A stretch of 64,000 nt of DNA from a virus, in IMG/VR virus record IMGVR_UViG_3300030099_006395, positions 1-64,000 of that record; one strand, written 5' to 3'. Below are positions 1-64,000 of the stretch, piece after piece; position 1 is the first letter of the stretch; each line of letters starts with the position of its first letter. The notes below the pieces were generated by a model. It worked only from the letters and a program-made list of their open reading frames with translations, made no database searches and was not told the DNA's origin. Made by a program: the position numbers and the translations under genes.

Positions 1-11
1 TGATAAAATTA

Positions 12-305
12 ATGGAATTAATCGACCAAACAATTGCTAATCGAAGCCTTTACAAACAAGAAAAGCCGTGGGAAAAATTTAATGATGCTACTGATAAAGG
101 TAAAGATGTTTTAGTTGTATTGAAAAAAGATAAGAAGAAACATTATGTTTATCAGCATGGTAATAGTGATATTATAATGATTACAAATTTAGATGGTAAC
201 AAAGTTTTAAATGTTAAACCAACAAAAATTCATCAAATAGTGTTATTACCACATTCAGGTTATGTTAGAAAACATCCTGAATTAAAAAAGTATGGGTTTA
301 GATAG
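12..305 (+). CDS. hypothetical protein
   Basis: 97-aa ORF whose stop overlaps the next start (TAGTG); no motif recognised. Confidence 0.6.
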   Translation: MELIDQTIANRSLYKQEKPWEKFNDATDKGKDVLVVLKKDKKKHYVYQHGNSDIIMITNLDGNKVLNVKPTKIHQIVLLPHSGYVRKHPELKKYGFR

Positions 306-577
306 TGATAAAGTTAAAAGACTTATTATCAGAAGGAAAGTTTAAAATGAAAGGTAAGTATTTATATATGCCTGATGGTGAAGTGTCATCTATACCAAAA
401 AGAAATGATAGAGATAGAATTATAATTCAAATAAAAAATGAAAAATTTGAACTTTATGATAATGGATTTAATGAGTTTAATATAATGGGTAGTAGAAATT
501 CTTATCATCCAAAAGGACAAAAAGATTTAGAAAGATTTTTAAATAAAAACAAAGCTAAGTATATTGGGATAGATTAA
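305..577 (+). CDS. putative internal head protein
   Basis: N-terminus MIKLKDLLSE belongs to a motif shared by several neighbouring late genes; translationally coupled. Confidence 0.55.
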   Translation: MIKLKDLLSEGKFKMKGKYLYMPDGEVSSIPKRNDRDRIIIQIKNEKFELYDNGFNEFNIMGSRNSYHPKGQKDLERFLNKNKAKYIGID

Positions 578-1167
578 TGAAACTTCAAGACTTACTAAAA
601 GATATTGAATTAGGTAAGGTTTATACTGATAAAGACAGAAAACCTTTTAAAGTCAATGAAGACCATCATGATAAAAAAGAAGGCAAAATGGCTAAGTATG
701 ATGCAAAAGAAATTGCAGATGACGCTATGGATGTTTTTAAAATGATTGATAACAATGATGATTTGCCAGAGTGGTTAGAGGCCAAGATTACAAAAGCAGC
801 TGATTACATGAATAGTGTAAAAGATTATTTAGAACATCATCAAAATGGTAAAGTTGATGAATCGTGGGATTCACCACAAGCATATTCATCACCAGAAGCA
901 AAAAAAGTTGTTGATGGTGCTATTAGAAATTACTCAAAAGAATTGAGAAAAGTACAATATAAAGTCGTAAAAGATTGGATGTCAAAAGCTAAATCAGGTG
1001 TAATTGATTATTTTGATATTGTTAGGGGATTACAATATGGTGACATTACAAGAGCTCATCCATATGAAACAGATTTCTTACATAAAGTTTTAAATAGAGA
1101 CAAAATTGTAGATAGATTTAGAAGTTATTTTGGTGGAAAAAAAGGTAAAAGAGGAAGAAGAAAATAA
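577..1167 (+). CDS. putative internal head protein, conserved large-phage domain
   Basis: N-terminal MKLQDLLKDIE; EGKMAK...LPEWLEAKITKAADY segment recalled from T4-like phage hypotheticals. Confidence 0.55.
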   Translation: MKLQDLLKDIELGKVYTDKDRKPFKVNEDHHDKKEGKMAKYDAKEIADDAMDVFKMIDNNDDLPEWLEAKITKAADYMNSVKDYLEHHQNGKVDESWDSPQAYSSPEAKKVVDGAIRNYSKELRKVQYKVVKDWMSKAKSGVIDYFDIVRGLQYGDITRAHPYETDFLHKVLNRDKIVDRFRSYFGGKKGKRGRRK

Positions 1168-1451
1168 TGGCAACGAATAAAGAGATAGTTGAAAGATTGA
1201 ATTGTATTGAAGCAAGATTACCAAATGGTGAACTTGAAGAAATACATACAATGATAAAAGAAATTAAAGAAGTTCTTTTAGACCCTGAAGATGGCATAAT
1301 TGTTCGTGTTAATAAAAATACTTATTGGAGAAAAGAATTGGACGCGGATGAATTTAAAGCGTTATTAAGATGGAAACAATCAGTAACACATGCTATGTGG
1401 CTTGTGTACTCTGCAGTATTAGGAATTTTAGTAAAATTAATATTTTTTTAA
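1167..1451 (+). CDS. small membrane protein (holin-like topology)
   Basis: Coiled-coil N-terminus plus C-terminal hydrophobic helix AMWLVYSAVLGILVKLIFF. Confidence 0.5.
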   Translation: MATNKEIVERLNCIEARLPNGELEEIHTMIKEIKEVLLDPEDGIIVRVNKNTYWRKELDADEFKALLRWKQSVTHAMWLVYSAVLGILVKLIFF

Positions 1452-1458
1452 TATTTAT
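1451..1458 (+). promoter_or_regulatory. putative phage late promoter
   Basis: ATATTTAT core of the recurrent intergenic motif, upstream of GGGAG SD and ATG at 1480. Confidence 0.5.
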
Positions 1459-1479
1459 TATATTATAGGGAGATAAAAA

Positions 1480-2103
1480 ATGGCAAAGTTAAAAAAATTA
1501 TTGGAAGACGCTTTTCAAGACAGACCAAGCGTAAATAAATACGAAGTGATTGAAGGTGTTAAAAGTTTTCAACATATTGGTAAATCTATTTACAATAATG
1601 GTAATGTTTTGGAAACGGCTAAACAATTAGCTTCTATAGCTGAATCAGCACACAATCACATTTTAGGTGAACAAGATGATTGGTTTGATAAGATTTCAAT
1701 TAATAAAAATATGAAATCACTTAAAGGTAGTGTAGTTGAATTTCAAAAAGCTGCTAAAGAAGCACACATGTTAAATCAAAGATTAACAGGTCTTTATGAA
1801 GATATTGGGCATGTTCTTAATCGATATTATGATATTGATGAAGCTCATGTGTATGGACACGATGATGAAGATTCAGAGGTTGAAGAAAAATTAGATAAAG
1901 TTGATCCATCAAAAGTAGAACCAGGTGACGATTTCGAAGATAGAGAAGATAAAGATATTGACAATGATGGTGATACAGATGACTCTGATGAATATCTTCA
2001 CAAAAAAAGACAAGCGATATCTAAAGCTATCAAAAAAGAAAGTAAAGGTATTGGTGGAATGATTGATATTCCTGCACTTGGAGATATGATTAGGAAAAAA
2101 TAA
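1480..2103 (+). CDS. putative internal head protein with DxDxDG motif
   Basis: MAKLKKLLE start; DKDIDNDGDTDDSDEYLHKKRQAI Ca-binding-like motif. Confidence 0.55.
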   Translation: MAKLKKLLEDAFQDRPSVNKYEVIEGVKSFQHIGKSIYNNGNVLETAKQLASIAESAHNHILGEQDDWFDKISINKNMKSLKGSVVEFQKAAKEAHMLNQRLTGLYEDIGHVLNRYYDIDEAHVYGHDDEDSEVEEKLDKVDPSKVEPGDDFEDREDKDIDNDGDTDDSDEYLHKKRQAISKAIKKESKGIGGMIDIPALGDMIRKK

Positions 2104-2432
2104 TGAATGTGATTCATCATTTAATACACCTTTTAATATATAGTCTTCTTTTATGGCAAATAGTTTTAGGTGTATGGATTATACTTATATGGGCATCAAA
2201 AAATTTTAAATTTCACCGGTCTCCCGTTCTAAACATTGGAGAATCATTCCAAAAGAGTGATTCTCCAGTTGAAGAAGCAAAGGTGAAAAAAGATATGGGT
2301 CCGATAGAAGTAGATGTAAAAAGTAATGTGATAATGGACACAAAATCAGATGAATCAAGTGTTAAGTTAGATGAAAAAATTAAGGGTAAAGTGAAAACCC
2401 AAAAAGATAAACTAAAAAAGTTAAGAGGTTAA
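2103..2432 (+). CDS. membrane-anchored protein, neighbour of actin-like ATPase
   Basis: N-terminal hydrophobic helix; C-terminal IEVD...KGKVKTQKDKLKKLRG shared with 10461..10841. Confidence 0.65.
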   Translation: MNVIHHLIHLLIYSLLLWQIVLGVWIILIWASKNFKFHRSPVLNIGESFQKSDSPVEEAKVKKDMGPIEVDVKSNVIMDTKSDESSVKLDEKIKGKVKTQKDKLKKLRG

Positions 2433-2433
2433 T

Positions 2434-3474
2434 ATGGCTAAAGGATTAGATTGTGGTACAAGTTATTATATAACAGCCACAGAAGATAGTATAAAAAAAC
2501 AAAGAAATGTATTCTTAACAGTTGACGGAGATGCAAATCAAGTTAAACGAATGTTAAAAAGACAAAGAATACCATTTGTTGAAAAGGCTGGTAAAGTTCA
2601 TATCGTTGGACAACACGCTTTTAATTATGCTCAAATATTTAGTACAACAGATTTAAAGAGACCTATGTCTCAAGGATTACTGAATCCGAAGGAAAAAGAT
2701 GCACTACCTGTATTGAATGCAATTATAGGTGAGTTGATTGGAAAGGCAAAAGGTAAAGAAACTTGTGTTTATTGTATACCAGCAAAACCAATCGACCAAA
2801 CAAGAGAAGTTTCTTATCACGAAGATGTATTAAAACAGATTATTGAAACATATGGGTATGATGTTAAAGTTATCGAAGAGAGTGTTGCTCTTGCCTATGA
2901 AGGATTGGTAGATAATGATTTGACAGGAATAGCGATATCGATGGGTGCTGGGATGTGTAATATATGTGTGATGTATCAAGGTATGAGTGCACTCTCTTTT
3001 TCAGTTGCTAGAGGTGGTGATTGGATTGATGAAAATGTGGCATCAGATTGTGGATGTACAAAAGCAAAAGTAATTTCAGTAAAAGAAAATTCAGATAAGT
3101 TAGATTTAACTAAATCTGCAATAAACGATATTTATCAAGAAGGAAGTGATGAGTATAATATTATAAATGCTATTCGTTCTTACTACGGAGCATTAGTAAA
3201 TTATTTATTAGTAAATTTAACTCATCAGTTCAATAACGCTGAAAGTGTACCAAACTTTCCAGAATCAATTCCAATTGTATTCGGTGGTGGAACATCTTTG
3301 GTGAAAGGGTTTATGGAAGTAGTAAGTGAACAATTTAATCAAGATGAATTTCCAATACAAGTAAAAGAATTTACACTTGTTGAGGACGCACACACAGCAG
3401 TCGCAAGAGGTTGTTTGAGTGAAGCACAACTTATAGAGGAGGAAGAGGGTGAAGATAACCAAGAGCCAGCTTAA
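2434..3474 (+). CDS. actin-like ATPase (MreB/ParM/MamK/FtsA superfamily)
   Basis: Phosphate-1 GLDCGTS, connect-1 IEESVALAY, phosphate-2 ISMGAGMCN, adenosine VFGGGTS, connect-2 AVARG. Confidence 0.85.
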   Translation: MAKGLDCGTSYYITATEDSIKKQRNVFLTVDGDANQVKRMLKRQRIPFVEKAGKVHIVGQHAFNYAQIFSTTDLKRPMSQGLLNPKEKDALPVLNAIIGELIGKAKGKETCVYCIPAKPIDQTREVSYHEDVLKQIIETYGYDVKVIEESVALAYEGLVDNDLTGIAISMGAGMCNICVMYQGMSALSFSVARGGDWIDENVASDCGCTKAKVISVKENSDKLDLTKSAINDIYQEGSDEYNIINAIRSYYGALVNYLLVNLTHQFNNAESVPNFPESIPIVFGGGTSLVKGFMEVVSEQFNQDEFPIQVKEFTLVEDAHTAVARGCLSEAQLIEEEEGEDNQEPA

Positions 3475-5008
3475 AGAATTAATTAGAAATGCCATTGTAG
3501 AAGACATGATGGATAAAGAGATTGAAAATCCTAAAACAGGTAATAAAATTAAGATTAAAACTGCGTTACAATTACCTGATGAACATCCTGCAAATAAAAA
3601 AGCAAAAGATATGGTTGCTAAATCATCACCAGAAAAAAGTGATGAACCAACGGATGCTACACCAGCTCCTAAAGGTAAACCCAAAGGACCTGTGAAAAAT
3701 CCATTCTCAAAAGAATCACCTGCTTTTGAACCAAAACAAAAACAAATTGATAAAAAGAAAAAACCTAAAGATGAACCAGAAGATGAATTTGATGTCGGTG
3801 GTCCTTCTTATGCAAATGTACCAAAAGGTGTTAAATCTTCAAAAGATATAGGAAAAACTCCACAACCTTCAGATTTTGATGGTGACATGGATAAGTATTT
3901 TGATGCATTAAATAAACATATGAAAGATGTAGAAGCTAAACTTGACAAAGGTGATAAACCCGCTTTCAAAAAACCATCAGATATGGGTTCTGGACAAGGT
4001 ATGATGAAAACTGGTTATGATGAACCAACTGCTGCTGATGATGTGGAATCAAATTGGGATAAATCATCTAAAGAATTTGAATCTCTTGAGGATAAACATG
4101 GTGTTAGAATTGATGACCAATCTGATTGGAGCGGTATTGAAAATAATCCACGAGGTGAATATTCAGTTAGTGGAAAAAATTCAGAAGATGCCGGTGATGG
4201 ATTTAGTGTTTATTCAACTGTTGAAACAGGTGTAGATGGTGAATCATATGAAGGAAATAAAAATATCATAACATTTCCTCAAGATGACGACCCATTTGGT
4301 GGACAAGTTGAAATAGAATTTGATTCTATTGGAGATGCTAAAGAAGCATTAGATAAAATTTTAAGTGATAAAAAAATTAAATCAGCATTAGATGGTGGTA
4401 GAGCTGATATGGCAAATAACAAAGATTACATTAAGAAACAAGTAGAAAAATTAGGTGGTAAAACCATTAGAGAATCCATCAAAGAATCTAAAAAAAGAAG
4501 GTTTACCGTCAAAGAAGTAAGAATGTGGATGAAAAAATTAGAAGAGAATCGTTATAAGAAAGTATATAATTCAGACGCTCGTAGAGTGGCTTGGTTAGCA
4601 AACAATAACTTATCAGAAGATTACGAATCAATGCCAATATCAATGAGAAAAAAATGGAGTAAAGCTCAATACGGAAGAGAAAGATATTTGGCAAAAGAGT
4701 TTCTAAAATCTAAATTAGACCAACTTAAAGAGCAACTTAATGAAATGAAATTAAGAAAACAAATTAGAGAAATCATCAAAGAACAATTGAATGAAGTAAA
4801 ATTTAAAAAAGTCATTTTACCAAATGATATGAAAACAAAAGTTAAAGTATCTAAAATAATTAAAAAAATGAAACTAAAAATAGATAAAGATTATGATGTT
4901 AAAGCTTTAAAAGCAAGAGGAGGAGACCAAGAACTATTACTTCTTCCAAAACACTACAATAAATTTATCGAATTAGCAATGCAAAACAAACTAAATCCAA
5001 GAGGTTAA
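3449..5008 (+). CDS. large charged, low-complexity protein, putative internal head protein
   Basis: MKITKSQLKELIRNAIVE start; internal KLRKQIREIIKEQLNE; Pro/Lys-rich and acidic stretches. Confidence 0.6.
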   Translation: MKITKSQLKELIRNAIVEDMMDKEIENPKTGNKIKIKTALQLPDEHPANKKAKDMVAKSSPEKSDEPTDATPAPKGKPKGPVKNPFSKESPAFEPKQKQIDKKKKPKDEPEDEFDVGGPSYANVPKGVKSSKDIGKTPQPSDFDGDMDKYFDALNKHMKDVEAKLDKGDKPAFKKPSDMGSGQGMMKTGYDEPTAADDVESNWDKSSKEFESLEDKHGVRIDDQSDWSGIENNPRGEYSVSGKNSEDAGDGFSVYSTVETGVDGESYEGNKNIITFPQDDDPFGGQVEIEFDSIGDAKEALDKILSDKKIKSALDGGRADMANNKDYIKKQVEKLGGKTIRESIKESKKRRFTVKEVRMWMKKLEENRYKKVYNSDARRVAWLANNNLSEDYESMPISMRKKWSKAQYGRERYLAKEFLKSKLDQLKEQLNEMKLRKQIREIIKEQLNEVKFKKVILPNDMKTKVKVSKIIKKMKLKIDKDYDVKALKARGGDQELLLLPKHYNKFIELAMQNKLNPRG

Positions 5009-5009
5009 T

Positions 5010-5264
5010 ATGAGAAAAAGACGCAACTTTAGGAAAAAACCTAAAGACACTGCACAAGGGTTATCAGTAACAGTATTTAACAACAATGTAGATGGTGCAT
5101 TAAGAATACTTAAAAAGAAAGTAAAAGAAAGTAATTTGTTTGTAGATTTAAGAAAAAAACAATATTATATAAAACCATCCGAAATAAAAAGGGAAAAAAG
5201 AAATTTAGCAAAATTAAGAGCTCAATACCAAATTCTAAAAGACACAAATAAAAAAAGTTATTAA
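5010..5264 (+). CDS. rpsU: ribosomal protein bS21
   Basis: VTVFNNNVDGALRILKKKVKESNLFVDLRKKQYYIKPSEIKR matches the bS21 pattern (V.V....++.ALR.FK+......E.R....Y.KPS..R). Confidence 0.85.
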   Translation: MRKRRNFRKKPKDTAQGLSVTVFNNNVDGALRILKKKVKESNLFVDLRKKQYYIKPSEIKREKRNLAKLRAQYQILKDTNKKSY

Positions 5265-5289
5265 TACACATCAAAAAATAATTGACAAA

Positions 5290-5772
5290 TTGTTTGAATA
5301 TTTGGATTTTTTACAAACACCACATCCAAACTTTAATAACATGCCAATATGTCCTTTTATACAAGGAGACTTACATACGGACAACATTCAATTTATTGTT
5401 TACAATTCATCTATGGATAAATCATTGGTGGACATAGTAAAAGAATGGAAAGAATCCAGATTTAAAACAGGGTTAGTGTTACATGTTGGTGATGATTTAA
5501 AAACAATAAAAAGAAAACCATATCAAAAATTTTTGAATGAACAATTAAGAGAAAATGGTATGGGTGATATTAAAATATTATTATTTTCACCATTTGAAGA
5601 TTTTAATATAACAGGTGTAGATACACGAAAACAAGCCCCATGTATGTTATACAACTTAGCCACACGAGAAGATTTAAATAAAGCTCAAGAAAAATTACAA
5701 AAAACTAAATGGTATGATAATCTTTTAACTGAAGATTATAAAAAGTTAAATATTAAGAAAAAAATACTATAA
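5290..5772 (+). CDS. hypothetical protein with PICPF motif (DUF1415-like)
   Basis: NNMPICPF and RKQAPCML motifs; start uncertain (TTG). Confidence 0.45.
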   Translation: MFEYLDFLQTPHPNFNNMPICPFIQGDLHTDNIQFIVYNSSMDKSLVDIVKEWKESRFKTGLVLHVGDDLKTIKRKPYQKFLNEQLRENGMGDIKILLFSPFEDFNITGVDTRKQAPCMLYNLATREDLNKAQEKLQKTKWYDNLLTEDYKKLNIKKKIL

Positions 5773-5788
5773 TTTTTTATAAATTTAT

Positions 5789-5797
5789 ATATTTATA
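5789..5797 (+). promoter_or_regulatory. putative late promoter
   Basis: ATATTTATA upstream of the scaffold/capsid operon. Confidence 0.6.
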
Positions 5798-5915
5798 GAT
5801 ATAAAATTCTTAATACACCGTTAGTTTAAATTATATACGGTGTCTAAATATAACTTAACATTATTAAGTTTCCTAATAAACTTATTCCCAAAAATATAAA
5901 TTGAGGAGAATCGCA

Positions 5916-6998
5916 ATGAGTGATTTATTAAAAGAAGCTATCGCTGATGCTAAAGCTGTTAGAGAAACTGCTTTACAGAACGCAAAGATGGCACTAGAAG
6001 AGGCATTCACGCCTCAACTAAAATCAATGCTCTCTGCTAAACTAAAAGAAGAAGAACTTGACGAAGAAGAAACTCCAGTTGTTAACGAAGAGGATGATGA
6101 TGAAGAAGAAGTTGAAGAATCATCTGAACCTGTTTCTGAAGACGCTGTAGAAGAATCGGAAGAGCCTGTTGAAGAATCTGAATTAACTGAAGAAGATGAC
6201 GATGACGAAGAAGCTGAAGAAGGCAGAATGTCTGATGGACACGATGATGATGAAGCTGAAGAAGGTCGTGGTGATATGGAAGAAGATGATGAAGATGATG
6301 AAGATATGGAAGAAAGTACTTTAGATCTTGAAGCTATAATCAGAGAACTTGAAGCAGAGGTTAACGAAGGTGAGCATGAAGACGAGGATGATGACGAAGC
6401 TGAAGAAGGCCGAGGAATGAAAGAAGAGGAAGATATCGAAGAAGAGTATGAAATCGATGAAGCCGCTCTTACTGAAGAAGATGATGACGAGGACAAAGAC
6501 GAAGTCGATGAAGAACTTGACAAATCATCTGGAATTGGTAAAGGTGACAACAAAACAGATAATACTGACGTATCATCAGGTATTGGTGGTGGTAAAAAAG
6601 GTATGAAAGAATCTTCTGAACTAGCAGCTGAATTAAAAGAATATAAAGAAGCTGTTAAATTCCTAAAAGGTAAACTTCATGAAGTTAACATCTTGAATGC
6701 TAAACTTTTATTTACAAACAAGTTGTTTAAAGAGTTCGCTCTTGACAACAATCAGAAACTTAAAGTGGTTGAAACATTTGACAGAGCTCAAACTACAAGA
6801 GAGATTAAACTTGTTTATTCTACACTTGCAGAGCAGTTTGGTGATAATGGTTCAATTGTAACTAAAAAATCAATTAGTGAATCAGCTAGTAAAGCTGTCG
6901 CATCAACTAAACCTTCTAAAGAAACTACTAAAAAAGTAATTTCTGAAGAGGTACAAGTTGCTGACAGATTTAGAAAACTCGCTGGTTTAATTAAATAA
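5916..6998 (+). CDS. prohead core/scaffold protein
   Basis: Extremely acidic, directly upstream of MCP, ends DRFRKLAGLIK; start set at ATG 5916 behind GAGGAG. Confidence 0.8.
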   Translation: MSDLLKEAIADAKAVRETALQNAKMALEEAFTPQLKSMLSAKLKEEELDEEETPVVNEEDDDEEEVEESSEPVSEDAVEESEEPVEESELTEEDDDDEEAEEGRMSDGHDDDEAEEGRGDMEEDDEDDEDMEESTLDLEAIIRELEAEVNEGEHEDEDDDEAEEGRGMKEEEDIEEEYEIDEAALTEEDDDEDKDEVDEELDKSSGIGKGDNKTDNTDVSSGIGGGKKGMKESSELAAELKEYKEAVKFLKGKLHEVNILNAKLLFTNKLFKEFALDNNQKLKVVETFDRAQTTREIKLVYSTLAEQFGDNGSIVTKKSISESASKAVASTKPSKETTKKVISEEVQVADRFRKLAGLIK

Positions 6999-7014
6999 TT
7001 AGGAGATAATTAAA

Positions 7015-8676
7015 ATGTCAAATTATGTAAATGACGCTCTATTAGGAGCAAGTCCTTACAAAAAACAAAAAGAAGAATCAAAAGCTCTCGTTTCTAAATG
7101 GGATAAAACTGGTCTTCTTGATGGTTTGAATGAGGATTTTCAAAGAAGTGGAATGGCTATTATGCTTGAAAACCAAGCAAAACAGTTAGTTTCAGAGGCG
7201 GGAGTCTCAACAACAAATCCAACAGGCGGTTCTGATGAAGAATGGTCTGGTGTTGCTCTTCCATTGGTTAGAAGAATCTTTGGTGAGATTGCAGCTCAAG
7301 AGTTTGTAAGTGTTCAACCAATGAACTTACCATCTGGTCTAGTATTTTATCTTGACTTTAAATATGGTAGTGCAAATAGTGGTGTAAATCAAGGTGGTTC
7401 TTTAGGTGGTACAACAGGTGCTTTAACACCAGCTGCTGACAGAGACGCACATGGTGAAGGTGGTTTATATGGTGCTGGTACTTTTGGGTATTCAATTTCT
7501 CAATCTAAAGCTACTATTACTGGTATTGGAATGCTAACTCAAGCTTCATCATCTTTCAGTCACTGGAATAACAATACTGAATTATCAGCTTCAAAAGCTG
7601 CAACTCAAACTTTAGTTTCTGGATCTGAACACTATGTTCAAATCAGTCTTCCGACTGGTGGAGACGCTAGTGGTGAGTTTGCTAAGGCTGATTTTAAAGC
7701 AGTTAGAAACTTTAGAATTGCAGGTACTTATATTGATTCATATCTACCTGAATTAACTAACTATGATTCAGCAAATGAAGTTGTTAATTTCATTGTTGCT
7801 CCAAAAGCAGGTGGTGCATTAGATGACGGAACATATGGTTTCGTATCATCTTCTGTAACAGTTGATTTCTCACTAGCTCCACAAGAAGCAGACAGAGGTG
7901 ACTTTGAGTCTAAATCTGGTGCTGGAATGGCTATACCTGAAGTTGACTTACAATTAAATAGTTCAGCTATTGTTGCTAAAACAAGAAAACTAAAAGCTGT
8001 ATGGACTCCTGAACTAGCTCAAGACTTGAACGCTTACCATAGTGTAGACGCTGAAGCTGAGTTAACTTCAATGTTGTCTGAATACATCTCAATGGAAATC
8101 GATTTAGAAATCCTTGATATGTTAATTGCAGATGCAACTACTGTTGACTTTTGGTCTGTAAAACAAGGTGATGACTTTGATGCAAGTACAAATACATTCA
8201 AACCTAATACATTCACAGGTACAAGATTCGAATGGTTTCAAACACTAGTACAAAAAATCCAAAAAGTATCTAATGAAATTCATAGATTAACTTTAAGGGG
8301 TGGTGCTAATTTCTGTGTTGTATCTCCGAAGATTGCTACAATCCTTGAATCACTTCCAGGATATAACTCAAACGCAACTAAAGACGCTAACAAGTTTGCG
8401 ATGGGTGTATCTCAAATTGGTTCAGTTGATAGTAGATTCACAGTTTATAAGAATCCTTATATGACTGAAAATCAAATCTTGGTAGGATTTAGAGGTTCAA
8501 ACTTCCTTGAAACAGGTGCGGTTTACGCTCCATATGTTCCATTGATTATGACTCCTCTAGTGTATGATCCAACTGATTTCACTCCAAGAAAAGGTGTGAT
8601 GACAAGATACGCTAAGAAAATGATTAGACCTGAATTTTATGGTAAAATCCAAGTTTCTGGATTAGAGTTACTATAA
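7015..8676 (+). CDS. gp23: major capsid protein (T4 gp23-like)
   Basis: LENQ, PLVRR, VQPMNLPSGLVFYL, AKTRKLKAVWTPELAQDLNAYH, YAPYVPL and FTPRKGVMTRY motifs. Confidence 0.95.
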   Translation: MSNYVNDALLGASPYKKQKEESKALVSKWDKTGLLDGLNEDFQRSGMAIMLENQAKQLVSEAGVSTTNPTGGSDEEWSGVALPLVRRIFGEIAAQEFVSVQPMNLPSGLVFYLDFKYGSANSGVNQGGSLGGTTGALTPAADRDAHGEGGLYGAGTFGYSISQSKATITGIGMLTQASSSFSHWNNNTELSASKAATQTLVSGSEHYVQISLPTGGDASGEFAKADFKAVRNFRIAGTYIDSYLPELTNYDSANEVVNFIVAPKAGGALDDGTYGFVSSSVTVDFSLAPQEADRGDFESKSGAGMAIPEVDLQLNSSAIVAKTRKLKAVWTPELAQDLNAYHSVDAEAELTSMLSEYISMEIDLEILDMLIADATTVDFWSVKQGDDFDASTNTFKPNTFTGTRFEWFQTLVQKIQKVSNEIHRLTLRGGANFCVVSPKIATILESLPGYNSNATKDANKFAMGVSQIGSVDSRFTVYKNPYMTENQILVGFRGSNFLETGAVYAPYVPLIMTPLVYDPTDFTPRKGVMTRYAKKMIRPEFYGKIQVSGLELL

Positions 8677-8698
8677 AGTAATTGTTAAAATCAAACTT

Positions 8699-8728
8699 AA
8701 AAGGGTGGGAATTATCTCACCCTTTTTT
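8699..8728 (+). terminator. intrinsic terminator after MCP
   Basis: AAGGGTGGGA-atta-TCTCACCCTT stem followed by T run. Confidence 0.85.
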
Positions 8729-8739
8729 GTGCAAAGTTT

Positions 8740-8754
8740 ATATTTATATATGAA
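8740..8754 (+). promoter_or_regulatory. putative late promoter
   Basis: ATATTTATATATGAA immediately after the terminator. Confidence 0.7.
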
Positions 8755-8780
8755 GAATAATACCCATTTAGGAGAATATA

Positions 8781-9992
8781 ATGGCTGATAAATTTCAATT
8801 TGTATATGAAGACCCATCAACAACAGATATTAGTGGTTCAACACCTTATGGAACATACGACAATGACCATTCTTTTGTAAGTGAAAGTATAGGTCTTTGT
8901 AAATTTGTAGCTCGTAGGTTAGGACATCCAGTTATGCAACTTGAGATGAATAGTGGTTCTATATATGCAATGTACGAAGAGGCAGTTAATGAATATTCTC
9001 AACAAATGAACCACTACAATATGAAAAATTGGATGTGGAACTCATATGGTACAGAGAATAAAATAAGTGGTTCTCAATACGCTAGTAACTCTACATCATC
9101 AATGATGGGTACAGGTTCTCTACAAGCTCAAACACCGAGTATGGGAACAACATTTATGTTATCAGAACAATACGGACAAGCAGCACTTGTAGGTGGTAAT
9201 TCAAACTTATATTCAGGTTCAATTACACTATCTGGTTCTCAACAAGTTTATGATTTAAAATCAGAGGGTAGTTTTGAAAGTGCAGTGGGTTCAAACGATA
9301 GAATAGAAGTACAAAAAGTATTTAATTTTCAGAAGGCTGCAATATCAAAATTTTATGACCCTTATGTAGGTTCATTTGACCAACAACAAATGATAGATAA
9401 CTTTGGATTGGGTGATGTATCACCGGCAGTATCATTTATATTGAGACCAATATCACATGATATTAGTAGAGCTCAAGCTATTGAAACAAGTGATAAAGTT
9501 AGAAAATCAGCCTATTCATTTGAATTAATAAACAATAAGTTAAGAATATTTCCAATACCTGAAACAAGTGATGGTGGACAAAAAATATGGTTTCATTATT
9601 TTAAAAGAAGTGATTTGAGGGCTACAACAAATGATACATTGGTAAATAAAGTATCAGATCCTTCAAATGTGCCTTATAAGTTTATAACTTATGAAGAAAT
9701 AAATGCAGCTGGTAGACAATGGATTAAGAAATATACATTGGCTCTATCAAAAGAATTATTAGGAATTATTAGAAGTAAATACGCTTCAATGCCACTTCCA
9801 AATGGAGAAGTTAATTTAGATGGTGAAGCATTAAAATCGGAGGGTAGAGAAGAAAAAGACCAACTCTTAACAGAACTAAAAGAGTTTTTAGAGTCGGTAA
9901 GTTTAAAAGAACAAGCCGTAACAGAACAAGAAGTAGCTGATGCAAATCAAGGTGTATTGAATAAAGCTCCTCTTGGAATTTACATAGGATAA
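8781..9992 (+). CDS. neck/head-completion protein (gp13-like)
   Basis: RRLGHPVMQLEM; WIKKYTLALSKELLGIIRSKY...LPNGEVNLDGE...PLGIYIG resembles the gp13 C-terminus; position after MCP. Confidence 0.75.
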   Translation: MADKFQFVYEDPSTTDISGSTPYGTYDNDHSFVSESIGLCKFVARRLGHPVMQLEMNSGSIYAMYEEAVNEYSQQMNHYNMKNWMWNSYGTENKISGSQYASNSTSSMMGTGSLQAQTPSMGTTFMLSEQYGQAALVGGNSNLYSGSITLSGSQQVYDLKSEGSFESAVGSNDRIEVQKVFNFQKAAISKFYDPYVGSFDQQQMIDNFGLGDVSPAVSFILRPISHDISRAQAIETSDKVRKSAYSFELINNKLRIFPIPETSDGGQKIWFHYFKRSDLRATTNDTLVNKVSDPSNVPYKFITYEEINAAGRQWIKKYTLALSKELLGIIRSKYASMPLPNGEVNLDGEALKSEGREEKDQLLTELKEFLESVSLKEQAVTEQEVADANQGVLNKAPLGIYIG

Positions 9993-9996
9993 TATT

Positions 9997-10461
9997 ATGG
10001 CAAATAAACCATTTTTCGTACCACAAAAAGAAATTAATTTAATAGATTCAATGAACGAAGAGTTAATTGATGAGATTGTAGGACAAACTGTAGACATATA
10101 TAAAATATCTGTTGAAGATACAGATGATAATATTTATGGTGAATCATCTACTAAATATTATAACGATGGATTCAGAGTTAATTGTTTGATAAATTGGTCT
10201 GAACCGAGTGTAGACCAAGACGAGTTTGGTGCTGATGTCAACACATCTATAGAAATGTATTTTCATAGAACAACTTTAAAAGAAGCTGAGTTTTTTCCAG
10301 AAATTGGTGACATTGTAAATTGGAACGACTTTTATTTTGAAATAAATGCCGTAACAGAACCACAATTGATTGCAGGACATCAAAACTTTAAACATCAGAT
10401 ATTGGCTACTGCACATCGTTCAAGATTATCATCATTACAGATTGAAGAGAGACCAAGATAA
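9997..10461 (+). CDS. neck protein (gp14-like)
   Basis: DNIYGES, DEFG and PEIGDIV..NDFYFEI motifs; synteny. Confidence 0.65.
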   Translation: MANKPFFVPQKEINLIDSMNEELIDEIVGQTVDIYKISVEDTDDNIYGESSTKYYNDGFRVNCLINWSEPSVDQDEFGADVNTSIEMYFHRTTLKEAEFFPEIGDIVNWNDFYFEINAVTEPQLIAGHQNFKHQILATAHRSRLSSLQIEERPR

Positions 10462-10841
10462 TGGCTGTACAAAAAATAATAGGAAAAAAAATTACGAAGT
10501 TTGATACTTCTAATCCTAATTTTCAAGAAAAACCACAACCAAAAAAAGAGGTAAGTGGCAACATAGTTGAAGATACAGATGTTTATGGTGAAAAAAAACA
10601 TTTCTATAAACCAGATTCAAATGGTAACTTACAAATGGAACAATTGATGGGTAAGTTGATGAATAAGTTAGACAATATACCTGGTAAAAGTCAAACAGGT
10701 ACAAATGCAATTGAAGTTGATATTAAAAGAGAAATTGCAATTGGAAAAGTTGATTCTAATGCAGTAAAATCAGAGGAATTTAAAGGTAAAGTTAAAACTA
10801 AAAAAGATAAGTTAAAAGCTTTACGAAATAGGAGAAGGTAG
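10461..10841 (+). CDS. hypothetical late protein, C-terminal paralog of 2103..2432
   Basis: AIEVDIK...KGKVKTKKDKLKALR. Confidence 0.7.
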   Translation: MAVQKIIGKKITKFDTSNPNFQEKPQPKKEVSGNIVEDTDVYGEKKHFYKPDSNGNLQMEQLMGKLMNKLDNIPGKSQTGTNAIEVDIKREIAIGKVDSNAVKSEEFKGKVKTKKDKLKALRNRRR

Positions 10842-10842
10842 T

Positions 10843-12009
10843 ATGGCGTGTAATTGTCAGGGTGCGACAGTAAATTCATGTGGTTCATGTAGTTTTGATT
10901 GTGTAAATTCAGGAGATTCTTGTGGACCAATGGGATGTGGAACTTGTTCTGCTGGTGGTGGTGGCTCATCACTTTGTTTTGTAGCAGGAACTAAAGTAGC
11001 AATGGCTGATGGAACAGAAAAAAATATTGAAGAAATAGAAATAGGTGATGAAGTAAAATCGTGGAACGCCGTAACCAATGAATTTGAATCTAACAAAGTT
11101 ACTAAATTAATATCACCTATTCATGATGATATGGTTATTTTAACATGGGAACACACTTCTGTTAAAAGTACATTTGACCACCCATTTTGGTCTGTTGTTG
11201 ATAATGATTGGGTTTCATATAAACCAGAACTAACAAAAGAAAGATATGAATTTTGTAATGTAGAACAACTTGTGGTTGGAAATAAAGGTTTGTTTTTAAC
11301 TGATGATGGGGTGATTGAGTCTGAATTAATATCAATTGAAGAAGATATGGGAGAAGTTCAAACATACATTTTTGAATTGGATAATAATAATACATTTTTT
11401 GCTAATGGGATAGCCACTCATAATAAAGGAAGACCAGGACAAGGACCTCCAGCGGTTCAACCACAACCATCTCCACCTAAAGAACCATTTTTTATAAGAC
11501 CTGGAACAGGAAAAACTCCTGTAGTTTATAATAGAACTAGGGGGAGAAATAGAAGTTGTCCAAAAGGATATAGAATGCAAAACGGGATTTGTAAAGAAGT
11601 TAATAGAACCACTAATGTAATGGGTGGAATTAATCAAGGTTCTGTAGGAGCTGAAGGACCTCCAGAATGTTGTTACACGGGTTGCGGAACATTTCAGGTA
11701 TGGGTAGAATGTACTCAAGGTGGTGGTGCACCATACTATTTTTACGGTGACGGATTTGCAGCATCAGATGGATGTTCTTCACGTGGATGTCAGTTAGGTG
11801 GTGATGGTACTTTGGTAGGTGCATGTTTAGGTGCACAATCTGCTACTTATGGAACCGCTGAAGATATCTGTGGAAGTTGGCAAACTTGTAGTTGTCGTTG
11901 TCCAGTAGAAAATTGTGAAGACACATCAATTGTACCAACGGGTCAGGCTGCACCACCTAAAGGTGAGTTTAGCAGAGGTGGCCGTATAAGAAGACGTAGG
12001 AGAAGATAA
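10843..12009 (+). CDS. Cys-rich modular protein A with Hint domain and RGGRIRRRRRR tail
   Basis: 8 Cys in first 35 aa, Hint domain, Pro linker, CPKGYRMQNGIC module, CC-type Cys domain, poly-Arg tail. Confidence 0.8.
   Translation: MACNCQGATVNSCGSCSFDCVNSGDSCGPMGCGTCSAGGGGSSLCFVAGTKVAMADGTEKNIEEIEIGDEVKSWNAVTNEFESNKVTKLISPIHDDMVILTWEHTSVKSTFDHPFWSVVDNDWVSYKPELTKERYEFCNVEQLVVGNKGLFLTDDGVIESELISIEEDMGEVQTYIFELDNNNTFFANGIATHNKGRPGQGPPAVQPQPSPPKEPFFIRPGTGKTPVVYNRTRGRNRSCPKGYRMQNGICKEVNRTTNVMGGINQGSVGAEGPPECCYTGCGTFQVWVECTQGGGAPYYFYGDGFAASDGCSSRGCQLGGDGTLVGACLGAQSATYGTAEDICGSWQTCSCRCPVENCEDTSIVPTGQAAPPKGEFSRGGRIRRRRRR
10975..11424 (+). other. Hint (intein-like autoprocessing) domain, 150 aa, no endonuclease
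   Basis: Block A CFVAGTKVAMADGTEKNIEEIEIGDEV, block B STFDHPFW, block F/G TYIFELDNNNTFFANGIATHN, followed by Lys. Confidence 0.9.
11952..12008 (+). repeat. 57-nt dispersed repeat, copy 1 (encodes PPKGEFSRGGRIRRRRRR)
   Basis: 56/57 identical to 25977..26033. Confidence 0.95.
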
Positions 12010-12701
12010 TGAGAAAAGTTTGTCCAACCGGTTATACAATGATGAGAGGCGTTTGTAAGGAAATGTCAATTTCTCGCAGACCAAGGAGTAGAGATATACC
12101 TGGATGTTGTTCACAAGGTCCTGGTGAAATATCTTATATTTGTTCAGGTGGTGTAATGCATGCTTGGACTTGGATGTGTACTGATGGAGCTACATATAAT
12201 TTCGAATCAGCACAATGGGCGAATATAACACCATGTTATCATGATGGTTCAGTTAGTTGTACTTGTGTTGCTGATTGTTCGGGTATCGGTGGTTCGGATA
12301 AAGAAATACCAGGAGTAGCACCACCTAAAGGTAAGTTTAGAAGAGGTGGTAGATTATCACGTATGCAAAGGACAACATCAAAGAGTAGAGTACAATTAAA
12401 TAATAATAGAAATTGGATTCAAGTTAATTCTACTACTTTTAAATGGAATGGAAATGGACTTGCACCAACAGCACATGGATATTATATCACATGTCGTGAC
12501 CACGATAATCAAGTAAGTCATCAGATAGAATGTCATGTATCACATACTGGTGGTTCGATGCATGAAGATTGTCCAAATCCACCTTGTTATGATTTTGGAA
12601 CATCCGTTGCTGTATGTGATGGTGCTTGTCATGGAGAACAAGTGGGAATATCACCCATAGCAAGAGTAGGTGGTCGTATAAGAAGAAGGCGTAAAAAATA
12701 A
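12009..12701 (+). CDS. Cys-rich modular protein B (apparently two fused units)
   Basis: CPTGYTMMRGVC module; internal PPKGKFRRGGRL and terminal RVGGRIRRRRKK. Confidence 0.8.
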   Translation: MRKVCPTGYTMMRGVCKEMSISRRPRSRDIPGCCSQGPGEISYICSGGVMHAWTWMCTDGATYNFESAQWANITPCYHDGSVSCTCVADCSGIGGSDKEIPGVAPPKGKFRRGGRLSRMQRTTSKSRVQLNNNRNWIQVNSTTFKWNGNGLAPTAHGYYITCRDHDNQVSHQIECHVSHTGGSMHEDCPNPPCYDFGTSVAVCDGACHGEQVGISPIARVGGRIRRRRKK

Positions 12702-13561
12702 TGTCAGTAAAACCAATAACAAATAAACAAGTCGTAGCTTCATCTAATATTAATAGAGGAAAACAAATCTCTACAAAAGATACTAATGCCGATGGTAATA
12801 GTAGAAAAAGTTTTATACCTGGTATTAATTATAGTAACAATTATGCTATAACTTTAAAAGATATTGACACTGCAGTAATGACTCACATAAAAAATGTAAT
12901 AAAACCAAAAGTCAGAGAAGCTAATGAGACTATTGATGTTGGTGTAATGTATGGTAATGAAGAAAGATGGGCTTCTGTTAGAAAACGAGGAGTTATGAGA
13001 GACAAAAATGGTTCACTTATACTTCCATTGATAATGTTAAAAAGAACAGGTGTAGAAAAAAGTACATCAGTAGCTTCTTCGTTTGAACATGATGTTAAAA
13101 GAGAACATGATGTGGTTAGACATTCTAAATGGTCTAAAACAAATAGATATGATAGATTTGCAGTTCAAACTGGTAAAAAACCAGTAATAGAAAATTTATT
13201 AACAACGATGCCTAATTTCGTAAACATATCATATGATTTTGTTTTATGGACAAATTATATAGAACAAATGAATCCTTTAATTGAGACATTTACAGACCAA
13301 AATAATACATATTGGGGTGCTTCTGAAAATTATAAATTTTTATGTCAATTAGATTCTATATCAGACGCTTCAGAAATGAATCAAGATGGTGAAAGATTTA
13401 TAAAGTCAACATTTAGTGTTACAACAAAAGCTTATTTATTACCAGAATATACAAATTCTGTAGTTACAAATGAAATATCAAATTTAAGAAAAACCCTATC
13501 ACCATCAAAAGTTACTTTTGGATTTGAAGGTGATGCGAGTGATAAACAGGTGGGAAAATAA
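12701..13561 (+). CDS. tail terminator/sheath stabiliser (gp15-like)
   Basis: VMYGNEERW, LILPLIML and PNFVNISYDFVLWT..IEQMN.LIE motifs; located between neck and sheath. Confidence 0.65.
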   Translation: MSVKPITNKQVVASSNINRGKQISTKDTNADGNSRKSFIPGINYSNNYAITLKDIDTAVMTHIKNVIKPKVREANETIDVGVMYGNEERWASVRKRGVMRDKNGSLILPLIMLKRTGVEKSTSVASSFEHDVKREHDVVRHSKWSKTNRYDRFAVQTGKKPVIENLLTTMPNFVNISYDFVLWTNYIEQMNPLIETFTDQNNTYWGASENYKFLCQLDSISDASEMNQDGERFIKSTFSVTTKAYLLPEYTNSVVTNEISNLRKTLSPSKVTFGFEGDASDKQVGK

Positions 13562-14704
13562 ATGAGTTGTAATGAAAATCAAATCACGATAATAGTACAT
13601 GATGGTAATTATGTCGAATGTAGAGATCCTGAATCTATATGGCAAGGTTATCACTTTGGTAGTATGAGTAGTTGTGTGAATGCCAATGAGTGGAGTACAG
13701 ATATATTAAACGGGTGTCCAGATACAGGATGGAATTATTTATGTGGTTCTGAACAAGGAGAACATTGGGATTGTTTACGATGTGGAGACCCAATGGGAAC
13801 TATGGAATATTCAGGTGAAGGTCCTTGGCCATCTAGTCCATATTATGATTTTTACTGTGAAGATATAGTTGAACCACCTGTTCCACCTAAAGGGCCTTTT
13901 GGAAAACTTCCAAAAGATTCTTTTTTAAATCCTGGAGATAATCAAATTAGATCTAAAGATCATTTACTAAAACCTGGTGCTCAAAGTCGTAATAATCCGA
14001 TTAATATTTTCAGAAGAGATATAAGAGATAATAGAGACAAATCAAGAGATTGTCCAACAGGATATTCAATGAATCCAATAAAAGGTATTTGTCAAGAATC
14101 AATTTCAATTTATCAATCACAAAATAATAATAATTTCCCTCAACAGAGAAATGTACCGGCGTGTTGTACTCAACCTAACTCATCAGGAAAATGTTATTTT
14201 GGATGTGTACCATGTATAATGGGAGATGGACAAGCAGCACCAGGACCTCCACAATGTTTTCAGATTACTGATGCTCACACACATCCTTTTTCAGATGGTT
14301 GTAGTGGATATATGGGTACAGAACAAGTAATGGTAGATGTTGAAGTAAATGTTATAGATCCTGAAACAGGATTTCCTCAAATAAATCCAATAACAGGTGA
14401 AATAGTAACAGAAATTACACAAGAAGTTGATGTAGTACCTAGATATGGAACTTTATCTATGGCTTGTATGTTCAAATTAGAACAAATTAAACATCTACAA
14501 ACTACAGGATGTTCACATATGTATGGCCAATTGAATGGTAGTGTTTCTGTTTCATGTCATTGTTGGGCTTTTGAAAATCAAGAATGTCCTGGTCAAGGAG
14601 GTACAACAGATACTACTGGTAATACAGGTCCAAAAAGTGAGTTTAGAAGAGGTGGAAGAATTAGAAGAAGAGGTGGAAGAATTAGAAGAAGACGAAGAAG
14701 ATAA
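13562..14704 (+). CDS. Cys-rich modular protein C with duplicated RRGGRIR tail
   Basis: PPKGPF linker, CPTGYSMNPIKGIC module, PACCTQP domain, ends EFRRGGRIRRRGGRIRRRRRR. Confidence 0.8.
   Translation: MSCNENQITIIVHDGNYVECRDPESIWQGYHFGSMSSCVNANEWSTDILNGCPDTGWNYLCGSEQGEHWDCLRCGDPMGTMEYSGEGPWPSSPYYDFYCEDIVEPPVPPKGPFGKLPKDSFLNPGDNQIRSKDHLLKPGAQSRNNPINIFRRDIRDNRDKSRDCPTGYSMNPIKGICQESISIYQSQNNNNFPQQRNVPACCTQPNSSGKCYFGCVPCIMGDGQAAPGPPQCFQITDAHTHPFSDGCSGYMGTEQVMVDVEVNVIDPETGFPQINPITGEIVTEITQEVDVVPRYGTLSMACMFKLEQIKHLQTTGCSHMYGQLNGSVSVSCHCWAFENQECPGQGGTTDTTGNTGPKSEFRRGGRIRRRGGRIRRRRRR
14645..14686 (+). repeat. 21-nt perfect tandem duplication
   Basis: AGAAGAGGTGGAAGAATTAGA x2. Confidence 0.9.
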
Positions 14705-14733
14705 AAAAAACAACTTTTTAATTAATTTGATAT

Positions 14734-14746
14734 ATATTTATATATA
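14734..14746 (+). promoter_or_regulatory. putative late promoter
   Basis: ATATTTATATATA. Confidence 0.6.
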
Positions 14747-14772
14747 CTAAATAATAACAATGGAGGTTATAA

Positions 14773-15075
14773 ATGGCTGAAGAATCAAAATTAGCAGAAA
14801 AACTAAAAGACTCAACAAAATTTTCAGAAGAAGAAATGAAAACTGTAAAAGAAATACAACAGAGGTATGTTGATGTACAACATAAACTTGGACAACTTTC
14901 TGTAGCTGAAATAAGATTGAATCAACAATTAGATGCATTAAACATAACTAGAACAGAACTTAATGACACTTTTATAAAAACACAAAAAGAAGAAACTGAT
15001 TTTATAAAATCAATTACTGAAAAGTATGGTGATGGTGTTTTGAATCCTGAAACTGGTGAATACAACAAAAAATAA
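14773..15075 (+). CDS. small coiled-coil protein
   Basis: Heptad-like helix ending KYGDGVLNPETGEY; GGAGG SD. Confidence 0.7.
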   Translation: MAEESKLAEKLKDSTKFSEEEMKTVKEIQQRYVDVQHKLGQLSVAEIRLNQQLDALNITRTELNDTFIKTQKEETDFIKSITEKYGDGVLNPETGEYNKK

Positions 15076-15100
15076 GTTCGCTGTTTGAGCACTTACATAT

Positions 15101-15115
15101 CTATTTATATATGAA
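15101..15115 (+). promoter_or_regulatory. putative late promoter of sheath gene
   Basis: CTATTTATATATGAA followed by a 9-bp hairpin (TAGACTAAT/ATTAGTCTA, 15117-15143). Confidence 0.65.
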
Positions 15116-15188
15116 TTAGACTAATTGTGCACAGATTAGTCTATGTAGTCATACACAAAAATTTAATCGATTAATTAGGAGAAATCAC

Positions 15189-17438
15189 ATGGCAGAAAAA
15201 GTAGTTAGTCCAGGCGTATTTACCAATGAACTGGATCAATCTTTTTTACCTGCAGCTGTCGGAGAGATAGGTGCAGCAATTATAGGTCCTACGGTAAAAG
15301 GACCAGCTATGGTGCCAACAGTAGTTTCCTCATTTTCTGAATTTGAACAGAGATTTGGATCTACCGTAAAGAGTGGTAGTAATTACTACTCTTACTTGAC
15401 ATCAGTAGCAGCACAAAATTATTTAAGACATGGAAGTAAATTAACAGTTGTAAGAGTTCTTGATGGAACATTTTCAGAGGCAACAGCTTCTGTAGAAATA
15501 GCTAATTCTAGTGTTACTATAGGTTCAGCTTCTTTCATAATGGGTGGAACACCAGCACAATTTGTTGATGAAGAAGTTTATATCAATGGTGTAAACTTTA
15601 CATTTGTTGGAGCCGGAGACAAAATAGGCCTATTAAATAATTCAGCTACTCAAGTATTTGTAGCAACAGGTTCAACCACTCTTGCAACTGCAATTAATTT
15701 AAGAAACGCTATTCAATCAAACGCATCATTGACTGGATTAACACTTTCAGCATCAGTAAATTCTGGGTTTACTGTAGCAAACGATGCTACGATGAGTATT
15801 TTTTCAACAAGTGAATCAATAAATAACTTTTCAGTATCTAAATCAATGGCTACTGGAGCTGTAGGTTATTGGGGTACTGGAAGAGCAGGAATAGATAATG
15901 AAGCTACAAGTATAACATCTATGGGTGGTGCTGGTACTACAATTGCTGCAGGAAATTCTTCTAATGTATCTTTCAAACTACATACTTTGGGTGAAGGTTT
16001 AGTTATGAACAGTTTCGCTAGAAACGAAGCAATAGGAAGTAATAACACATTGTCTTCAGGTTCATCAGATAATTTAAGATATGAGATTACAAATGTAAAT
16101 CTTAAAAAAGGTACAATTACATTAGTAATTAGAAGAGGTGATGATACAGAAAAAAGAAAACAGGTATTAGAAACTTGGAATAATGTTTCTTTTGACCCGA
16201 AAGCTCCTAATTATATTGAAAAAATAATAGGAAGTCAATTTCATCAATTAGTAACTGACTCTGATGGTACGGCTTATATTCAACCAAAAGGTGACTATCC
16301 ACAACAATCTAAATATGTAAGAGTTGCGAAAGTAAATCAATTACCTGATTATTTAAATGAAAATGGTGAGGTATCTACAGCTTATGCAAATTCAGGTAGT
16401 TTTTTCCCATCAGTTGGAAGTGGTTCACTTCATGGAGCATTTGGTGGTGGTTCTGATGGAACTGCTGGAGTAGGTGGTACAAGATACGATGGTGGAAACA
16501 TCACAGCTAAATTCTATGATGATATAAATTCATCTAATAACCAACACATACAAGGATTTGATATTTCTGACCTTGCAAATGACAATGGTGGAACTGCATA
16601 CAACGACGCATTAAAACTATTATCAAATCAAGATGAATATGATATGAATCTACTTATGTTACCAGGTGTAACTAATGATGGTGGTTCGGCTATTATCAAT
16701 AAAGCTATTACGACTTGTGAGGAAAGAGGTGATTGTTTTGTAATCGCTGATCCAGTTGGGTATGGAGCAGTACAATCAGTAGCTATAACACAGGCTGAGT
16801 CATACGATTCAAATTACGCAGCTATGTATTGGCCTTGGGTACAAGTACAAGACAATAATCTTGGTAGAAATGTATGGGTACCGCCATCAGTAGTATTAGG
16901 TGGAATCTACGCATTCAATGATAAAGTAGCTCATCCATGGTTTGCACCAGCTGGTTTAAATCGTGGTGGAATTGATACAGCTATTCAAGCTGAAAGAAAA
17001 TTAACTCATGGAAACAGAGATACAATGTATGAGTCTAATTTGAATCCAATAGCTACATTCCCAGGACAAGGGGTGACTGTATTTGGACAAAAAACATTAC
17101 AGAAAAAATCATCAGCTCTTGATAGAGTAAATGTTAGAAGGTTAATGATTAGAGTTAAGAAATTCATTGCAGCTTCTTCAAGATTCCTTGTATTTGAACA
17201 AAACAATGTACAAACAAGAAGAAGATTCTTAAATATAGCTAATCCGTTTTTAGAGCAAGTACAATCTAATAGTGGTTTAAATGCATTTAAGATAGTAATG
17301 GATGATACAAATAATACTCCAGATGTTGTTGACAGAAATATCTTATTCGGACAGATATTCCTACAACCAACTAAAACTGCTGAGTTTATTGTATTAGACT
17401 TTACAATACAACCTACAGGAGCAACATTTCCTGAATAA
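15189..17438 (+). CDS. gp18: tail sheath protein
   Basis: SPGVFTNELD, IGPTVKGP, YWPW, PWFAPAGLNRG, GQKTLQ...DRVNVRRL and PTKTAEFI motifs. Confidence 0.95.
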   Translation: MAEKVVSPGVFTNELDQSFLPAAVGEIGAAIIGPTVKGPAMVPTVVSSFSEFEQRFGSTVKSGSNYYSYLTSVAAQNYLRHGSKLTVVRVLDGTFSEATASVEIANSSVTIGSASFIMGGTPAQFVDEEVYINGVNFTFVGAGDKIGLLNNSATQVFVATGSTTLATAINLRNAIQSNASLTGLTLSASVNSGFTVANDATMSIFSTSESINNFSVSKSMATGAVGYWGTGRAGIDNEATSITSMGGAGTTIAAGNSSNVSFKLHTLGEGLVMNSFARNEAIGSNNTLSSGSSDNLRYEITNVNLKKGTITLVIRRGDDTEKRKQVLETWNNVSFDPKAPNYIEKIIGSQFHQLVTDSDGTAYIQPKGDYPQQSKYVRVAKVNQLPDYLNENGEVSTAYANSGSFFPSVGSGSLHGAFGGGSDGTAGVGGTRYDGGNITAKFYDDINSSNNQHIQGFDISDLANDNGGTAYNDALKLLSNQDEYDMNLLMLPGVTNDGGSAIINKAITTCEERGDCFVIADPVGYGAVQSVAITQAESYDSNYAAMYWPWVQVQDNNLGRNVWVPPSVVLGGIYAFNDKVAHPWFAPAGLNRGGIDTAIQAERKLTHGNRDTMYESNLNPIATFPGQGVTVFGQKTLQKKSSALDRVNVRRLMIRVKKFIAASSRFLVFEQNNVQTRRRFLNIANPFLEQVQSNSGLNAFKIVMDDTNNTPDVVDRNILFGQIFLQPTKTAEFIVLDFTIQPTGATFPE

Positions 17439-17463
17439 TTAGGAAAAAATAAATAGAAAAAAT

Positions 17464-17496
17464 AAAGAGGCAGTAGAAATATTGCCTCTTTTTTTT
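17464..17496 (+). terminator. intrinsic terminator
   Basis: AAAGAGGCAGTA-GAAA-TATTGCCTCTTT plus T run. Confidence 0.85.
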
Positions 17497-17506
17497 GCTT
17501 TGTATG

Positions 17507-17521
17507 ATATTTATATATGAA
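17507..17521 (+). promoter_or_regulatory. putative late promoter
   Basis: ATATTTATATATGAA. Confidence 0.7.
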
Positions 17522-17565
17522 AATATGTAACAAGTTTATTGTAGTTACTAAATAGGAGAAAAATA

Positions 17566-18054
17566 ATGGCTGAATTGTTAAGCGCAAATGATATAATGTT
17601 TACACCATTTGAACCTAAAACTCAAAATAGGTTTGTATTTAATATCGACGGTATTCCAGCATATACTATAAAAGCTGGTAATAGACCAACAATTACATTT
17701 GAAGAGGTAGCTCTATCACATTTGAATGTAAAACGATATGTTAAGGGTAGAGGCGAATGGCAAACTTTAGACATAACATTATATGATCCAATAGTTCCAT
17801 CCGCAGCCCAAGCAGTTATGGAGTGGGTTAGATTACACCATGAATCAGTAACTGGTAGAGATGGGTATTCAGATTTTTATAAAAAAGATATTAATTGTCA
17901 ATTGTTAGGACCTGTAGGTGATATAGTAGAAGAATGGACATTGAAAGGTGCAATGATTCAATCTGCTAACTTTGGTGCATTATCTTTTGATGCGAGTGAC
18001 CCTGTTGATATAACACTCACATTAAGATATGACTACGCAATACTTCAATTCTAA
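17566..18054 (+). CDS. gp19: tail tube protein
   Basis: FEPKTQNRF, ITLYDPI, YKKDI..QLLGPVGDIVEEWTLKGA, LTLRYDYA; follows sheath. Confidence 0.9.
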   Translation: MAELLSANDIMFTPFEPKTQNRFVFNIDGIPAYTIKAGNRPTITFEEVALSHLNVKRYVKGRGEWQTLDITLYDPIVPSAAQAVMEWVRLHHESVTGRDGYSDFYKKDINCQLLGPVGDIVEEWTLKGAMIQSANFGALSFDASDPVDITLTLRYDYAILQF

Positions 18055-18078
18055 ATTAAGTTGACATAATACGATATT

Positions 18079-18110
18079 AAAACCCTTGAAAAAAAATCAA
18101 GGGTTTTTTT
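18079..18110 (+). terminator. intrinsic terminator
   Basis: AAAACCCTTGA...TCAAGGGTTTT plus T run. Confidence 0.85.
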
Positions 18111-18119
18111 ATTTTGTAT

Positions 18120-18134
18120 ATATTTATATATGAA
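18120..18134 (+). promoter_or_regulatory. putative late promoter
   Basis: ATATTTATATATGAA. Confidence 0.7.
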
Positions 18135-18150
18135 TAAGTTATGAGGTTTT

Positions 18151-18624
18151 ATGAAAAGTTTTAAAGAAATTATAGAAAAAGTTTTACATCACGAAGGTGG
18201 TTATGTAAATGACCCTAAAGATTTGGGTGGTGAAACCAAGTATGGTATCACTAAAAGGTTTTATCCAGATGTTGATATTAAAAATTTAACAATCGAACAA
18301 GCAGTAGAAATCTATAAAAAAGATTATTGGGATAAAAACAAAGTTGAATCTTTACCACAGAATTTATGGCATATCTATTTTGATATGTGTGTAAATATGG
18401 GTAAGAGAACAGCAGTAAAGGTTTTACAACGAGCAGCTGTTAACAAAGGTAGAGATATAGAAGTTGATGGTGGTTTAGGACCAAAAACAATCGGAGCTCT
18501 CAAGGGTGTAGAATTAGATAGAGTCAGAGCTTTCAGAGTAAAGTATTATGTAGATTTAATAACAGCTAGACCAGAACAAGAAAAGTTTTATTTAGGATGG
18601 TTTAGAAGAGCAACGGAGGTATAA
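18151..18624 (+). CDS. glycoside hydrolase family 108 lysozyme (endolysin)
   Basis: HEGGYVNDPKDLGGETKYGIT; FDMCVNMG; DGGLGPKT; GWFRR. Confidence 0.9.
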   Translation: MKSFKEIIEKVLHHEGGYVNDPKDLGGETKYGITKRFYPDVDIKNLTIEQAVEIYKKDYWDKNKVESLPQNLWHIYFDMCVNMGKRTAVKVLQRAAVNKGRDIEVDGGLGPKTIGALKGVELDRVRAFRVKYYVDLITARPEQEKFYLGWFRRATEV

Positions 18625-18626
18625 GT

Positions 18627-18809
18627 ATGTCAACAGATAAATTATATAGTGAGATAAAAGAATTATTCGAACAATTTGAAGAAAATCATAATGTATTTTC
18701 AGAAAAAGGTACAAAAGCAGCTGGAGGTAGAGCCAGAAAAGCTATTGGTGAAATAAAAAAATTAGTTACAGGTTATAGACAAGCATCAGTTTCTGAATCA
18801 AAATCATAG
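18627..18809 (+). CDS. histone H1-like (Hc1 family) small protein
   Basis: EKGTKAAGGRARKAIGEIKKLVTGYRQASV. Confidence 0.7.
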   Translation: MSTDKLYSEIKELFEQFEENHNVFSEKGTKAAGGRARKAIGEIKKLVTGYRQASVSESKS

Positions 18810-18818
18810 GAGCGTAAT

Positions 18819-19571
18819 ATGGCAAACGAACAAAAGTTTCCAAGTGAAGTTGTAGATTTACCAAGTGGTGGTAAGGTATATCCAAAAGATTCACCATTAT
18901 CAAATGGTAAAATAGAATTAAAATATATGACTGCTAAAGAAGAAGATATCTTAACATCAGATAATCTTATTAAAAAAGGTGTTGTCATTACTAAACTATT
19001 AGATTCTTTAATACTTACAGAAGGTGTATCATCATCTGATTTAGTATTAGGTGATAAGAATGGTGTGATGGTAGCAGCTAGAATATTAGCATATGGTCCG
19101 GAATATCAAGCTAAAGTGAATGACCCAAAAACAGGTGATTTAGTTGATGTAACTTTTGATTTGACTGAATGCCCATTTAAAGAAATACCAGATGATTTAA
19201 CAGAAAATGGATATGAATTTGAGTTACCTATATCTAAAACAAAAGTATCATATAAAATACTTACAGGAAAAGATGAAGATGATATTAATTTGGAACTAAA
19301 AAATATTTCTAAAGTTAATAAAGGGGCTTCACCTGAAATAACCACACGAATTAGATATATGTTACAATCAGTAGATGGTGATTCTACACCACAAGTTATA
19401 AATAACTTTTCACAAAACATGCTAGCCAGAGATTCATTAGCTTTAAGGAAAGAAATCAAAAGAGTTTCACCTGATATTGTAATGGACCAAGAGATAGAAA
19501 TAGGAGGGGAGATGGTCTCGGTTACAATACCGATGACCACTAACTTTTTTTGGCCTAACAACGAAGTATAA
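18819..19571 (+). CDS. baseplate hub/tail assembly chaperone (gp26-like)
   Basis: LPSGG, MTAKEEDIL, D...++.ARI..YG motifs; ends IPMTTNFFWP. Confidence 0.75.
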   Translation: MANEQKFPSEVVDLPSGGKVYPKDSPLSNGKIELKYMTAKEEDILTSDNLIKKGVVITKLLDSLILTEGVSSSDLVLGDKNGVMVAARILAYGPEYQAKVNDPKTGDLVDVTFDLTECPFKEIPDDLTENGYEFELPISKTKVSYKILTGKDEDDINLELKNISKVNKGASPEITTRIRYMLQSVDGDSTPQVINNFSQNMLARDSLALRKEIKRVSPDIVMDQEIEIGGEMVSVTIPMTTNFFWPNNEV

Positions 19572-19782
19572 ACCAGAGTTACATAACCAAATATTTCAGT
19601 TAGTTTACTATGGAGAAGGTTTTACTTTTTCAGATGTCTATGATATGCCAGTATATCTTCGAAACTTTTATTATAAAAAGTTAGTAGATGCAAAAGAAAA
19701 AGAAAAAGAAGAAATAGACAAAGCTAAAAAGAAACAAAATTTCAACAAACCAAATTTACAATCATCAAGATTTCGTAGGTAA
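19546..19782 (+). CDS. frameshift extension of 18819..19571 (gp51-like hub assembly domain)
   Basis: Alternative frame reads FFGLTTKYKPELHNQIFQLVYYGEGFTFSDVYDMPVYLRNFYYKKL...; no start codon between TGA 19534 and ATG 19645; entered at the T7 run 19545-19551. Confidence 0.7.
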   Translation, partial: FFGLTTKYKPELHNQIFQLVYYGEGFTFSDVYDMPVYLRNFYYKKLVDAKEKEKEEIDKAKKKQNFNKPNLQSSRFRR

Positions 19783-19797
19783 TTTTACATAAAATTG

Positions 19798-19812
19798 ATA
19801 TTTATATATGAC
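19798..19812 (+). promoter_or_regulatory. putative late promoter
   Basis: ATATTTATATATGAC. Confidence 0.7.
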
Positions 19813-19836
19813 TAATTACATTATTAGGAGAATAAT

Positions 19837-20088
19837 ATGTCAATCAAATTAAAAGAATTATTAGATACAAAATCAAAACCTAAATTAATAGCTGAAGGAC
19901 TTTTTTCTAAATTAAAATCTTTATTTAAATTAGATAATAAAAAAATAAACACACTTAAAAAAGACAAAAAGTTTATGTCACATGTAAATAACATAAATTC
20001 TAGTTATAAAAGGTTATCAAAACAGATAGAAAAAGACTATGGTATAAAGATAAATTATCAAAAAATGAAAGCTAGTGATTTTTTATAA
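19837..20088 (+). CDS. small basic protein with KLKELL start
   Basis: AGGAG SD; MSIKLKELLD...LIAE. Confidence 0.65.
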   Translation: MSIKLKELLDTKSKPKLIAEGLFSKLKSLFKLDNKKINTLKKDKKFMSHVNNINSSYKRLSKQIEKDYGIKINYQKMKASDFL

Positions 20089-20100
20089 TAGGAATTTATA

Positions 20101-22110
20101 ATGGCTGATTTTAATCCCAGAAATATCAAAGCTTGGAAACAAGAAGTCAAAGCAGCTAAATCAGATTTGGCTGATATAGCAGATTTGTCTGCTCAGTTAG
20201 AAAAAAGTACTTTAAATTTATCAGAATCTCAAAAAACAAATAATAAATTCCTTGGTGAAGTTTTAGATGCATCAAAAGAAGCTGCAAAACAAGGAAAAAT
20301 GAATTTAGAACAATTAAAAGAGAGAGTAGATTTAATAAAAGATATTTCAAAAGGTGAAATGGATTTAAACCAAATAAAAGAAAAAGAAGAATCTATTGAA
20401 AAAGAAATAATAAAAATTAAAAGAAGATATATTGGTGCAAATAAAGAAAAAGGTGCACAATTAGTAGCTGAACTTGAAAAAAATCAAGAATTATTATCAC
20501 AAGAAAAAGAAAGAGTTTTGGCGGAGGAACGAAGTAAATCTTTATTAGAGGCTCAAGATATGCTTACAGGTGGAATGGCTTCAAAAATGAAAGAATTTAC
20601 AGAGGCTTTCCAAGCTGGGTTGGGACCTCAAGTGTTGATGTTAGCTGGTTTAGCTGCAATCGTAGCATTAGTAAGTAAATTTTCTGAAGGAATTGATGCT
20701 GTAGGTGATGAGTTTGGTGCCATAGGAGTTAAAGAATTTTCATCTGATTTGATGGCAGCAGATGCTGAGTTAGCAAGAATAGGAATGGACGCTGGAACAG
20801 CAGCTTCTATAACAACCGAATTAGCAGATAATTTTGGTGTTGGTGTAGAGGACGCCATTGGTATGGCAGCTGCAGTTGGTGATATGTCAAAGGCATTAGG
20901 GTTAAGTGTACAAGAGGGTGCACAATTGATGGGTACATTTACCACTATGGGTGGTATGACACCTCAACAAGCTGAAGACACTGCTAAAATGGCTGCTCAG
21001 TTAGCTAACGCTAACAATGTTAATCCATCTGCAGTATTAAAAGACATAGCTGGTAGTACAGAAACATTTGCTAAGTTTGGAAAAGATGGTGGTACTAATT
21101 TGGTAGAAGCAGCAGTTGTAGCTAAAAAGTTAGGAACTAATTTAGATTCTGTTGCAGATACAATGGAAGGTATGTTAGATTTTGCAAACTCTACTACAAA
21201 GGCTATGGAAGCTTCTGTACTAATTGGTAGAGATATAAATGTACAAAAATTACAAGAATTATCTTTAGCTGGTGATGCAGCTGGGGTATTAGAAGAACAA
21301 AAAAGATTATTAGGTGACGCTGAAAAGTTTAATTCTATGAATGTTATACAGAGAAAAGCTTTGGCAGAATCGTTAGGATTATCAGTCGAACAGGCTAACA
21401 AAATGGTTAACGCACAAGAAGACGCTGCAAGTTTAGCTGGTGAGTTAGCAAAACAACCTGGATTTGAAGAGTTAGTTGGTAAAGAAGCTTTATCAAGTCT
21501 TTCTCAATTGATGGGTTCATTAACTTCAATAGCGGCTGTGTTAACAAATGTATTAGGACCACCACTTAATTTTATTGTAGGTATTTTTGCAGAAGGTTTC
21601 AATGTAATCAATAGTGTTATTGATACATTGATGGAATTTCCAGCTTTGGCCACAATAGTTGGTGGTGCTTTGGCATTAATGAGTGGTAAATTTTTAGTGA
21701 CTGCTATTGCAGGTGTATGGGCTGGTGTAACATCTATTATGTCAATACCATTTGTAGGACCTGTTTTAGCTGGTATAGCTGCAGCAGGATTAATAGCTAC
21801 TATTTATAAGGCGATAGCTGGAGCTGGTTCACAAAAGGTTGGTGACGCTTTTATGCAAGGTGGAGGTGGTCCAATCGTAACCACACCACAAGGACAATCA
21901 TTTGAAGGTTCTGTAAGAGATGAAGTATTGATGGCACCTGGAATTGCAGGAGCTCAAGCAGCAACTGCAGCAGCTGGAGGTGGAGGAAATATGGCAGTTG
22001 TAGACGCTATAAATAATTTAAATACAACAACAAAAGAAAATAAACCACCATCGGCTAGAGATGTGGGTAAAAGAACAGGTAGAGCTTTAGAAGGAATAGG
22101 AGACGGATAA
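20101..22110 (+). CDS. tape measure protein
   Basis: Long helical Ala/Gly-rich protein with hydrophobic C-terminal segments, downstream of tube and chaperone. Confidence 0.85.
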   Translation: MADFNPRNIKAWKQEVKAAKSDLADIADLSAQLEKSTLNLSESQKTNNKFLGEVLDASKEAAKQGKMNLEQLKERVDLIKDISKGEMDLNQIKEKEESIEKEIIKIKRRYIGANKEKGAQLVAELEKNQELLSQEKERVLAEERSKSLLEAQDMLTGGMASKMKEFTEAFQAGLGPQVLMLAGLAAIVALVSKFSEGIDAVGDEFGAIGVKEFSSDLMAADAELARIGMDAGTAASITTELADNFGVGVEDAIGMAAAVGDMSKALGLSVQEGAQLMGTFTTMGGMTPQQAEDTAKMAAQLANANNVNPSAVLKDIAGSTETFAKFGKDGGTNLVEAAVVAKKLGTNLDSVADTMEGMLDFANSTTKAMEASVLIGRDINVQKLQELSLAGDAAGVLEEQKRLLGDAEKFNSMNVIQRKALAESLGLSVEQANKMVNAQEDAASLAGELAKQPGFEELVGKEALSSLSQLMGSLTSIAAVLTNVLGPPLNFIVGIFAEGFNVINSVIDTLMEFPALATIVGGALALMSGKFLVTAIAGVWAGVTSIMSIPFVGPVLAGIAAAGLIATIYKAIAGAGSQKVGDAFMQGGGGPIVTTPQGQSFEGSVRDEVLMAPGIAGAQAATAAAGGGGNMAVVDAINNLNTTTKENKPPSARDVGKRTGRALEGIGDG

Positions 22111-24263
22111 TGTCATTAAGGAATTTAAAAAGTGCATTTTCTGATTTTGTAAGAGAAACACAAGTAGAAGGTAGACATACAGAAAGTCCTACAACTGTTG
22201 TACCATTCTTACCATCTTCTGTTTTAGAGGCTACAACCTACGCTTATAATAGTATAACAGACGAACCAATAGATTTAGATGGTGGAATGGCACCAGTTAA
22301 TTTTCCATTATTAACTGATTTATTTAATAATCCAGAAACAACAACAACTCTAAATGATTCAACATCAAATATAAATTTTCAGGTTGGTTTAGGATTTCCA
22401 TCACCAAACATGAAAGCAGTTGTTTCAGGAGAAGGATTTCAAGCGAGTGTATCTTATATAAAAACAGCTACCGGTGATGTATTGGCTGCATCAGGTGCAG
22501 TTACGAAATTAGGAAAACTTTCTGATTTAGCTTCAAACATAGGTATAGACACACCTACTTTTGACTTTGGTGCAGATATATCAAGTCTTTTGGATGGGTT
22601 ACCAACACCACCTGAACCTCAATTTTTAAAATATGAAAATACTGTAGAAGAATTATTTAATTTAAATGGAGGGAATTTAACAGACAATTTTGCAAATACA
22701 GGTGATATTGATTCTACTCGTGGTATAATTTACCAAGTTTTAGGAGACCAAAATAAAGCAGGTTTGACTCCTGATTTTAGTTTTCAAGATAGAGTTCAAA
22801 ATATAGCTAATGTTGAATATATAAATCCAATAGCCTCCTTTAATGCAGGTAATATAGAATTTAAAGATGATTATTTTGAAGATATAGGACAATCATTAGG
22901 TGGACTTGCTAGTGCATTAACTCCTGACTTTATTGAAGATAGTTTAAAATTTTTATCAGAAAATGAAAAAATAAGAAATTTATTTTCTGGAATAGGTGGT
23001 GTATTTGAAAATATAGGTGGGTTTGGTAAGAGATTACCTCAACCTAAATTTCCTAAAATTGATATAGATTTTAGTAAAATAGGGAACTTCTTTAAAGGTG
23101 GTTCTGGATTGGGTGGTGGATTTTTAGGTGATTTAGGTAATAACATAAGTAAACTAGCTCAAGGGGTTGGTGACGCATTAAGTTCAGTAGCAGATACAAT
23201 AAAAGATGTTGGTGGACCAATTGCACAATCAGCTAAAGAATTAGCTTCTAACTTAAATCCATTAGATGAATTTACATTACCACAAATTAAATTACAAAAC
23301 CCAAGACAAACTTCTGTGACTGAATATGGTGGACAGGCTATTTTTAAACAAAATACACCGAGGGCTCTATCAAGAGAAATATCACTACGAACTACATCAC
23401 CTGTAGAAACTGCAGACAGAGCTTATGTAGAAAATGATGTATCTACACCATATGCTAAATTAGGAGAAGTTAGATATACAGGTGTGGTAAATGTACCAAA
23501 AGCCTATTATCCAAACGCCTCTATGGATGAAAAGGCTGGTGGAGATAAAATGACTTTAGCGGATGTTAAAGGTCCTTCATTGTCAGCTTATGATGACGCT
23601 ACACCTAACTTTGTAGATTCAGTCGAAAATGGAATGCCATTTTTCTTTAAAGATTTAAGAAACAATACTTATATAATATTTAGAGGTTATATAGATGGAA
23701 TAACAGATAATCCATCACCAAATTGGTCTGAACAAAATTATATAGGAAGAAGTGAAAGTAATTGGGTTTATACCGGAACAAGTAGAGAAATATCTTTTAA
23801 TTTTAAATTAGCAGCACAAACAGCTGTAGAATTAGATTCTATATATCTAAAAGTAAATAAATTAACTGGAATGGTTTATCCAGAATATATGGTAGACCAA
23901 TTTTTACAAACAGGAGGAAATGTTGATAACCCACAATTTAAAGTCAGAATGAAACCACCATTAGCTAGATTACGAATTGGTGATTTATTTGGTAATCCAT
24001 CAGGAGTAACTAGAGATGGTATTTTGGGTTTCATAAAAAGTATAAGTTATACTTGGCCTGACGAGTCACCTTGGGAGACAAGACATGGACAAAGAGTTCC
24101 TAAATTTTGTGATGTTTCTATTGGATGGCAAGTCATACATGAAAGAGTTCCTGATATGAATTATCCATTTTTCTATGGTTATAATCCTGATAGAGAAGAA
24201 GCTAGAGAATTACTAAATCAAAATAATTTAACTGCAGAAGAATTAGCTGCACTTGGAGGTTAA
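22110..24263 (+). CDS. baseplate/tail-tube initiator protein
   Basis: C-terminal FRGYIDGITDN.SPNW...YIGRSE...Y.G.SREISFNF...PPLARLRIGDLF...GFIKSISY tube-like fold motifs. Confidence 0.7.
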   Translation: MSLRNLKSAFSDFVRETQVEGRHTESPTTVVPFLPSSVLEATTYAYNSITDEPIDLDGGMAPVNFPLLTDLFNNPETTTTLNDSTSNINFQVGLGFPSPNMKAVVSGEGFQASVSYIKTATGDVLAASGAVTKLGKLSDLASNIGIDTPTFDFGADISSLLDGLPTPPEPQFLKYENTVEELFNLNGGNLTDNFANTGDIDSTRGIIYQVLGDQNKAGLTPDFSFQDRVQNIANVEYINPIASFNAGNIEFKDDYFEDIGQSLGGLASALTPDFIEDSLKFLSENEKIRNLFSGIGGVFENIGGFGKRLPQPKFPKIDIDFSKIGNFFKGGSGLGGGFLGDLGNNISKLAQGVGDALSSVADTIKDVGGPIAQSAKELASNLNPLDEFTLPQIKLQNPRQTSVTEYGGQAIFKQNTPRALSREISLRTTSPVETADRAYVENDVSTPYAKLGEVRYTGVVNVPKAYYPNASMDEKAGGDKMTLADVKGPSLSAYDDATPNFVDSVENGMPFFFKDLRNNTYIIFRGYIDGITDNPSPNWSEQNYIGRSESNWVYTGTSREISFNFKLAAQTAVELDSIYLKVNKLTGMVYPEYMVDQFLQTGGNVDNPQFKVRMKPPLARLRIGDLFGNPSGVTRDGILGFIKSISYTWPDESPWETRHGQRVPKFCDVSIGWQVIHERVPDMNYPFFYGYNPDREEARELLNQNNLTAEELAALGG

Positions 24264-24266
24264 TAT

Positions 24267-25349
24267 ATGCCAGCACCATTTTGTGATCCAGAATTAAATC
24301 CACCATACGGTAATTGCTGTATATTGGGTTACAATGACCCGTATCATGAGTATGCTGCAGTAGGATTAGGGCCCTTTGGCCAAACAGGAACAATGGCAGT
24401 TTGTAATTATAATCAATATTGTTATGACGATGCAGTAAGTTGTTTTGGTAGTTGTCCTAGCTCTGGACCAGGAGCACAAGCTTGTAATCAAGGTTGTAGA
24501 CATAGGTTGATGCATTGTTGTGATAAAACACCAGGAACTGAATATGAAAATAATTCAAACGCTGGTAGTATATGTGGTGAAGGTGCTATTGGTGATGAAG
24601 AATTGCAGGGTTACTATGAGTGTACATGTGGTAGTACAGCTGTTTTTATGCCTGATGGTGGAGGTCCACCAAAAATGAGACCACCACTAGCTACTTTTGA
24701 GAAACAACCAAATCAACCATTATCTGGTCAACATAATCAATCACATCCACCTGGAGGATATGCACAAAATAGATTAAGAAAAAATATGAATAAAACATCT
24801 AAATGTGGACCAAATGAAATGAGATTACCAAATGGACGTTGTCAAAGAACAAAATCAAAACAAATAGTAGCTTTAGATAATGGTAATGGTGATGTGGTAA
24901 TGGATTATGGATATGATTGTTGTAGTAGTCAATGTACTGATTTTTATGCTAGAGTTAGTTGTGGACAAGAAACAGTAACTTGTATGCTTCCACAAGGATG
25001 TAGTCAACTAAATTATAGTGAAAACTGGTGGAATCAAAATCTAAATGATCTTATTTTTGGTGACTATAGTAACTCTCAATATCAATATGGTGAAACTTTC
25101 GTAACAACATCATATGAGTTTGAACAAGTCAACGGTGGTGGATTATCTTGTTATGGTGGATGTAGTTATTCAGGTGGAGATTTGAGGTCAGCCTGTTTGG
25201 GCACTGGAGCTTCAGGTTATAGTGCATATAATAATCAATCAGTATGTGGTCAAGTAGTACGATGTAATTGTAAATGTTATGCTGATTGTGGAGCTTCAAT
25301 AATAGCTGATGAAGAAACTTCATTTGGAGGCAGTAAAGGTCCTTTTTAA
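24267..25349 (+). CDS. Cys-rich modular protein A-prime
   Basis: CC..C..F...V.C...ACLG...CG....C.C.C pattern shared with 10843..12009; ends KGPF. Confidence 0.8.
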   Translation: MPAPFCDPELNPPYGNCCILGYNDPYHEYAAVGLGPFGQTGTMAVCNYNQYCYDDAVSCFGSCPSSGPGAQACNQGCRHRLMHCCDKTPGTEYENNSNAGSICGEGAIGDEELQGYYECTCGSTAVFMPDGGGPPKMRPPLATFEKQPNQPLSGQHNQSHPPGGYAQNRLRKNMNKTSKCGPNEMRLPNGRCQRTKSKQIVALDNGNGDVVMDYGYDCCSSQCTDFYARVSCGQETVTCMLPQGCSQLNYSENWWNQNLNDLIFGDYSNSQYQYGETFVTTSYEFEQVNGGGLSCYGGCSYSGGDLRSACLGTGASGYSAYNNQSVCGQVVRCNCKCYADCGASIIADEETSFGGSKGPF

Positions 25350-25365
25350 TATGGAGATATAAATT

Positions 25366-26034
25366 ATGCCAAGAACAAAATGTCAAAGAGGATTTACAAT
25401 GAATACGTTAACAGGTATGTGTGAAGAAAATAGTAGACTTCAGACTCATACCCCACGTCGTACACAAAAAGCTAATGTTAGAAAAAATACACGAAATTTA
25501 AGAAGAGGAAACACAGGCGGCGGAAATTTACCATTTGCTGATTCACCATCATGTGGAGGAGAAGTATGGAGTGGTTGTTACACACCTTATCTTGAAGGAT
25601 GTAACATGCAATATTGGGATAGTTATTGTAATTGTATGAAAGATTATTATGATGCTATTGGTCAATCAACATTTTGGCAAGATGGTACATATCATTGTAG
25701 TCAAAGTGGTAATGACTGGGCACCTTGTTTATCATCAACAGAATGTATGAATCAAGGATGGTATAAAAATTGTACATGTCTACCACTAGATACAATGGGT
25801 GGGGGCAGTGGTGATTTTGTTTCATGTGCTTCTTTTCATTGTACTGGCTGTCATCATCCAAGTTCAGAAGACTATGTAGAAGGATTTGGTTTTCAGTATT
25901 TTTATTATCCACCTTGGTTTATTGATAATTGTATTCCACCTTTTGACTGGGCAGCCGGAGGAGGAATTGAAATAGGACCACCTAAAGGTGAGTTTAGTAG
26001 AGGTGGCCGTATAAGAAGACGTAGGAGAAGATAG
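25366..26034 (+). CDS. Cys-rich modular protein B-prime
   Basis: CQRGFTMNTLTGMC module; tail PPKGEFSRGGRIRRRRRR. Confidence 0.8.
   Translation: MPRTKCQRGFTMNTLTGMCEENSRLQTHTPRRTQKANVRKNTRNLRRGNTGGGNLPFADSPSCGGEVWSGCYTPYLEGCNMQYWDSYCNCMKDYYDAIGQSTFWQDGTYHCSQSGNDWAPCLSSTECMNQGWYKNCTCLPLDTMGGGSGDFVSCASFHCTGCHHPSSEDYVEGFGFQYFYYPPWFIDNCIPPFDWAAGGGIEIGPPKGEFSRGGRIRRRRRR
25977..26033 (+). repeat. 57-nt dispersed repeat, copy 2
   Basis: 56/57 identical to 11952..12008. Confidence 0.95.
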
Positions 26035-26687
26035 TGGCTAGGAGAGGTAGAAGAAATAGAAAAAATCCAAGAGTTTCAGTTTTTGCAATTCATCCTGTAC
26101 AAGGTGGTAATATTGGTGGAGATGATCAAGTATTACAAGAACCTGCATGTTGTACTCAACCAGACAGAACTTACTCATGTAGATATAAATGTGTTCCATG
26201 TTATCTTGCATCAAATCCAAATCAACTTGATCACCTACTTCCTGAAGGAAGCTTCTTTGAAGTCATGCCTGACTTTTGGACAGATAATTTAGCTGGTAGT
26301 CAATGTTTTGAAATAGTTTCAGTAGACCAAACATGTCTATCAGGAGGTGGTCCTGTAGCACATGGTATACCTAATTATGATTTTCAATCAGGTACTTATA
26401 ATTATTTAGCGGGTTCATTTGTACAAGAGGCGGAAGCGTGTCTTGGTAGATTAGTAAATATAATAGCGGGAGGTGCACAAACCTATGAAGGACATGGTGT
26501 ATGTCAATCCACTATGCCTGTAGGTGATTTTCAGTCAACTGTAAGTGGTCCTTGTATGTGTACATCTTATGCAAACTATCAATGTCCAGGACAGACAAAT
26601 CCAAATCCAGAAGAAAGTGAAGGAGATGGTCAACCAAAATTTGATTTTAGACGAGGTGGTAGAATAAACAGAAATAGGAGAAGATAA
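26034..26687 (+). CDS. Cys-rich modular protein C-prime
   Basis: PACCTQP..C...CVPC...QCF...C.C.......CPGQ shared with 13562..14704; tail FRRGGRINRNRRR. Confidence 0.8.
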   Translation: MARRGRRNRKNPRVSVFAIHPVQGGNIGGDDQVLQEPACCTQPDRTYSCRYKCVPCYLASNPNQLDHLLPEGSFFEVMPDFWTDNLAGSQCFEIVSVDQTCLSGGGPVAHGIPNYDFQSGTYNYLAGSFVQEAEACLGRLVNIIAGGAQTYEGHGVCQSTMPVGDFQSTVSGPCMCTSYANYQCPGQTNPNPEESEGDGQPKFDFRRGGRINRNRRR

Positions 26688-26980
26688 TGTCAAGATATGA
26701 TTCAACTAAAATAAAAAAAACAGAAGAAGAAAAATTTGGAAAAAGAATGAAATCTTTATCCTATACTACTACTATTTATAATGACACTCCTGAAAAAGAT
26801 GATGATATTTATGTCACAACACAAGTAGGAGATAGATTAGACAATTTAGCTCTAACTTTCTATGGTTCACCTGAATTTTGGTGGTTTATAGCTAATGTTA
26901 ATAATTTAACAACAATGAATGTTGAAGCTGGATTAACCTTGAGGATACCATCTTCTTTGTCAGACGCTAAAGGTAAATAA
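26687..26980 (+). CDS. LysM-like baseplate wedge protein (gp53/tail X-like)
   Basis: GDRLDNLALTFYGSPEFWWFIANVN...GLTLRIP. Confidence 0.85.
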   Translation: MSRYDSTKIKKTEEEKFGKRMKSLSYTTTIYNDTPEKDDDIYVTTQVGDRLDNLALTFYGSPEFWWFIANVNNLTTMNVEAGLTLRIPSSLSDAKGK

Positions 26981-26983
26981 GTT

Positions 26984-29900
26984 ATGTCAATTTTTAAAAA
27001 AATAGATGACAAATTATTTGATTCGTCAGCTGGTTATGATTTACCAGAAGAAAACTTATCTGAAAACATTCAAAAAAATGTAAGAAAGAAAGGTTCAGCT
27101 TCCGTATCTGTGTTTGGTGCTGATATGGATATAGCAACCAAAATGAAATTGGAAGCTAGACAAAAATTAAATCTTGGAAACAGACTTCCAAATGAATCAT
27201 TACAAAGTAAATATTCGAAAGACGGATTGAGATTAGATGACCCATCGTTAGGTGTAAATTTACAATTTAATGGGCAATCTGATTTTTCTTCGAGAACACC
27301 TATTGCTAGAATGTGGACTGCTGTACAATTAGAAACTTACACAGACACTGGAAATGACTGGTCTAAATTTGATGATGAAAATCACACTAGAGATTTAGAA
27401 AAATATGTTTATAATGTGAGAGGTAATAAAGTTTTTGAAAAAGAAAGAAACAAACATGATAGAATAATTTACGTGGTTGGTAATCATACCATGAATGAAT
27501 TTCAAGGTAAACCCAACGAACCAAGAACAGGAGATACATTAAGTACAAGTTTAGGTAAAAAAATATTACCACAAATGAGTGAAACAAATCAAAACGAATT
27601 TTTTATGCCACCGGCTGGTATAACTGCAGTTTCAATGGAAACAGAAGGAGCTTTAGGTTTAATAAAAAAAACATCAGTATCATTTAATGTTAACAATTTT
27701 CATGATTTTGAAAATATTTTTCAAAGATATTTTTTAAGACCAGGAGCTCAAGTTTTTGTTGACTTTGGTTGGAGTAGTATTCCTTTATATGATCCAAAAG
27801 TTTTATGTTATGACGATTATAAAGATGGTAGAGAGTTAGATGAATTATTATATGGAACTGATGGTATAGTCACTACTGCACATGGTGATTTAGAAGTTAT
27901 GCAAGGATTTGTCACGGAATTTAATTCAAAACTGACTCCAGAAGGAACATATGAATGTTCTTTAGAGTTGGTATCTAGAAACAATTCATTAATGGAATCT
28001 TCTTTTATGGGTGGTGACCAAGGACAGAAAAAAAGAATGTTAGCCACTATAGATTCTGTCATTTTAAATTTTGCAGCTAAACATTTTGGTGCAGACTTAT
28101 TAGGACAAAACAAAATGTATGATAGCACTAATTTAGATGTACAGAATGAGTTAATGTATACTTTTGGGGCAGAACAATTACAATCTACGAGTAAAGGAAC
28201 TGATGTACCTACGGGACCTGAAGTTTTGTTGACAGGTGTATATTGGCAAACACAATATACAACGGAAGAAGATGATCCTGATACGGATGAAGATGAATCA
28301 AAATCTGGTAGCAGACAAGAAGTTCCATCAAGTGATGAAAATATTTATATAATGTGGGGATTGTTTGAAGATTTAATTTTAAATGAACAATTTGGTTTTG
28401 GTAGAGACAAAAAAGATGTTCTTTTCGGTAATGATGTTTCAATAAGATTTGACTCATCAAATTCATTTGTATCATATGAACCTTTATTAGAAAAATCAAC
28501 ACAGATGTCAAAAGCTGGTGCATTTGATTTTAGATATCCAGAGACTTGGGATGAAACATATAACACTTATAGAAATAAAGTAAATGTTGACAGATTAAAC
28601 ACCAATGGAAAATATAAAAAAAGACCTGATGAAAATACAGGTCATAAAAATTGGACAAGTTTAGATAAAAGTTTAAGAAGAGTTCCATTAAGAGAAATTT
28701 TTGTAAACTTGTCTGTGATAAAAGAGTCAATTGAGAAAAAAACCGATGTAAAAAGTATAATGAAAGAAGTTTTAAATAGATTAAAAGATGCTTCTTCTGA
28801 TATATGGGATTTACAAGTAGGTGGTGGTAGAAAAGATGGTTCGGTAGTATCTGCAATTGATAGAAATTTTGTTCAAGCCGAAAGAGATGATTTGGGTGGA
28901 ACAAGTTATTTAGATAGATTGTTTACATTTAAGCCTCATTCTCCTGATTCAATTTGTAAAGATATGAATGTGGAATTTGCTATGCCAAGTAATGATATGG
29001 GCAACATGATTGCTATTCAATCAGGTGCTGGTGGTAATTCTGTATTCGCGGTTAATAAATCAATTGATAGAAATTTGGCTATGAGTATTTTTAAAGAATT
29101 TGGTGGTGATGTAAATGCTCAATACTTACCATCGATGGGAACTTTTCCAATGGAAAAGTTTACAAAAAAAATATCAGAAGGTTATGTAATTGATACATTA
29201 TATAATGATGATGATATGATATTTGCTGGTGATTCTGAAACTTCTGAAGCTATACTTTCAAATTTTGGTAATGTTTCACCATCTTCGTTTGAAAGAAAAA
29301 CAAAGGCAAGATTGGGTAAAGAAAAATGGAATGAGATAAATAGTGTTTCTTTGACGGAAGAAGAGATGGAACGAGAGGGAATGGATGAAGAAGAAATAAC
29401 TGCAGCTAAAGCTAAAAAAGCAGAATTAGAACCAAAAGAAAGTGATTTCTTGAATGATACAGATCAGTTAGCATCTGGTTTAGAAGACTATTATAAACTT
29501 TTAGCTAAGTCAAGTTATTTTTTCTTAAACACATCCTCTCTTTTACCAATATCAATATCATTAACAATAGATGGTATATCTACTCTGAATGTAGGTAATC
29601 TATTTAAAGTGGATTATTTACCAAAAATGTATAGAGAGTCTGTTTATTTTCAAATTACTTCTTTAAAACAAGATTTGAGTAGTGAAGGATGGAAAACAGA
29701 AATTGAAGCTATAATGAGAATAGCTCCTGTAGCAAAACAAAAGGCAGGTATTTATGCAGAGAGCACCAATATATATTTATCTAGAAAAGCATTAACAGAT
29801 GGTGTTGATATAAATGTGGCTAACAAAAATGCATTTAAATCTATAGTAAAAGATTCTACTACATTATTTCCATTTATTTCAAAATTACAAGTCATGGGAA

Positions 29901-30580
29901 CAGGAGAAGATTTTGATTTATCATTGACAAATTACTTAATGTCTTTTGAAGCGTCTGCTAACTATGTAATATTTAGAGGTGATTTTAAAACTGCCATTAA
30001 TACTACAGCTGATAGTGATATAAAATGGGGTTCAAAAAAAGGATACCTCCATTGGGGATTTCCATGGGGTAAAGACGCTACATGGAGATCTAAAAAATGG
30101 GCTCACAGTGTAGATTTTTATTGTGGTAGATATAGAGACTTTTTTATATCAGGATTACAAGACGCTAAAACTTCTAAATTAGAAAGAGCTAATGAGGGAA
30201 AAGGAACTTGGGATTTTTATTACAATTATTGGTCTTGTAATATAAAAAAAGGTGAAAAATATATAATTCAAATTTCAAAACAAAATAATGCAGTTATTTA
30301 TCCATATCCATATACAAGTGGTGTTTTGAATCAAAAAGATTTACAAATGTTAACTTATCATATCGATGGTATATTTCATATGTATGGTGGTTATTATTAT
30401 AAACATCGAAACTATAGACCAACACCTAGTGTATGGACTAAAATGAAAAAAGCACAAAATTATATGGATCAAAAAACAACAGGTTGGTATGAACGAGGTA
30501 GAAAGCCAAGTTGGATAAATAAAACAAGTTATTGGTTGAGATCTTACGCTGATACAAGATATAGATTCGAATCCGATTAA
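26984..30580 (+). CDS. large baseplate hub-like protein
   Basis: PPAGIT, FLRPG..VFVDFGWS and ISLTIDGIS.L.VGNLFKVDYLP..Y...VYFQIT...W.TEI motifs; follows LysM gene. Confidence 0.65.
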   Translation: MSIFKKIDDKLFDSSAGYDLPEENLSENIQKNVRKKGSASVSVFGADMDIATKMKLEARQKLNLGNRLPNESLQSKYSKDGLRLDDPSLGVNLQFNGQSDFSSRTPIARMWTAVQLETYTDTGNDWSKFDDENHTRDLEKYVYNVRGNKVFEKERNKHDRIIYVVGNHTMNEFQGKPNEPRTGDTLSTSLGKKILPQMSETNQNEFFMPPAGITAVSMETEGALGLIKKTSVSFNVNNFHDFENIFQRYFLRPGAQVFVDFGWSSIPLYDPKVLCYDDYKDGRELDELLYGTDGIVTTAHGDLEVMQGFVTEFNSKLTPEGTYECSLELVSRNNSLMESSFMGGDQGQKKRMLATIDSVILNFAAKHFGADLLGQNKMYDSTNLDVQNELMYTFGAEQLQSTSKGTDVPTGPEVLLTGVYWQTQYTTEEDDPDTDEDESKSGSRQEVPSSDENIYIMWGLFEDLILNEQFGFGRDKKDVLFGNDVSIRFDSSNSFVSYEPLLEKSTQMSKAGAFDFRYPETWDETYNTYRNKVNVDRLNTNGKYKKRPDENTGHKNWTSLDKSLRRVPLREIFVNLSVIKESIEKKTDVKSIMKEVLNRLKDASSDIWDLQVGGGRKDGSVVSAIDRNFVQAERDDLGGTSYLDRLFTFKPHSPDSICKDMNVEFAMPSNDMGNMIAIQSGAGGNSVFAVNKSIDRNLAMSIFKEFGGDVNAQYLPSMGTFPMEKFTKKISEGYVIDTLYNDDDMIFAGDSETSEAILSNFGNVSPSSFERKTKARLGKEKWNEINSVSLTEEEMEREGMDEEEITAAKAKKAELEPKESDFLNDTDQLASGLEDYYKLLAKSSYFFLNTSSLLPISISLTIDGISTLNVGNLFKVDYLPKMYRESVYFQITSLKQDLSSEGWKTEIEAIMRIAPVAKQKAGIYAESTNIYLSRKALTDGVDINVANKNAFKSIVKDSTTLFPFISKLQVMGTGEDFDLSLTNYLMSFEASANYVIFRGDFKTAINTTADSDIKWGSKKGYLHWGFPWGKDATWRSKKWAHSVDFYCGRYRDFFISGLQDAKTSKLERANEGKGTWDFYYNYWSCNIKKGEKYIIQISKQNNAVIYPYPYTSGVLNQKDLQMLTYHIDGIFHMYGGYYYKHRNYRPTPSVWTKMKKAQNYMDQKTTGWYERGRKPSWINKTSYWLRSYADTRYRFESD

Positions 30581-30587
30581 AAAAAGC

Positions 30588-30616
30588 TTGTTTTTTATAA
30601 AAATATGTTATATATT
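30588..30616 (+). promoter_or_regulatory. sigma70-type promoter
   Basis: TTGTTT-N17-TATATT at the boundary of structural and replication blocks. Confidence 0.6.
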
Positions 30617-30624
30617 GTTATACG

Positions 30625-31869
30625 ATGTATTGTGTTATACCTATATTTAAAGAACCTTTCTTACATCCATTACACGAAAACAATGGATTATCAGCCCTAT
30701 GGGTTAAACCTAAAGATGATAAATCATTCTTCATAATACAAAAACATCCTGATTCGGATAAAGTATTGGAAGATTTTAAATGGTTAAATGAACATACAAT
30801 TCTTACACCTGATAAAAAAATATTAAATCATTTCTATGAATTTGATAATGTTACTGATATTAATTACTTGTATTGGGATGATACAGGTAAACCATTTGAG
30901 AAACATATAACTAATAATGCAATAGATTTCTTATCAAACAAGTACTACAATGTAAAAAAACTTAACGAAATCATACCATTATCGAAACATAATGAGTATT
31001 GTAACGACATTGTAAAATCAATGAATAACTTAATCTTTGATTCAAATGATGAATATATGAATGATGTTGTGAGGGCATTTACATCTATTGAACAAAATGG
31101 TATCAAAGTATCAGATGATATATGTGACATATTTGATATGAGAGTAAAAAAACACATATCTAATGGTAAATTATATTCACAATATAATCTATGGACAACA
31201 ACAGGTCGTCCAAGTAATTCATTTGGAAGTGTGAACTTCGCAGCTCTACCACCAGAAAAAAGAAAAGGATTTGTGGCTGAAAATGATTATTTAGTTGAAT
31301 TTGACTTTGATGCATATCACTTGAGATTGATTGCTGACTTGGTTGGTTATCATACATTTGGTGAAGAATCAGTTCACGAACATCTTTCAAAATGGTATGA
31401 ATGTTCTTATGAAGAATCAAAACAAAGAACTTTTAAATTATTATATGGTGGAATTGATAAAGAAACACGAGAAAAAGTACCATTTTTTGATTTAACACAT
31501 AAATATATTAATTCAAAATGGAATGAAATAAACACACATAATTTAGTTTTTACAGATATTTATAGACGGAAACTATTATTTAATAATTATGACGATTTAA
31601 ACAGAAATAAAGTCTTTAACTATTTGATACAAGCTTTAGAGACAGAATCAAATATTAAAAAGATTTTATCAATTCAAGACTATTTATTAGAGAAGAAGAC
31701 AAAATTGGTTTTATATGGATATGATAGTTTTCTATTCGACTTTTCTAACGAAGATGGAGTGGAAACTTTGAAAGACATAAAATCAATTTTAGAAGAAAAT
31801 AAACATTACACCAAAGCTAAAATGGGTTTAAACTATGGTGAAATGAAAGACATAACAAAGAGGTTATAA
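30625..31869 (+). CDS. short, divergent family A DNA polymerase-like protein
   Basis: TTTGRPSN; motif A LVEFDFDAYHLRLIA; motif B SKQRTFKLLYGG; NYLIQ; motif C LYGYDSFLFD. Confidence 0.8.
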   Translation: MYCVIPIFKEPFLHPLHENNGLSALWVKPKDDKSFFIIQKHPDSDKVLEDFKWLNEHTILTPDKKILNHFYEFDNVTDINYLYWDDTGKPFEKHITNNAIDFLSNKYYNVKKLNEIIPLSKHNEYCNDIVKSMNNLIFDSNDEYMNDVVRAFTSIEQNGIKVSDDICDIFDMRVKKHISNGKLYSQYNLWTTTGRPSNSFGSVNFAALPPEKRKGFVAENDYLVEFDFDAYHLRLIADLVGYHTFGEESVHEHLSKWYECSYEESKQRTFKLLYGGIDKETREKVPFFDLTHKYINSKWNEINTHNLVFTDIYRRKLLFNNYDDLNRNKVFNYLIQALETESNIKKILSIQDYLLEKKTKLVLYGYDSFLFDFSNEDGVETLKDIKSILEENKHYTKAKMGLNYGEMKDITKRL

Positions 31870-33390
31870 ATGAAACATATTTCAGAGATTATAGAAGATA
31901 TATTAGTAGAATGGGCTTATCGTGTACACGATGGAATGCCTAACCCACAAAACGCACTACATATTCAAGAACTTCGTGAATCAATGGAAGAATTAAAATT
32001 ACCGAATAATGTTATATATCAAGTTATTAAAAATTTACTTAATGAAAAGAAAGTAAAACCACATAAAGATACAGAATTATTAAAAAAATTAGGAGCTAAA
32101 AAATTACCAGTTGATATAATAAATAATATTGGTAATGGTAAATACAAAGACTCTTTATTATCAGCTGGTTCAGGAAGCACATATAATACCAAAAAGAAAA
32201 AATATTCTTTTAATGATTTAAAAAGGGAACTAAATAAAAATGATAAATTATTTATAACAACTTCTGGAACAATATTAAAAGTTAGATCTCAATATGGAGA
32301 AAGAATTTGTCAATTAAGTATATCTAAAGCAAAAAATCCAAAAGATACTTATATGGGTCAAATTAGTGTTTTATATAAATTATCTAAATTAAATAAAGTT
32401 GATATAGTAAATAAAGTTGCTCCTGGTATCGGATATGAAAAAATGCAAATTAAAAATTTAGATAATCATGTTAGTGAGATGTTAGGTATATCTGGACACA
32501 AACCACTACCTTTATTCATAGGTGGAAAAGATACAGGTGTAGATATAGATGGTGGTGCTAAAGTATCTGGTAGTCCAAAAGCTGATTTGGCTTTTGGTAT
32601 AAAAGGAAAACCAAACTTTTTTGTCTCATATAAGCATGGAGAATATATAGATTCAAGTGGTAAAGAACTACCGGCTTCATATCAACAATATGGTTCATTA
32701 AAAACATTTTATACAAAAGAGTTTAATTCGGCGTTTGAAGATGATATAATAGGAAAAACAACAGATAACTTTCTAAACGATGTAGCTTCTGAAATAAAAA
32801 AAGACGCTAGTTTTTTTCCAAATGTAACTGAATTAAAAGAAGTTGATGGGAAAATAACAGTAGTACAAGGTAAAAAAGAAACACCAACAGATTGGAAAGT
32901 TGGGTCTGAATTGTGGAAAAGTAATTTTAAGAGGTTTAATAAAATAGTCGGTTCTGGTAAAAATTTATATGTGTTAGATAAATCAGGATGGGCAGTTAGG
33001 AGATCTTTGTTAAAAGTTCCTGGAGGTAAAGATATATCATTATTATCTATTTTTGGTAAAGATTATTCTAGTGGAAAAGGTGGTATAAATAATTGCAATA
33101 TTTTGATGCAAGATTCTGCAGCTTTCACAGTGTCACTAATGACCGATGAAGATGGTAATGGTAAAGGGATTAATTTAGAAGTAAGTAATAAAGGACACAT
33201 AATGTGGAATCCTAAAATGTATGGTGGTAGTGAAAAGTTTCCAAAATTTGCAGAACCATATGAACCACATCTTGTAGCTAGATATACAGGTAATATGAAT
33301 ATAGGTTGGAACTCTGGAAAAGATTATATAATAGGTGCTAGATTATTAGTTATGCCAAAAAGTCAAGTTAGTGGGAAGAAGGATATCTAA
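31870..33390 (+). CDS. putative PD-(D/E)xK-like nuclease with conserved N-terminal phage motif
   Basis: N-terminal ILVEWAYRVHDGMPNP; GYE...GSPKADLAF...FVSYK. Confidence 0.5.
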   Translation: MKHISEIIEDILVEWAYRVHDGMPNPQNALHIQELRESMEELKLPNNVIYQVIKNLLNEKKVKPHKDTELLKKLGAKKLPVDIINNIGNGKYKDSLLSAGSGSTYNTKKKKYSFNDLKRELNKNDKLFITTSGTILKVRSQYGERICQLSISKAKNPKDTYMGQISVLYKLSKLNKVDIVNKVAPGIGYEKMQIKNLDNHVSEMLGISGHKPLPLFIGGKDTGVDIDGGAKVSGSPKADLAFGIKGKPNFFVSYKHGEYIDSSGKELPASYQQYGSLKTFYTKEFNSAFEDDIIGKTTDNFLNDVASEIKKDASFFPNVTELKEVDGKITVVQGKKETPTDWKVGSELWKSNFKRFNKIVGSGKNLYVLDKSGWAVRRSLLKVPGGKDISLLSIFGKDYSSGKGGINNCNILMQDSAAFTVSLMTDEDGNGKGINLEVSNKGHIMWNPKMYGGSEKFPKFAEPYEPHLVARYTGNMNIGWNSGKDYIIGARLLVMPKSQVSGKKDI

Positions 33391-33789
33391 ATGAAATCAC
33401 AACTATTATGTACATTTACAACAAAAGAAAATCTTGATAATACTGTTAAAATAATAATTGATGCATACAGTATTATTTTTAATAAAATATATATTTTACA
33501 AAATGAAAACAATGTAAATGAATTAATTTGTACTTATAATGTGGATACACAAAATGGTGTGGATTACAATAAAGTAAAAGGAACGATTTCACTACATAGA
33601 AAAAAACACTCTAATACATTATATACGATAAACGCTTTAAACGAAGTAATAGCAGAATTAAATAATGGAATAGTAGATAGTAAATTTTTAGTTCCTTGGG
33701 AAAATTTTAAAAATACATTATTAGTTACAAATTCAGATGGTTTAAACAGAATAGATACAAGAATTTTTAAAATAATAAAAATAGATTAG
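33391..33789 (+). CDS. conserved phage hypothetical protein
   Basis: QLLCTF, CTYNV, LHRKKHSNTLYTINALN. Confidence 0.65.
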   Translation: MKSQLLCTFTTKENLDNTVKIIIDAYSIIFNKIYILQNENNVNELICTYNVDTQNGVDYNKVKGTISLHRKKHSNTLYTINALNEVIAELNNGIVDSKFLVPWENFKNTLLVTNSDGLNRIDTRIFKIIKID

Positions 33790-33809
33790 TTGTTTTTATA
33801 ATTTCATAT

Positions 33810-33824
33810 ATACTTATATATAAA
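33810..33824 (+). promoter_or_regulatory. putative late promoter variant upstream of redox genes
   Basis: ATACTTATATATAAA, one mismatch in the core motif. Confidence 0.5.
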
Positions 33825-33865
33825 TATAAATTCAAAACACTTTAAACTTATAGGAGAAAACGGTT

Positions 33866-34669
33866 ATGTCAAAAGAAGCCAATAAAGATACAAAAAAGTC
33901 ACAAGTGGAAGAAATAAATCCAGAAGTGATTGAAGATGAAGAAGCTGACTCACCTTGGTATTATTTTTATTCACAAGGATGTGGTTGGTGTAAAAAATCA
34001 GAACCAATTGTAGATGAACTTAACAAAAACAGAGAAGAAGGTCAAGAAATATTAAAACTTGATTTAGCAGATCCTGATAATAGAGCACTTAACGAAGAAT
34101 TAAAAAAAGAATATAATATTCAATGTGGAACACCATGGTTTATTAATGAAGCTACTGGTAAAGGTATATGTGGATTCAGAGAAAAAGATATCGTTCAAAA
34201 ATGGTTAGATGGTGAAGATATTCCAGCACCACCTAGACCAAAAGGTCCTATTCCAAAACTTCCATTATTAGAAGCTCCTAAAAAAGAAGTTAATAAATGG
34301 AAAAAAGATTATGAAAAATGGTTAAAAGATAATGATCATTTACCTGATAATCAGAAAAAAAGTGTGGATGATATGTTGGCAATGCCTAGACCAAAAACAG
34401 ACCCACCAAAACCTCCAATGGCTAATATGTCAGATGATGAACTTAATAAATGGGCTGAAGAATATGATGAGTGGGCTAAAGTTAATAGTCATCTTCCAAA
34501 TTTACAACCGTCCAAAGTAATTCTACAGAGAATAAAAGGACAATCCCAACAACAAGCTGTCAATCAAGCACCAGCTATAGACAATGCAAAGTTAAATACA
34601 ATGGATGCTAAAATTCAAGCTCTTGAAGTTAAGATTGATAAAATAATGAGTCATTTTGGGGTAAAGTAA
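33866..34669 (+). CDS. thioredoxin-fold protein with Pro-rich repeated C-terminal extension
   Basis: YYFYSQGCGWCKK active site and IQCGTPWF cis-Pro loop; two PRPK..P..P...W...Y..W...N.HLP repeats. Confidence 0.8.
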   Translation: MSKEANKDTKKSQVEEINPEVIEDEEADSPWYYFYSQGCGWCKKSEPIVDELNKNREEGQEILKLDLADPDNRALNEELKKEYNIQCGTPWFINEATGKGICGFREKDIVQKWLDGEDIPAPPRPKGPIPKLPLLEAPKKEVNKWKKDYEKWLKDNDHLPDNQKKSVDDMLAMPRPKTDPPKPPMANMSDDELNKWAEEYDEWAKVNSHLPNLQPSKVILQRIKGQSQQQAVNQAPAIDNAKLNTMDAKIQALEVKIDKIMSHFGVK

Positions 34670-35098
34670 ATGGCAAGAAGGCGATTTAAGCCTAAAGTAA
34701 CTAGAGATAGAGAAGCTACTCAAGAAGAATTAAAGTGTATTGAACAAACAGAAGAGATGTTGGCGGGAGAGAAAAAACTTCCACCAGCATCTCAAATGAT
34801 TCGTGATTTAGCTACCACTCATTGGAAAACTTTGGGTGCATGGTTACGAGGTTCACAAACAATAGCTACTCAAGAAGAAGCTGCACGAAGATGGGCAATT
34901 TGTAAAGAATGTCCTCATCTTCTCTACGATGAAGTAAATCCAGACACCAATAAAAAAGATGGTAGATGTACTCATTGTGGTTGTTTTATGAATGTCAAAG
35001 TTCACTATGCAGTTGCTGATTGTCCTATCAGTAAATGGGAAAAAAAATGTGGATGTAATTCGGATTGTAAATGTGTAGATGGAGATTGTGATGAATAA
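34670..35098 (+). CDS. Cys-rich small protein (metal-binding, DUF6171-like)
   Basis: R..ICKECP...CTHCGCF...K......CPISKW plus CGCNSDCKC tail. Confidence 0.7.
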   Translation: MARRRFKPKVTRDREATQEELKCIEQTEEMLAGEKKLPPASQMIRDLATTHWKTLGAWLRGSQTIATQEEAARRWAICKECPHLLYDEVNPDTNKKDGRCTHCGCFMNVKVHYAVADCPISKWEKKCGCNSDCKCVDGDCDE

Positions 35099-35423
35099 TT
35101 TAACAAAAGAAAAATTAGATACAATATTTAAAGATGGAAAAAATATAAGTGATAAACCAATTTATATAGATTTTTATGCAGATTGGTGAGGTCCTTGTAG
35201 GATGTTTAGTAGTGTACTAGACGAAGTTTCACCTGAATACAATGATAAGGTGAATATGTATAAAGTAGATATAGAAAAGGAAACAGACTTAGCCATAAAA
35301 TTTGGAGCTAGAGCTCTTCCTTACATGGTTTTTATTCCGAAAGAGGGTGAAATAACAGGAACTCCTGGAGCTTTAAGTAAAGACCAATTAAAATATTATT
35401 TGGATGGATTAATTTCTAAATAA
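35091..35423 (+). CDS. trxA: thioredoxin, probable selenoprotein (UxxC)
   Basis: ATG 35091 behind GGAG; reads ...PIYIDFYADW-TGA(35187)-GPCRMF...KVDIE...LA.KFG.RALP; TGA occupies the first Cys of WCGPC. Confidence 0.85.
35203..35223 (+). promoter_or_regulatory. SECIS-like hairpin
   Basis: GTTTAGTA-gtg-TACTAGAC stem (one GU pair); G-first loop 22 nt after the UGA. Confidence 0.65.
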
Positions 35424-35431
35424 AAAAAACG

Positions 35432-35461
35432 TTGACTTATATATACTTTTTGATATATATT
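35432..35461 (+). promoter_or_regulatory. sigma70-type promoter
   Basis: TTGACT-N18-TATATT; the AAACGTTGACTTATA context recurs at 48856-48870. Confidence 0.6.
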
Positions 35462-35535
35462 ATAGGAAACAGGTTATATGGTTTTAGTAAACCATAAATA
35501 ATAAACGATAAACGATAAAACATAGGAGAATATTC

Positions 35536-36333
35536 ATGGACATGAATGCAATCAAAAACAGGCTAAATCAGCTACAATCAACAACTTCAAATAAAGATAA
35601 CTTTTGGAAACCTGAACCAGGTAAACAAGTAGTTCGTATTGTACCTTATTTACACAACAAAGACAATCCATTTATTGAATTGTTTTTTCACTATAATTTA
35701 GGTAACAATAAAACTTACCTATCACCAGCATCATTTGGTAAACCAGATCCAGTAGCAGAATTTGCTGACAAACTAAAATCAACAGGTAATAAAGACGAAT
35801 GGATTCAAGGTAAAAGACTTGAACCTAAAATGAGAACTTTTGCACCTGTGATTGTTAGAGGTCGTGAATCTGAAGGTGTTAAGTTTTGGGGATTCGGTAA
35901 AACTGTATATCAAGAATTACTTGGTGTAATAGCTGACCCTGATTATGGTGATATTACAGACGCTACCAATGGTAGAGATATCATGATTGAAAGACAGACT
36001 CCTGCTGAGGCTGGAAATCAATATGGTAAAACTACTGTAAGAGTTAAACCTAATCAAACTGCTATGACAGATGATAGTAATTTGATGGAAAGTTTGTTAA
36101 CTAATCAATCTGATTTAACCGAGTTATATACAGAACCATCTTATGATGATTTAAAAGAAGCTCTTCAGAATTATCTAAATCCAAGTGATGATGATACTAC
36201 TGAAACTACTACAACTTCTAATGGTGTAGCAGCTAGTACAGCTCCAACTACAAACACAGGAACTGCAACTACTACAGACACTAAAAAAACAGAAAATGTA
36301 GAAGACGCTTTTGACCAATTATTCAATAGTTAA
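35536..36333 (+). CDS. single-stranded DNA-binding protein (gp32-like)
   Basis: FWKP..GKQVVRIVP, GVKFWGFGKTVYQ, DITD...GRD; acidic tail EDAFDQLF; precedes uvsX. Confidence 0.8.
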   Translation: MDMNAIKNRLNQLQSTTSNKDNFWKPEPGKQVVRIVPYLHNKDNPFIELFFHYNLGNNKTYLSPASFGKPDPVAEFADKLKSTGNKDEWIQGKRLEPKMRTFAPVIVRGRESEGVKFWGFGKTVYQELLGVIADPDYGDITDATNGRDIMIERQTPAEAGNQYGKTTVRVKPNQTAMTDDSNLMESLLTNQSDLTELYTEPSYDDLKEALQNYLNPSDDDTTETTTTSNGVAASTAPTTNTGTATTTDTKKTENVEDAFDQLFNS

Positions 36334-36346
36334 TAAATAACCAAAT

Positions 36347-36425
36347 TGTTAAGAGTGGGATGGAAATTACACAAACCACGATTCCTGTAAAGGTGTATGG
36401 TAGAATCACTCTCCCACTCATAACA
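36347..36425 (+). other. structured intergenic RNA element (candidate)
   Basis: Outer stem TGTTA-GAGTGGGA / TCCCACTC-TAACA enclosing further complementary segments. Confidence 0.5.
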
Positions 36426-36442
36426 TCATAAGGAGAACTTAA

Positions 36443-37561
36443 ATGTCAGAAAAAGACAACTTGGCTAGTGTAATAGCTGGTGAATTAAATAAACAATTCA
36501 AACATCAAAAGGTGGCTTATTTTCTTGAAGAAGATGAGAATCCAACAGATGTTACTGATTTTATTTCAACAGGTTCAACGATGTTAGATTTAGCTATTTC
36601 CAATAGACCAAATGGTGGTATTGCCGTAGGTAAAATCACCGAATTAAATGGTTTAGAAGGTAGTGGTAAATCTTTGATAGGTTCTCATCTATTGGCTTCA
36701 ACACAAAAGAAAGATGGTATAGCAGTTTATATAGATACCGAATCAGCAGTATCTCAAGAATTTTTGAGAGCTATTGGTGTGGATACTAAAAATATGTTAT
36801 ATGTACATCTTGAAACTGTTGAAGAGATATTTGATACTATTGAAACAATTGTTACTAAAATCAGAGAATCAAACAAAGATAAGTTAGTTACAATCTTGGT
36901 TGACTCATTAGCAGCTGCTTCTACGAAAGTGGAGATGGATGCTGACTTTGATAAAGATGGTTGGGCAACAGCCAAAGCAATCATCATATCAAAAGCTATG
37001 AGAAAAGTAACACAGATGATAGCACGACAAAAAGTTGCATTGGTTTTCACAAATCAATTACGACAAAAGTTGGGTGTAATGTTTGGAGATCCTTGGACTA
37101 CTTCAGGTGGTAAGGCTCTACCATTTCATTCATCAACTCGTGTTAGATTCAAAAACGCAGGACAAATCAAAGATGGTAGTAAGAATACTATCGGTATTAA
37201 GATAAAAGGACAAGTGATTAAGAATCGTCTTGGTCCTCCAATGAGAACTGCAGAGTTTCCATTATATTTTGATACAGGTATTGCCGACTACGATAGTTGG
37301 TTAACTGTGATGAAAGAACATAAAATCTGTAAAGTTGGTGGTTCGTGGTATACATTACCACAAGTTGATACTGAAACTGGTGAATTAATTAAAGAACACA
37401 AATTTCAATCAAAAGATTTTGAAGAATTAATGAATACTAATGATGAATTAAGAGAGTATTGTTATCAACAAATCTGTGAAGCTTGTATTCTTAAATATGA
37501 TTCTAAAGAATTAGGTATTGATGATGTAGAAGAAACTGATGAGGTAGTAGATGAACTCTAA
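36443..37561 (+). CDS. uvsX: RecA-like recombinase
   Basis: ISTGS..LD, GLEGSGKS, YIDTE, VDSLAA, FTNQLR, TTSGGKAL.F, KNR..PP. Confidence 0.95.
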   Translation: MSEKDNLASVIAGELNKQFKHQKVAYFLEEDENPTDVTDFISTGSTMLDLAISNRPNGGIAVGKITELNGLEGSGKSLIGSHLLASTQKKDGIAVYIDTESAVSQEFLRAIGVDTKNMLYVHLETVEEIFDTIETIVTKIRESNKDKLVTILVDSLAAASTKVEMDADFDKDGWATAKAIIISKAMRKVTQMIARQKVALVFTNQLRQKLGVMFGDPWTTSGGKALPFHSSTRVRFKNAGQIKDGSKNTIGIKIKGQVIKNRLGPPMRTAEFPLYFDTGIADYDSWLTVMKEHKICKVGGSWYTLPQVDTETGELIKEHKFQSKDFEELMNTNDELREYCYQQICEACILKYDSKELGIDDVEETDEVVDEL

Positions 37562-38615
37562 AAAAGACTTAAATGAAAAATTTATATCTTTCTTGGATAA
37601 AACTAAAAACAATGAAAAAAAATCAGTAACACATCTGAATGACAGAGTATTGATTGTAGACGGCCTGAATACATTTATCAGGTCGTTTGCAGTTAATCCT
37701 GCTATTAATGAAGATGGATTGCACATTGGTGGTATGATGGGTTTTTTAAAATCATTGAGATATACATCAGACATTTTAAAGCCGTCAAGAGTTATTGTTG
37801 TGTTCGATGGAAAAAATGGTAGTGGTAGGAGACAGAAAATATATCCAGAATACAAATCAACTCGCAAAGTTAAGCGTAGGTTGAATCGTAATGTGGATTG
37901 GGGTACAGCTCCACAAGATGAACAACAATCTATGAAACAGCAAATGGGTAGATTGATTGAGTATTTAGAACAACTACCTTTGACTTTAATTTGTGTAGAT
38001 GGGATAGAGGCTGATGATACAATGGCTTATATATCTCAACAAGTGCTTAAAGATAGTGATATATTTATAATGTCTACAGATAAAGATTTTATTCAATTAG
38101 TAGACGATAGAGTAAAAATTTGGTCACCAACAAAAAAGAAACTTTATGATAAGAATAAAGTATTTGAAGAATATGGTATACATTCACATAACATGTTAAC
38201 TTATAGAATACTAGATGGTGACAAGTCAGATAACATAGATGGAATAAAAGGTGCAGGACTTAAAACTCTAAAAAAATTCTGCCCACAATTTTCTTCTATA
38301 GAAAAATTTACAGCTAAAGATTTATTAGAATTTGTAGAAAAATCAGATTCTAAAATAAAACTGTTGGAAAATATAAAAAAAAGTAGTAATATTGTTAAAC
38401 GAAATTATTTACTAATGCAATTAAACAATGTAGACATACCAAACCACACTAAAATGAAAATACAAGGAGCTGTGAATGGTGATGTTCCGCAACTAATTAA
38501 GTATAAATTTCAAACAATGTTTTTAAAGGATAAATTAACATCTGCTATTCCTAATCTTGATTCTTGGATTATGGAGTTTACCAGATTAGATAGATTTAGA
38601 GGATTGAATGGATAA
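37551..38615 (+). CDS. 5'-3' exonuclease/flap endonuclease (T4 RNase H-like)
   Basis: IVDGLN, VFDG, YPEYK..R, EADD, STDKDF.QL, GDKSDNIDGIKG.G. Confidence 0.92.
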   Translation: MNSKKDLNEKFISFLDKTKNNEKKSVTHLNDRVLIVDGLNTFIRSFAVNPAINEDGLHIGGMMGFLKSLRYTSDILKPSRVIVVFDGKNGSGRRQKIYPEYKSTRKVKRRLNRNVDWGTAPQDEQQSMKQQMGRLIEYLEQLPLTLICVDGIEADDTMAYISQQVLKDSDIFIMSTDKDFIQLVDDRVKIWSPTKKKLYDKNKVFEEYGIHSHNMLTYRILDGDKSDNIDGIKGAGLKTLKKFCPQFSSIEKFTAKDLLEFVEKSDSKIKLLENIKKSSNIVKRNYLLMQLNNVDIPNHTKMKIQGAVNGDVPQLIKYKFQTMFLKDKLTSAIPNLDSWIMEFTRLDRFRGLNG

Positions 38616-39960
38616 ACTAAATGAATTTGGACACACATTTCAGATAAAATCAATTGCTAGTTTGATGAAGAATCAAACATTTCTTGAACAGATACATGAT
38701 ATATTAGATGATAAACACTATGACAGTGATTCTTTAAAATGGTTAGTAAAGGAATGTAAAAAATATTATGATGAATACAGAAAGTGTATTACACTTGATG
38801 TATTTAAAGTTAAAACACAAGAAGTTGAAAATGATATTCTAAAAGTAGCTATTGTAGAAAATTTAAAAGAAGTATTTAAACACATAGAATCACCTGATTT
38901 AGAATTTGTACAAGATAAAGCACTTGATTTTTTTAAAAATCAAACTTTAAAAAATGCAATTTTAGAATCGGTTGAAATTATGGAATCAAAAGGTGATTAT
39001 GATATAATCAAGAGATTGGTGGATGACGCTTTAAATGCTGGTACGGAAAGAAATATAGGACACGAATACATTGAGCACATTGAAGATAGATATTCAGAAA
39101 CAGCTCGTGAAACTGTATCTACTGGTTGGGAAGTGATTGATGAATTAACTCAAGGTGGTTTAGGTGGTGGTGAACTTGGTGTGATTGTAGCACCTGCTGG
39201 TGTTGGTAAGACTTGGGTATTAGCTGCGATTGGTGCTAACGCAATGAAGAAAGGAAAACATATAGTTCATTATTCACTTGAGTTAAATGAATCTTATGTA
39301 GGTTTAAGATATGATAGTATCTTCACAGGTATTGCAAATCAAAACTTAAAGTTTCACAAAGAAGATGTACAAAGTGAAATGGATAAATTAAAAGGTGATT
39401 TGGTGATTAAATATTATCCAACTAAAACTGCTAGTGTGAATACCTTATCAGCACATTTGAAACGAATTACAACATTAGGAACTCAAGTTGATATGGTAGT
39501 TGTAGATTACGCTGACATACTTAAAGATACAGGCACTGCAAGAGAAGTAAGACACGCACTTGGAAACATCTATGAAGACTTGAGAGGATTGGCTGGTGAG
39601 TTTCAAATACCTGTTTGGACGGCTTCACAAGCTAATCGTTCAGCATTAGATGAAGATGTGATTGAGGCACAGAAAGTATCTGAATCATATCAAAAGATTA
39701 TGACAGCAGATTTTGTAATGTCATTAAGTAGAAAAGTAGAAGATAAGATTGGTAACACAGGTAGATTTCATGTAATCAAAAACAGATTCGGACCTGATGG
39801 TATTACTTATCCTGCTAAAGTAAATACTAATACTGGTAAAATGGAGATATATGAATCATCATCTGTCGGTGGACAAGAACAACAACAAAAAATTGATAAT
39901 CGTGACAACATCATGAAAAAAATGTTATCTAATAGATATGAAGATTTGATGAATGAATAA
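38608..39960 (+). CDS. replicative DnaB-like helicase (gp41-like)
   Basis: APAGVGKT, SLEL, VVDYAD, TASQANR, KNRFG. Confidence 0.92.
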   Translation: MDKLNEFGHTFQIKSIASLMKNQTFLEQIHDILDDKHYDSDSLKWLVKECKKYYDEYRKCITLDVFKVKTQEVENDILKVAIVENLKEVFKHIESPDLEFVQDKALDFFKNQTLKNAILESVEIMESKGDYDIIKRLVDDALNAGTERNIGHEYIEHIEDRYSETARETVSTGWEVIDELTQGGLGGGELGVIVAPAGVGKTWVLAAIGANAMKKGKHIVHYSLELNESYVGLRYDSIFTGIANQNLKFHKEDVQSEMDKLKGDLVIKYYPTKTASVNTLSAHLKRITTLGTQVDMVVVDYADILKDTGTAREVRHALGNIYEDLRGLAGEFQIPVWTASQANRSALDEDVIEAQKVSESYQKIMTADFVMSLSRKVEDKIGNTGRFHVIKNRFGPDGITYPAKVNTNTGKMEIYESSSVGGQEQQQKIDNRDNIMKKMLSNRYEDLMNE

Positions 39961-40213
39961 GATATTACATTTAAACTTATACAGGAAGTATTTTGATGAA
40001 ATAGCTAATGGAACTAAAACTATTGAATACAGAGATAGAACTGATTATTGGAAAAAAAGAATAGAACATAAAGAATATGATGTTATAAAATTCAGAAATG
40101 GTTACGCTAAAAATGCACCAACTATGTTAGTTGAATATAAAGGTTGGGATGTAAATGAAGATGGTGAATATGAATTGTATTTAGGAAAAATAATAGAGGT
40201 AAATTATGAGTGA
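39953..40213 (+). CDS. ASCH domain protein
   Basis: LHL.L..KYFDEIANGTKTIEYR...YW..R...F.NGY. Confidence 0.8.
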   Translation: MNKILHLNLYRKYFDEIANGTKTIEYRDRTDYWKKRIEHKEYDVIKFRNGYAKNAPTMLVEYKGWDVNEDGEYELYLGKIIEVNYE

Positions 40214-40343
40214 AGATTATTGGGATACACATTATCCAACACATATAGAAGTACCAGAAGGTTATTGGACAATAACTACTACTATTGTTGAAGAATATAA
40301 CCCAAATAAATATTGGCACAATAAGGAAGATAATGAAAATTAA
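40206..40343 (+). CDS. small hypothetical protein (45 aa, not in ORF track)
   Basis: MSEDYWDTHYP...; GAGG SD; fills the gap and overlaps both neighbours. Confidence 0.5.
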   Translation: MSEDYWDTHYPTHIEVPEGYWTITTTIVEEYNPNKYWHNKEDNEN

Positions 40344-40674
40344 ATTAGATAAAACAGATAGTAAAGTAATACATTCAAATGAAACATATGATGTTATAGA
40401 TAATACAAATCTAAATAATCTTATAGTTTCAAAAACTATATTACATGAGGGAAAAGAAACTGGTGGTCACAATCACAAAGGACAAGAAGAAGTTTATATA
40501 TTTACAGAGGGTTCTGGTGTGATGCAAATAGATGATGAAAAGTTTTTAGTTACGAAAGGTGATATAGTATTAATACCAGATGGAGCATTCCATAAAGTAT
40601 TTAACACAAGTAACTATAAGGCAAACAATCCTTTAATATTTGTATGTGTATTTGATGGTGGGAGAAATCATTAA
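40333..40674 (+). CDS. cupin domain protein
   Basis: GHNHKGQEEVYIFTEGSG...GDIVLIPDGAFHKVFN; start adjusted to ATG 40333. Confidence 0.85.
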   Translation: MKIKLDKTDSKVIHSNETYDVIDNTNLNNLIVSKTILHEGKETGGHNHKGQEEVYIFTEGSGVMQIDDEKFLVTKGDIVLIPDGAFHKVFNTSNYKANNPLIFVCVFDGGRNH

Positions 40675-41299
40675 AGTATCTGATTTTATAATAGAACCTG
40701 TACCTCGTAGTGCTATTCAATCATTTGTACATAAATGGCATTATTCACATGATACTAATGGTGTACAACAAACACAATGTTTTGCTTTGTTTGATGACAA
40801 TAGAATGATAGGTGCTATGATATATGCTTTACCATCCATGAAATCAACAGCAGCAAAATATAATCCAGATAATCCTGATAGGTGTTGGGAGTTACGAAGA
40901 TTATGTTGTATTGATGATACACCAACAAACACAGAAAGTTATTTTATAGGGCAGACTTTAAGGTGGATAAGACAAAATACTGATATAGAAGTTATTGTAT
41001 CTTATGCTGATTTAGAACAAGGGCATGAAGGAGTCATTTATAAAGCCACTAACTTTCATTATTTAGGCCAAAGTGGTGGTGGTAGAAATTTAATGGTAGA
41101 TGGAAAAAAGTTTCACGCTAGGTCTTTAAATCAAAAAGAAAAACCCTATGGTAGGGATTTAAAAAGAAGATGGGAAAACAAAGAGGGGCATAGTTTTTGG
41201 GATTCAAAACAAGATATGTATTTTGTAAATACAAAACCAAAAAATATCTATGTTTATTACTTAAATAAAAAAATAAAAAAGAAATTACTTAAAAAATGA
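40655..41299 (+). CDS. Mom-like (GNAT-fold) DNA modification protein
   Basis: WHYSH, ELRRLC, NTESYFIG, VSYAD..QGHEGVIYKATNF.Y.G; start uncertain. Confidence 0.75.
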   Translation: MVGEIIKVSDFIIEPVPRSAIQSFVHKWHYSHDTNGVQQTQCFALFDDNRMIGAMIYALPSMKSTAAKYNPDNPDRCWELRRLCCIDDTPTNTESYFIGQTLRWIRQNTDIEVIVSYADLEQGHEGVIYKATNFHYLGQSGGGRNLMVDGKKFHARSLNQKEKPYGRDLKRRWENKEGHSFWDSKQDMYFVNTKPKNIYVYYLNKKIKKKLLKK

Positions 41300-41311
41300 T
41301 ATTTATAAATG
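41299..41311 (+). promoter_or_regulatory. putative late-type promoter upstream of RNR
   Basis: ATATTTATAAATG. Confidence 0.45.
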
Positions 41312-41356
41312 TCCAACCAAAAGGTTGTATTTTAAACTCAAGGAGAAAAAATAAAA

Positions 41357-43372
41357 ATGGATTATAAGAGATTTTCACTGTCAGATAATTTTATAGATGG
41401 TTACAAAAGAAAAAAACCCCCTTTCGGATTCAATGGATTAGGGGAACTTGTCTATATGAGAACTTATTCTCGTATAAAAGAAGACGGAAAAAACGAAATG
41501 TGGTGGGAAACTTGTCAACGAGTAGTTGAAGGTACTTACAACATGCAAAAAAAATGGATAGAATCACACCATTTAGGGTGGAATGCGTGGCAAGCTCAAA
41601 GGTCAGCTCAAGAAATGTACGACCGAATGTTTAATATGAAGTTTTTGCCACCTGGCCGAGGTCTATGGGCTATGGGAACACCAATCACAGAAGAACGAGG
41701 TTTATACGCCGCCCTTAACAATTGTGCATTTGTATCAACTGATAATCTCAAAGAGGATTTATCAAAACCATTCTGTTTCTTAATGGATGCTTCAATGGTT
41801 GGAGTTGGTGTAGGATTTGATACAAAGGGTGCAGAACAATTCGTAGTCAGAGGTCCTAAAACAGATAGAGAAACAGAAACATATGTAATACCTGATACAA
41901 GAGAAGGTTGGGTAGAATCTGTAAGACGATTATTAGATTCATACTTTCTTGGTATAACAGGTGTTAATTTTGATTATTCTAAAATTAGACCAGAGGGTGC
42001 ACCAATCAAAGGTTTTGGTGGTGTATCGAGTGGATACAAACCATTAGAAGAAGTACACAAATCTGTATCAGAATGTTTAGATAAAAACATAGGTTCACCA
42101 ATATCAATAACCACAATCGTAGACATAATGAATTTGATTGGTAAATGTGTTGTAGCAGGTAATGTTAGAAGAACTGCTGAAATAGTGTTTGGTGATCCTG
42201 AATCAGAAGAATATATTAATTTAAAAAATTATAAAAAGAACCCTCATAGAGAAATGTATGGTTGGACATCTAACAATTCAGTATTTGCTGAGTTAGGACA
42301 AGACTATACAGATATAGCAGAAAGAATTATAGACAATGGAGAACCAGGACTTGCGTGGTTAGATAATATGAAACACTATTCAAGAATGAAGAATGGTGGT
42401 GATGATAAAGACCATAGAGTTGCAGGTGGTAATCCTTGTCTTGAACAATCATTGGAATCATATGAATTATGTTGTTTGGTAGAAACATTTCCACATAATC
42501 ATAAAGATTTAGATGATTATTTAACAACATTAAAATACGCATATCTATATGCAAAAACTGTTACACTTGGAAAAACACATTGGCCTGAAACCAATCGTGT
42601 AATGTTGAGAAACAGAAGGATAGGTTGTAGTGTGAGTGGTATTGCACAATTCATTACACATAGAGGACAAGGTGAATTGAGAAATTGGTTGGAATCAGGT
42701 TATGATAAACTACAAGAGTATGATAAAAACTATTCAGATTGGTTTGCAGTACCTCGTAGTATAAAAACTACATCAGTAAAACCAAGTGGTACAGTTTCAT
42801 TGTTGGCTGGCTCTACACCAGGTCTACATTATCCAGAAAGTAGGTTCTATATCAGAAGAATTAGGTTATCGGTGAACTCACCATTAATCAAACCTTTAGA
42901 AAAAGCTGGTTATAAAATTGAACCTGCATTTGGTAGTGAAGATTCAACAGTAGTAATCGAAGTACCTGTAGATGTAGGTGAAGGAATCAGAACAGTGAGT
43001 GAAGTTCCAATGTGGGAACAAATGGCATTAGCAGCATTTATGCAAAGGTATTGGGCGGATAATCAAGTAAGTTGTACGGTTACATTTGACCCTGAAAAAG
43101 AAGGTCCTATGATAGCGACAGCACTTAACTATTTTCAATATCAGTTAAAAGGTATCTCATTCTTACCTAAATTAGAATTAGGTGCTTATAAACAAATGCC
43201 ATATGAAGAAATATCTGAAAAAAAATATAACGAAATGGTAAAGAAATTAAGTTTCTTATCATTCAGACAGGTAAAAGGTAATGAAGCTGAGATTGATAAA
43301 TTCTGTAATAATGACACTTGTGAAATTGATTTGGAAGCAATTAAAGAAACTCAAGAAATGGAGAACGCATAA
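41357..43372 (+). CDS. nrdJ: class II (adenosylcobalamin-dependent) ribonucleotide reductase
   Basis: RTYSR, PPGRGLW, LNNC, GNVRRTAE, NPCLEQ, CCLVE, VKPSGTVS; C-terminal FCNNDTC. Confidence 0.92.
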   Translation: MDYKRFSLSDNFIDGYKRKKPPFGFNGLGELVYMRTYSRIKEDGKNEMWWETCQRVVEGTYNMQKKWIESHHLGWNAWQAQRSAQEMYDRMFNMKFLPPGRGLWAMGTPITEERGLYAALNNCAFVSTDNLKEDLSKPFCFLMDASMVGVGVGFDTKGAEQFVVRGPKTDRETETYVIPDTREGWVESVRRLLDSYFLGITGVNFDYSKIRPEGAPIKGFGGVSSGYKPLEEVHKSVSECLDKNIGSPISITTIVDIMNLIGKCVVAGNVRRTAEIVFGDPESEEYINLKNYKKNPHREMYGWTSNNSVFAELGQDYTDIAERIIDNGEPGLAWLDNMKHYSRMKNGGDDKDHRVAGGNPCLEQSLESYELCCLVETFPHNHKDLDDYLTTLKYAYLYAKTVTLGKTHWPETNRVMLRNRRIGCSVSGIAQFITHRGQGELRNWLESGYDKLQEYDKNYSDWFAVPRSIKTTSVKPSGTVSLLAGSTPGLHYPESRFYIRRIRLSVNSPLIKPLEKAGYKIEPAFGSEDSTVVIEVPVDVGEGIRTVSEVPMWEQMALAAFMQRYWADNQVSCTVTFDPEKEGPMIATALNYFQYQLKGISFLPKLELGAYKQMPYEEISEKKYNEMVKKLSFLSFRQVKGNEAEIDKFCNNDTCEIDLEAIKETQEMENA

Positions 43373-43577
43373 TCCATTTACCAAACATCCGAAACAAAAT
43401 GCGGATGAAACTTGGTGGGAACATTTAAAGTTTGCAACTCATATTGGGTTTAGATTATTTTTTACATCATTTTATTTTATAATACATGGTGTACTTCCAT
43501 TTATTAAAATACCGAAATGGATTAACATTTCTGCTACGGCAGAATATTTATTAAAAGAGAATAGGAAAAGAAAATAA
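43281..43577 (+). CDS. small membrane protein (DUF6356-like)
   Basis: NPFTKHP....ETWWEHLKFA...IIHGVLPF; true start probably downstream of the annotated one. Confidence 0.55.
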   Translation: MKLRLINSVIMTLVKLIWKQLKKLKKWRTHNPFTKHPKQNADETWWEHLKFATHIGFRLFFTSFYFIIHGVLPFIKIPKWINISATAEYLLKENRKRK

Positions 43578-44074
43578 TGAAAATAGATTGGAAGAAATCA
43601 GTAATAATATTAAGTGGTGGGTTCGACCCAATACACAAAGGACATATGAGAATGTTCAGAGAAGCTAGTAATTTAGGACATCAAGTAATCGTAGGATTAA
43701 ATTCAGACGAATGGTTAACAAGAAAAAAAGGTAAACCATTTATGGAGTTCTACGAAAGAAAAGAAATACTTGAAGGTATAAAATATATTAGTTCAGTTGT
43801 AAAGTTTGATGATTCTGATGATACTGCTAATTCACTAATTACTCAAGTTAGAACTACATATAATGGTGGAATGTTTAATCACGACTTTGAAGATAAAAAC
43901 CCAACAGGTAGAAATGATTATAGGATATATTTCGCTAATGGTGGAGATAGAGGTAAAGGTAACACACCTGAAATGGACACTTGTAGAAAACTCGATGTAA
44001 CAATGTTATGGGGAATAGGTGGTGGTAAAATTCAATCATCATCATGGTTAATTAATGGAGGAAAAAATGAGTAG
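43577..44074 (+). CDS. cytidylyltransferase-family nucleotidyltransferase
   Basis: SGGFDPIHKGH, VGLNSDEWL.RKKG, FANGGDR, KIQSSS. Confidence 0.88.
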   Translation: MKIDWKKSVIILSGGFDPIHKGHMRMFREASNLGHQVIVGLNSDEWLTRKKGKPFMEFYERKEILEGIKYISSVVKFDDSDDTANSLITQVRTTYNGGMFNHDFEDKNPTGRNDYRIYFANGGDRGKGNTPEMDTCRKLDVTMLWGIGGGKIQSSSWLINGGKNE

Positions 44075-44222
44075 AGGAACACCTGAACAATATTTACAGA
44101 TGTTTTTGTCTGAACAAATTATGCCAAATGAATGGTATAGGATATTAAAAGAAAGACCTGATGTAAATAAATTATATCAAAAATACCTGGAGAAAAGAAA
44201 TGTGGAACATAAAACTAATTAA
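44067..44222 (+). CDS. small hypothetical protein (51 aa, not in ORF track)
   Basis: MSRGTPEQYLQMF...; GGAGG SD. Confidence 0.55.
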   Translation: MSRGTPEQYLQMFLSEQIMPNEWYRILKERPDVNKLYQKYLEKRNVEHKTN

Positions 44223-45537
44223 AAATATATTTAAAGTATTTTGTTTACTTGGATTAATACTATTATTTTGTAATAGTTGTCAAGATTCAAATCCAATGAC
44301 AATGGAAGAACCTTGTTGTGTGAATCCTCCTGATTTAGATTTAAGGTCTGAAGAACAACATACGGTGATGCCTGGTGAACTACCACAACCAATGATTGTC
44401 GGTGGTGAGGAAGTAAACCCAGCTTGTCCTAATTGTAAATATGATTTCATGGTTTCATTACAAACAGATGGTTGGTTTGGTGGACACTTTTGTGGTGGTT
44501 CATTGGTTAGAGAAGATTGGGTTGTGACAGCTGCTCATTGTGTTCAAGGTACTTCACCAAATAGTATTGAAGTGGTTATCGGATTACATAATGTAAACGG
44601 AACTACAGGACAACAAACAAGAAATGTATCGGAAATAATCATACATCCACAATATAGTGGTAACTCTTTAAATAACGATTATGCTCTGTTGAGATTATCA
44701 TCACCAATCACAGATTTTGAACCGATTAAATTATGTACAGATACTGCACACGATGAAGAACCTGTAATGTCAACAACAATGGGTTGGGGAGCAATATATA
44801 GTGGTGGTCCTTCATCAAGTGTATTACTTGAAGTAGATGTACCCATTGATGATTCTTGTGGTAACTATTCTAATTCAGATATAACAAACAATATGGTATG
44901 TGCTGGTGATGGAAATGGTGGTGAAGATTCTTGTCAAGGAGATAGTGGAGGCCCTTTGATTATGACAAACTCTGATGGTGAGTATGAGTTAATCGGAATA
45001 GTAAGTTGGGGTTATGGTTGTGCTGAAGCTCAGTATCCGGGTGTGTACTCTAAAATTCATAGTAGATTAAATTGGTTCTTTAGTTACATTGGAGAACCTG
45101 AAGAAGATTTTGTAGTAGATTTATATGGTGATGTTAACTTTGATAATTCATTGGATATAACAGATGTTATATTATTGATTAACTTTGTTTTAGGACAAAC
45201 ACCAACAGAAGAGGAATCATTAACTGCTGATATGAATCAAGATGGTATTGTAAATATACTTGATGTGATATTGTTAGTTAATGAAATATTAGGAACAACA
45301 TTTAGTCAATCTGTACAATGGTTGGAAGAAAACTTTCCATCATTAAAAACAAAAGAAAGATTAAGTAAATTAGATAAATCACAATTTTTTGCAAAAAGAA
45401 ACAATTGTATTCAATTACAAAAAGAATTTGATATCTTACTAAAAGAATATGAAGAATTAGAAACAAGATATAGATTACTACAGAAATTAGATTTAGATAA
45501 ACAAAAAATTATAAAAAAATTATCGGAGGAAAAATGA
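44200..45537 (+). CDS. secreted/lipoprotein trypsin-like S1 protease with dockerin domain
   Basis: Hydrophobic leader ending FCNSC; IVGG, TAAHC, NDYALL, DSCQGDSGGP; dockerin GDVNFDNSLDITDV / ADMNQDGIVNILDV; C-terminal coiled coil. Confidence 0.9.
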   Translation: MWNIKLIKNIFKVFCLLGLILLFCNSCQDSNPMTMEEPCCVNPPDLDLRSEEQHTVMPGELPQPMIVGGEEVNPACPNCKYDFMVSLQTDGWFGGHFCGGSLVREDWVVTAAHCVQGTSPNSIEVVIGLHNVNGTTGQQTRNVSEIIIHPQYSGNSLNNDYALLRLSSPITDFEPIKLCTDTAHDEEPVMSTTMGWGAIYSGGPSSSVLLEVDVPIDDSCGNYSNSDITNNMVCAGDGNGGEDSCQGDSGGPLIMTNSDGEYELIGIVSWGYGCAEAQYPGVYSKIHSRLNWFFSYIGEPEEDFVVDLYGDVNFDNSLDITDVILLINFVLGQTPTEEESLTADMNQDGIVNILDVILLVNEILGTTFSQSVQWLEENFPSLKTKERLSKLDKSQFFAKRNNCIQLQKEFDILLKEYEELETRYRLLQKLDLDKQKIIKKLSEEK

Positions 45538-45923
45538 TGGGGAAAAAAATGGATAAACATATTTACTCAGCAAAACTTCAAAGAGTCGTAGATGGTGACA
45601 CTTGTGATGCTCTAATTGACTTGGGTTTTGATACTTGGGTTAAGAAAAGAATTAGATTTTATGGAGTGGATACTTGGGAATCAAGGACACGGAACAAAGA
45701 AGAAAAGGTAAAAGGATTAGCTGCAAAAGCATATACAAAAGATTTATTAGAAAATTCAGACGAGGGTAAGTTCTTATTAAAATCTCACGGAGTTGGGAAA
45801 TATGGACGGGTCCTCGGTGAACTATTTGTAAAAGGTCACGAACAATCAGTAAATGAATTGTTGAAAGAAAACGGACATGCTAGTGCTTACTATGGTGGAA
45901 AGAAAAAAGTGTTCGGAGGATAA
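45534..45923 (+). CDS. thermonuclease (SNase-like)
   Basis: RVVDGDT, RIRFYGVDTWESR, GKYGRVLG. Confidence 0.85.
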   Translation: MMGKKMDKHIYSAKLQRVVDGDTCDALIDLGFDTWVKKRIRFYGVDTWESRTRNKEEKVKGLAAKAYTKDLLENSDEGKFLLKSHGVGKYGRVLGELFVKGHEQSVNELLKENGHASAYYGGKKKVFGG

Positions 45924-46322
45924 ATGAAAATAGGTTTTACTTGTAGTTGTTTTGATTTATTACACGCTGGACATATATTGATGTTAAAAGATGCTAAATC
46001 ACAATGTGATAAATTAATAGTTGGATTACAAACAGACCCAACATTAGACAGGCCAGAAAAAAACAAACCAATCCAAACATTAAAAGAACGTAAGATACAA
46101 CTTGAAGCTGTAAAATATGTAGATGATATATTTGTATATGATACGGAGGAAGAGTTGTATCATTTGTTAAAATTAATAAATCCTGATATAAGAATATTAG
46201 GTTCTGATTATGAAGATGGTAGATATTATACCGGAGTGGAGTTAAATATTCCAATATATTTTCATAAAAGAAATCATAATTATTCCTCAACAAATTTACG
46301 AAAAAAAGCTTGTTTAAAATAA
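45924..46322 (+). CDS. glycerol-3-phosphate cytidylyltransferase-like
   Basis: FDLLHAGH, VGLQTDP, R.HNYSSTNLR. Confidence 0.85.
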   Translation: MKIGFTCSCFDLLHAGHILMLKDAKSQCDKLIVGLQTDPTLDRPEKNKPIQTLKERKIQLEAVKYVDDIFVYDTEEELYHLLKLINPDIRILGSDYEDGRYYTGVELNIPIYFHKRNHNYSSTNLRKKACLK

Positions 46323-46338
46323 ATAAAGGTTGTATATT
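46310..46338 (+). promoter_or_regulatory. sigma70-type promoter directly before polB
   Basis: TTGTTT-N17-TATATT, only 5 nt before ATG 46344. Confidence 0.6.
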
Positions 46339-46343
46339 CTAGT

Positions 46344-48857
46344 ATGTATCAAAATATATATGTAAAGCGCACAAAAACATCAAGTGAAGTTCATCTTTGG
46401 GATGACAAAACTGGTTATACAAAATTTCAGTATAAACCATATGCTTATCTAAAATCACCGAGTGGAACATATCGTTCTTTGTATGGTGACAAACTCAAGA
46501 AAGTAAACTTTTGGACACAAGAAGACTTGCAAGAGGGTAGAGTATTTGAATCAGATGTACCAATTGAAACTCGTGTATTAGTTGATATGTATGGAGACTC
46601 GGATGAGGTTTCGGAAGGACATCGTGAGGTTTATTTTGATATTGAGGTTGAAGTAAAAGATGGTTTTCCAGATCCCAAACGAGCTGATAATAAGATAACT
46701 GCTATTGCATTGTATGATAAATCAACAGACAAATATCATTGTTATGTTTTGGGTAATGTTCCAAATACAGATGTGGTTGAATCCTTTCAATCAGAAGAAG
46801 AATTACTACAAAGGTTTTATCAGAAATATCTTGAAATCAATCCAACGATATTAAGTGGTTGGAACATTGATGGTTTTGATATCCCTTATCTATATAACAG
46901 AACAACACGAGTTTTAGGTGAACAATTTGCAAATGCTCTTTCGCCGATTGGTGAGGTATTTTATTCTGAAAATAAAAATCAATATAAGATAGCAGGTGTG
47001 TCTTGTCTTGATTACATGAGACTATATAAGTGGTTCACATATACACAACAATCATCATATAGATTGGATTTCATAGGACAATTAGAAGTTGGTATTGGTA
47101 AGATTGAATATGAGGGAACATTACAAGATTTATACGAAACGGATATTGAAAAGTATATTGAATATAACTTAAACGATGTTAAGATTGTAAAGGCGTTAGA
47201 TGATAAACTAAAGTTTATTGATTTGGCTCGTGGTTTAGGACATCTTGGACATATTCCATATGAAGAAAACTTTTTCAGTAGTAGATATTGTGAAGGTGCT
47301 ATGTTGGTTTATATGAAAAAGATTGGTGTAGTTGCACCAAATAAACAACATAGATCTTATCAGAGGTCTGATGAAGACAGATTTGCAGGTGCTTATGTCA
47401 AAGACCCTAAACCAGGTAGATACGAATGGGTGTTTGATTTAGATTTAACTTCTATGTATCCTTCAGTTATCATGTCATTGAATATATCACCTGAAACCAA
47501 GATGGGTAAATTAGTTGGTTGGAACGCTGAAGAGTTTGTAAAGGGTACACCAAAAACTTATACTCTTATGGTTGGTGATAAAGAAAAAGGTAGATATAAT
47601 CAAGATGAATTAAAACAAATGTTTGACAATAATAAAGTTTCCATATCTTCAAATGGCATAATGTATCGTTATGATAAAAAAGGTTTAGTTCCTGTGTTAT
47701 TAGAAAAGTGGTTTAACGAAAGAGTTGAATACAAAAAACTAATGAAGAAATATGGTGACGAAGGTGTTACAGAAAAGTATGAATATTTCAAGAGAAGACA
47801 ACATGTACAGAAAATTATTCTAAACTCATTGTATGGTGTGTTGGGATTACCTGTGTTTAGATTCTATGATGTGGACAACGCTGAGGCCACTACATTGACA
47901 GGCCAAGAGTTAATCAAGTTTACAGAGAAGATTGCTAATAGTTATTACAATAAACAATTGGGTGATACAAAAGATTATTGTATCTACACCGACACCGATT
48001 CAGTATTTTATCCTTCCATTCCATTGATTCAGAAAGATTATCCAGATGCAGACTTATCTGATGATAAGTTTATGACGGAAAAGATATTAGAAAAAGCTGG
48101 TGTTGTTCAAGATTTTATAAATGATTCGTATAATCTTTTTGCTGAAAGATTGTTGAATGTAAAAGGTGGTCACAGATTTGATATCAAACAAGAGTGTGTG
48201 GCTAAATCGGCATTTTGGGTTACGAAGAAAAGATATGGACAATGGATTATTAACGATGGTGGTGTGGTTTGTGATAAACTTGATGTTAAAGGTTTGGACA
48301 TTGTGAGAAGTAACTTTCCTGTGGCAATGAGAAAGTTAATGACAGAAGTTCTTCAAGATATATTGTCAAATGAAGACAAAGAATTAATTGACGATAAGAT
48401 AATTTCATTTAAAAAAGAAATGAAAACTTTACCATTAGAAGATATAGCTTTACCAACTGGTGTTAAGAATTTAGGTAAGTTTGCTGACAAAAGAAAAGTT
48501 GGTAAGTTATATGGTAAGGGTAGTATAATGACACCAATGCACAAAGGTACACCTGTGCATGTGAAAGCTGCTTGGATTTATAATGATTTATTAAAGCATT
48601 ATGGTTTGAATAATGTTGAACAAATTAAAAATAGTGAAAAGATTAAGTGGGTTTATCTTAAAGACAATCCTTTAAGTATATCACAGATTGCTTTCAAAGG
48701 TTATGATGACCCAAAAGAAATTATGGATTATATTAATCAGTATGTAAATCATAGTAAATTGTTTGAGAAAGCCTTGAAGAAAAAAATAGATATGTTTTAT
48801 GATTCAATGGGTTGGACATTAGTTGACAAAAAAAATACATTAGAAAGATTTTTTTAA
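46344..48857 (+). CDS. gp43: family B DNA polymerase
   Basis: Exo FDIEV, GWNIDGFDIPY, YNLND; pol DLTSMYPS, KIILNSLYG, YTDTDS, KKRY; tail TLERFF. Confidence 0.97.
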   Translation: MYQNIYVKRTKTSSEVHLWDDKTGYTKFQYKPYAYLKSPSGTYRSLYGDKLKKVNFWTQEDLQEGRVFESDVPIETRVLVDMYGDSDEVSEGHREVYFDIEVEVKDGFPDPKRADNKITAIALYDKSTDKYHCYVLGNVPNTDVVESFQSEEELLQRFYQKYLEINPTILSGWNIDGFDIPYLYNRTTRVLGEQFANALSPIGEVFYSENKNQYKIAGVSCLDYMRLYKWFTYTQQSSYRLDFIGQLEVGIGKIEYEGTLQDLYETDIEKYIEYNLNDVKIVKALDDKLKFIDLARGLGHLGHIPYEENFFSSRYCEGAMLVYMKKIGVVAPNKQHRSYQRSDEDRFAGAYVKDPKPGRYEWVFDLDLTSMYPSVIMSLNISPETKMGKLVGWNAEEFVKGTPKTYTLMVGDKEKGRYNQDELKQMFDNNKVSISSNGIMYRYDKKGLVPVLLEKWFNERVEYKKLMKKYGDEGVTEKYEYFKRRQHVQKIILNSLYGVLGLPVFRFYDVDNAEATTLTGQELIKFTEKIANSYYNKQLGDTKDYCIYTDTDSVFYPSIPLIQKDYPDADLSDDKFMTEKILEKAGVVQDFINDSYNLFAERLLNVKGGHRFDIKQECVAKSAFWVTKKRYGQWIINDGGVVCDKLDVKGLDIVRSNFPVAMRKLMTEVLQDILSNEDKELIDDKIISFKKEMKTLPLEDIALPTGVKNLGKFADKRKVGKLYGKGSIMTPMHKGTPVHVKAAWIYNDLLKHYGLNNVEQIKNSEKIKWVYLKDNPLSISQIAFKGYDDPKEIMDYINQYVNHSKLFEKALKKKIDMFYDSMGWTLVDKKNTLERFF

Positions 48858-48860
48858 ACG

Positions 48861-48890
48861 TTGACTTATATTATAAAAAATTTGTATATT
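48861..48890 (+). promoter_or_regulatory. sigma70-type promoter
   Basis: TTGACT-N18-TATATT. Confidence 0.6.
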
Positions 48891-48922
48891 AATAAAAATA
48901 ATAGTTATAGGAGAAATGTAAG

Positions 48923-49642
48923 ATGCAAAAAAGTAAGTTAGATAGATTCATTCAAAAATACAACTTGGGTGGAAATGTCAATTCAGTAAAGTGGAAATCA
49001 AATGGTTCATCTTTGTCAACTTCATTTGTTACACCAGACAAATCTTTATTAGGTAATGTCAAAGTTGACAATTTTAAATTTGAAGACGCTGAACTTGGTG
49101 TATATCAAACCGACCAATTAAAAAGTTTGATAAATGTGTTGGGTGAAGATGTATCTTTAAATTTATTAAAAGTGGGTGACAAAGCAGTATCACTAAATGT
49201 TAAAAATGGAAGTGTTTCTATTGATTATGTATTAAGTGATTTATCTGTAATAGCAGACCCACCAGCCTTAAAAAGACTTCCGGAGTTTGGAACACGTATT
49301 AAACTTGATGGTAGTTTTATTAATAGTTTTATAAAAGGTAAATCTGCTTTAAGTGATATTGATTCATTTGCAGTTGTAAATGGAAAAAATGGTTGTGAGG
49401 TTATAATTGGATACGCTTCAACAAATACTAACAGAGTTAATATACCTGTTGATTGTACAGAGTGTGACATTACAAGTCCAATCATATTCAACGCTAATTT
49501 GTTTAAAGAAATGTTGATGGCTAACAAAGAATGTACATCTGCAATTCTTGAAGTTTCTACCGAAGGTTTAGCCAAAGTAAACTTTAAAGTTGATGATTAT
49601 GATTCGGAATATTTTATTGTAGCAATGCAGGATGTTGATTAA
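48923..49642 (+). CDS. sliding clamp (gp45/PCNA-like)
   Basis: 239 aa between PolB and clamp loader; beta-rich; ends GLAKVNF...SEYFIVA. Confidence 0.75.
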   Translation: MQKSKLDRFIQKYNLGGNVNSVKWKSNGSSLSTSFVTPDKSLLGNVKVDNFKFEDAELGVYQTDQLKSLINVLGEDVSLNLLKVGDKAVSLNVKNGSVSIDYVLSDLSVIADPPALKRLPEFGTRIKLDGSFINSFIKGKSALSDIDSFAVVNGKNGCEVIIGYASTNTNRVNIPVDCTECDITSPIIFNANLFKEMLMANKECTSAILEVSTEGLAKVNFKVDDYDSEYFIVAMQDVD

Positions 49643-50547
49643 TGAGTCATAGTTTATGGGTAGAAAAATATCGTCCTAAAGACTTATCAACTTACATTGG
49701 TAACGAGCATCTTAAAAATAAGGTAAAGGTATATCTTGAGTCAGAAGATGTACCACACCTTCTCCTTTATGGAAAGGCTGGTACTGGTAAGACAACATTG
49801 GCTAAGATTATTACATCTAATATAGATTGTGATTACATGTACATAAATGCTTCTGATGAGAATAGTGTTGATGCTGTTAGGTTCAAGATAAGGTCTTTTG
49901 CAGCTTCTGTTGGTTTCAAAGATTTGAAGGTTATCATACTCGATGAGGCTGATTATCTTACACCAAATGCACAGGCTGCATTGAGAAACCTAATGGAAAC
50001 ATTTTCAAAACATTGTCGATTCATTCTAACTTGTAATTATGTAGAGAGAATAATCGACCCAATCCAATCAAGATGTCAATCATATAAAGTTATACCACCT
50101 TCAAAGAAAGATATAGCCCAACATGTTGTAAAAATATTAGAGACGGAACAATGTTCTTTTGATTTAAAAGATGTAGCTATGGTAGTAAACGCTGGTTATC
50201 CTGATATTCGTAGAGTTATTAATTCTGTACAACGGCAAATAGTTGATAATACTTTAAAAATCGATACAAGTTCAATAATACAAAACAATTACAAAATACA
50301 GTTATTACAAATGTTATCGGATGGTAGTAAATTAAACGATATAAGAAAGTTGATAGCTGATAATTCTATAAGTGATTATTCTGAATTATATAGATTGTTG
50401 TATGATGAGGTAGAAACTTATAGTAATGGTAAAGTGGCAGAGTGTATCTTAAATATTGCAGAAGCTCAGTATCAAGATGTTAATGTGGTAGATAAAGAAA
50501 TTAATTTTATGTCATTAATAATAAGAATAACAAGGATAATTAAATGA
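49642..50547 (+). CDS. clamp loader large subunit (gp44/RFC-like)
   Basis: LWVEKYRP, GKAGTGKTT, INASDE, ILDEADYL, QSRC. Confidence 0.93.
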   Translation: MSHSLWVEKYRPKDLSTYIGNEHLKNKVKVYLESEDVPHLLLYGKAGTGKTTLAKIITSNIDCDYMYINASDENSVDAVRFKIRSFAASVGFKDLKVIILDEADYLTPNAQAALRNLMETFSKHCRFILTCNYVERIIDPIQSRCQSYKVIPPSKKDIAQHVVKILETEQCSFDLKDVAMVVNAGYPDIRRVINSVQRQIVDNTLKIDTSSIIQNNYKIQLLQMLSDGSKLNDIRKLIADNSISDYSELYRLLYDEVETYSNGKVAECILNIAEAQYQDVNVVDKEINFMSLIIRITRIIK

Positions 50548-50798
50548 GAACATTTTTAGTAGAAAATACCCGAAAGGGAACAACGGTAAAAGTAACTTTA
50601 CATAATCCACCTTATGAAAATGAAAATGTATTAGCTTTTACAGGTTATAGTGAAAAAGATTGTGTCATAACGGATTTATCAGAAAATAATACAATAGATT
50701 TAAATGATTATAATTCTATAGATAATGAACATGATGAAAGAGAAAATAGTTTAATGGGAGCTAAAGCCCCTAAAAAAACGAAAGGTAAAAAGAAATGA
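50544..50798 (+). CDS. hypothetical protein
   Basis: ORF coupled to both neighbours. Confidence 0.55.
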   Translation: MRTFLVENTRKGTTVKVTLHNPPYENENVLAFTGYSEKDCVITDLSENNTIDLNDYNSIDNEHDERENSLMGAKAPKKTKGKKK

Positions 50799-51031
50799 TA
50801 ACACCAGGAAAAGATGGTCAAATGCAACAACAAATTGACATAAGTAAAACATCAGAGATTAAATGTGAAGCTTGTGGGGGTTTGACATTCAAACAATCAT
50901 TGATGTTGAGAAAATTATCAGCATTAGTATCACCAAGTGGACAAGAAACTTTGATACCTGTACAAGTATTTGCATGTGAAAAATGTGAGCATGTAAATAA
51001 AGAATTTTCTGATATAGCCGGTATTCAATAA
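50795..51031 (+). CDS. zinc-ribbon protein
   Basis: CEACG...FACEKCEH. Confidence 0.7.
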   Translation: MITPGKDGQMQQQIDISKTSEIKCEACGGLTFKQSLMLRKLSALVSPSGQETLIPVQVFACEKCEHVNKEFSDIAGIQ

Positions 51032-51205
51032 ATGCCATTCTACACATATAAATGTCCATCATGTGATAAAGAAAAAGAAGTATTACAGAAAATGAATGAC
51101 AAACCGCCATTATGTGATGGTGTAAAGATGAAAAGAATATTTAAACCAAATGCAAAACCAGGTTCTAAAGATGGTTCTTGGGGTTTTGGGGGGAAAAAGA
51201 GATGA
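51032..51205 (+). CDS. FmdB-family zinc-ribbon protein (not in ORF track)
   Basis: MPFYTYKCPSCDKEKEVLQKMND...C...MKRIF. Confidence 0.7.
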   Translation: MPFYTYKCPSCDKEKEVLQKMNDKPPLCDGVKMKRIFKPNAKPGSKDGSWGFGGKKR

Positions 51206-51627
51206 CAATTATAGATTGGATGAACCAGTTATTGGTTCATAAAAAATCATGGGATTCTTTTTCAGAAAATGAACAAAAATCTTTTAATACATTTATAATC
51301 AATCGCTGGTTATCAATGGATAAAGAGTTTATAGAAATTGTGAATTACTTTCAAAAATATTCTATTGGAACATTAGAGTCAAGAGAGGTTTACAAGTGGT
51401 ATTGTGACATACTTCCTAAAGGTAAAAGATTCAATAAGTATATTAAAGGTAAAAAAAGCACTAAATATGAAAAAGAATTAGTTGACATATTAATTAAATA
51501 TTTTGAATGTAGTAAGTTACAGGTAAAAGATTATTTAGAATTAATTTCTGAAATAGAATTAGTTCAAATATTAGAAAGTTATGGAAAAGACAAAAAGACA
51601 ATTAAGAGGTTATGTAAATGGAAATAA
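51202..51627 (+). CDS. clamp loader small subunit (gp62-like)
   Basis: FNTFIINRWLSM...LPKGKRFNKYIK...YFECS; start adjusted to ATG 51202. Confidence 0.7.
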   Translation: MTIIDWMNQLLVHKKSWDSFSENEQKSFNTFIINRWLSMDKEFIEIVNYFQKYSIGTLESREVYKWYCDILPKGKRFNKYIKGKKSTKYEKELVDILIKYFECSKLQVKDYLELISEIELVQILESYGKDKKTIKRLCKWK

Positions 51628-52001
51628 TAAAAGATACAAAAAATAAAAAAGATGTATTTACAAATCATCCAATTGTAGAACAAATGGAAGAAGAGTGGCC
51701 TGAAATGACTGGTGAGTTTAAAAGATTACAAAGAGAGCAATATGAGTTGTTTTGTAGAAAACAACACGATTATGGTCCTGGTAATATTTCAGTTGGAACA
51801 CAATTGCAAACGCCTGAAGAGGTAAGTTTATCTCTGACTGGATTATGGTTTCGTATGAATGATAAAATACAAAGACTAAAAACTTTGTTAATGGGTAACA
51901 AAGACACCGCTGTAGATGAACCTTTAGAAGACGCATATCTTGATGTGTCTAACTATGGTATCATGGCAACAATTGTAAAAAATGGTAAATGGGGAAAATA
52001 A
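51618..52001 (+). CDS. nucleotide-modification-associated domain protein (Nmad1/DUF1599-like)
   Basis: KQHDYG, RMNDKIQRL, EDAYLDVSNYGIM. Confidence 0.7.
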   Translation: MEIIKDTKNKKDVFTNHPIVEQMEEEWPEMTGEFKRLQREQYELFCRKQHDYGPGNISVGTQLQTPEEVSLSLTGLWFRMNDKIQRLKTLLMGNKDTAVDEPLEDAYLDVSNYGIMATIVKNGKWGK

Positions 52002-52002
52002 A

Positions 52003-52215
52003 ATGAATAAATTATTAATGGCAGCTATTGATAGTTACCAAGCACAAAAAACAGAAGCACTAGCTCATTTGGATTTATTGTTCAATGATGCCACAATGAT
52101 AGGTGAACACACAGATTTAACAGCTGAAGTAAAAAAATGGACAATGAGTTTAGCAGAAGCTGAAGGTTGTTTAAAAGTATTGGATACACATTTTTATGTC
52201 GGTAAATCCAAGTAA
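52003..52215 (+). CDS. small helical phage protein
   Basis: EALAHLDLLF....IGEHTDL..E motif; start adjusted. Confidence 0.6.
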   Translation: MNKLLMAAIDSYQAQKTEALAHLDLLFNDATMIGEHTDLTAEVKKWTMSLAEAEGCLKVLDTHFYVGKSK

Positions 52216-52951
52216 AATAACCATAAGAGAAATCTCAAAGAAGATAGCCAAAGATATGATTGTAAAAAATCATTACAGTCACAAGTGGACAAGTTGTAGA
52301 TACGCTTTAGGTATATTTTATGAAACAGATAACCAACACGCATTCTTTGATGAGAAGGATGAGAAGTTAGCTGGTGTGGCTATCTATGGTTATCCTGTTG
52401 GAAGAAGTGCTCCTAAATCTATCTCACCTGAATTAAAGGAAGAAGAAGTATTAGAGTTGACAAGGTTATTTATCTTTGATGATTATGGTAAGAATACAGA
52501 AAGTGTGGTTTTATCTAAAACATTTAATTGGTTAAAGGAAAACGCTAGTGAGATAAAAGTATTGGTAAGTTATTCAGACCCAGAACAAGGACACTTGGGT
52601 ATTATTTATCAAGCTACGAATTGGATATATCAAGGTAATAGTATAAGGTTAATGCCTAACTACGCTATACGACTTACAGAAGATGGTACTTGGATGCACT
52701 CACGAAATGTAACAACAAAGTTTGGTTCTCATAACCTTGAGAAACTAAAGAAAAGAATCGGACACACATTTTGGAGAAAGGAAGAACCTGAAAAACACAG
52801 ATATTTGTATTTGTTATGTGGTAAGAAAGATAAGAAAAAGATTATGAATACATTGATACATAAACCTAAGCCTTATCCAAAAGATGCTTATCAATTTTAT
52901 CCAGAGATACAAAAGATTGAAGTAACTTCAAAGGAAAAATTTTATGAATAG
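52196..52951 (+). CDS. second Mom-like DNA modification protein
   Basis: NHYSH, LELTRLF, NTES, VSYSDPEQGHLGIIYQATNWIYQG, KHRYLY. Confidence 0.75.
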   Translation: MSVNPSKITIREISKKIAKDMIVKNHYSHKWTSCRYALGIFYETDNQHAFFDEKDEKLAGVAIYGYPVGRSAPKSISPELKEEEVLELTRLFIFDDYGKNTESVVLSKTFNWLKENASEIKVLVSYSDPEQGHLGIIYQATNWIYQGNSIRLMPNYAIRLTEDGTWMHSRNVTTKFGSHNLEKLKKRIGHTFWRKEEPEKHRYLYLLCGKKDKKKIMNTLIHKPKPYPKDAYQFYPEIQKIEVTSKEKFYE

Positions 52952-53801
52952 AATAAGTTATAGTCAATTGTCAATGTTTAATGAGTGTCCATTGAGATGG
53001 AAATTAAATTATGTAGACGATTTATCTATATCAGAACCAAGTATTCACCTGTTATTCGGAACAGCGATGCACGAAGTTATACAAACTTGGTTAGAAGTTA
53101 TGTATCACGATAGTATCAAAAACGCTGATAAGTTAAATCTTGAACAAAGACTACATGATAAAATGTATGAGAGGTTTCAAATAGATAAGGAAGCTTATGG
53201 TAAGAATCCTTGTACACTTGAAGAAATGAAAGAGTTTTTTAATGATGGTGTGGCTATACTTGATTTTGTTAAAAAGAAAAGAGCAGATTATTTCCAAAAA
53301 AGACAATATGAATTAGTTGGTTGTGAAGTTCCTATTGAAGTTATGTTAAAAAAAGATATTAAAATGGTTGGATATTTAGATGTTGTGTTAAGACATAAAC
53401 CAACAGATACAATTACGATTATTGATATAAAAACATCTACTCGTGGTTGGAATAAATGGATGAAAGCTGATAAGAATAAAACTCAACAATTATTATTATA
53501 TAAACAATTTTATTCTAAACAATATGGTACACCGATTGAAAATATAGATGTTGAGTATTTTATAGTAAAAAGAAAACTATGGGAGAATACAGACTTTCCA
53601 CAGAAAAGAGTTCAAAAGTTTGTACCTGCGAGTGGAACTGTAAGTATGAACAAAGTAAATAATGGCCTAAATCTATTTTTAGAAAATGCATTTGATGACA
53701 AAGGTGAATATAGGACTGATAAGATATTTGCATTACCAAGTAAAAAATCTTGTAGATTTTGTGAATTTAAAAATACGGAGTATTGTAGTTATGGTGTATA
53801 G
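52944..53801 (+). CDS. PD-(D/E)xK nuclease (RecB/Cas4-like)
   Basis: ISYSQ...CP, FGTAMHE, GYLDV...IIDIKT, QLLLY, C.FC....C. Confidence 0.85.
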   Translation: MNRISYSQLSMFNECPLRWKLNYVDDLSISEPSIHLLFGTAMHEVIQTWLEVMYHDSIKNADKLNLEQRLHDKMYERFQIDKEAYGKNPCTLEEMKEFFNDGVAILDFVKKKRADYFQKRQYELVGCEVPIEVMLKKDIKMVGYLDVVLRHKPTDTITIIDIKTSTRGWNKWMKADKNKTQQLLLYKQFYSKQYGTPIENIDVEYFIVKRKLWENTDFPQKRVQKFVPASGTVSMNKVNNGLNLFLENAFDDKGEYRTDKIFALPSKKSCRFCEFKNTEYCSYGV

Positions 53802-54174
53802 TACGGTGTTTTTATCATTAAGAATGAAACTAGATAATATTATTGAAGATTTGGAATACGAAAAAAAAGTAATTGAAAATATAAAATATTGTAGAAGAAT
53901 TATTGGTAAAGAATTTAAAGTTATATTTTGGAATGAAAATCTATTAGAAAGTCAAGTAAAGGATTTTATAAAAAGAAATAGTGATACCTTAATTGAAGTC
54001 AACACAGAAATTACTAAAGAGTTCAATATATGTTGGTTTGTGATTGGAGATGATGATAAAAGTAAACATAGGTATTTATATAATGGAGATATACTTCCAG
54101 GTATAGCTGCTTTTTTAAAAGTTTCAAAAATTTTAATAAAAAAGGATAGAAATGAAGATAGCTATAATAGGTAG
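53791..54174 (+). CDS. hypothetical protein
   Basis: ORF bridging its neighbours; start uncertain. Confidence 0.5.
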   Translation: MVYSTVFLSLRMKLDNIIEDLEYEKKVIENIKYCRRIIGKEFKVIFWNENLLESQVKDFIKRNSDTLIEVNTEITKEFNICWFVIGDDDKSKHRYLYNGDILPGIAAFLKVSKILIKKDRNEDSYNR

Positions 54175-54553
54175 TAGACGATATGAAAATAAAAGAAAAA
54201 TAAAAGAGTTTATATTTAAACTTAAAAATCAATATGGAGAGGATACTACCATTGTTAGTGGTGGGTGTAAACAAGGAGCTGACAAGTATGCTAAAAAATA
54301 TGCATTGGAGTTAGGATTACAATACGAAGAGTATCCACCATTTCATGAGGTTCATAATTTATATTGTCCACTACCTGAATCAAGATATGGAAAACCATAT
54401 AGTATGAAATACTTTTTTGCAAGAAATAAAATTATAGCTGGTACATCAGATTTTATAGTTGGTTTTATTCCAGAAGGAGTTGAAGGTAGAGGAACGATGA
54501 ACACTATAGATTACGCTAAAAAGTTCTCAAAAAAATATATAATTATTTCGTAG
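54152..54553 (+). CDS. SLOG-superfamily (DprA/YspA-like) protein
   Basis: IAIIGSR, IVSGGCKQGADKYA, ARN..I, GTMNTI..A. Confidence 0.8.
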   Translation: MKIAIIGSRRYENKRKIKEFIFKLKNQYGEDTTIVSGGCKQGADKYAKKYALELGLQYEEYPPFHEVHNLYCPLPESRYGKPYSMKYFFARNKIIAGTSDFIVGFIPEGVEGRGTMNTIDYAKKFSKKYIIIS

Positions 54554-54570
54554 TTTTTTTATATTTGTAT

Positions 54571-54585
54571 ATATTTATATATGTA
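54571..54585 (+). promoter_or_regulatory. putative late promoter of the glycosylation cluster
   Basis: ATATTTATATATGTA. Confidence 0.65.
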
Positions 54586-54606
54586 CATATATGATGGAGA
54601 AACAAT

Positions 54607-54801
54607 ATGAAAAACACAAAATTAACATCGGTAAAAATATTAGAAAATTTATATAATGATTTTAAAATTAAAACTGTATCAAATAGTATGACTTTACAGA
54701 AATTAACAAATCGTTGTATAAATCTTTATGTAAGAGACGATGAATTTAGAGATAAAATAGAAAGTAATCAAGAATTAATAATTAGTGGTAGTAATTTTTA
54801 A
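54607..54801 (+). CDS. small DNA-binding-like protein (possible ribbon-helix-helix)
   Basis: KLTSVKI...LY..FK...TLQKL.NR.I.LY. Confidence 0.5.
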   Translation: MKNTKLTSVKILENLYNDFKIKTVSNSMTLQKLTNRCINLYVRDDEFRDKIESNQELIISGSNF

Positions 54802-54823
54802 TTTAAAATAGAGGAAATAGGTT

Positions 54824-56200
54824 ATGTCAAAAAAGAAAATTCTACTCTTGTCAGACGACTTGAGAATGCATAGTGGAATAGCCACGGTTTCAAAAGATGT
54901 TGTATTAGGAACAATGCATAAATATGATTGGGCTCAAATTGGTGGAGCAGTAAAACATCCAGAACAAGGAAAAATATTTGATATGAGTCCAGATTGTGTT
55001 AAAACCACAGGTGTAAAAGATTCATACTTAAAAATATATCCAGTTACAGGATATGGAAATGCTAATATTTTAAGAGAAGTTATGGAGTTAGAAAAACCAG
55101 ACGCTATACTTCACTATACAGACCCAAGATTTTGGATTTGGTTGTATGAAATGGAAAATGAAATAAGACAACAAATTCCTATTTTTTATTATAATATTTG
55201 GGATGATTTACCAGACCCACATTGGAATGAAAACTATTACAGAAGTTCTGATTTATTGATGGCTATATCAAAGCAAACTTATGGTATCAACAAAAGAATT
55301 TTACCAGACTATGAAGATTGGCAAATAACCTATGTACCACATGGTATTAGTTCACAAAGATTTTTTAAATTAGAAGAAAAAGGTGATACTAAATTTAGAG
55401 AGTTTGAGAAAAAATTTGGTTTAGATAAGTACAAATTTAAAATTTTATATTCAAATAGAAATATAAGAAGAAAAAATCCAGGTGATACTGCCTTAGCATA
55501 TAAACATATGATGGATAAACTTACACCCGAACAGAGAAAAGAATGTGTATTTATATTTCATTCAGCTCCTGTTGACGAAAATGGAACTGATATGAGAGCT
55601 TTGTGTAAAGCTTTGTTACCTGATTGTCCTGTAATATTCACATATGACATAAATGGTCCTCAAGGTTTTAATGACGAACAAATGAACTTTTTATTTAATT
55701 CCGCCGATGTTTATATCAATATGGCTTCTAATGAAGGATTTGGGTTAGGTAGTTGTGAAGCATTAACTTGTGGAACACCAATAGTAGTAAATGTAACTGG
55801 TGGATTACAAGACCAATGTGGATTCAAAAATGAAAAAGGTGAATATCTAACTGCTGATGATTATATTGAGTTAGGTTCTAATCATAGAGGAACGTATTTA
55901 AATCACGGTGAGTGGGTGAAACCCGTATTCCCAACTAATAGAAGTTTACAAGGTTCACCAATGACACCATACATCTTTGATGATAGATGTGACTATGAAG
56001 AAGCTGGTCAATGTTTATTGGAATGGTATAAAGCTGGTTCAGAGGAGAGAGAAAGATGTGGAAACAAAGGTATAGAGTTCGTAAAAGATAAAAATATTTC
56101 TATGGATTCTAAAGAGATGTGTGGTAAATTTATTGAATCTATGGATAGTGCATTTAATAAGTTTGAACAAAAACCTAGATATATAATGGAGGCTGTATAA
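54824..56200 (+). CDS. GT4-like glycosyltransferase
   Basis: YVPHG, NRNIRRK, ADVYIN..SNEGFGL...EALTCGTP. Confidence 0.88.
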   Translation: MSKKKILLLSDDLRMHSGIATVSKDVVLGTMHKYDWAQIGGAVKHPEQGKIFDMSPDCVKTTGVKDSYLKIYPVTGYGNANILREVMELEKPDAILHYTDPRFWIWLYEMENEIRQQIPIFYYNIWDDLPDPHWNENYYRSSDLLMAISKQTYGINKRILPDYEDWQITYVPHGISSQRFFKLEEKGDTKFREFEKKFGLDKYKFKILYSNRNIRRKNPGDTALAYKHMMDKLTPEQRKECVFIFHSAPVDENGTDMRALCKALLPDCPVIFTYDINGPQGFNDEQMNFLFNSADVYINMASNEGFGLGSCEALTCGTPIVVNVTGGLQDQCGFKNEKGEYLTADDYIELGSNHRGTYLNHGEWVKPVFPTNRSLQGSPMTPYIFDDRCDYEEAGQCLLEWYKAGSEERERCGNKGIEFVKDKNISMDSKEMCGKFIESMDSAFNKFEQKPRYIMEAV

Positions 56201-57510
56201 TGAAAAAATTTATGTTAATATGTGCACCAATGACATCACGAAGTGGGTATGGAGCTCACGCCAGAGATTTAATTAAATCATTCATGGAACATGATAAATA
56301 TGATATTCAAGTTTTTGATGTTCCGTGGGGGTCTACACCAAGAAATGCATTGGATAAAAATAATGTAGATGATAAAAAAATGTTAGATTTAATTACAAGA
56401 GAAAATAGCTTTCAGACTCAACCTGATATTTATGTTGATATCAGAATACCTAACGAATTTCAAAATCCTGGTAAATTTAACATTGGTATAACTGCTGGTA
56501 TAGAAACAAATGCTGTATCACAAGCTTGGATTGAGGGTTGTAACAAAATGGATTTAGTCATCGTTCCATCAAAACATTCAAAAGACGGATTTGTTAACGC
56601 TTTATATGAAAAAATACAGCAGTTACCTGATGGTCAACAAAAAAAGATTGGTGAACTAAAACTTGAAAAACCAATAGAAATTTTATTTGAAGGTTCTGAT
56701 AAAATATATAGAAAATTAAGCACGGAAGAAATAGATTCTAAATTTTTTGATTGGTTAAATGATGAAGTACCTGAAAAGTTTGCATTTTTACATGTAGGAC
56801 TTTGGGGTAAAGGTGGTTATGGTGAAGATAGAAAAGATATAGGAACATTACTTAAAACTTTTTATGAATCATTTGCAAATAAAAAGAAACAACCAGCTTT
56901 AATATTAAAAACAAGTGGTGCTACTTATTCGATATTAAGTAAAAAAGATATTTTAAATAAAATAAATAATATTAAATCTATGTTTCCATCAGATTGGAAT
57001 CTACCAAATGTTTATTTATTACATGGCGATTTAACTGATGAAGAAATGAATTATCTTTATAATCATCCTAAAGTAAAAGCTATGGTTTCATTTACACATG
57101 GTGAGGGTTATGGAAGACCTCTACAAGAAGCCAGTATGGTTGGATTACCTGTTATGGTTAGTGGTTGGAGTGGTCATATAGATTTTTTAAATCAACATGA
57201 AAGTCTTTTAGTTCCAGGTAAATTAGAAAAAGTTCCACAGTCACAAGTATGGGAAAATATAATAATACCAGAATCAAGTTGGTTTAACATAGATACAAAT
57301 TCAGCTTATCAGGGGTTCAATATGTTACATAACAACATAAAAAAATATCAAAGTCAAGCTAAGTCTTTAATGTACACCAATAGGAATAAATTTACATTAG
57401 AAAAGATGACACGGAAATTAGATGAGATTGTTAATAATTACACATCTGATATGCCACAACAAGTTGAATTACAATTACCAAAATTAAAAAAAGTTAAGGA
57501 GTCTGTATAA
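56200..57510 (+). CDS. GT4-like glycosyltransferase
   Basis: SRSGYG, DRKDIG, FTHGEGYGRPLQEA, WSGHIDF. Confidence 0.85.
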   Translation: MKKFMLICAPMTSRSGYGAHARDLIKSFMEHDKYDIQVFDVPWGSTPRNALDKNNVDDKKMLDLITRENSFQTQPDIYVDIRIPNEFQNPGKFNIGITAGIETNAVSQAWIEGCNKMDLVIVPSKHSKDGFVNALYEKIQQLPDGQQKKIGELKLEKPIEILFEGSDKIYRKLSTEEIDSKFFDWLNDEVPEKFAFLHVGLWGKGGYGEDRKDIGTLLKTFYESFANKKKQPALILKTSGATYSILSKKDILNKINNIKSMFPSDWNLPNVYLLHGDLTDEEMNYLYNHPKVKAMVSFTHGEGYGRPLQEASMVGLPVMVSGWSGHIDFLNQHESLLVPGKLEKVPQSQVWENIIIPESSWFNIDTNSAYQGFNMLHNNIKKYQSQAKSLMYTNRNKFTLEKMTRKLDEIVNNYTSDMPQQVELQLPKLKKVKESV

Positions 57511-58013
57511 TGCAACCAATAATAAGTAATTGCCCGCTGTGTGAAGAGCACTCACTTCATCTTTCGGAAGACAAAGAATTGAATTTTATGCAATGTGTAA
57601 ATTGTGGGTATGTCAGTTCTGATAAATTTTTAGGTAGTAAAGAAACAAATGAAGAGTATGCTAAATTAGATGAATTGTTACAAAAGTGGGTTAAAGAAAC
57701 TGAAAATAGGTTATGGATACCAATACAAATGACATTACCTTTTGGAATGATTTATCCAGCTTTAGTAGATAACGAAATGAAATGGATTTTTGCAGACACA
57801 CAAGAGATACCTGAAGAAGAAAGAAAAAATTATCCGATTGAAGGACAAGAAGGTAAATTCTATGATAGAAAGTATAATACAGAAAATCCAAAAATGTACG
57901 ATATTTATGCAGAAGCTTTAGCGGATGTTCAAAAAATAATTCAAAAAGAAACTCAAAAAGCTGCAGATAATAATAGTATAGATCTTAAACTACCCAAACT
58001 TAAAAAGAAATAG
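57510..58013 (+). CDS. zinc-finger-containing hypothetical protein
   Basis: CPLC...CVNCGY; ends LKLPKLKKK. Confidence 0.65.
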   Translation: MQPIISNCPLCEEHSLHLSEDKELNFMQCVNCGYVSSDKFLGSKETNEEYAKLDELLQKWVKETENRLWIPIQMTLPFGMIYPALVDNEMKWIFADTQEIPEEERKNYPIEGQEGKFYDRKYNTENPKMYDIYAEALADVQKIIQKETQKAADNNSIDLKLPKLKKK

Positions 58014-58481
58014 ATGGCAAACAAAAAATTACCATATAACTGGAAAAGAGTTAAAGCCGGTGACATAATATCTTTTAAGTATAAGAAAGAATCCACTGGT
58101 AAAGTTAGAGTTAATTCTATTTTAGTATTAAATCCCATAATGAATGTTAAATTAAAAGACGGAACTTCAAAAAGACATTTGATTGGTGTAAAATTAGAAG
58201 AATCTAACAAAGTAAAACTATTATTAAACAGCCAAAGAATAAGTTTGTTAGAAAAAATTGGTGATTTCATAAAAATAGATGATAAAAATAATTTATATAA
58301 ATTATCCATAAAAGATACTTTTGTAATTAATGATAGAAAAGGTATTAAAAAACAGGCTTGGGATATAATATCTAAAAATTTATCAATAAATGGAAAATAC
58401 AGAACATATGATTATGACAAAGCTATAAAAAGTTCAGTTTATTTAGAACCAATAAGGGCAAGGATGAAAGATGAAGATTAG
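58014..58481 (+). CDS. hypothetical basic protein
   Basis: Contiguous ORF in operon. Confidence 0.6.
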   Translation: MANKKLPYNWKRVKAGDIISFKYKKESTGKVRVNSILVLNPIMNVKLKDGTSKRHLIGVKLEESNKVKLLLNSQRISLLEKIGDFIKIDDKNNLYKLSIKDTFVINDRKGIKKQAWDIISKNLSINGKYRTYDYDKAIKSSVYLEPIRARMKDED

Positions 58482-59091
58482 TTATAGTATATTGACTCAC
58501 AATGAAGATGAGTCACTACAAAAATTACTTGAGTTTTTAGTCAAACATAAAGACGAAGAGGACGAAATAGTAATTCTTGATGATTATTCAGATAATAAAA
58601 AAACAATAGAGATATTAGATGTAATGACATCCATGCACGAGATGACTTTTGAACAAAGACATTTGTTAAAAGATTACGCTGGACAAAAAAATCACTTGAC
58701 TCGTATGTGTTCTGGTGACTATATTATAAATATAGATGCTGATGAGATTCCACACAAATCATTGATGAAGAATCTTAAACCAATATTAGAATCAAACCCA
58801 ACAATAGATTTATATTGGGTGCCAAGAGTGAATACAGTTGATGGTATCACACAAGAACATATTAATAAATGGGGTTGGCAAGTAAATGAAAAAGGTTGGG
58901 TAAACTGGCCAGATTATCAAGGGAGAATTTGGAGAAATAGACCTAACATTATTTGGAAAAACAAAGTACATGAAGTATTGACAGGATACAAAGAACACAC
59001 TTATCTTCCAATGGAAGAAGAGTTTTGTTTTTATCATCCTAAAGAAATTGAACGACAAGAGAGGCAAAATAAATTTTATGACACAATATAA
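58471..59091 (+). CDS. GT2-family glycosyltransferase
   Basis: ILTHNE, LDDYS, QKN, IDADE, WPDYQ.R, VHE. Confidence 0.88.
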   Translation: MKISYSILTHNEDESLQKLLEFLVKHKDEEDEIVILDDYSDNKKTIEILDVMTSMHEMTFEQRHLLKDYAGQKNHLTRMCSGDYIINIDADEIPHKSLMKNLKPILESNPTIDLYWVPRVNTVDGITQEHINKWGWQVNEKGWVNWPDYQGRIWRNRPNIIWKNKVHEVLTGYKEHTYLPMEEEFCFYHPKEIERQERQNKFYDTI

Positions 59092-59956
59092 TCAAGAGTT
59101 ATTCGATAGAATAGATAATTACAGAGATGAAGTTTTGAATTTTTTAAGAAGTAAAGGTAATTATTTTTACACAAATGAAATTAATATAGAAATGGGTAAA
59201 TACAAAATAAATTATCACAGGTGGTTACATCCAATGCAGGGTAGTTGGGAAACAACTGAATTGTTTACGCCACAAAAATTAGGATATCTTAAAAAGATAA
59301 TAAAAGAAAATTCTGTTGTATTAGATATAGGAGCACATACAGGAAATATGTCAGTAGCTTATAGTTTGTTTGCTAGAAAAGTAATATCATTTGAACCAAA
59401 TCCATCTACTTTCGATGTATTAAATCAAAATTCTAAATTAAACAGAAACATAATACCTTATAATTTTGGATGTTCTACTGAAGATGGTAAAATGGAATTT
59501 CATTATTCTGATGAAGGTTTTAACAATGGGGGATTAGCCTCTACATTAGATAATGGTATAGGTGTTACAGGACACAAAGTTCCTATTGAAGTTTATTGTG
59601 TAAATGTTAATAATTTATTAAAAGATTTACATTCTGATGATTACGACAATATAAGTTTTATTAAAATTGATTGTGAGGGTCATGATAAAGAAATATTACC
59701 AACATTAAAAGGTATAATAGAAAAAAATAAACCTATAATTCAAACGGAAATTTATGATGGTTTAACAGATAGAGAGAAAATAGAATTGATAGAGGTTATA
59801 GATTCTTTGGGTTATGATTGTTACAATCTTACAGAAGCTAACGATAATATAGATGATTTGGGTGAAAAAATAACTAAAGATTCTGTTAGTGATTTAAGTT
59901 TATTGACTGGTCATAATTTAATATGTTTTCCAAGAGGTATAAATGATACCAAATAA
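59078..59956 (+). CDS. FkbM-family methyltransferase
   Basis: VLDIGAHTG, FEPNP, FIKIDCEGHD; start adjusted. Confidence 0.88.
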   Translation: MTQYNQELFDRIDNYRDEVLNFLRSKGNYFYTNEINIEMGKYKINYHRWLHPMQGSWETTELFTPQKLGYLKKIIKENSVVLDIGAHTGNMSVAYSLFARKVISFEPNPSTFDVLNQNSKLNRNIIPYNFGCSTEDGKMEFHYSDEGFNNGGLASTLDNGIGVTGHKVPIEVYCVNVNNLLKDLHSDDYDNISFIKIDCEGHDKEILPTLKGIIEKNKPIIQTEIYDGLTDREKIELIEVIDSLGYDCYNLTEANDNIDDLGEKITKDSVSDLSLLTGHNLICFPRGINDTK

Positions 59957-60713
59957 GTTTCACTATGTATATTTAACACATGACAATAATAAACATCCAA
60001 TGTACCAGAAATTTCATTTGTTACATTATCTTTGTATAAAATCTGCAATTGAAGTAAATAATCCTGATGAGGTAAATGTTTATTGTAATCAAGAGCCAAA
60101 AGGTGAATGGTGGAAAAAAATAAGAAACGAAGTAAATGTAGTTATAATAGAACCACCCACAGAAATATTTGGTTTACCAATAACAGAATTAGCTCATATG
60201 TCAGATGTTATTAGGTTACAGGTGTTATTAGAAGAAGGTGGAATTTATACAGATATGGATACTATATCAGTTAAACCTTATGGTGATTTATTAAATAATA
60301 AATTTGTTTTAGGACAACAAGGGGTTGGTGGTTCTGAAGGATTATGTCCAGCAGTGATTATGTCAGAAAAAGATTCTCATTTTGGTAAACAATGGTTATA
60401 TGGATTTAAAGATACATTCAAAGGAGGTCCTCCTGGAAGTGATGGTTGGTGTACACACTCTGTTTACTATCCATTACATTTAGCTAAATCTATATCAGAA
60501 CATATTCATATAGAACCTCATACAAGTTTTTTTCATCCGACTTATCATCAACCTTCATTGAAAGATATGTTTGAAAAAGTTGTAAATTTTGATAAAGCAT
60601 ATTCACACCACTTGTGGGAAACAGCTTCTATGAAATGGATTGAAAATATAACTGTAAAAGAGATAAAAAATAATGATACAACTTTTAATTTAATAGCGAG
60701 AAAGTATTTATAA
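59943..60713 (+). CDS. DXD-motif glycosyltransferase (GT32-like)
   Basis: MIPNKFHY, HMSDVIRLQVLLEEGGIYTDMD, HHLW. Confidence 0.85.
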   Translation: MIPNKFHYVYLTHDNNKHPMYQKFHLLHYLCIKSAIEVNNPDEVNVYCNQEPKGEWWKKIRNEVNVVIIEPPTEIFGLPITELAHMSDVIRLQVLLEEGGIYTDMDTISVKPYGDLLNNKFVLGQQGVGGSEGLCPAVIMSEKDSHFGKQWLYGFKDTFKGGPPGSDGWCTHSVYYPLHLAKSISEHIHIEPHTSFFHPTYHQPSLKDMFEKVVNFDKAYSHHLWETASMKWIENITVKEIKNNDTTFNLIARKYL

Positions 60714-61843
60714 TGAAAATTGGTATATTTGCATCAGACGCTAAAGGTTTAAGTATATTAAATAGTTTAATAAATGAATTACATGAGAATAACATTGATT
60801 ATTTTGCTATGATATGTCAAAATACTCAATTAGCTAGAGTAAGAGAGGATTACTCACATTTAACAAATGTAGAAACATCTGAAGAAATTTGGTCTGATAC
60901 CTTACTAATAAATATACCATTTAAACCTGATTGGTTGGTTGTACAAAGAGAAAGATGGAAGCCAGAAACTGGTATCATACAAGAATTTAAAAATAAATTT
61001 AATTCTAAAATAGCTTTGGTGGAACAAAATGCTCAAATGTTGAATAGTGTAGAAACTATTTTAGAAACATATTCTCGTAATAGATTTGTACCATATATTG
61101 ATGTATTTTTTGATCATAGTAAATGGATTTCTGAACAAAGAAAATTAGTTGGTTTTAAAGGGAATAGTTTTGTTGTAGGTAATCCCAAATATGATATAAA
61201 TTTAGATGTATCTGATTTACATATTAAAACGATGAAAGAATATTATGGAGTTGATGATAACAAAAAACAGGTATTGTTGTTTTCTTTAATAAATACCGCG
61301 AGAGAAAATCTTTTTAATGAATTTGAAAAGTACATAGAAGATAATCCTGATTATCAATATTTTATTAAACCTTATCCAGGAGAACCATTCGGTGAACAAT
61401 TTGGTAATGAGTATTTCCCAAATTTTAGAATTAAAAATGTTACACCTATATTGGATGAAAATCATATTTGGCCTATGTTCAGTATATGTGATATTCATAT
61501 GGGTTGTTTAAGTTCTATATTTCATGCTTCTTTATTGTTGAAAAAGGAAATAATAGATTTTTCTAAAGAAATAGGTATGGCTGAAAAATATTTAGACGTG
61601 GATAGAATAATGAAATCTACAAATAAAGGTGTAGAAGATAGTAAAGGGTTATGGATGAACTCATTCGGATTTACAGAAGATAGTCAATTACTTGAATTAT
61701 TACCAAAAGATTTATTGAAAAAAATAGAAGAAAACAATAATAACGTTTGGAATTGTCAGGAAAATGTCGTAAGTTTATTTGATGACTATAATGACGGTAA
61801 GGCATCAACAAGAATTATAAAATACTTGAAGGAGAATGTGTGA
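60713..61843 (+). CDS. putative GT-B transferase (CDP-glycerol/nonulosonate transferase-like)
   Basis: VVGNPKYD, IKPYPGE, SSIFHA, DGKASTRI; context next to neuB. Confidence 0.5.
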   Translation: MKIGIFASDAKGLSILNSLINELHENNIDYFAMICQNTQLARVREDYSHLTNVETSEEIWSDTLLINIPFKPDWLVVQRERWKPETGIIQEFKNKFNSKIALVEQNAQMLNSVETILETYSRNRFVPYIDVFFDHSKWISEQRKLVGFKGNSFVVGNPKYDINLDVSDLHIKTMKEYYGVDDNKKQVLLFSLINTARENLFNEFEKYIEDNPDYQYFIKPYPGEPFGEQFGNEYFPNFRIKNVTPILDENHIWPMFSICDIHMGCLSSIFHASLLLKKEIIDFSKEIGMAEKYLDVDRIMKSTNKGVEDSKGLWMNSFGFTEDSQLLELLPKDLLKKIEENNNNVWNCQENVVSLFDDYNDGKASTRIIKYLKENV

Positions 61844-62700
61844 AAAAAACATATATAATAGCAGAAATAGGAATAAATCATAATGGAGATTTAGATATAG
61901 CTAAAAAACTAATTGACATAGCTCATCTATCTGGTTGTGATTCAGTTAAATTTCAAAAACGAAATCCCGATGTATGTGTTCCTGAACATCAAAAAGGTGT
62001 TATGAGAGATACTCCTTGGGGTAGAATGACATATTTAGAATATAAATATAAAGTAGAGTTTGGTAAAGAAGAGTATGATGAGATAGATAGATATTGCAAG
62101 GAAAGAGGAATTGATTGGTCAGCATCTCCCTGGGATATGGATAGTTTAGATTTCTTGATGCAGTATGATATTCCATATATAAAAATACCATCAGCTATGT
62201 TAACCAATAAAGAATTGATAATAGCTGCTAGAGATACAGGTAAAAAAGTTATACTTTCTACTGGAATGAGCACTTGGAGAGAAATTGAGGAAGCTAACAC
62301 TTGGTTAATACATGGTAATGAAGGTCAAATAAAATTAGGTCAAGGTAATAAAAATTATGCATTGTTACATTGTAATTCACAATATCCAGCACCACTTGAA
62401 GAATTGAATTTAAGTGCAATAAAAACCTTGAAACAGAAATACTTTTGTGAAGTTGGTTATAGCGGACATGAGTTTAGACTAGGTACATCCGTAGCAGCTG
62501 TTTATTTGGGAGCAACAATTATAGAAAGACATATTACACTTGATAGAACTATGTGGGGTACAGACCATTTATCTTCTGTAGAACCTCAAGGTTTAATCAA
62601 GTTAGTAAAAGGTATTAGAGAATTAGAAACTTGTTATGGTGACGGAGAGTTAGGTTGTTCACCTGGTGAGTTAGAAATAGCTAAAAAATTAAGGGGGTAA
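61840..62700 (+). CDS. neuB: N-acetylneuraminate/nonulosonate synthase family
   Basis: IIAEIGINHNGD, VKFQKR, KIPS, STGMS, LHCNSQYP, GYSGHE, IERHITLD. Confidence 0.92.
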   Translation: MKKTYIIAEIGINHNGDLDIAKKLIDIAHLSGCDSVKFQKRNPDVCVPEHQKGVMRDTPWGRMTYLEYKYKVEFGKEEYDEIDRYCKERGIDWSASPWDMDSLDFLMQYDIPYIKIPSAMLTNKELIIAARDTGKKVILSTGMSTWREIEEANTWLIHGNEGQIKLGQGNKNYALLHCNSQYPAPLEELNLSAIKTLKQKYFCEVGYSGHEFRLGTSVAAVYLGATIIERHITLDRTMWGTDHLSSVEPQGLIKLVKGIRELETCYGDGELGCSPGELEIAKKLRG

Positions 62701-62701
62701 A

Positions 62702-63685
62702 ATGAATAATTTTTACAAAGGTAAAAAAATACTAATAACAGGTGGTACAGGTTCATTGGGTAAAGCATTAATAAAAGAACTAAAAAATTATGATTGTGAA
62801 CTAATAGTTTATAGTCGTGATGAAGGGAAACAGGCATTATCATTTGGAAATGATTCAAGTATTGTTAGAGTTATTGGTGATGTCAGAGATTTAGATAAAC
62901 TTGATGTAACTATGAAAAGACATAAACCTGATTATGTAATTCATACAGGTGCATTAAAAAGAATTGATGATATGGAGTTTTATCCAGATGAATGTGTAAA
63001 GACAAACATTCAAGGTTCTGAAAATGTAGCAATTGCTTCTCAAAATAATGGTGTAAAAAAATGTATATTAATATCTACTGATAAGGCGTGTCAACCTGTT
63101 AATGTGTATGGTTCGAGTAAATTTATAGCAGAAAGAATATTTACTAATTATGATTACAATTCAAATTCTACTATATTCTCTTCAGTTAGATATGGTAATG
63201 TAATTGCAAGTAGAGGTTCTTTTATACCTTTATGGATGGACGCTATATCAGAAGGTAAAAGAATGAATGTAACATCAATGGAAATGACAAGATTTTTATT
63301 TACATTGAGTGACGCTGTTGATACGGTGTTGAAATCTTTGTATTATGCAGAGGGTGGTGAAGTATTTATACCAAAAATAAATTCATTTAAAATGCGAGTT
63401 ATAATAGATTCTATTAAAAAGTTAGTTGGTAAAGATGATGTGGAAACTAAAATAATTGGAGTTAGACCAGGTGAAAAACTACATGAAGATATGTTGGCCA
63501 AAACAGAATTGCCATTTACATATCAGCCTGATGATAAGTTGTTAACCGTTATTCCACAATATACAAATAAATCTCATACATATAGTAAAAAATATGATGG
63601 TAAAGAATTTAACTCATCATTACATAATAATGATAATGTAGATGATTTGTGTGAATTAATAAAAAGAGGGTTACAAGTAGATTAA
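62702..63685 (+). CDS. UDP-GlcNAc 4,6-dehydratase (PseB/CapD-like)
   Basis: ITGGTGSLG, YSRDE.KQ, ISTDKACQP.NVYG.SK, VRYGNV..SRGS, RPGEKLHE. Confidence 0.9.
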   Translation: MNNFYKGKKILITGGTGSLGKALIKELKNYDCELIVYSRDEGKQALSFGNDSSIVRVIGDVRDLDKLDVTMKRHKPDYVIHTGALKRIDDMEFYPDECVKTNIQGSENVAIASQNNGVKKCILISTDKACQPVNVYGSSKFIAERIFTNYDYNSNSTIFSSVRYGNVIASRGSFIPLWMDAISEGKRMNVTSMEMTRFLFTLSDAVDTVLKSLYYAEGGEVFIPKINSFKMRVIIDSIKKLVGKDDVETKIIGVRPGEKLHEDMLAKTELPFTYQPDDKLLTVIPQYTNKSHTYSKKYDGKEFNSSLHNNDNVDDLCELIKRGLQVD

Positions 63686-64000
63686 TGAAATCATTTGAAC
63701 CAACAATAACAAAACAAGACATACAAAAAGTTACAGAACTATTAGAATCAGGTAACATAGGGTTCGGTAGTAATGTAAAAGTATTTGAAGATAAATTTTC
63801 TAAACATTCAGAAAAAAAATATAATATCGGATTAAATTCTGCATCAGCTGCAGCATATTGTCTATTCGCATATCTATACGATAAACATGGTAGTTGTGAT
63901 ATTTACACACCTTCATTGGGATTTACATCAGTTTCATGGGCAGCAGAAAAAAATGGTCATCGTGTTATTTTTGTCGATGTAGATGATAATTTATTATTTG
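63685..64000 (+). CDS. DegT/PseC-family sugar aminotransferase, truncated by window end
   Basis: ATG 63685; LESG....G..V..FE..F, NSASAA, TPSLGF.S, VIFVDVD. Confidence 0.8.
   Translation, partial: MKSFEPTITKQDIQKVTELLESGNIGFGSNVKVFEDKFSKHSEKKYNIGLNSASAAAYCLFAYLYDKHGSCDIYTPSLGFTSVSWAAEKNGHRVIFVDVDDNLLF

What the first reader, a model, noticed from the sequence alone, without database searches (positions are those of the whole stretch)
10843..26687. Duplicated three-gene cassette of divergent Cys-rich proteins with a conserved RGGRI-polyArg tail inside virion operons
Seen: six Cys/Gly-rich ORFs in two collinear sets: A 10843, B 12009, C 13562 (around the gp15-like gene) and A' 24267, B' 25366, C' 26034 (between tube-initiator and LysM genes). 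A/A' share a CC..C..F...V.C...ACLG...CG....C.C.C skeleton. C/C' share PACCTQP...CVPC...QCF...CPGQ. A, B, C and B' (and loosely A') share a C-x-x-G-(Y/F)-x-M...G-x-C-x-E mini-module. Five end in an (F-x-R/R-V)GGRI-polybasic tail, often after PPK, and B has an extra internal copy. Sequence between the Cys is highly divergent and no signal peptides are evident. I recognise no family. Inference: a modular, diversifying set of disulfide- or metal-stabilised virion-associated domains (decoration, adhesin or effector) addressed by a common C-terminal tag. This is the best candidate for an undescribed system here.
Basis: partly seen in the sequence, partly recalled or inferred. Interest (0 to 1): 0.9.

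Follow-up and report, generated by a model that had tools for sequence, protein, structure and literature searches.

The report
Shuffling cysteine-knob proteins in phage operons
An uncultured marine T4-like phage carries a very rare, uncatalogued family of bead-on-a-string proteins in its neck and baseplate operons: variable, probably disulfide-bonded knobs joined by one conserved arginine-rich linker. Whole knobs are gained and lost between near-identical phages, which fits an accessory surface or adhesion role that has not been tested.

Summary
All six Cys/Gly-rich ORFs, the hairpin mini-module and the RGGRI-polyArg tails are real. The duplication holds only for A/A' and C/C'. B and B' share nothing beyond the short adaptor motifs.

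The tail is not purely a C-terminal tag. It is half of a conserved inter-module linker: PPKxxF, then aromatic-R-R-G-G-R-I/V plus polyArg, then the Cys hairpin C-P-x-G-Y-x-M..G-x-C. This linker also occurs inside proteins and in N-terminal leaders. ORF boundaries fall between the polyArg run and the hairpin.

Cys counts are even in all 11 non-Hint modules and in 19 of 21 family proteins, which argues for disulfides. Payload domains are acidic and fall into at least 12 unrelated types, with no Pfam or PHROG match.

A phage 96% identical in DNA lacks one whole module, with both breakpoints in linker sequence. A profile search of 1.84 billion proteins found seven members.

The genome holds a third set outside the window, including an endonuclease/exonuclease/phosphatase enzyme, plus a 2178-aa dockerin protein.

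Best reading (about 0.4): late-expressed, externally exposed accessory virion or adhesion modules shuffled at the linker. Virion association, the tail's partner and any processing remain untested. This scan noted loosely similar Cys-module systems in other phage genomes.

The parts
10843..12009 (+). Gene A (388 aa). Layout: 44-aa peptide with 8 Cys, Hint domain, PPKEPF plus basic linker, hairpin, A-type Cys domain, PPKGEF-SRGGRI-R6 tail.
   Evidence: ORF. 24 Cys. Motif positions. Homologs in L002 and L012.
10975..11424 (+). Hint (BIL-like) autoprocessing domain of A, residues 45-194: Cys45, TFDH at 110, H193-N194, Lys at +1.
   Evidence: Pfam Hint-family hits, all under their curated cut-offs; AXH 38.5 bits. 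The homologous Hints in L049 pass the cut-offs, e.g. PF01079 at 64.8 bits. Residue positions.
11557..11592 (+). Hairpin mini-module of A (C-P-K-G-Y-R-M-Q-N-G-I-C), preceded by a basic stretch.
   Evidence: Regex hit. Aligned with the other hairpins.
11953..12006 (+). Tail of A (PPKGEF-SRGGRI-RRRRRR). Its DNA is 58/60 identical to the B' tail.
   Evidence: repeat family D1.
12009..12701 (+). Gene B (230 aa). Layout: N-terminal hairpin (12021-12056), short A-type unit, internal tail (12321-12371), second 6-Cys unit, C-terminal tail (12660-12698). Its start overlaps A's stop, and its stop overlaps the next gene's start.
   Evidence: The ortholog P0007 (137 aa) lacks the second unit.
12701..13561 (+). 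It is the fixed landmark between insertion slots 1 and 2.
   Evidence: Conserved in 80 or more related loci at 54-99% identity. No Pfam, PHROG or PDB match.
13562..14704 (+). Gene C (380 aa). Layout: unit 1 (8 Cys) ending PPKGPF (13883-13900), basic linker, hairpin (14051-14092), C-type domain, doubled tail (14630-14701).
   Evidence: Window positions 13998-14665 are replaced by 44 nt in L001, which is 96% identical in the flanks. dN/dS of unit 1 is 0.46.
24267..25349 (+). Gene A' (360 aa, 30 Cys). Layout: N-terminal 14-Cys domain, PPKMRP plus basic linker, degenerate hairpin (24804-24842), A-type domain, ending ..SKGPF without a tail.
   Evidence: Orthologs L081/L168 and P0006.
25366..26034 (+). 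Gene B' (222 aa, 16 Cys). Layout: N-terminal hairpin (25381-25422), unique payload, tail (25978-26031).
26034..26687 (+). Gene C' (217 aa, 12 Cys). Layout: Arg-rich N-terminal leader ending VQGG-NI (26034-26123), C-type domain, QPKFDF-RRGGRI-NRNRRR tail (26631-26684).
   Evidence: Only itself was found by the word-indexed search.
10461..10841 (+). Conserved 126-aa protein forming the upstream edge of slot 1. It has its own conserved basic C-terminus (..KLKALRxRRR).
14773..15075 (+). Conserved acidic 100-aa protein forming the downstream edge of slot 2. It is preceded by a late-promoter-like ATATTTATATAT motif.
22110..24263 (+). Conserved 717-aa protein following the tape measure. It forms the upstream edge of slot 3.
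26687..26980 (+). It forms the downstream edge of slot 3.
   Evidence: phrog_7145 at E 4.9e-13. No Pfam LysM hit.

Best explanation
The six genes belong to a lineage-specific family of at least ten genes in this phage. The proteins are accessory and of extracellular type, and they are built like a split polyprotein.

**Unit architecture.** Each unit is a variable, acidic domain, most likely all-disulfide. One conserved linker joins or ends the units. Its order is PPKxxF, then aromatic-R-R-G-G-R-I/V followed by polyArg, then a basic run, then a two-Cys beta-hairpin (C-P-x-G-Y-x-M..G-x-C) that resembles the C5-C6 loop of an EGF domain.

**How the genes came to be split.** Genes have been cut between the polyArg run and the hairpin. 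The Arg codons (AGGAGA..) serve as the Shine-Dalgarno sequence of the next gene, and the stop and start codons overlap. This produces 'tails' on upstream genes and N-terminal hairpins on downstream genes.

**Expression and turnover.** The genes have no late-promoter-like motif of their own. They sit coupled inside the late neck and baseplate operons, at a few fixed junctions that are empty in most relatives. Whole units are gained, lost and swapped by recombination within the conserved linker DNA.

**Inferred, not shown.** The proteins are made late without a signal peptide, oxidise after lysis, and act outside the cell as exposed appendages at the neck and baseplate. The variable knobs would provide binding specificity for the host envelope or for particles. 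The cationic linker would provide attachment, either to the acidic virion or DNA end, or to polyanionic cell surfaces. The Hint domain in A cuts or splices off its 44-aa, 8-Cys N-terminal peptide.
For: **Shown: a real, coding family.**
- Conserved Cys skeletons.
- dN/dS of 0.46 for C unit 1, with no Cys changed.
- Orthologs occur in other samples.
- Identical pieces occur in further marine DNA runs, not necessarily independent of the source sample, and a relative about 96% identical occurs in an estuary run filed in 2025.

**Shown: probably disulfide-type.**
- Cys counts are even in 11 of 11 modules and 19 of 21 proteins, against 27 even and 18 odd in other ORFs.
- Two paralogs elsewhere in the genome carry extracellular-type domains. 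The giant has a dockerin (E 5e-11). The 677-aa protein has an Exo_endo_phos domain at 25.6 bits, against a cut-off of 24.5.

**Shown: linker rather than C-terminal tag.**
- 44 basic-flanked GG sites lie at C-termini, internally and in N-terminal leaders.
- In distant relatives the motif directly precedes a C-terminal hairpin.
- Stops and starts overlap between the polyArg run and the hairpin, with AGGAG upstream.

**Shown: selection on the tail acts on the protein.** The RGGRI codons differ synonymously between copies, and GGT-GG is simply the genome's normal codon pair.

**Shown: shuffling.**
- A 668-nt module is an indel between genomes 96% identical, with both breakpoints in linker or tail sequence.
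- B's second unit is absent from P0007.
- L002 carries a C-type domain on an A-type chassis.
- The tail DNA is the largest direct-repeat family in the region, and the A and B' copies match at 58 of 60 positions.

**Shown: accessory genes at fixed slots.** The flanking genes are adjacent in 47, 84 and 13 loci. Inserts occur in 12, 6 and 1 loci.

**Context: late virion operons.**
- Structural neighbours.
- Late-promoter-like motifs occur only before the conserved genes.
- Strong terminator-like sites lie only after the sheath and tube genes; several weak consensus matches fall inside A, B, C and C'.
- An RNA-library contig matches gene C at 100% identity, alongside sheath pieces. This is a weak hint only.

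**Literature context.**
- Marine T4-like phages keep a hypervariable host-recognition cluster next to the neck gene gp14 (PMC7029224).
- BIL-type Hint domains sit in hypervariable regions of non-conserved bacterial proteins (PMC7765530).
Against: - No direct evidence places any of these proteins in the virion. There is no cultured relative: the best sheath match is 42.7% identical.
- A third set and the giant paralog lie among nuclease, Mom-like and kinase genes on the other strand. Virion-operon residence is therefore not universal.
- No fold could be obtained (pLDDT 35 and 40), so 'adhesin' is not supported by any binding domain.
- No partner for the tail or the hairpin was identified.
- No phage sulfhydryl oxidase was found.
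- The polyArg ends could be largely a by-product of Shine-Dalgarno and coupling constraints.
- The narrow family has 7 clusters among 1.84 billion proteins, which limits comparative power.
Confidence: 0.4

Rival explanations
1. The proteins are lysis-released soluble exoproteins, not virion parts. They accumulate late in the cytoplasm and are freed at lysis. They then act in seawater as enzymes, binders or antagonists, for example the EEP nuclease/phosphatase paralog. The cationic linkers would stick them to cells or particles.
For: - Extracellular-type features: even Cys counts, a dockerin and an EEP enzyme.
- No signal peptide.
- One set lies outside the structural operons.
- The genes are dispensable in most relatives.
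Against: - Six of the ten genes are inserted, with overlapping stops and starts, exactly between neck and baseplate genes.
- Distant relatives keep giant Cys-rich proteins in the same neck slot. This pattern is typical of structural appendages.
Confidence: 0.2
2. The proteins are internal or DNA-end-associated and are ejected with the genome. The RGG/polyArg tails bind packaged DNA in the manner of protamines or arginine-rich motifs. This would hold the proteins in the neck channel, tube or head so that they enter the host along with the DNA.
For: - The tails carry +6 to +13 charge and resemble RGG or arginine-rich nucleic-acid-binding motifs.
- The genes flank neck, tape-measure and hub genes, which line the DNA path.
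- The conserved 126-aa neighbour also ends in a basic tail.
Against: - Strictly even Cys counts, an EGF-like hairpin and dockerin-bearing paralogs point to stable disulfide knobs. Such knobs are poorly suited to passing through a tail tube.
- Rapid module turnover is unusual for internal proteins.
- By my own arithmetic, the total positive charge is negligible compared with the genome's negative charge.
Confidence: 0.12
3. The linker is a proteolytic processing site. The motif aromatic-x-R-G-G, followed by R-I/V, would be cut after GG, as in ubiquitin-like, adenain, ASFV or double-glycine-leader processing. Alternatively it would be cut within the polyArg run. Cutting would release single knobs and remove the basic leaders and tails. 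This could hold alongside any of the localisation models.
For: - The motif marks every module boundary, and GG is its fixed core.
- Several proteins end naturally at PPKxxF, just before the motif: A', P0006, the L002 homolog of A, the L081 homolog of A' and g90097.
- N-terminal Arg-rich leaders end in aromatic-x-GG.
- The family already uses autoproteolysis through Hint domains.
Against: - No C39, JAB, C48 or S77 protease was found in the 113-kb record, although the record is only 63% complete.
- The motif does not fit the hydrophobic-P4 rule of adenain-type sites (my own knowledge).
- GG-plus-basic composition is also what a plain flexible linker would have.
Confidence: 0.2
4. The tail and hairpin have no function of their own. 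On this reading the tails and N-terminal hairpins are only scars of splitting a multi-domain gene at the one place where the codons happen to form a ribosome-binding site. The linker is then merely a spacer.
For: - ORF boundaries coincide with AGGAG-containing Arg codons and with TAATG or TAGTG overlaps.
- Every family protein keeps at least one half of the linker, as random splitting would predict.
Against: - RGGRI is kept through synonymous codon changes, and across relatives with otherwise unalignable payloads.
- PPKxxF and the hairpin are the most conserved elements of the family.
- L001 rebuilt a tail after losing a module.
Confidence: 0.08

Closest known systems
Type-A bacterial intein-like (BIL) / Hint domains in hypervariable non-conserved proteins (Amitai 2003 and Dassa 2004, as reviewed in PMC7765530; MafB-type polymorphic toxins, PMC4287609)
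   Same: - A carries an intact Hint: Cys1, TxxH, a terminal HN, and a non-nucleophilic +1 Lys.
- It sits inside a hypervariable, non-conserved, extracellular-type protein.
- Relatives carry one to three Hint domains.
- Modules are swapped at a conserved junction, as in polymorphic-toxin loci.
   Different: - The host is a phage structural operon.
- No toxin domain, immunity gene or trafficking domain is present.
- Only one of the six genes has a Hint.
- The conserved junction is an Arg-rich linker plus a Cys hairpin, which is not a known pre-toxin motif.
Hypervariable host-recognition clusters next to the neck genes of marine T4-like myophages (pelagimyophages and cyanomyophages; PMC7029224)
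   Same: - A variable island sits inside an otherwise syntenic structural region, near the neck genes.
- Content differs between close relatives.
- It includes very large fibre-like proteins.
   Different: - The variable units here are small Cys-knob modules with a shared linker.
- They are inserted at several precise gene junctions: two neck slots, one or two baseplate slots, and an island on the other strand.
- No recognisable tail-fibre or glycosyltransferase domains are present.
Dispensable virion decoration and appendage proteins (T4 Hoc, and fibritin/wac encoded in the neck gene cluster)
   Same: Non-essential, late-expressed proteins encoded among structural genes. They are proposed to add adhesion rather than to build the particle.
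   Different: - No Ig-like or coiled-coil domains.
- Disulfide-rich knobs.
- Attachment to the virion has not been shown.
EGF-like domain, C5-C6 beta-hairpin (C-x-x-G-[YF]-x..G-x-x-C)
   Same: The mini-module has the same spacing and the same Gly and aromatic residues. It has two Cys that could close one hairpin. AlphaFold2 drew two short strands there at low confidence.
   Different: Only 2 of the 6 EGF cysteines are present. There is no Pfam EGF hit. This is a resemblance, not membership.
Earlier notes of this scan on other phage genomes: e1-5660997 (plug-in four-Cys module that docks cargo on a tail hub) and e1-5806827 (Hint between two Cys-rich modules of a fibre protein)
   Different: These are different genomes, and no sequence look-alikes were found. 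The module here has two Cys and is coupled to an Arg-rich linker. No docking strand was identified here.

Membership tests
Hint / type-A BIL domain (A, residues 45-194) | N-terminal nucleophile (Cys or Ser) at position 1 of the domain | tested here: met
   Cys45 in C-F-V-A-G-T-K.
Hint / type-A BIL domain (A, residues 45-194) | Block B TxxH motif and a C-terminal His-Asn | tested here: met
   TFDH at residue 110; H193-N194.
Hint / type-A BIL domain (A, residues 45-194) | Profile match above the curated threshold | tested here: inconclusive
   All of A's Hint-family hits fall below their cut-offs (e.g. Hom_end_hint 29.1 against 32.1). Only AXH passes, at 38.5 against 33. The clearly similar Hints in L049 pass several cut-offs, e.g. 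PF01079 at 64.8 against 29.7.
Canonical intein | Cys, Ser or Thr nucleophile at +1 of the C-extein, and insertion in a conserved host protein | tested here: not met
   The +1 residue is Lys195. The host protein is hypervariable. No endonuclease domain is present.
Hint / BIL | Autocleavage or splicing activity | not testable with these tools
   Needs expression and mass spectrometry.
EGF-like domain | Six Cys with the 1-3, 2-4, 5-6 pattern, and a Pfam EGF match | tested here: not met
   The hairpin has two Cys only. No EGF hit at E up to 1.
Sortase / exosortase-type C-terminal sorting signals (LPXTG, PEP-CTERM, GlyGly-CTERM) | Short motif, then a hydrophobic TM helix, then a basic cluster | tested here: not met
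   No hydrophobic segment anywhere (maximum KD15 of 1.2 or less). Only 6 residues separate PPKGxF from the polyArg run.
Polymorphic toxin cassettes (CDI / Rhs / MafB type) | Variable C-terminal toxin domain with a cognate immunity gene and an N-terminal trafficking domain | tested here: not met
   No toxin, immunity or trafficking family in Pfam or PHROGs. Only the junction-mediated shuffling and the Hint are shared.
Ig-like phage decoration proteins (Hoc-like) | Ig-like / BIG / FN3 domains plus a capsid-binding domain | tested here: not met
   No such Pfam or PHROG hit.
Double-glycine or ubiquitin-like GG processing systems | GG cleavage motif together with a cognate protease (C39, JAB/MPN, or C48/adenain-like) | tested here: inconclusive
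   The GG motif is present at every boundary. No C39, JAB or C48 protease was found, but the record is only 63% complete.
Disulfide-rich extracellular domains (general class) | All Cys paired, so counts are even in every domain | tested here: met
   11 of 11 modules and 19 of 21 proteins are even (one-sided p = 1.1e-4). The background is 27 even to 18 odd. Actual bonding was not tested.

The most novel reading that the evidence does not exclude
The conserved linker may be a connector system rather than a spacer. In the first version, the tail of one protein and the hairpin of another pair up, or one of them docks on a conserved neck or baseplate protein. Variable disulfide knobs would then be strung onto the virion as a plug-in display. 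In the second version, the thioester made by the Hint domain is resolved by the invariant Lys of a PPK motif, which would link modules covalently in a manner analogous to sortase-pilin lysine chemistry. Either version would be a new way for a phage to assemble exchangeable surface modules.
Probability: 0.08. Interest if true: 0.85.

Novelty: new variant of a known kind. Interest (0 to 1): 0.6.

Why it matters
Tailed phages of the open ocean are known to keep hypervariable islands for host recognition, but how those islands are built is poorly understood. This locus gives an unusually clear picture. Small knob domains, most likely disulfide-bonded, are flanked by one conserved linker. The linker acts as the protein joint, as the recombination substrate (58 of 60 nt are identical between two otherwise unrelated genes), and as the ribosome-binding site that lets a module be cut out as its own gene.

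If the knobs prove to be virion-displayed, the locus would be a natural plug-and-play display scaffold. It would also give a route to host-range or particle-adhesion variation in a phage group that is abundant in marine metagenomes, with 600 or more tube-protein relatives in IMG/VR.

The locus also raises a concrete biochemical question: how does a bacterial virus with no signal peptides and no recognisable oxidase make proteins with up to 30 paired cysteines?

The Hint domain, with a real downstream partner and a 44-aa, 8-Cys cargo, is a tractable test case for BIL chemistry.

Tried and rejected
- **Structure prediction.** AlphaFold2 gave unusable models for C' (4-row alignment, mean pLDDT 35) and for the g90755 paralog (mean pLDDT 40). 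No fold search was run.
- **Complex prediction.** The 286-aa neck protein with B returned no verdict (score 0.00). This is not evidence either way.
- **Family searches.**
  - The word-indexed search with C' found only itself.
  - The ESM Atlas gave no usable hit for C' or A'.
  - tblastn of A' and C, and blastn of the region, against 50,697 GenBank phages found nothing.
- **Exact tail pattern.** The pattern F-x-R-G-G-R-I-R-R-R-R, scanned across IMG/VR, gave two chance hits in non-coding frames.
- **Metagenome scan.** The first attempt had no usable conserved stretch. The second found only the L081 phage again.
The genomic contexts of P0004, P0007 and P0008 are therefore unknown.
- **Enzymes sought in the genome, all without a match:** Erv1/ALR oxidase, JAB, C39, C48, S77 prohead protease and cohesin. 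The record is 63% complete, so absence is not shown.
- **A DNA-level signal in the invariant AGGTGG of the tails.** Rejected. GGT-GG is the normal Gly-Gly codon pair here (35 of 42), and L001 and L002 use GGC-GGA.
- **A CCACCT/AGGTGG hairpin in the tail DNA.** It is present in only 3 of 6 copies, so it was dropped.
- **RNA elements and terminators.** No Rfam family matches the region. No strong terminator-like site lies in the cassettes, only weak consensus matches, and none of the repeated late-promoter-like motifs does.
- **Read laying.** RNA-library contigs cover only scraps, and parts without cover carry no weight.
- **Spurious ORFs.** Rejected on dN/dS, Cys conservation and the existence of orthologs.
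- **Sorting-signal reading of the tail.** Rejected because there is no TM segment.

Full report
**What the window is.** The window is the first 64 kb of a 113,475-bp single-contig virus record, about 31% G+C and estimated 63% complete. It is a distant T4-like myovirus. The 749-aa sheath protein is at best 42.7% identical to that of Flavobacterium phage immuto. Neighbouring genes match a head-tail adaptor, a T4 baseplate protein, a tape measure and a baseplate wedge subunit. Near-identical DNA occurs in marine metagenomes from nine studies.

**Checking the observation.**
- All six ORFs are present, with 5.5-8.3% Cys against a genome median of about 1%.
- Five end in GGRI plus a polybasic run. 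B has an internal copy, C has a doubled copy, and A' ends ..SKGPF.
- The hairpin mini-module is found only in family proteins across the whole genome.
- Composition-adjusted BLASTP supports A~A' (2e-4 and 6e-4) and C~C' (4e-7), but not B~B' (0.13). B's first unit is a short A-type domain.
- None of the six has a hydrophobic segment, and each start has a Shine-Dalgarno-like sequence upstream.
- A also contains a Hint domain at residues 45-194, with Cys45, TFDH, HN and Lys at +1, behind a 44-aa peptide with 8 Cys.

**Anatomy.** Reading the proteins together shows a repeated unit:
- a basic run and a two-Cys hairpin;
- a variable acidic Cys domain;
- P-P-K-x-x-F;
- aromatic-R-R-G-G-R-I/V followed by polyArg.

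A, B, C and A' each hold two units, while B' and C' hold one. Gene boundaries fall exactly between the polyArg run and the next hairpin, with overlapping stop and start codons (TAATG or TAGTG). The last Arg codons spell AGGAG for the next gene.

The same GG-basic motif also occurs in N-terminal leaders: in C', in the paralog g90755, in the 2178-aa giant and in L081_267. A survey found 44 such sites in about 25 proteins. In more distant relatives the motif sits directly before a C-terminal hairpin at the end of huge Cys-rich proteins.

The tail is therefore half of a conserved linker, not purely a C-terminal tag. Its conservation acts at the protein level. The RGGRI codons vary synonymously between copies, and the GGT-GG pair is simply the genome's normal usage.

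**Disulfides.** Every non-Hint module has an even number of Cys (11 of 11). Nineteen of 21 family proteins are even. The two exceptions are explained by the lone catalytic Cys of a Hint domain and by a doubtful start codon. Other ORFs of the genome split 27 even to 18 odd. Payload domains are acidic and the linkers strongly basic. No Erv1-type oxidase was found. A thioredoxin gene with an in-frame TGA lies at 35106-35402.

**More members.** Outside the window, three collinear genes on the minus strand (91858-88063) carry the same adaptors:
- one has a polyArg/GGRL leader, a hairpin and a non-Cys payload;
- one has a hairpin and an A-like domain, ending ..QPKGPF;
- one, of 677 aa, starts with the hairpin and carries an Exo_endo_phos domain just above the Pfam cut-off, plus a sub-threshold, dockerin-like segment (E 0.34).

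A 2178-aa protein with 136 Cys has a dockerin domain and an Arg-rich leader ending in GG.

**Rarity.** No Pfam or PHROG family matches any payload. GenBank phages, the Atlas and the word-indexed search found nothing. A profile of the A-type domain, run by HMMER against 1.84 billion representatives, found seven proteins. Two are the window's own A' and B, and all seven share the same architecture.

**Variation.**
- L001 is 96% identical in DNA on both sides. Yet 668 nt, which encode the hairpin and the C-type domain of C, are replaced by 44 nt. The breakpoints lie in the basic linker and in the tail, and a tail is retained.
- P0007 is B without its second unit.
- The L002 homolog of A has a C-type domain where A has an A-type domain.
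- About a dozen unrelated payload types occur among 26 proteins.
- The tail DNA is the largest direct-repeat family in the region. The A and B' copies match at 58 of 60 positions, although the genes are otherwise unalignable (also noted as e1-6025656).
- C unit 1 has dN/dS of 0.46, against 0-0.06 for four of its five conserved neighbours and 0.33 for the sheath, with every Cys kept.

**Slots.** Across 161 related loci the flanking genes are usually adjacent:

| Junction | Adjacent | With insert |
|---|---|---|
| 126-aa protein to 286-aa protein | 47 | 12 |
| 286-aa protein to 100-aa protein | 84 | 6 |
| 717-aa protein to wedge subunit | 13 | 1 |

Fourteen further truncated loci have Cys-rich ORFs upstream of the 286-aa gene. 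These reach 1431 aa. One has three tandem Hint domains followed by RGGR repeats and a terminal hairpin. Late-promoter-like ATATTTATATAT motifs precede only the conserved genes. The cassettes have no such motif and no strong terminator-like site of their own.

**Reads.**
- Identical contig pieces covering both cassettes occur in other marine DNA runs.
- An estuary run filed in 2025 holds a relative about 96% identical, with A, C, A'-B' and C'.
- An RNA-library contig matches gene C at 100% identity, alongside sheath pieces. This is a weak hint of transcription only.

**Interpretation.**
- *Firm:* this is a real, uncatalogued, very narrow family of modular proteins that evolves by whole-module shuffling at a conserved linker. 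It is embedded mainly in late neck and baseplate operons.
- *Strongly suggested by Cys parity but not tested:* the modules are disulfide-bonded.
- *Inferred:* the proteins act outside the cell as exposed accessory appendages or adhesins. This rests on the extracellular-type features and the operon context. It also rests on the analogy with hypervariable host-recognition clusters beside the neck genes of marine T4-like phages (PMC7029224), and with BIL-type Hint domains in hypervariable regions of non-conserved bacterial proteins (PMC7765530).
- *Still open:* release as soluble exoproteins at lysis, DNA-bound internal proteins, proteolytic processing at the GG/polyArg sites, and a purely spacer role for the linker.

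**What failed.** Both structure predictions were of low confidence. The one complex job gave no verdict.

Noticed in passing
genome 88063-91858, minus strand (outside the window; L162:64-3859): A third collinear trio of hairpin-bearing genes lies among nuclease, Mom-like and kinase genes. It comprises a 367-aa protein with an N-terminal polyArg/GGRL leader, a 218-aa A-like protein ending QPKGPF, and a 677-aa protein with an N-terminal hairpin, a dockerin-like segment and an Exo_endo_phos domain (25.6 bits).
   Followed up: partly
genome 95874-102410, minus strand (L162:7875-14411): A 2178-aa protein with 136 Cys (an even number), a type I dockerin domain (E 5e-11) and an Arg-rich N-terminal leader ending M-G-Y-G-G-N-S-I. 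No cohesin was found in the record.
   Followed up: partly
window 34670-35402: A 142-aa protein with 12 Cys, starting M-A-R-R-R, lies immediately upstream of a thioredoxin gene. The thioredoxin reading frame contains one in-frame TGA (PF00085, 69 bits). An earlier scan note reads this as a selenoprotein.
   Followed up: no
window 14729, 15096-15118, 17507, 18115-18137, 19798: A repeated ATATTTATATATG motif sits just upstream of the 100-aa gene, the sheath, tube and lysozyme genes and the 83-aa gene. It is probably this phage's late promoter. Strong terminator hairpins follow the sheath gene (17464-17491) and the tube gene (18079-18107).
   Followed up: no
L049:2884-5670: A 928-aa protein in the same neck slot of a relative has a Cys-rich N-terminal region and three tandem Hint domains (each C-F-...-H-N). 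These are followed by a run of RGGR/RGRGR repeats and a C-terminal hairpin.
   Followed up: partly
L038, L039, L044, L046, L049, L072 (ORFs of 262-283 aa upstream of the 286-aa gene): A second recurrent occupant of the slot has a G-P-S-H-E-E-G-G-I-type motif, K-G-G-x-V repeats, a hairpin and a His-rich end (..C-P-P-x-x-x-C-H-S-H). It resembles tape-measure and endolysin PHROGs only weakly.
   Followed up: no
window 10461-10841: The conserved 126-aa neck-region protein ends in K-L-K-A-L-R-x-R-R-R in nearly all relatives. Its last codons (AATAGGAGAAGG) closely resemble the end of the C' tail.
   Followed up: partly
window 14655-14692: Contigs in two DNA runs 'go back 38' here. This suggests that the copy number of the GGRIRRR repeat in C's tail varies within populations.
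   Followed up: no
related loci such as L044, L046, L048, L057: Some relatives carry two consecutive sheath-like genes (about 620 and 730-746 aa), where the window has one.
   Followed up: no
whole record: A protein identical to the g90755 paralog sits on a 151-kb contig elsewhere, and CheckV rates this record 63% complete. The 113-kb record is therefore probably a fragment.
   Followed up: no

What the first reader, a model, noticed from the sequence alone, without database searches (positions are those of the whole stretch)
35091..35423. Probable phage-encoded selenoprotein: thioredoxin W-U-G-P-C with SECIS-like hairpin
Seen: the ORF track starts at 35202, but the frame extends to ATG 35091 (GGAG SD, overlapping the previous gene) with a single TGA at codon 33, exactly where the nucleophilic Cys of WCGPC lies. 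Both flanks are intact thioredoxin sequence. A stem-loop GTTTAGTA-GTG-TACTAGAC begins 14 nt after the TGA. TGA is a normal stop elsewhere (40213, 41299, 45537, 50798). Known: bacterial Sec insertion uses UGA plus an immediately downstream hairpin with G early in the apical loop, and UxxC thioredoxin-like selenoproteins occur in marine bacteria. Inference: the phage uses host SelA/B/C/D, which restricts the host to a Sec-utiliser.
Basis: partly seen in the sequence, partly recalled or inferred. Interest (0 to 1): 0.85.

Follow-up and report, generated by a model that had tools for sequence, protein, structure and literature searches.

The report
Phage selenocysteine thioredoxin with own tRNA-Sec
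A large uncultured marine phage carries a thioredoxin gene whose catalytic cysteine codon is a conserved UGA followed by a selenocysteine-insertion-type hairpin. The same phage genome also encodes a textbook selenocysteine tRNA, so a bacterial virus most likely makes a selenoprotein with part of the machinery on board, which I found in no paper I could search.

Summary
Window 35091-35423 (+) is a complete 110-codon thioredoxin (Pfam E 6e-22; AF2 pLDDT 94.9). Its only internal stop is TGA at 35187-35189, the first Cys of W-C-G-P-C. A hairpin (35204-35222) has its apical loop 22 nt after the UGA.

It is not an error or a private mutation. Twenty distinct DNA sequences, down to about 50% amino-acid identity, keep the TGA. 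So do about 90 further protein clusters, miscalled as W-W-G-P-C or as 73-aa fragments.

Cys-type orthologues sit at the same locus in the same phage clade. The Sec forms are one clade nested among them. dN/dS is 0.34 on both sides of the TGA. The hairpin occurs only in TGA-bearing genes. It is built from codons that are rare in this genome and was rebuilt with a different sequence in the window's subclade.

New here: the same 113-kb virus record, outside the window at record positions 103633-103727, holds a bona fide bacterial-type tRNA-Sec (Rfam 69.4 bits against a cut-off of 47). No selA, selB or selD was found, so the host must supply them.

Caveats: covariation and folding energy are weak, the host is unknown, and there is no read or protein evidence. 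This scan has flagged similar phage selenoprotein candidates on other DNA. The eight notes shown mention no tRNA-Sec of the phage's own.

The parts
35091..35423 (+). Thioredoxin gene, 110 codons plus TAA, read with UGA = Sec at codon 33 (active site W-U-G-P-C). Its partner, the tRNA-Sec (anticodon UCA), lies beyond the window's end at positions 103633-103727 (+) of the same virus record, whose numbering the window shares (L001 1501-1595). It cannot be listed as a part of its own.
   Evidence: Gene: translation; Pfam PF00085 E 6e-22; AF2 pLDDT 94.9, TM 0.84 to E. coli Trx 2trx. ATG 35091 is the conserved start; the upstream ATG 35079 is not conserved in L003 and L004. tRNA-Sec: Rfam RF01852 69.4 bits against a cut-off of 47; ARAGORN tRNA-SeC with 8-bp acceptor stem, 6-bp D stem with 4-nt loop, 5-bp T stem, long variable arm, G73 and encoded CCA.
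35187..35189 (+). In-frame UGA at the position of the nucleophilic Cys; proposed Sec codon
   Evidence: TGA in all 20 distinct Sec-type genes. TGT in the orthologues L012, L014, L015, L024 and L085.
35204..35222 (+). SECIS-like hairpin: 8-bp stem (35204-35211 with 35215-35222) and apical loop GUG (35212-35214); the loop starts 22 nt after the UGA
   Evidence: Folds (hairpin alone -6.8 kcal/mol). Stem invariant in L003, L005 and L006. Fits the published bSECIS constraints.
35081..35084 (+). GGAG ribosome-binding site, 6 nt before ATG 35091, inside the end of the preceding gene
   Evidence: Read directly from the sequence.
33866..34669 (+). Upstream module gene 1: thioredoxin-like protein with a C-G-W-C motif and a long C-terminal extension
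   Evidence: Weak PF00085 and phrog_22 matches. Syntenic in all Sec-type and Cys-type loci.
34670..35098 (+). Upstream module gene 2: Cys-rich protein (phrog_13558, weak DUF6171 match); its end overlaps the Trx start
   Evidence: 66-92% identical across the syntenic Sec-type and Cys-type loci.
41357..43372 (+). Class II (B12-dependent) ribonucleotide reductase, candidate client of the thioredoxin (inferred)
   Evidence: Pfam RNR_Alpha E 2e-43, RNR-II insertion domain and barrel domain.

Best explanation
The gene encodes a selenocysteine-containing thioredoxin with active site W-U-G-P-C.

Proposed mechanism. During infection the UGA at codon 33 is recoded as Sec by the bacterial SelB pathway. 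The hairpin 14 nt downstream, with its apical loop 22 nt after the UGA, acts as the in-ORF SECIS. Sec-tRNA-Sec is delivered on the phage's own tRNA-Sec, which host SerRS would charge with serine and host SelA and SelD would convert to Sec. The selenol makes the thioredoxin a faster disulfide reductant. Its likely client is the phage's B12-dependent ribonucleotide reductase, 6 kb downstream in the same replication and nucleotide block, within a conserved three-gene redox module.

Shown here: the conserved, selected, translated UGA at the catalytic Cys; the Sec/Cys orthology; a hairpin specific to the TGA forms; and the presence of a canonical tRNA-Sec.

Inferred: actual Sec insertion, the host supply of SelA, SelB and SelD, use of the phage tRNA for this codon, and the RNR client.
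For: 1. The full-length product is a complete thioredoxin. Pfam covers 12-104. The AF2 model has pLDDT 94.9 and places residue 33 at the N-terminus of helix 34-50. TM is 0.84 to 2trx and the best matches are Bacteroides TrxP at 41-42% identity.

2. TGA is kept in 20 distinct genes down to about 50% identity, and none has any other internal stop. Among the top 120 protein clusters, 53 read W at that column, which is TGA translated by table 4. A further 39 are fragments that start downstream of the TGA (37 at the internal ATG), and 27 have Cys.

3. Cys-type genes sit at the same locus (hyp-CGWC-CysRich-Trx-gp32-RecA) in phages whose RecA is 86-91% identical. The 20 Sec rows form one clade, with support 99/96, nested among Cys forms.

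4. dN/dS is 0.34 for codons 2-32 and 0.34 for codons 34-110 over 175 pairs. Both halves are therefore translated in this frame.

5. A local hairpin of about -7 kcal/mol is present in every TGA gene and absent (0 to -1.3) from the Cys orthologues. Two different sequences occupy the same place. Type B (TTGAGC-AGGT-GCTCAA) occurs in 16 sequences. Type A, the window's subclade, is nested within type B.

6. The type B stem uses GAG-CAG-GTG-CTC: GAG and CAG in every sequence with that residue, GTG in all 16 type B rows and CTC in 15 of them. Genome-wide usage of these codons is 0.19, 0.13, 0.11 and 0.013.

7. The hairpin fits the published bSECIS model: loop 3-9 nt, stem 4-16 bp, G in the first two loop positions, spacing 16-37 nt.

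8. The tRNA-Sec scores 69.4 bits. True bacterial tRNA-Sec genes scored 57-76 bits in four genomes, and their other class II tRNAs scored 44.4 or less.
Against: - No selA, selB or selD was found in the 113-kb record, which is 63% complete. The host is unknown, so the existence of a Sec-competent host is assumed.
- Linkage of the tRNA-Sec and the Sec-Trx rests on this one genome. Every other contig with the Sec-Trx is 49 kb or less, and the tRNA lies 68 kb from the Trx.
- Folding energies are not better than shuffles (z -0.7 to -1.3).
- Covariation is weak: one compensatory pair, and 98 of 500 shuffles do as well.
- In type B an alternative long-range helix pairs equally well.
- No Rfam SECIS match.
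- A 10-N scaffold gap lies 193 nt upstream of the tRNA, although the same polynucleotide-kinase gene spans it.
- No read-level, RNA or protein data could be obtained.
Confidence: 0.85

Rival explanations
1. The UGA is read through by ordinary opal suppression, using a suppressor or near-cognate tRNA that inserts Ser, Trp, Cys or Gly. The protein would then carry a standard residue, not Sec.
For: Two fragments of related phages (L212, L223) carry canonical 7/5 class II tRNAs with a UCA anticodon. These score only 41.6-41.7 bits as tRNA-Sec. Phage suppressor tRNAs are well documented (preprint 10.1101/2021.08.26.457843, listed).
Against: - This genome's UCA tRNA has the 8/5 fold, the 6-bp D stem with a 4-nt loop, and G73, all features of tRNA-Sec.
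- Its variable-arm loop carries no CCA decoy.
- The single recoded codon is exactly the catalytic Cys. Trp, Gly or Ser there would inactivate a thioredoxin.
- A hairpin specific to the TGA forms is not needed for plain suppression.
- TGA is used as a stop by complete genes nearby.
Confidence: 0.08
2. The UGA is a real stop. The locus would then make a 32-aa peptide and, by re-initiation at ATG 35202, a 73-aa C-terminal protein, so this would be a split or regulatory arrangement.
For: Gene callers predict exactly these pieces: 73-aa and 32-aa entries appear in public protein sets. Codon 38 is ATG in 18 of 20 sequences.
Against: - L020 and L023 have CAA at codon 38.
- The 73-aa piece lacks the active site and the first helix and strand of the fold.
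- Purifying selection is identical on both sides, in one frame.
- The TGA aligns with Cys in the orthologues.
Confidence: 0.04
3. The TGA is a sequencing or assembly error, or a recent nonsense mutation making a pseudogene.
For: None beyond the bare fact of an internal stop. Read-level data could not be obtained.
Against: The TGA is present in 21 other IMG/VR contigs and in metagenome contigs from independent samples, on deeply diverged sequences with no further defects.
Confidence: 0.01

Closest known systems
Bacterial Sec-containing thioredoxins (PF00085 with UxxC), as in Geobacter, Anaeromyxobacter, Carboxydothermus and Treponema denticola (PMC1794560), and the Trx and Trx-like selenoproteins of the GOS and Sargasso metagenomes (PMC2398784)
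   Same: Same fold. Sec replaces the N-terminal Cys of the CxxC motif. The SECIS lies inside the ORF directly after the UGA, and Cys-containing homologues exist.
   Different: - It is encoded by a phage, in a conserved phage locus between structural or unknown genes and gp32/RecA.
- No close homologue was found in one genome each of 185,579 prokaryote species; the best was 48% identity over part of the length.
- The marine surveys attributed their selenoproteins to bacteria and reported few or no viral sequences (PMC9402790).
E. coli fdhF-type Sec recoding (SelA, SelB, SelC, SelD with a bSECIS) and the bSECISearch consensus model (summarised in PMC13188914)
   Same: UGA followed by a small hairpin with G early in the apical loop, at 16-37 nt spacing. 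The tRNA has the 8/5 fold.
   Different: The components are split between virus and host: the tRNA and the client gene are on the phage, and the enzymes were not found on it. The hairpin is short (6-8 bp, about -7 kcal/mol). Its binding to SelB is untested.
Putative tRNA-SeC of Basilisk-like Bacillus phages (PMC6145125)
   Same: A tRNA-Sec call in a phage genome. [quoted passage not shown]
   Different: That report rests on a tRNAscan-SE call and names no selenoprotein gene; the authors state that its significance is unknown. Here the tRNA comes with a client gene carrying a conserved UGA and hairpin.
Selenoproteins of eukaryotic viruses: glutathione peroxidase homologues of molluscum contagiosum and fowlpox viruses (recalled from memory; PMC1802603 was listed but not read)
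   Same: A virus encodes a selenoprotein and depends on cellular Sec machinery.
   Different: Those use eukaryotic SECIS and SBP2 machinery and the GPx family, and no viral tRNA-Sec is involved.
Phage-encoded suppressor tRNAs of stop-codon-recoded phages (preprint 10.1101/2021.08.26.457843)
   Same: A phage-borne tRNA reads a stop codon.
   Different: Those reassign a stop codon genome-wide to a standard amino acid. Here TGA remains a stop elsewhere and a single codon is recoded with a cis element.
Phage use of thioredoxins: T4 NrdC as RNR reductant and host Trx as T7 DNA polymerase processivity factor (established knowledge; 1t7p appears among the structural matches)
   Same: A small thioredoxin-fold protein embedded in the replication and nucleotide-metabolism genes of a phage.
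   Different: None of those is a selenoprotein. The client here is inferred only from the presence of a class II RNR.

Membership tests
Thioredoxin (Pfam PF00085) | Profile match over the curated cut-off across the whole domain | tested here: met
   78 bits against a cut-off of 23.5, residues 12-104 against model positions 13-101 of 103.
Thioredoxin (Pfam PF00085) | W-C-G-P-C active site at the N-terminus of helix 2, and the conserved cis-Pro loop | tested here: met
   W32-U33-G34-P35-C36 with the helix starting at residue 34. P77 is invariant in 25 sequences. The first Cys is replaced by the UGA codon.
Thioredoxin (Pfam PF00085) | Thioredoxin fold | tested here: met
   AF2 pLDDT 94.9. Foldseek TM 0.84 to E. 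coli Trx 2trx, and E 5e-12 to B. fragilis TrxP.
Bacterial selenoprotein gene (Sec/Cys-pair criteria, PMC13188914) | In-frame TGA aligned with a conserved Cys of homologues | tested here: met
   TGA against TGT at the same codon of orthologues at the same locus.
Bacterial selenoprotein gene (Sec/Cys-pair criteria, PMC13188914) | TGA-containing homologues in other organisms, with conservation on both sides of the TGA | tested here: met
   20 distinct genes; dN/dS 0.34 upstream and 0.34 downstream.
Bacterial SECIS (bSECISearch consensus, PMC13188914) | Apical loop of 3-9 nt, upper stem of 4-16 bp, G in the first two loop positions, 16-37 nt between UGA and loop | tested here: met
   Window: loop GUG, 8-bp stem, spacing 22 nt. 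Type B relatives: loop AGGU, 6-bp stem, spacing 22 nt.
Bacterial SECIS (bSECISearch consensus, PMC13188914) | MFE of -7.5 kcal/mol or lower | tested here: inconclusive
   UGA plus 57 nt gives -10.2 in the window and -7.2 to -13.2 in relatives. The hairpin alone gives -4.4 to -7.6, and z-scores against shuffles are only -0.7 to -1.3.
Bacterial SECIS (bSECISearch consensus, PMC13188914) | Structure supported by covariation | tested here: inconclusive
   Within type B there is one compensatory pair and three wobble changes, with 98 of 500 shuffles doing as well. Support comes from the replacement of the whole stem between types A and B, and from rare-codon use.
Bacterial tRNA-Sec (Rfam RF01852, selC) | Covariance-model score over the gathering cut-off | tested here: met
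   69.4 bits against 47. Calibration on four bacterial genomes: true tRNA-Sec 57-76 bits, other tRNAs 44.4 bits or less.
Bacterial tRNA-Sec (Rfam RF01852, selC) | 8-bp acceptor stem plus 5-bp T stem, 6-bp D stem with 4-nt loop, long variable arm, UCA anticodon, G73 | tested here: met
   ARAGORN structure drawing and sequence.
Bacterial tRNA-Sec (Rfam RF01852, selC) | Serylation by SerRS, conversion by SelA, binding by SelB | not testable with these tools
   Needs biochemistry.
Complete Sec-decoding trait (selA, selB, selC, selD) | All four genes present in one genome | tested here: not met
   Only selC is present. TIGR00474, TIGR00475 and TIGR00476 gave no match in the 113-kb record, which is 63% complete. 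The phage is not a self-sufficient Sec decoder on present evidence.
Selenoprotein (experimental definition) | Selenium shown in the polypeptide | not testable with these tools
   No proteomic or labelling data.

The most novel reading that the evidence does not exclude
The phage-encoded tRNA-Sec is functional and is the tRNA that decodes the UGA of the phage's own thioredoxin. That would make it a virus-borne piece of the 21st-amino-acid machinery with a dedicated client gene, letting the phage set the capacity for Sec insertion in the infected cell instead of depending on the host's scarce selC product. A stronger and less likely version is that the unsequenced third of the genome carries further sel genes.
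Probability: 0.55. Interest if true: 0.9.

Novelty: new variant of a known kind. Interest (0 to 1): 0.85.

Why it matters
Selenocysteine decoding is treated as a trait of cells. A 2026 review of the prokaryotic selenoproteome does not contain the words phage or virus. The marine trace-element survey found few or no viral sequences among selenoprotein families.

Here a widespread clade of marine phages keeps a Sec codon in a thioredoxin. It accounts for about 90 sequence clusters at 90% identity, found in Tara and other ocean data. One near-two-thirds-complete genome also carries a tRNA-Sec.

If this holds, four things follow.
- Phages take part in marine selenium use.
- A phage's host range is tied to Sec-competent hosts.
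- Public protein sets hold many of these genes wrongly, as W-W-G-P-C proteins or as fragments.
- The system gives a compact natural pair of UGA-hairpin and tRNA-Sec to test how small a bacterial SECIS can be.

Tried and rejected
**Searches that gave nothing useful**
- The genome-contig scan found no close cellular homologue and no TGA form among the hits.
- Rfam found no SECIS family at the locus.

**Other selenoprotein genes in the record**
- Two scans, one for in-frame TGA with both sides open and one for CxxU/UxxC motifs, found only this gene.

**The tRNA-Sec in relatives**
- It was absent from seven fragments bearing the Sec-Trx, all 49 kb or less.
- The exact tRNA sequence was not found elsewhere in IMG/VR.
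- It was not found upstream of the homologous downstream gene in 45 viral loci.
- The 169-kb record G012 shares that gene but has no RecA, Trx or tRNA-Sec match. It is a different phage and uninformative.

**Host search**
- BLAST of the tRNA against 401 Bacteroidota genomes found nothing, and the method is too insensitive to count as evidence.
- The nearest cultured phage, Microcystis phage Mel-JY01 (RecA 53% identical), has no tRNA-Sec over the cut-off and no Trx at the corresponding place.

**Rejected structures**
- In type B, an alternative long-range helix (UGAG/CUCA plus ACCU/AGGU) pairs as well as the local hairpin. By my reading of alignment A4 it is mostly broken in type A. Its 16-nt loop also violates the bSECIS model, so I prefer the local hairpin.
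- The extra hairpin at 35191-35203 in the window is not conserved.

**Report form**
It is now described under the gene's part.

Full report
**1. The observation**

Window 35091-35423 (+) reads as a 110-residue protein with one internal stop, TGA at 35187-35189, giving W-U-G-P-C.
- The ORF list shows the two table-11 pieces: 35079-35189 and 35202-35423.
- GGAG lies 6 nt before ATG 35091. That ATG overlaps the end of the preceding gene (34670-35098).
- ATG 35091, not the upstream ATG 35079, is the start conserved in relatives.
- With Cys in place of Sec, Pfam Thioredoxin matches residues 12-104 against model positions 13-101 of 103, at E 6e-22.
- An AlphaFold2 model built on 25 homologues has pLDDT 94.9. 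It superposes on E. coli thioredoxin at TM 0.84. The best-scoring chains are Bacteroides TrxP at 41-42% identity.
- Residue 33 sits at the N-terminus of helix 34-50, where the nucleophilic Cys of thioredoxin sits. The 32 residues before the TGA form a helix and a core strand. The 73-aa piece alone would therefore not be a thioredoxin.
- The hairpin GTTTAGTA-GTG-TACTAGAC is at 35204-35222.
Two of them end genes with complete Pfam domains. TGA ends 30 of 157 long ORFs in the record. TGA is therefore not reassigned genome-wide.

**2. The TGA is conserved and selected**

DNA-level evidence:
- Two IMG/VR relatives, at 91% and 75% amino-acid identity, keep the TGA.
- A profile-guided scan and an exact DNA pattern scan found 21 IMG/VR contigs with D-F-Y-A-x-W-TGA-G-P-C.
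- Together with three metagenome contigs and the window, this gives 20 distinct genes of 110-111 codons. They go down to about 50% identity with the window's gene, and each has the TGA as its only internal stop.

Protein-database evidence (5.8-billion-protein set, top 120 clusters):
- 53 clusters are full-length proteins reading W-W-G-P-C. These come from short AT-rich contigs translated with table 4. No TGG was seen at this codon in any DNA I held.
- 39 clusters are fragments that start downstream of the TGA, 37 of them at the internal ATG.
- 27 clusters have Cys.
- Sources include Tara Oceans. One fragment cluster is seen on 35 contigs, the longest 151 kb.

**3. Sec and Cys forms are orthologues**

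- All Sec-type and all close Cys-type genes lie in the same gene order: hypothetical gene, C-G-W-C thioredoxin-like gene, Cys-rich gene, Trx, gp32, RecA. The RecA proteins are 85-100% identical.
- In a maximum-likelihood tree the 20 Sec rows form one clade with support 99/96. The Cys-type phage genes L024 and the L012 group branch below it, and more distant Cys thioredoxins lie outside.
- The simplest reading is one Cys-to-Sec change followed by long retention. The root is a midpoint root, so the direction is an inference.
- Pairwise dN/dS over 175 pairs is 0.34 for codons 2-32 and 0.34 for codons 34-110, with dS of 0.7-1.0. Both sides of the TGA are under the same purifying selection in one frame. 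This fits read-through, and does not fit a pseudogene or two separate products.
- Two Sec-type genes have CAA instead of ATG at codon 38. They could not re-initiate there.

**4. The hairpin**

Every TGA gene can form a local hairpin whose apical loop starts 22 nt after the UGA, but there are two versions.
- Type A (the window, L003, L005, L006): an 8-bp stem with loop GUG or GUA.
- Type B (16 sequences): stem TTGAGC/GCTCAA with loop AGGU.
- Type A is nested inside type B in the tree. The stem was therefore replaced, along with the encoded residues (F-E-Q-V-L-N became F-S-S-V-L-D), while a hairpin stayed in place.
- Hairpin energies are -4.4 to -7.6 kcal/mol in the TGA genes. At the same place in the Cys orthologues they are 0 to -1.3.

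Codon choice points to selection at the RNA level.
- The type B stem is written GAG-CAG-GTG-CTC: GAG and CAG in every sequence with that residue, GTG in all 16 type B rows and CTC in 15 of them.
- Elsewhere in the same genes Glu is GAA and Leu is mostly TTA.
- Across the genome these four codons make up 0.19, 0.13, 0.11 and 0.013 of their amino acids.
- The Sec forms have also lost the proline that canonical thioredoxins and the Cys orthologues keep four residues after the second Cys (C-G-P-C-K-x-F-E-P). Its codon position lies in the stem.

Fit to the published model, and the limits of this evidence:
- Both versions fit the bSECIS consensus in loop size (3-9 nt), stem length (4-16 bp), G in the first two loop positions and 16-37 nt spacing. 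They are borderline on energy (PMC13188914).
- Shuffles fold nearly as well (z -0.7 to -1.3).
- Within type B there is one compensatory change (T-A to C-G in L007), three wobble changes and two kinds of break. In total 98 of 500 shuffles do as well.
- An alternative helix that includes the UGA pairs equally well in type B. By my reading of alignment A4 it is mostly broken in type A.
- Rfam has no matching family.

**5. The tRNA-Sec**

- The window is the first 64 kb of a 113,475-b IMG/VR record that CheckV rates 63% complete. At record positions 103633-103727 (+) Rfam finds tRNA-Sec at 69.4 bits against a cut-off of 47, and ARAGORN calls tRNA-SeC(UCA).
- The drawn structure has an 8-bp acceptor stem, a 6-bp D stem with a 4-nt loop, a 5-bp T stem, a long variable arm, G73 and an encoded CCA. 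This is the bacterial 8/5 form.
- Calibration: in four bacterial genomes the true tRNA-Sec scored 57-76 bits, and every other tRNA scored 44.4 bits or less.
- Earlier notes of this scan describe phage Trp suppressors whose variable arm carries a CCA decoy anticodon. This tRNA's variable-arm loop does not.
- Its G+C of 50.5% is lower than that of the 28 other viral-contig tRNA-SeC genes examined, which range from 54% to 72%. This fits long residence in an AT-rich phage.
- The gene starts 1 nt after the end of a polynucleotide-kinase gene (phrog_415 and phrog_505). It is followed by a gene with relatives in 45 viral contigs. Both flanks are therefore phage DNA.
- A 10-N gap lies 193 nt upstream, inside the kinase gene. 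That gene matches kinase profiles on both sides of the gap.
- selA, selB and selD profiles found nothing in the record.
- No other gene in the record has a convincing in-frame TGA. The thioredoxin is therefore the only visible client.

**6. What it probably does**

The phage is a large marine myovirus-like phage with gp32, RecA, a 5'-3' exonuclease and a DnaB-like helicase next to the Trx. Its nearest cultured relative, Microcystis phage Mel-JY01, is only 53% identical in RecA.

Six kilobases downstream lies a class II, B12-dependent ribonucleotide reductase. Thioredoxin is the usual reductant of such enzymes; that is established knowledge and was not tested here. I therefore propose that the Sec-thioredoxin re-reduces the phage RNR, perhaps together with the two conserved upstream Cys-rich partners. 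The client is an inference.

**7. Host**

The host is unknown.
- The closest cellular and solved thioredoxins are from Bacteroidota, at 40-48% identity.
- The nearest cultured phage infects a cyanobacterium.
- A 2006 survey found the Sec-decoding trait in neither phylum (PMC1794560). The one flavobacterial genome I checked had no tRNA-Sec over the cut-off.
- This tension is unresolved. It is the main reason to want complete genomes and host links.

**8. Comparison with what is known**

- Sec-thioredoxins (UxxC) are a known bacterial selenoprotein family (PMC1794560) and were seen in GOS marine reads (PMC2398784).
- The recoding mechanism proposed here is the standard bacterial one.
- What differs is the carrier and the division of labour: the gene and the tRNA are on a phage, and the enzymes were not found on it.
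- The only phage tRNA-Sec mention I found concerns Basilisk-like Bacillus phages. It was a tRNAscan-SE call with no client gene, and the authors state that its significance is unknown (PMC6145125).
- Seven literature searches found no report of a phage selenoprotein.
- This scan has flagged similar candidates on other phage DNA, in at least seven other genomes. The eight notes shown mention no tRNA-Sec of the phage's own. I did not test those notes.

**9. Verdict**

This is a real, selected UGA recoding at the catalytic residue of a phage thioredoxin, most likely to Sec (0.85). A phage-encoded tRNA-Sec lies in the same genome. It is a new variant of a known kind, and interest is high. Sec insertion itself, the host's contribution and the RNR client remain to be shown.

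Noticed in passing
G000:C1:103633-103727 (L001 1501-1595), outside the window: The tRNA-Sec (UCA) that belongs to this finding lies 68 kb beyond the thioredoxin gene, outside the window. It could not be entered under parts. It scores Rfam 69.4 bits against a cut-off of 47 and has the canonical bacterial 8/5 structure.
   Followed up: yes
G000:C1:91967-92387 (L002 1501-1921), outside the window: tRNA-Arg(UCU) directly followed by a one-piece tmRNA gene with tag peptide GNEYQYMAVA. With the tRNA-Sec, these are the only three tRNA-like genes in the record.
   Followed up: no
L202 592-685 (IMGVR_UViG_3300030012_002439, 10.7 kb, 31% G+C): A second AT-rich marine myophage fragment carries a tRNA-Sec over the Rfam cut-off (72.1 bits). 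It lies between a PhoH gene, homologous to G000 112346-112891, and baseplate genes (gp25-like). The tRNA is only 65 of 95 nt identical to the one in G000.
   Followed up: partly
L223 6071-6163 (-) and L212 3029-3123 (+): Two fragments of related phages carry canonical 7/5 class II tRNAs with a UCA anticodon, G73 and CCA. They score 41.6-41.7 bits as tRNA-Sec, below the cut-off, so they look like opal suppressors. L223 is syntenic with window 33570-39954 but has this tRNA and small ORFs where the three-gene redox module sits.
   Followed up: partly
IMG/VR loci L178-L235: At least 28 viral contigs hold an ARAGORN tRNA-SeC(UCA) call. Most are GC-rich and several lie at contig ends, which suggests prophage borders at host selC rather than phage genes.
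   Followed up: no
Public protein clusters P0004-P0075 and P0038-P0108: Public protein sets store this family wrongly. 53 clusters appear as W-W-G-P-C proteins (TGA translated by table 4), 39 as fragments of 69-74 aa, and at least one as a 32-aa N-terminal piece.
   Followed up: yes
window 35432-35460: A sigma-70-like promoter (TTGACT, 17-nt spacer, TATATT) lies just after the Trx stop and before gp32. The stretch AAAAAAAACGTTGACTTA is invariant in three relatives.
   Followed up: no
window 40640-46322: The block downstream of the helicase holds a Mom-family protein, the class II RNR, two cytidylyltransferase-like proteins, a trypsin-family protease with a dockerin domain (unusual for a phage), and a staphylococcal-nuclease homologue.
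   Followed up: no
G000:C1:103430-103439: A run of 10 N (scaffold gap) inside the polynucleotide-kinase gene, 193 nt upstream of the tRNA-Sec. The gene reads in frame across it.
   Followed up: partly
Alignment A3, residues 37-42: Sec-type thioredoxins have lost the proline that follows the active site in canonical and Cys-type forms (C-G-P-C-K-x-F-E-P). Gln or Ser takes its place, and that codon lies in the hairpin stem.
   Followed up: partly
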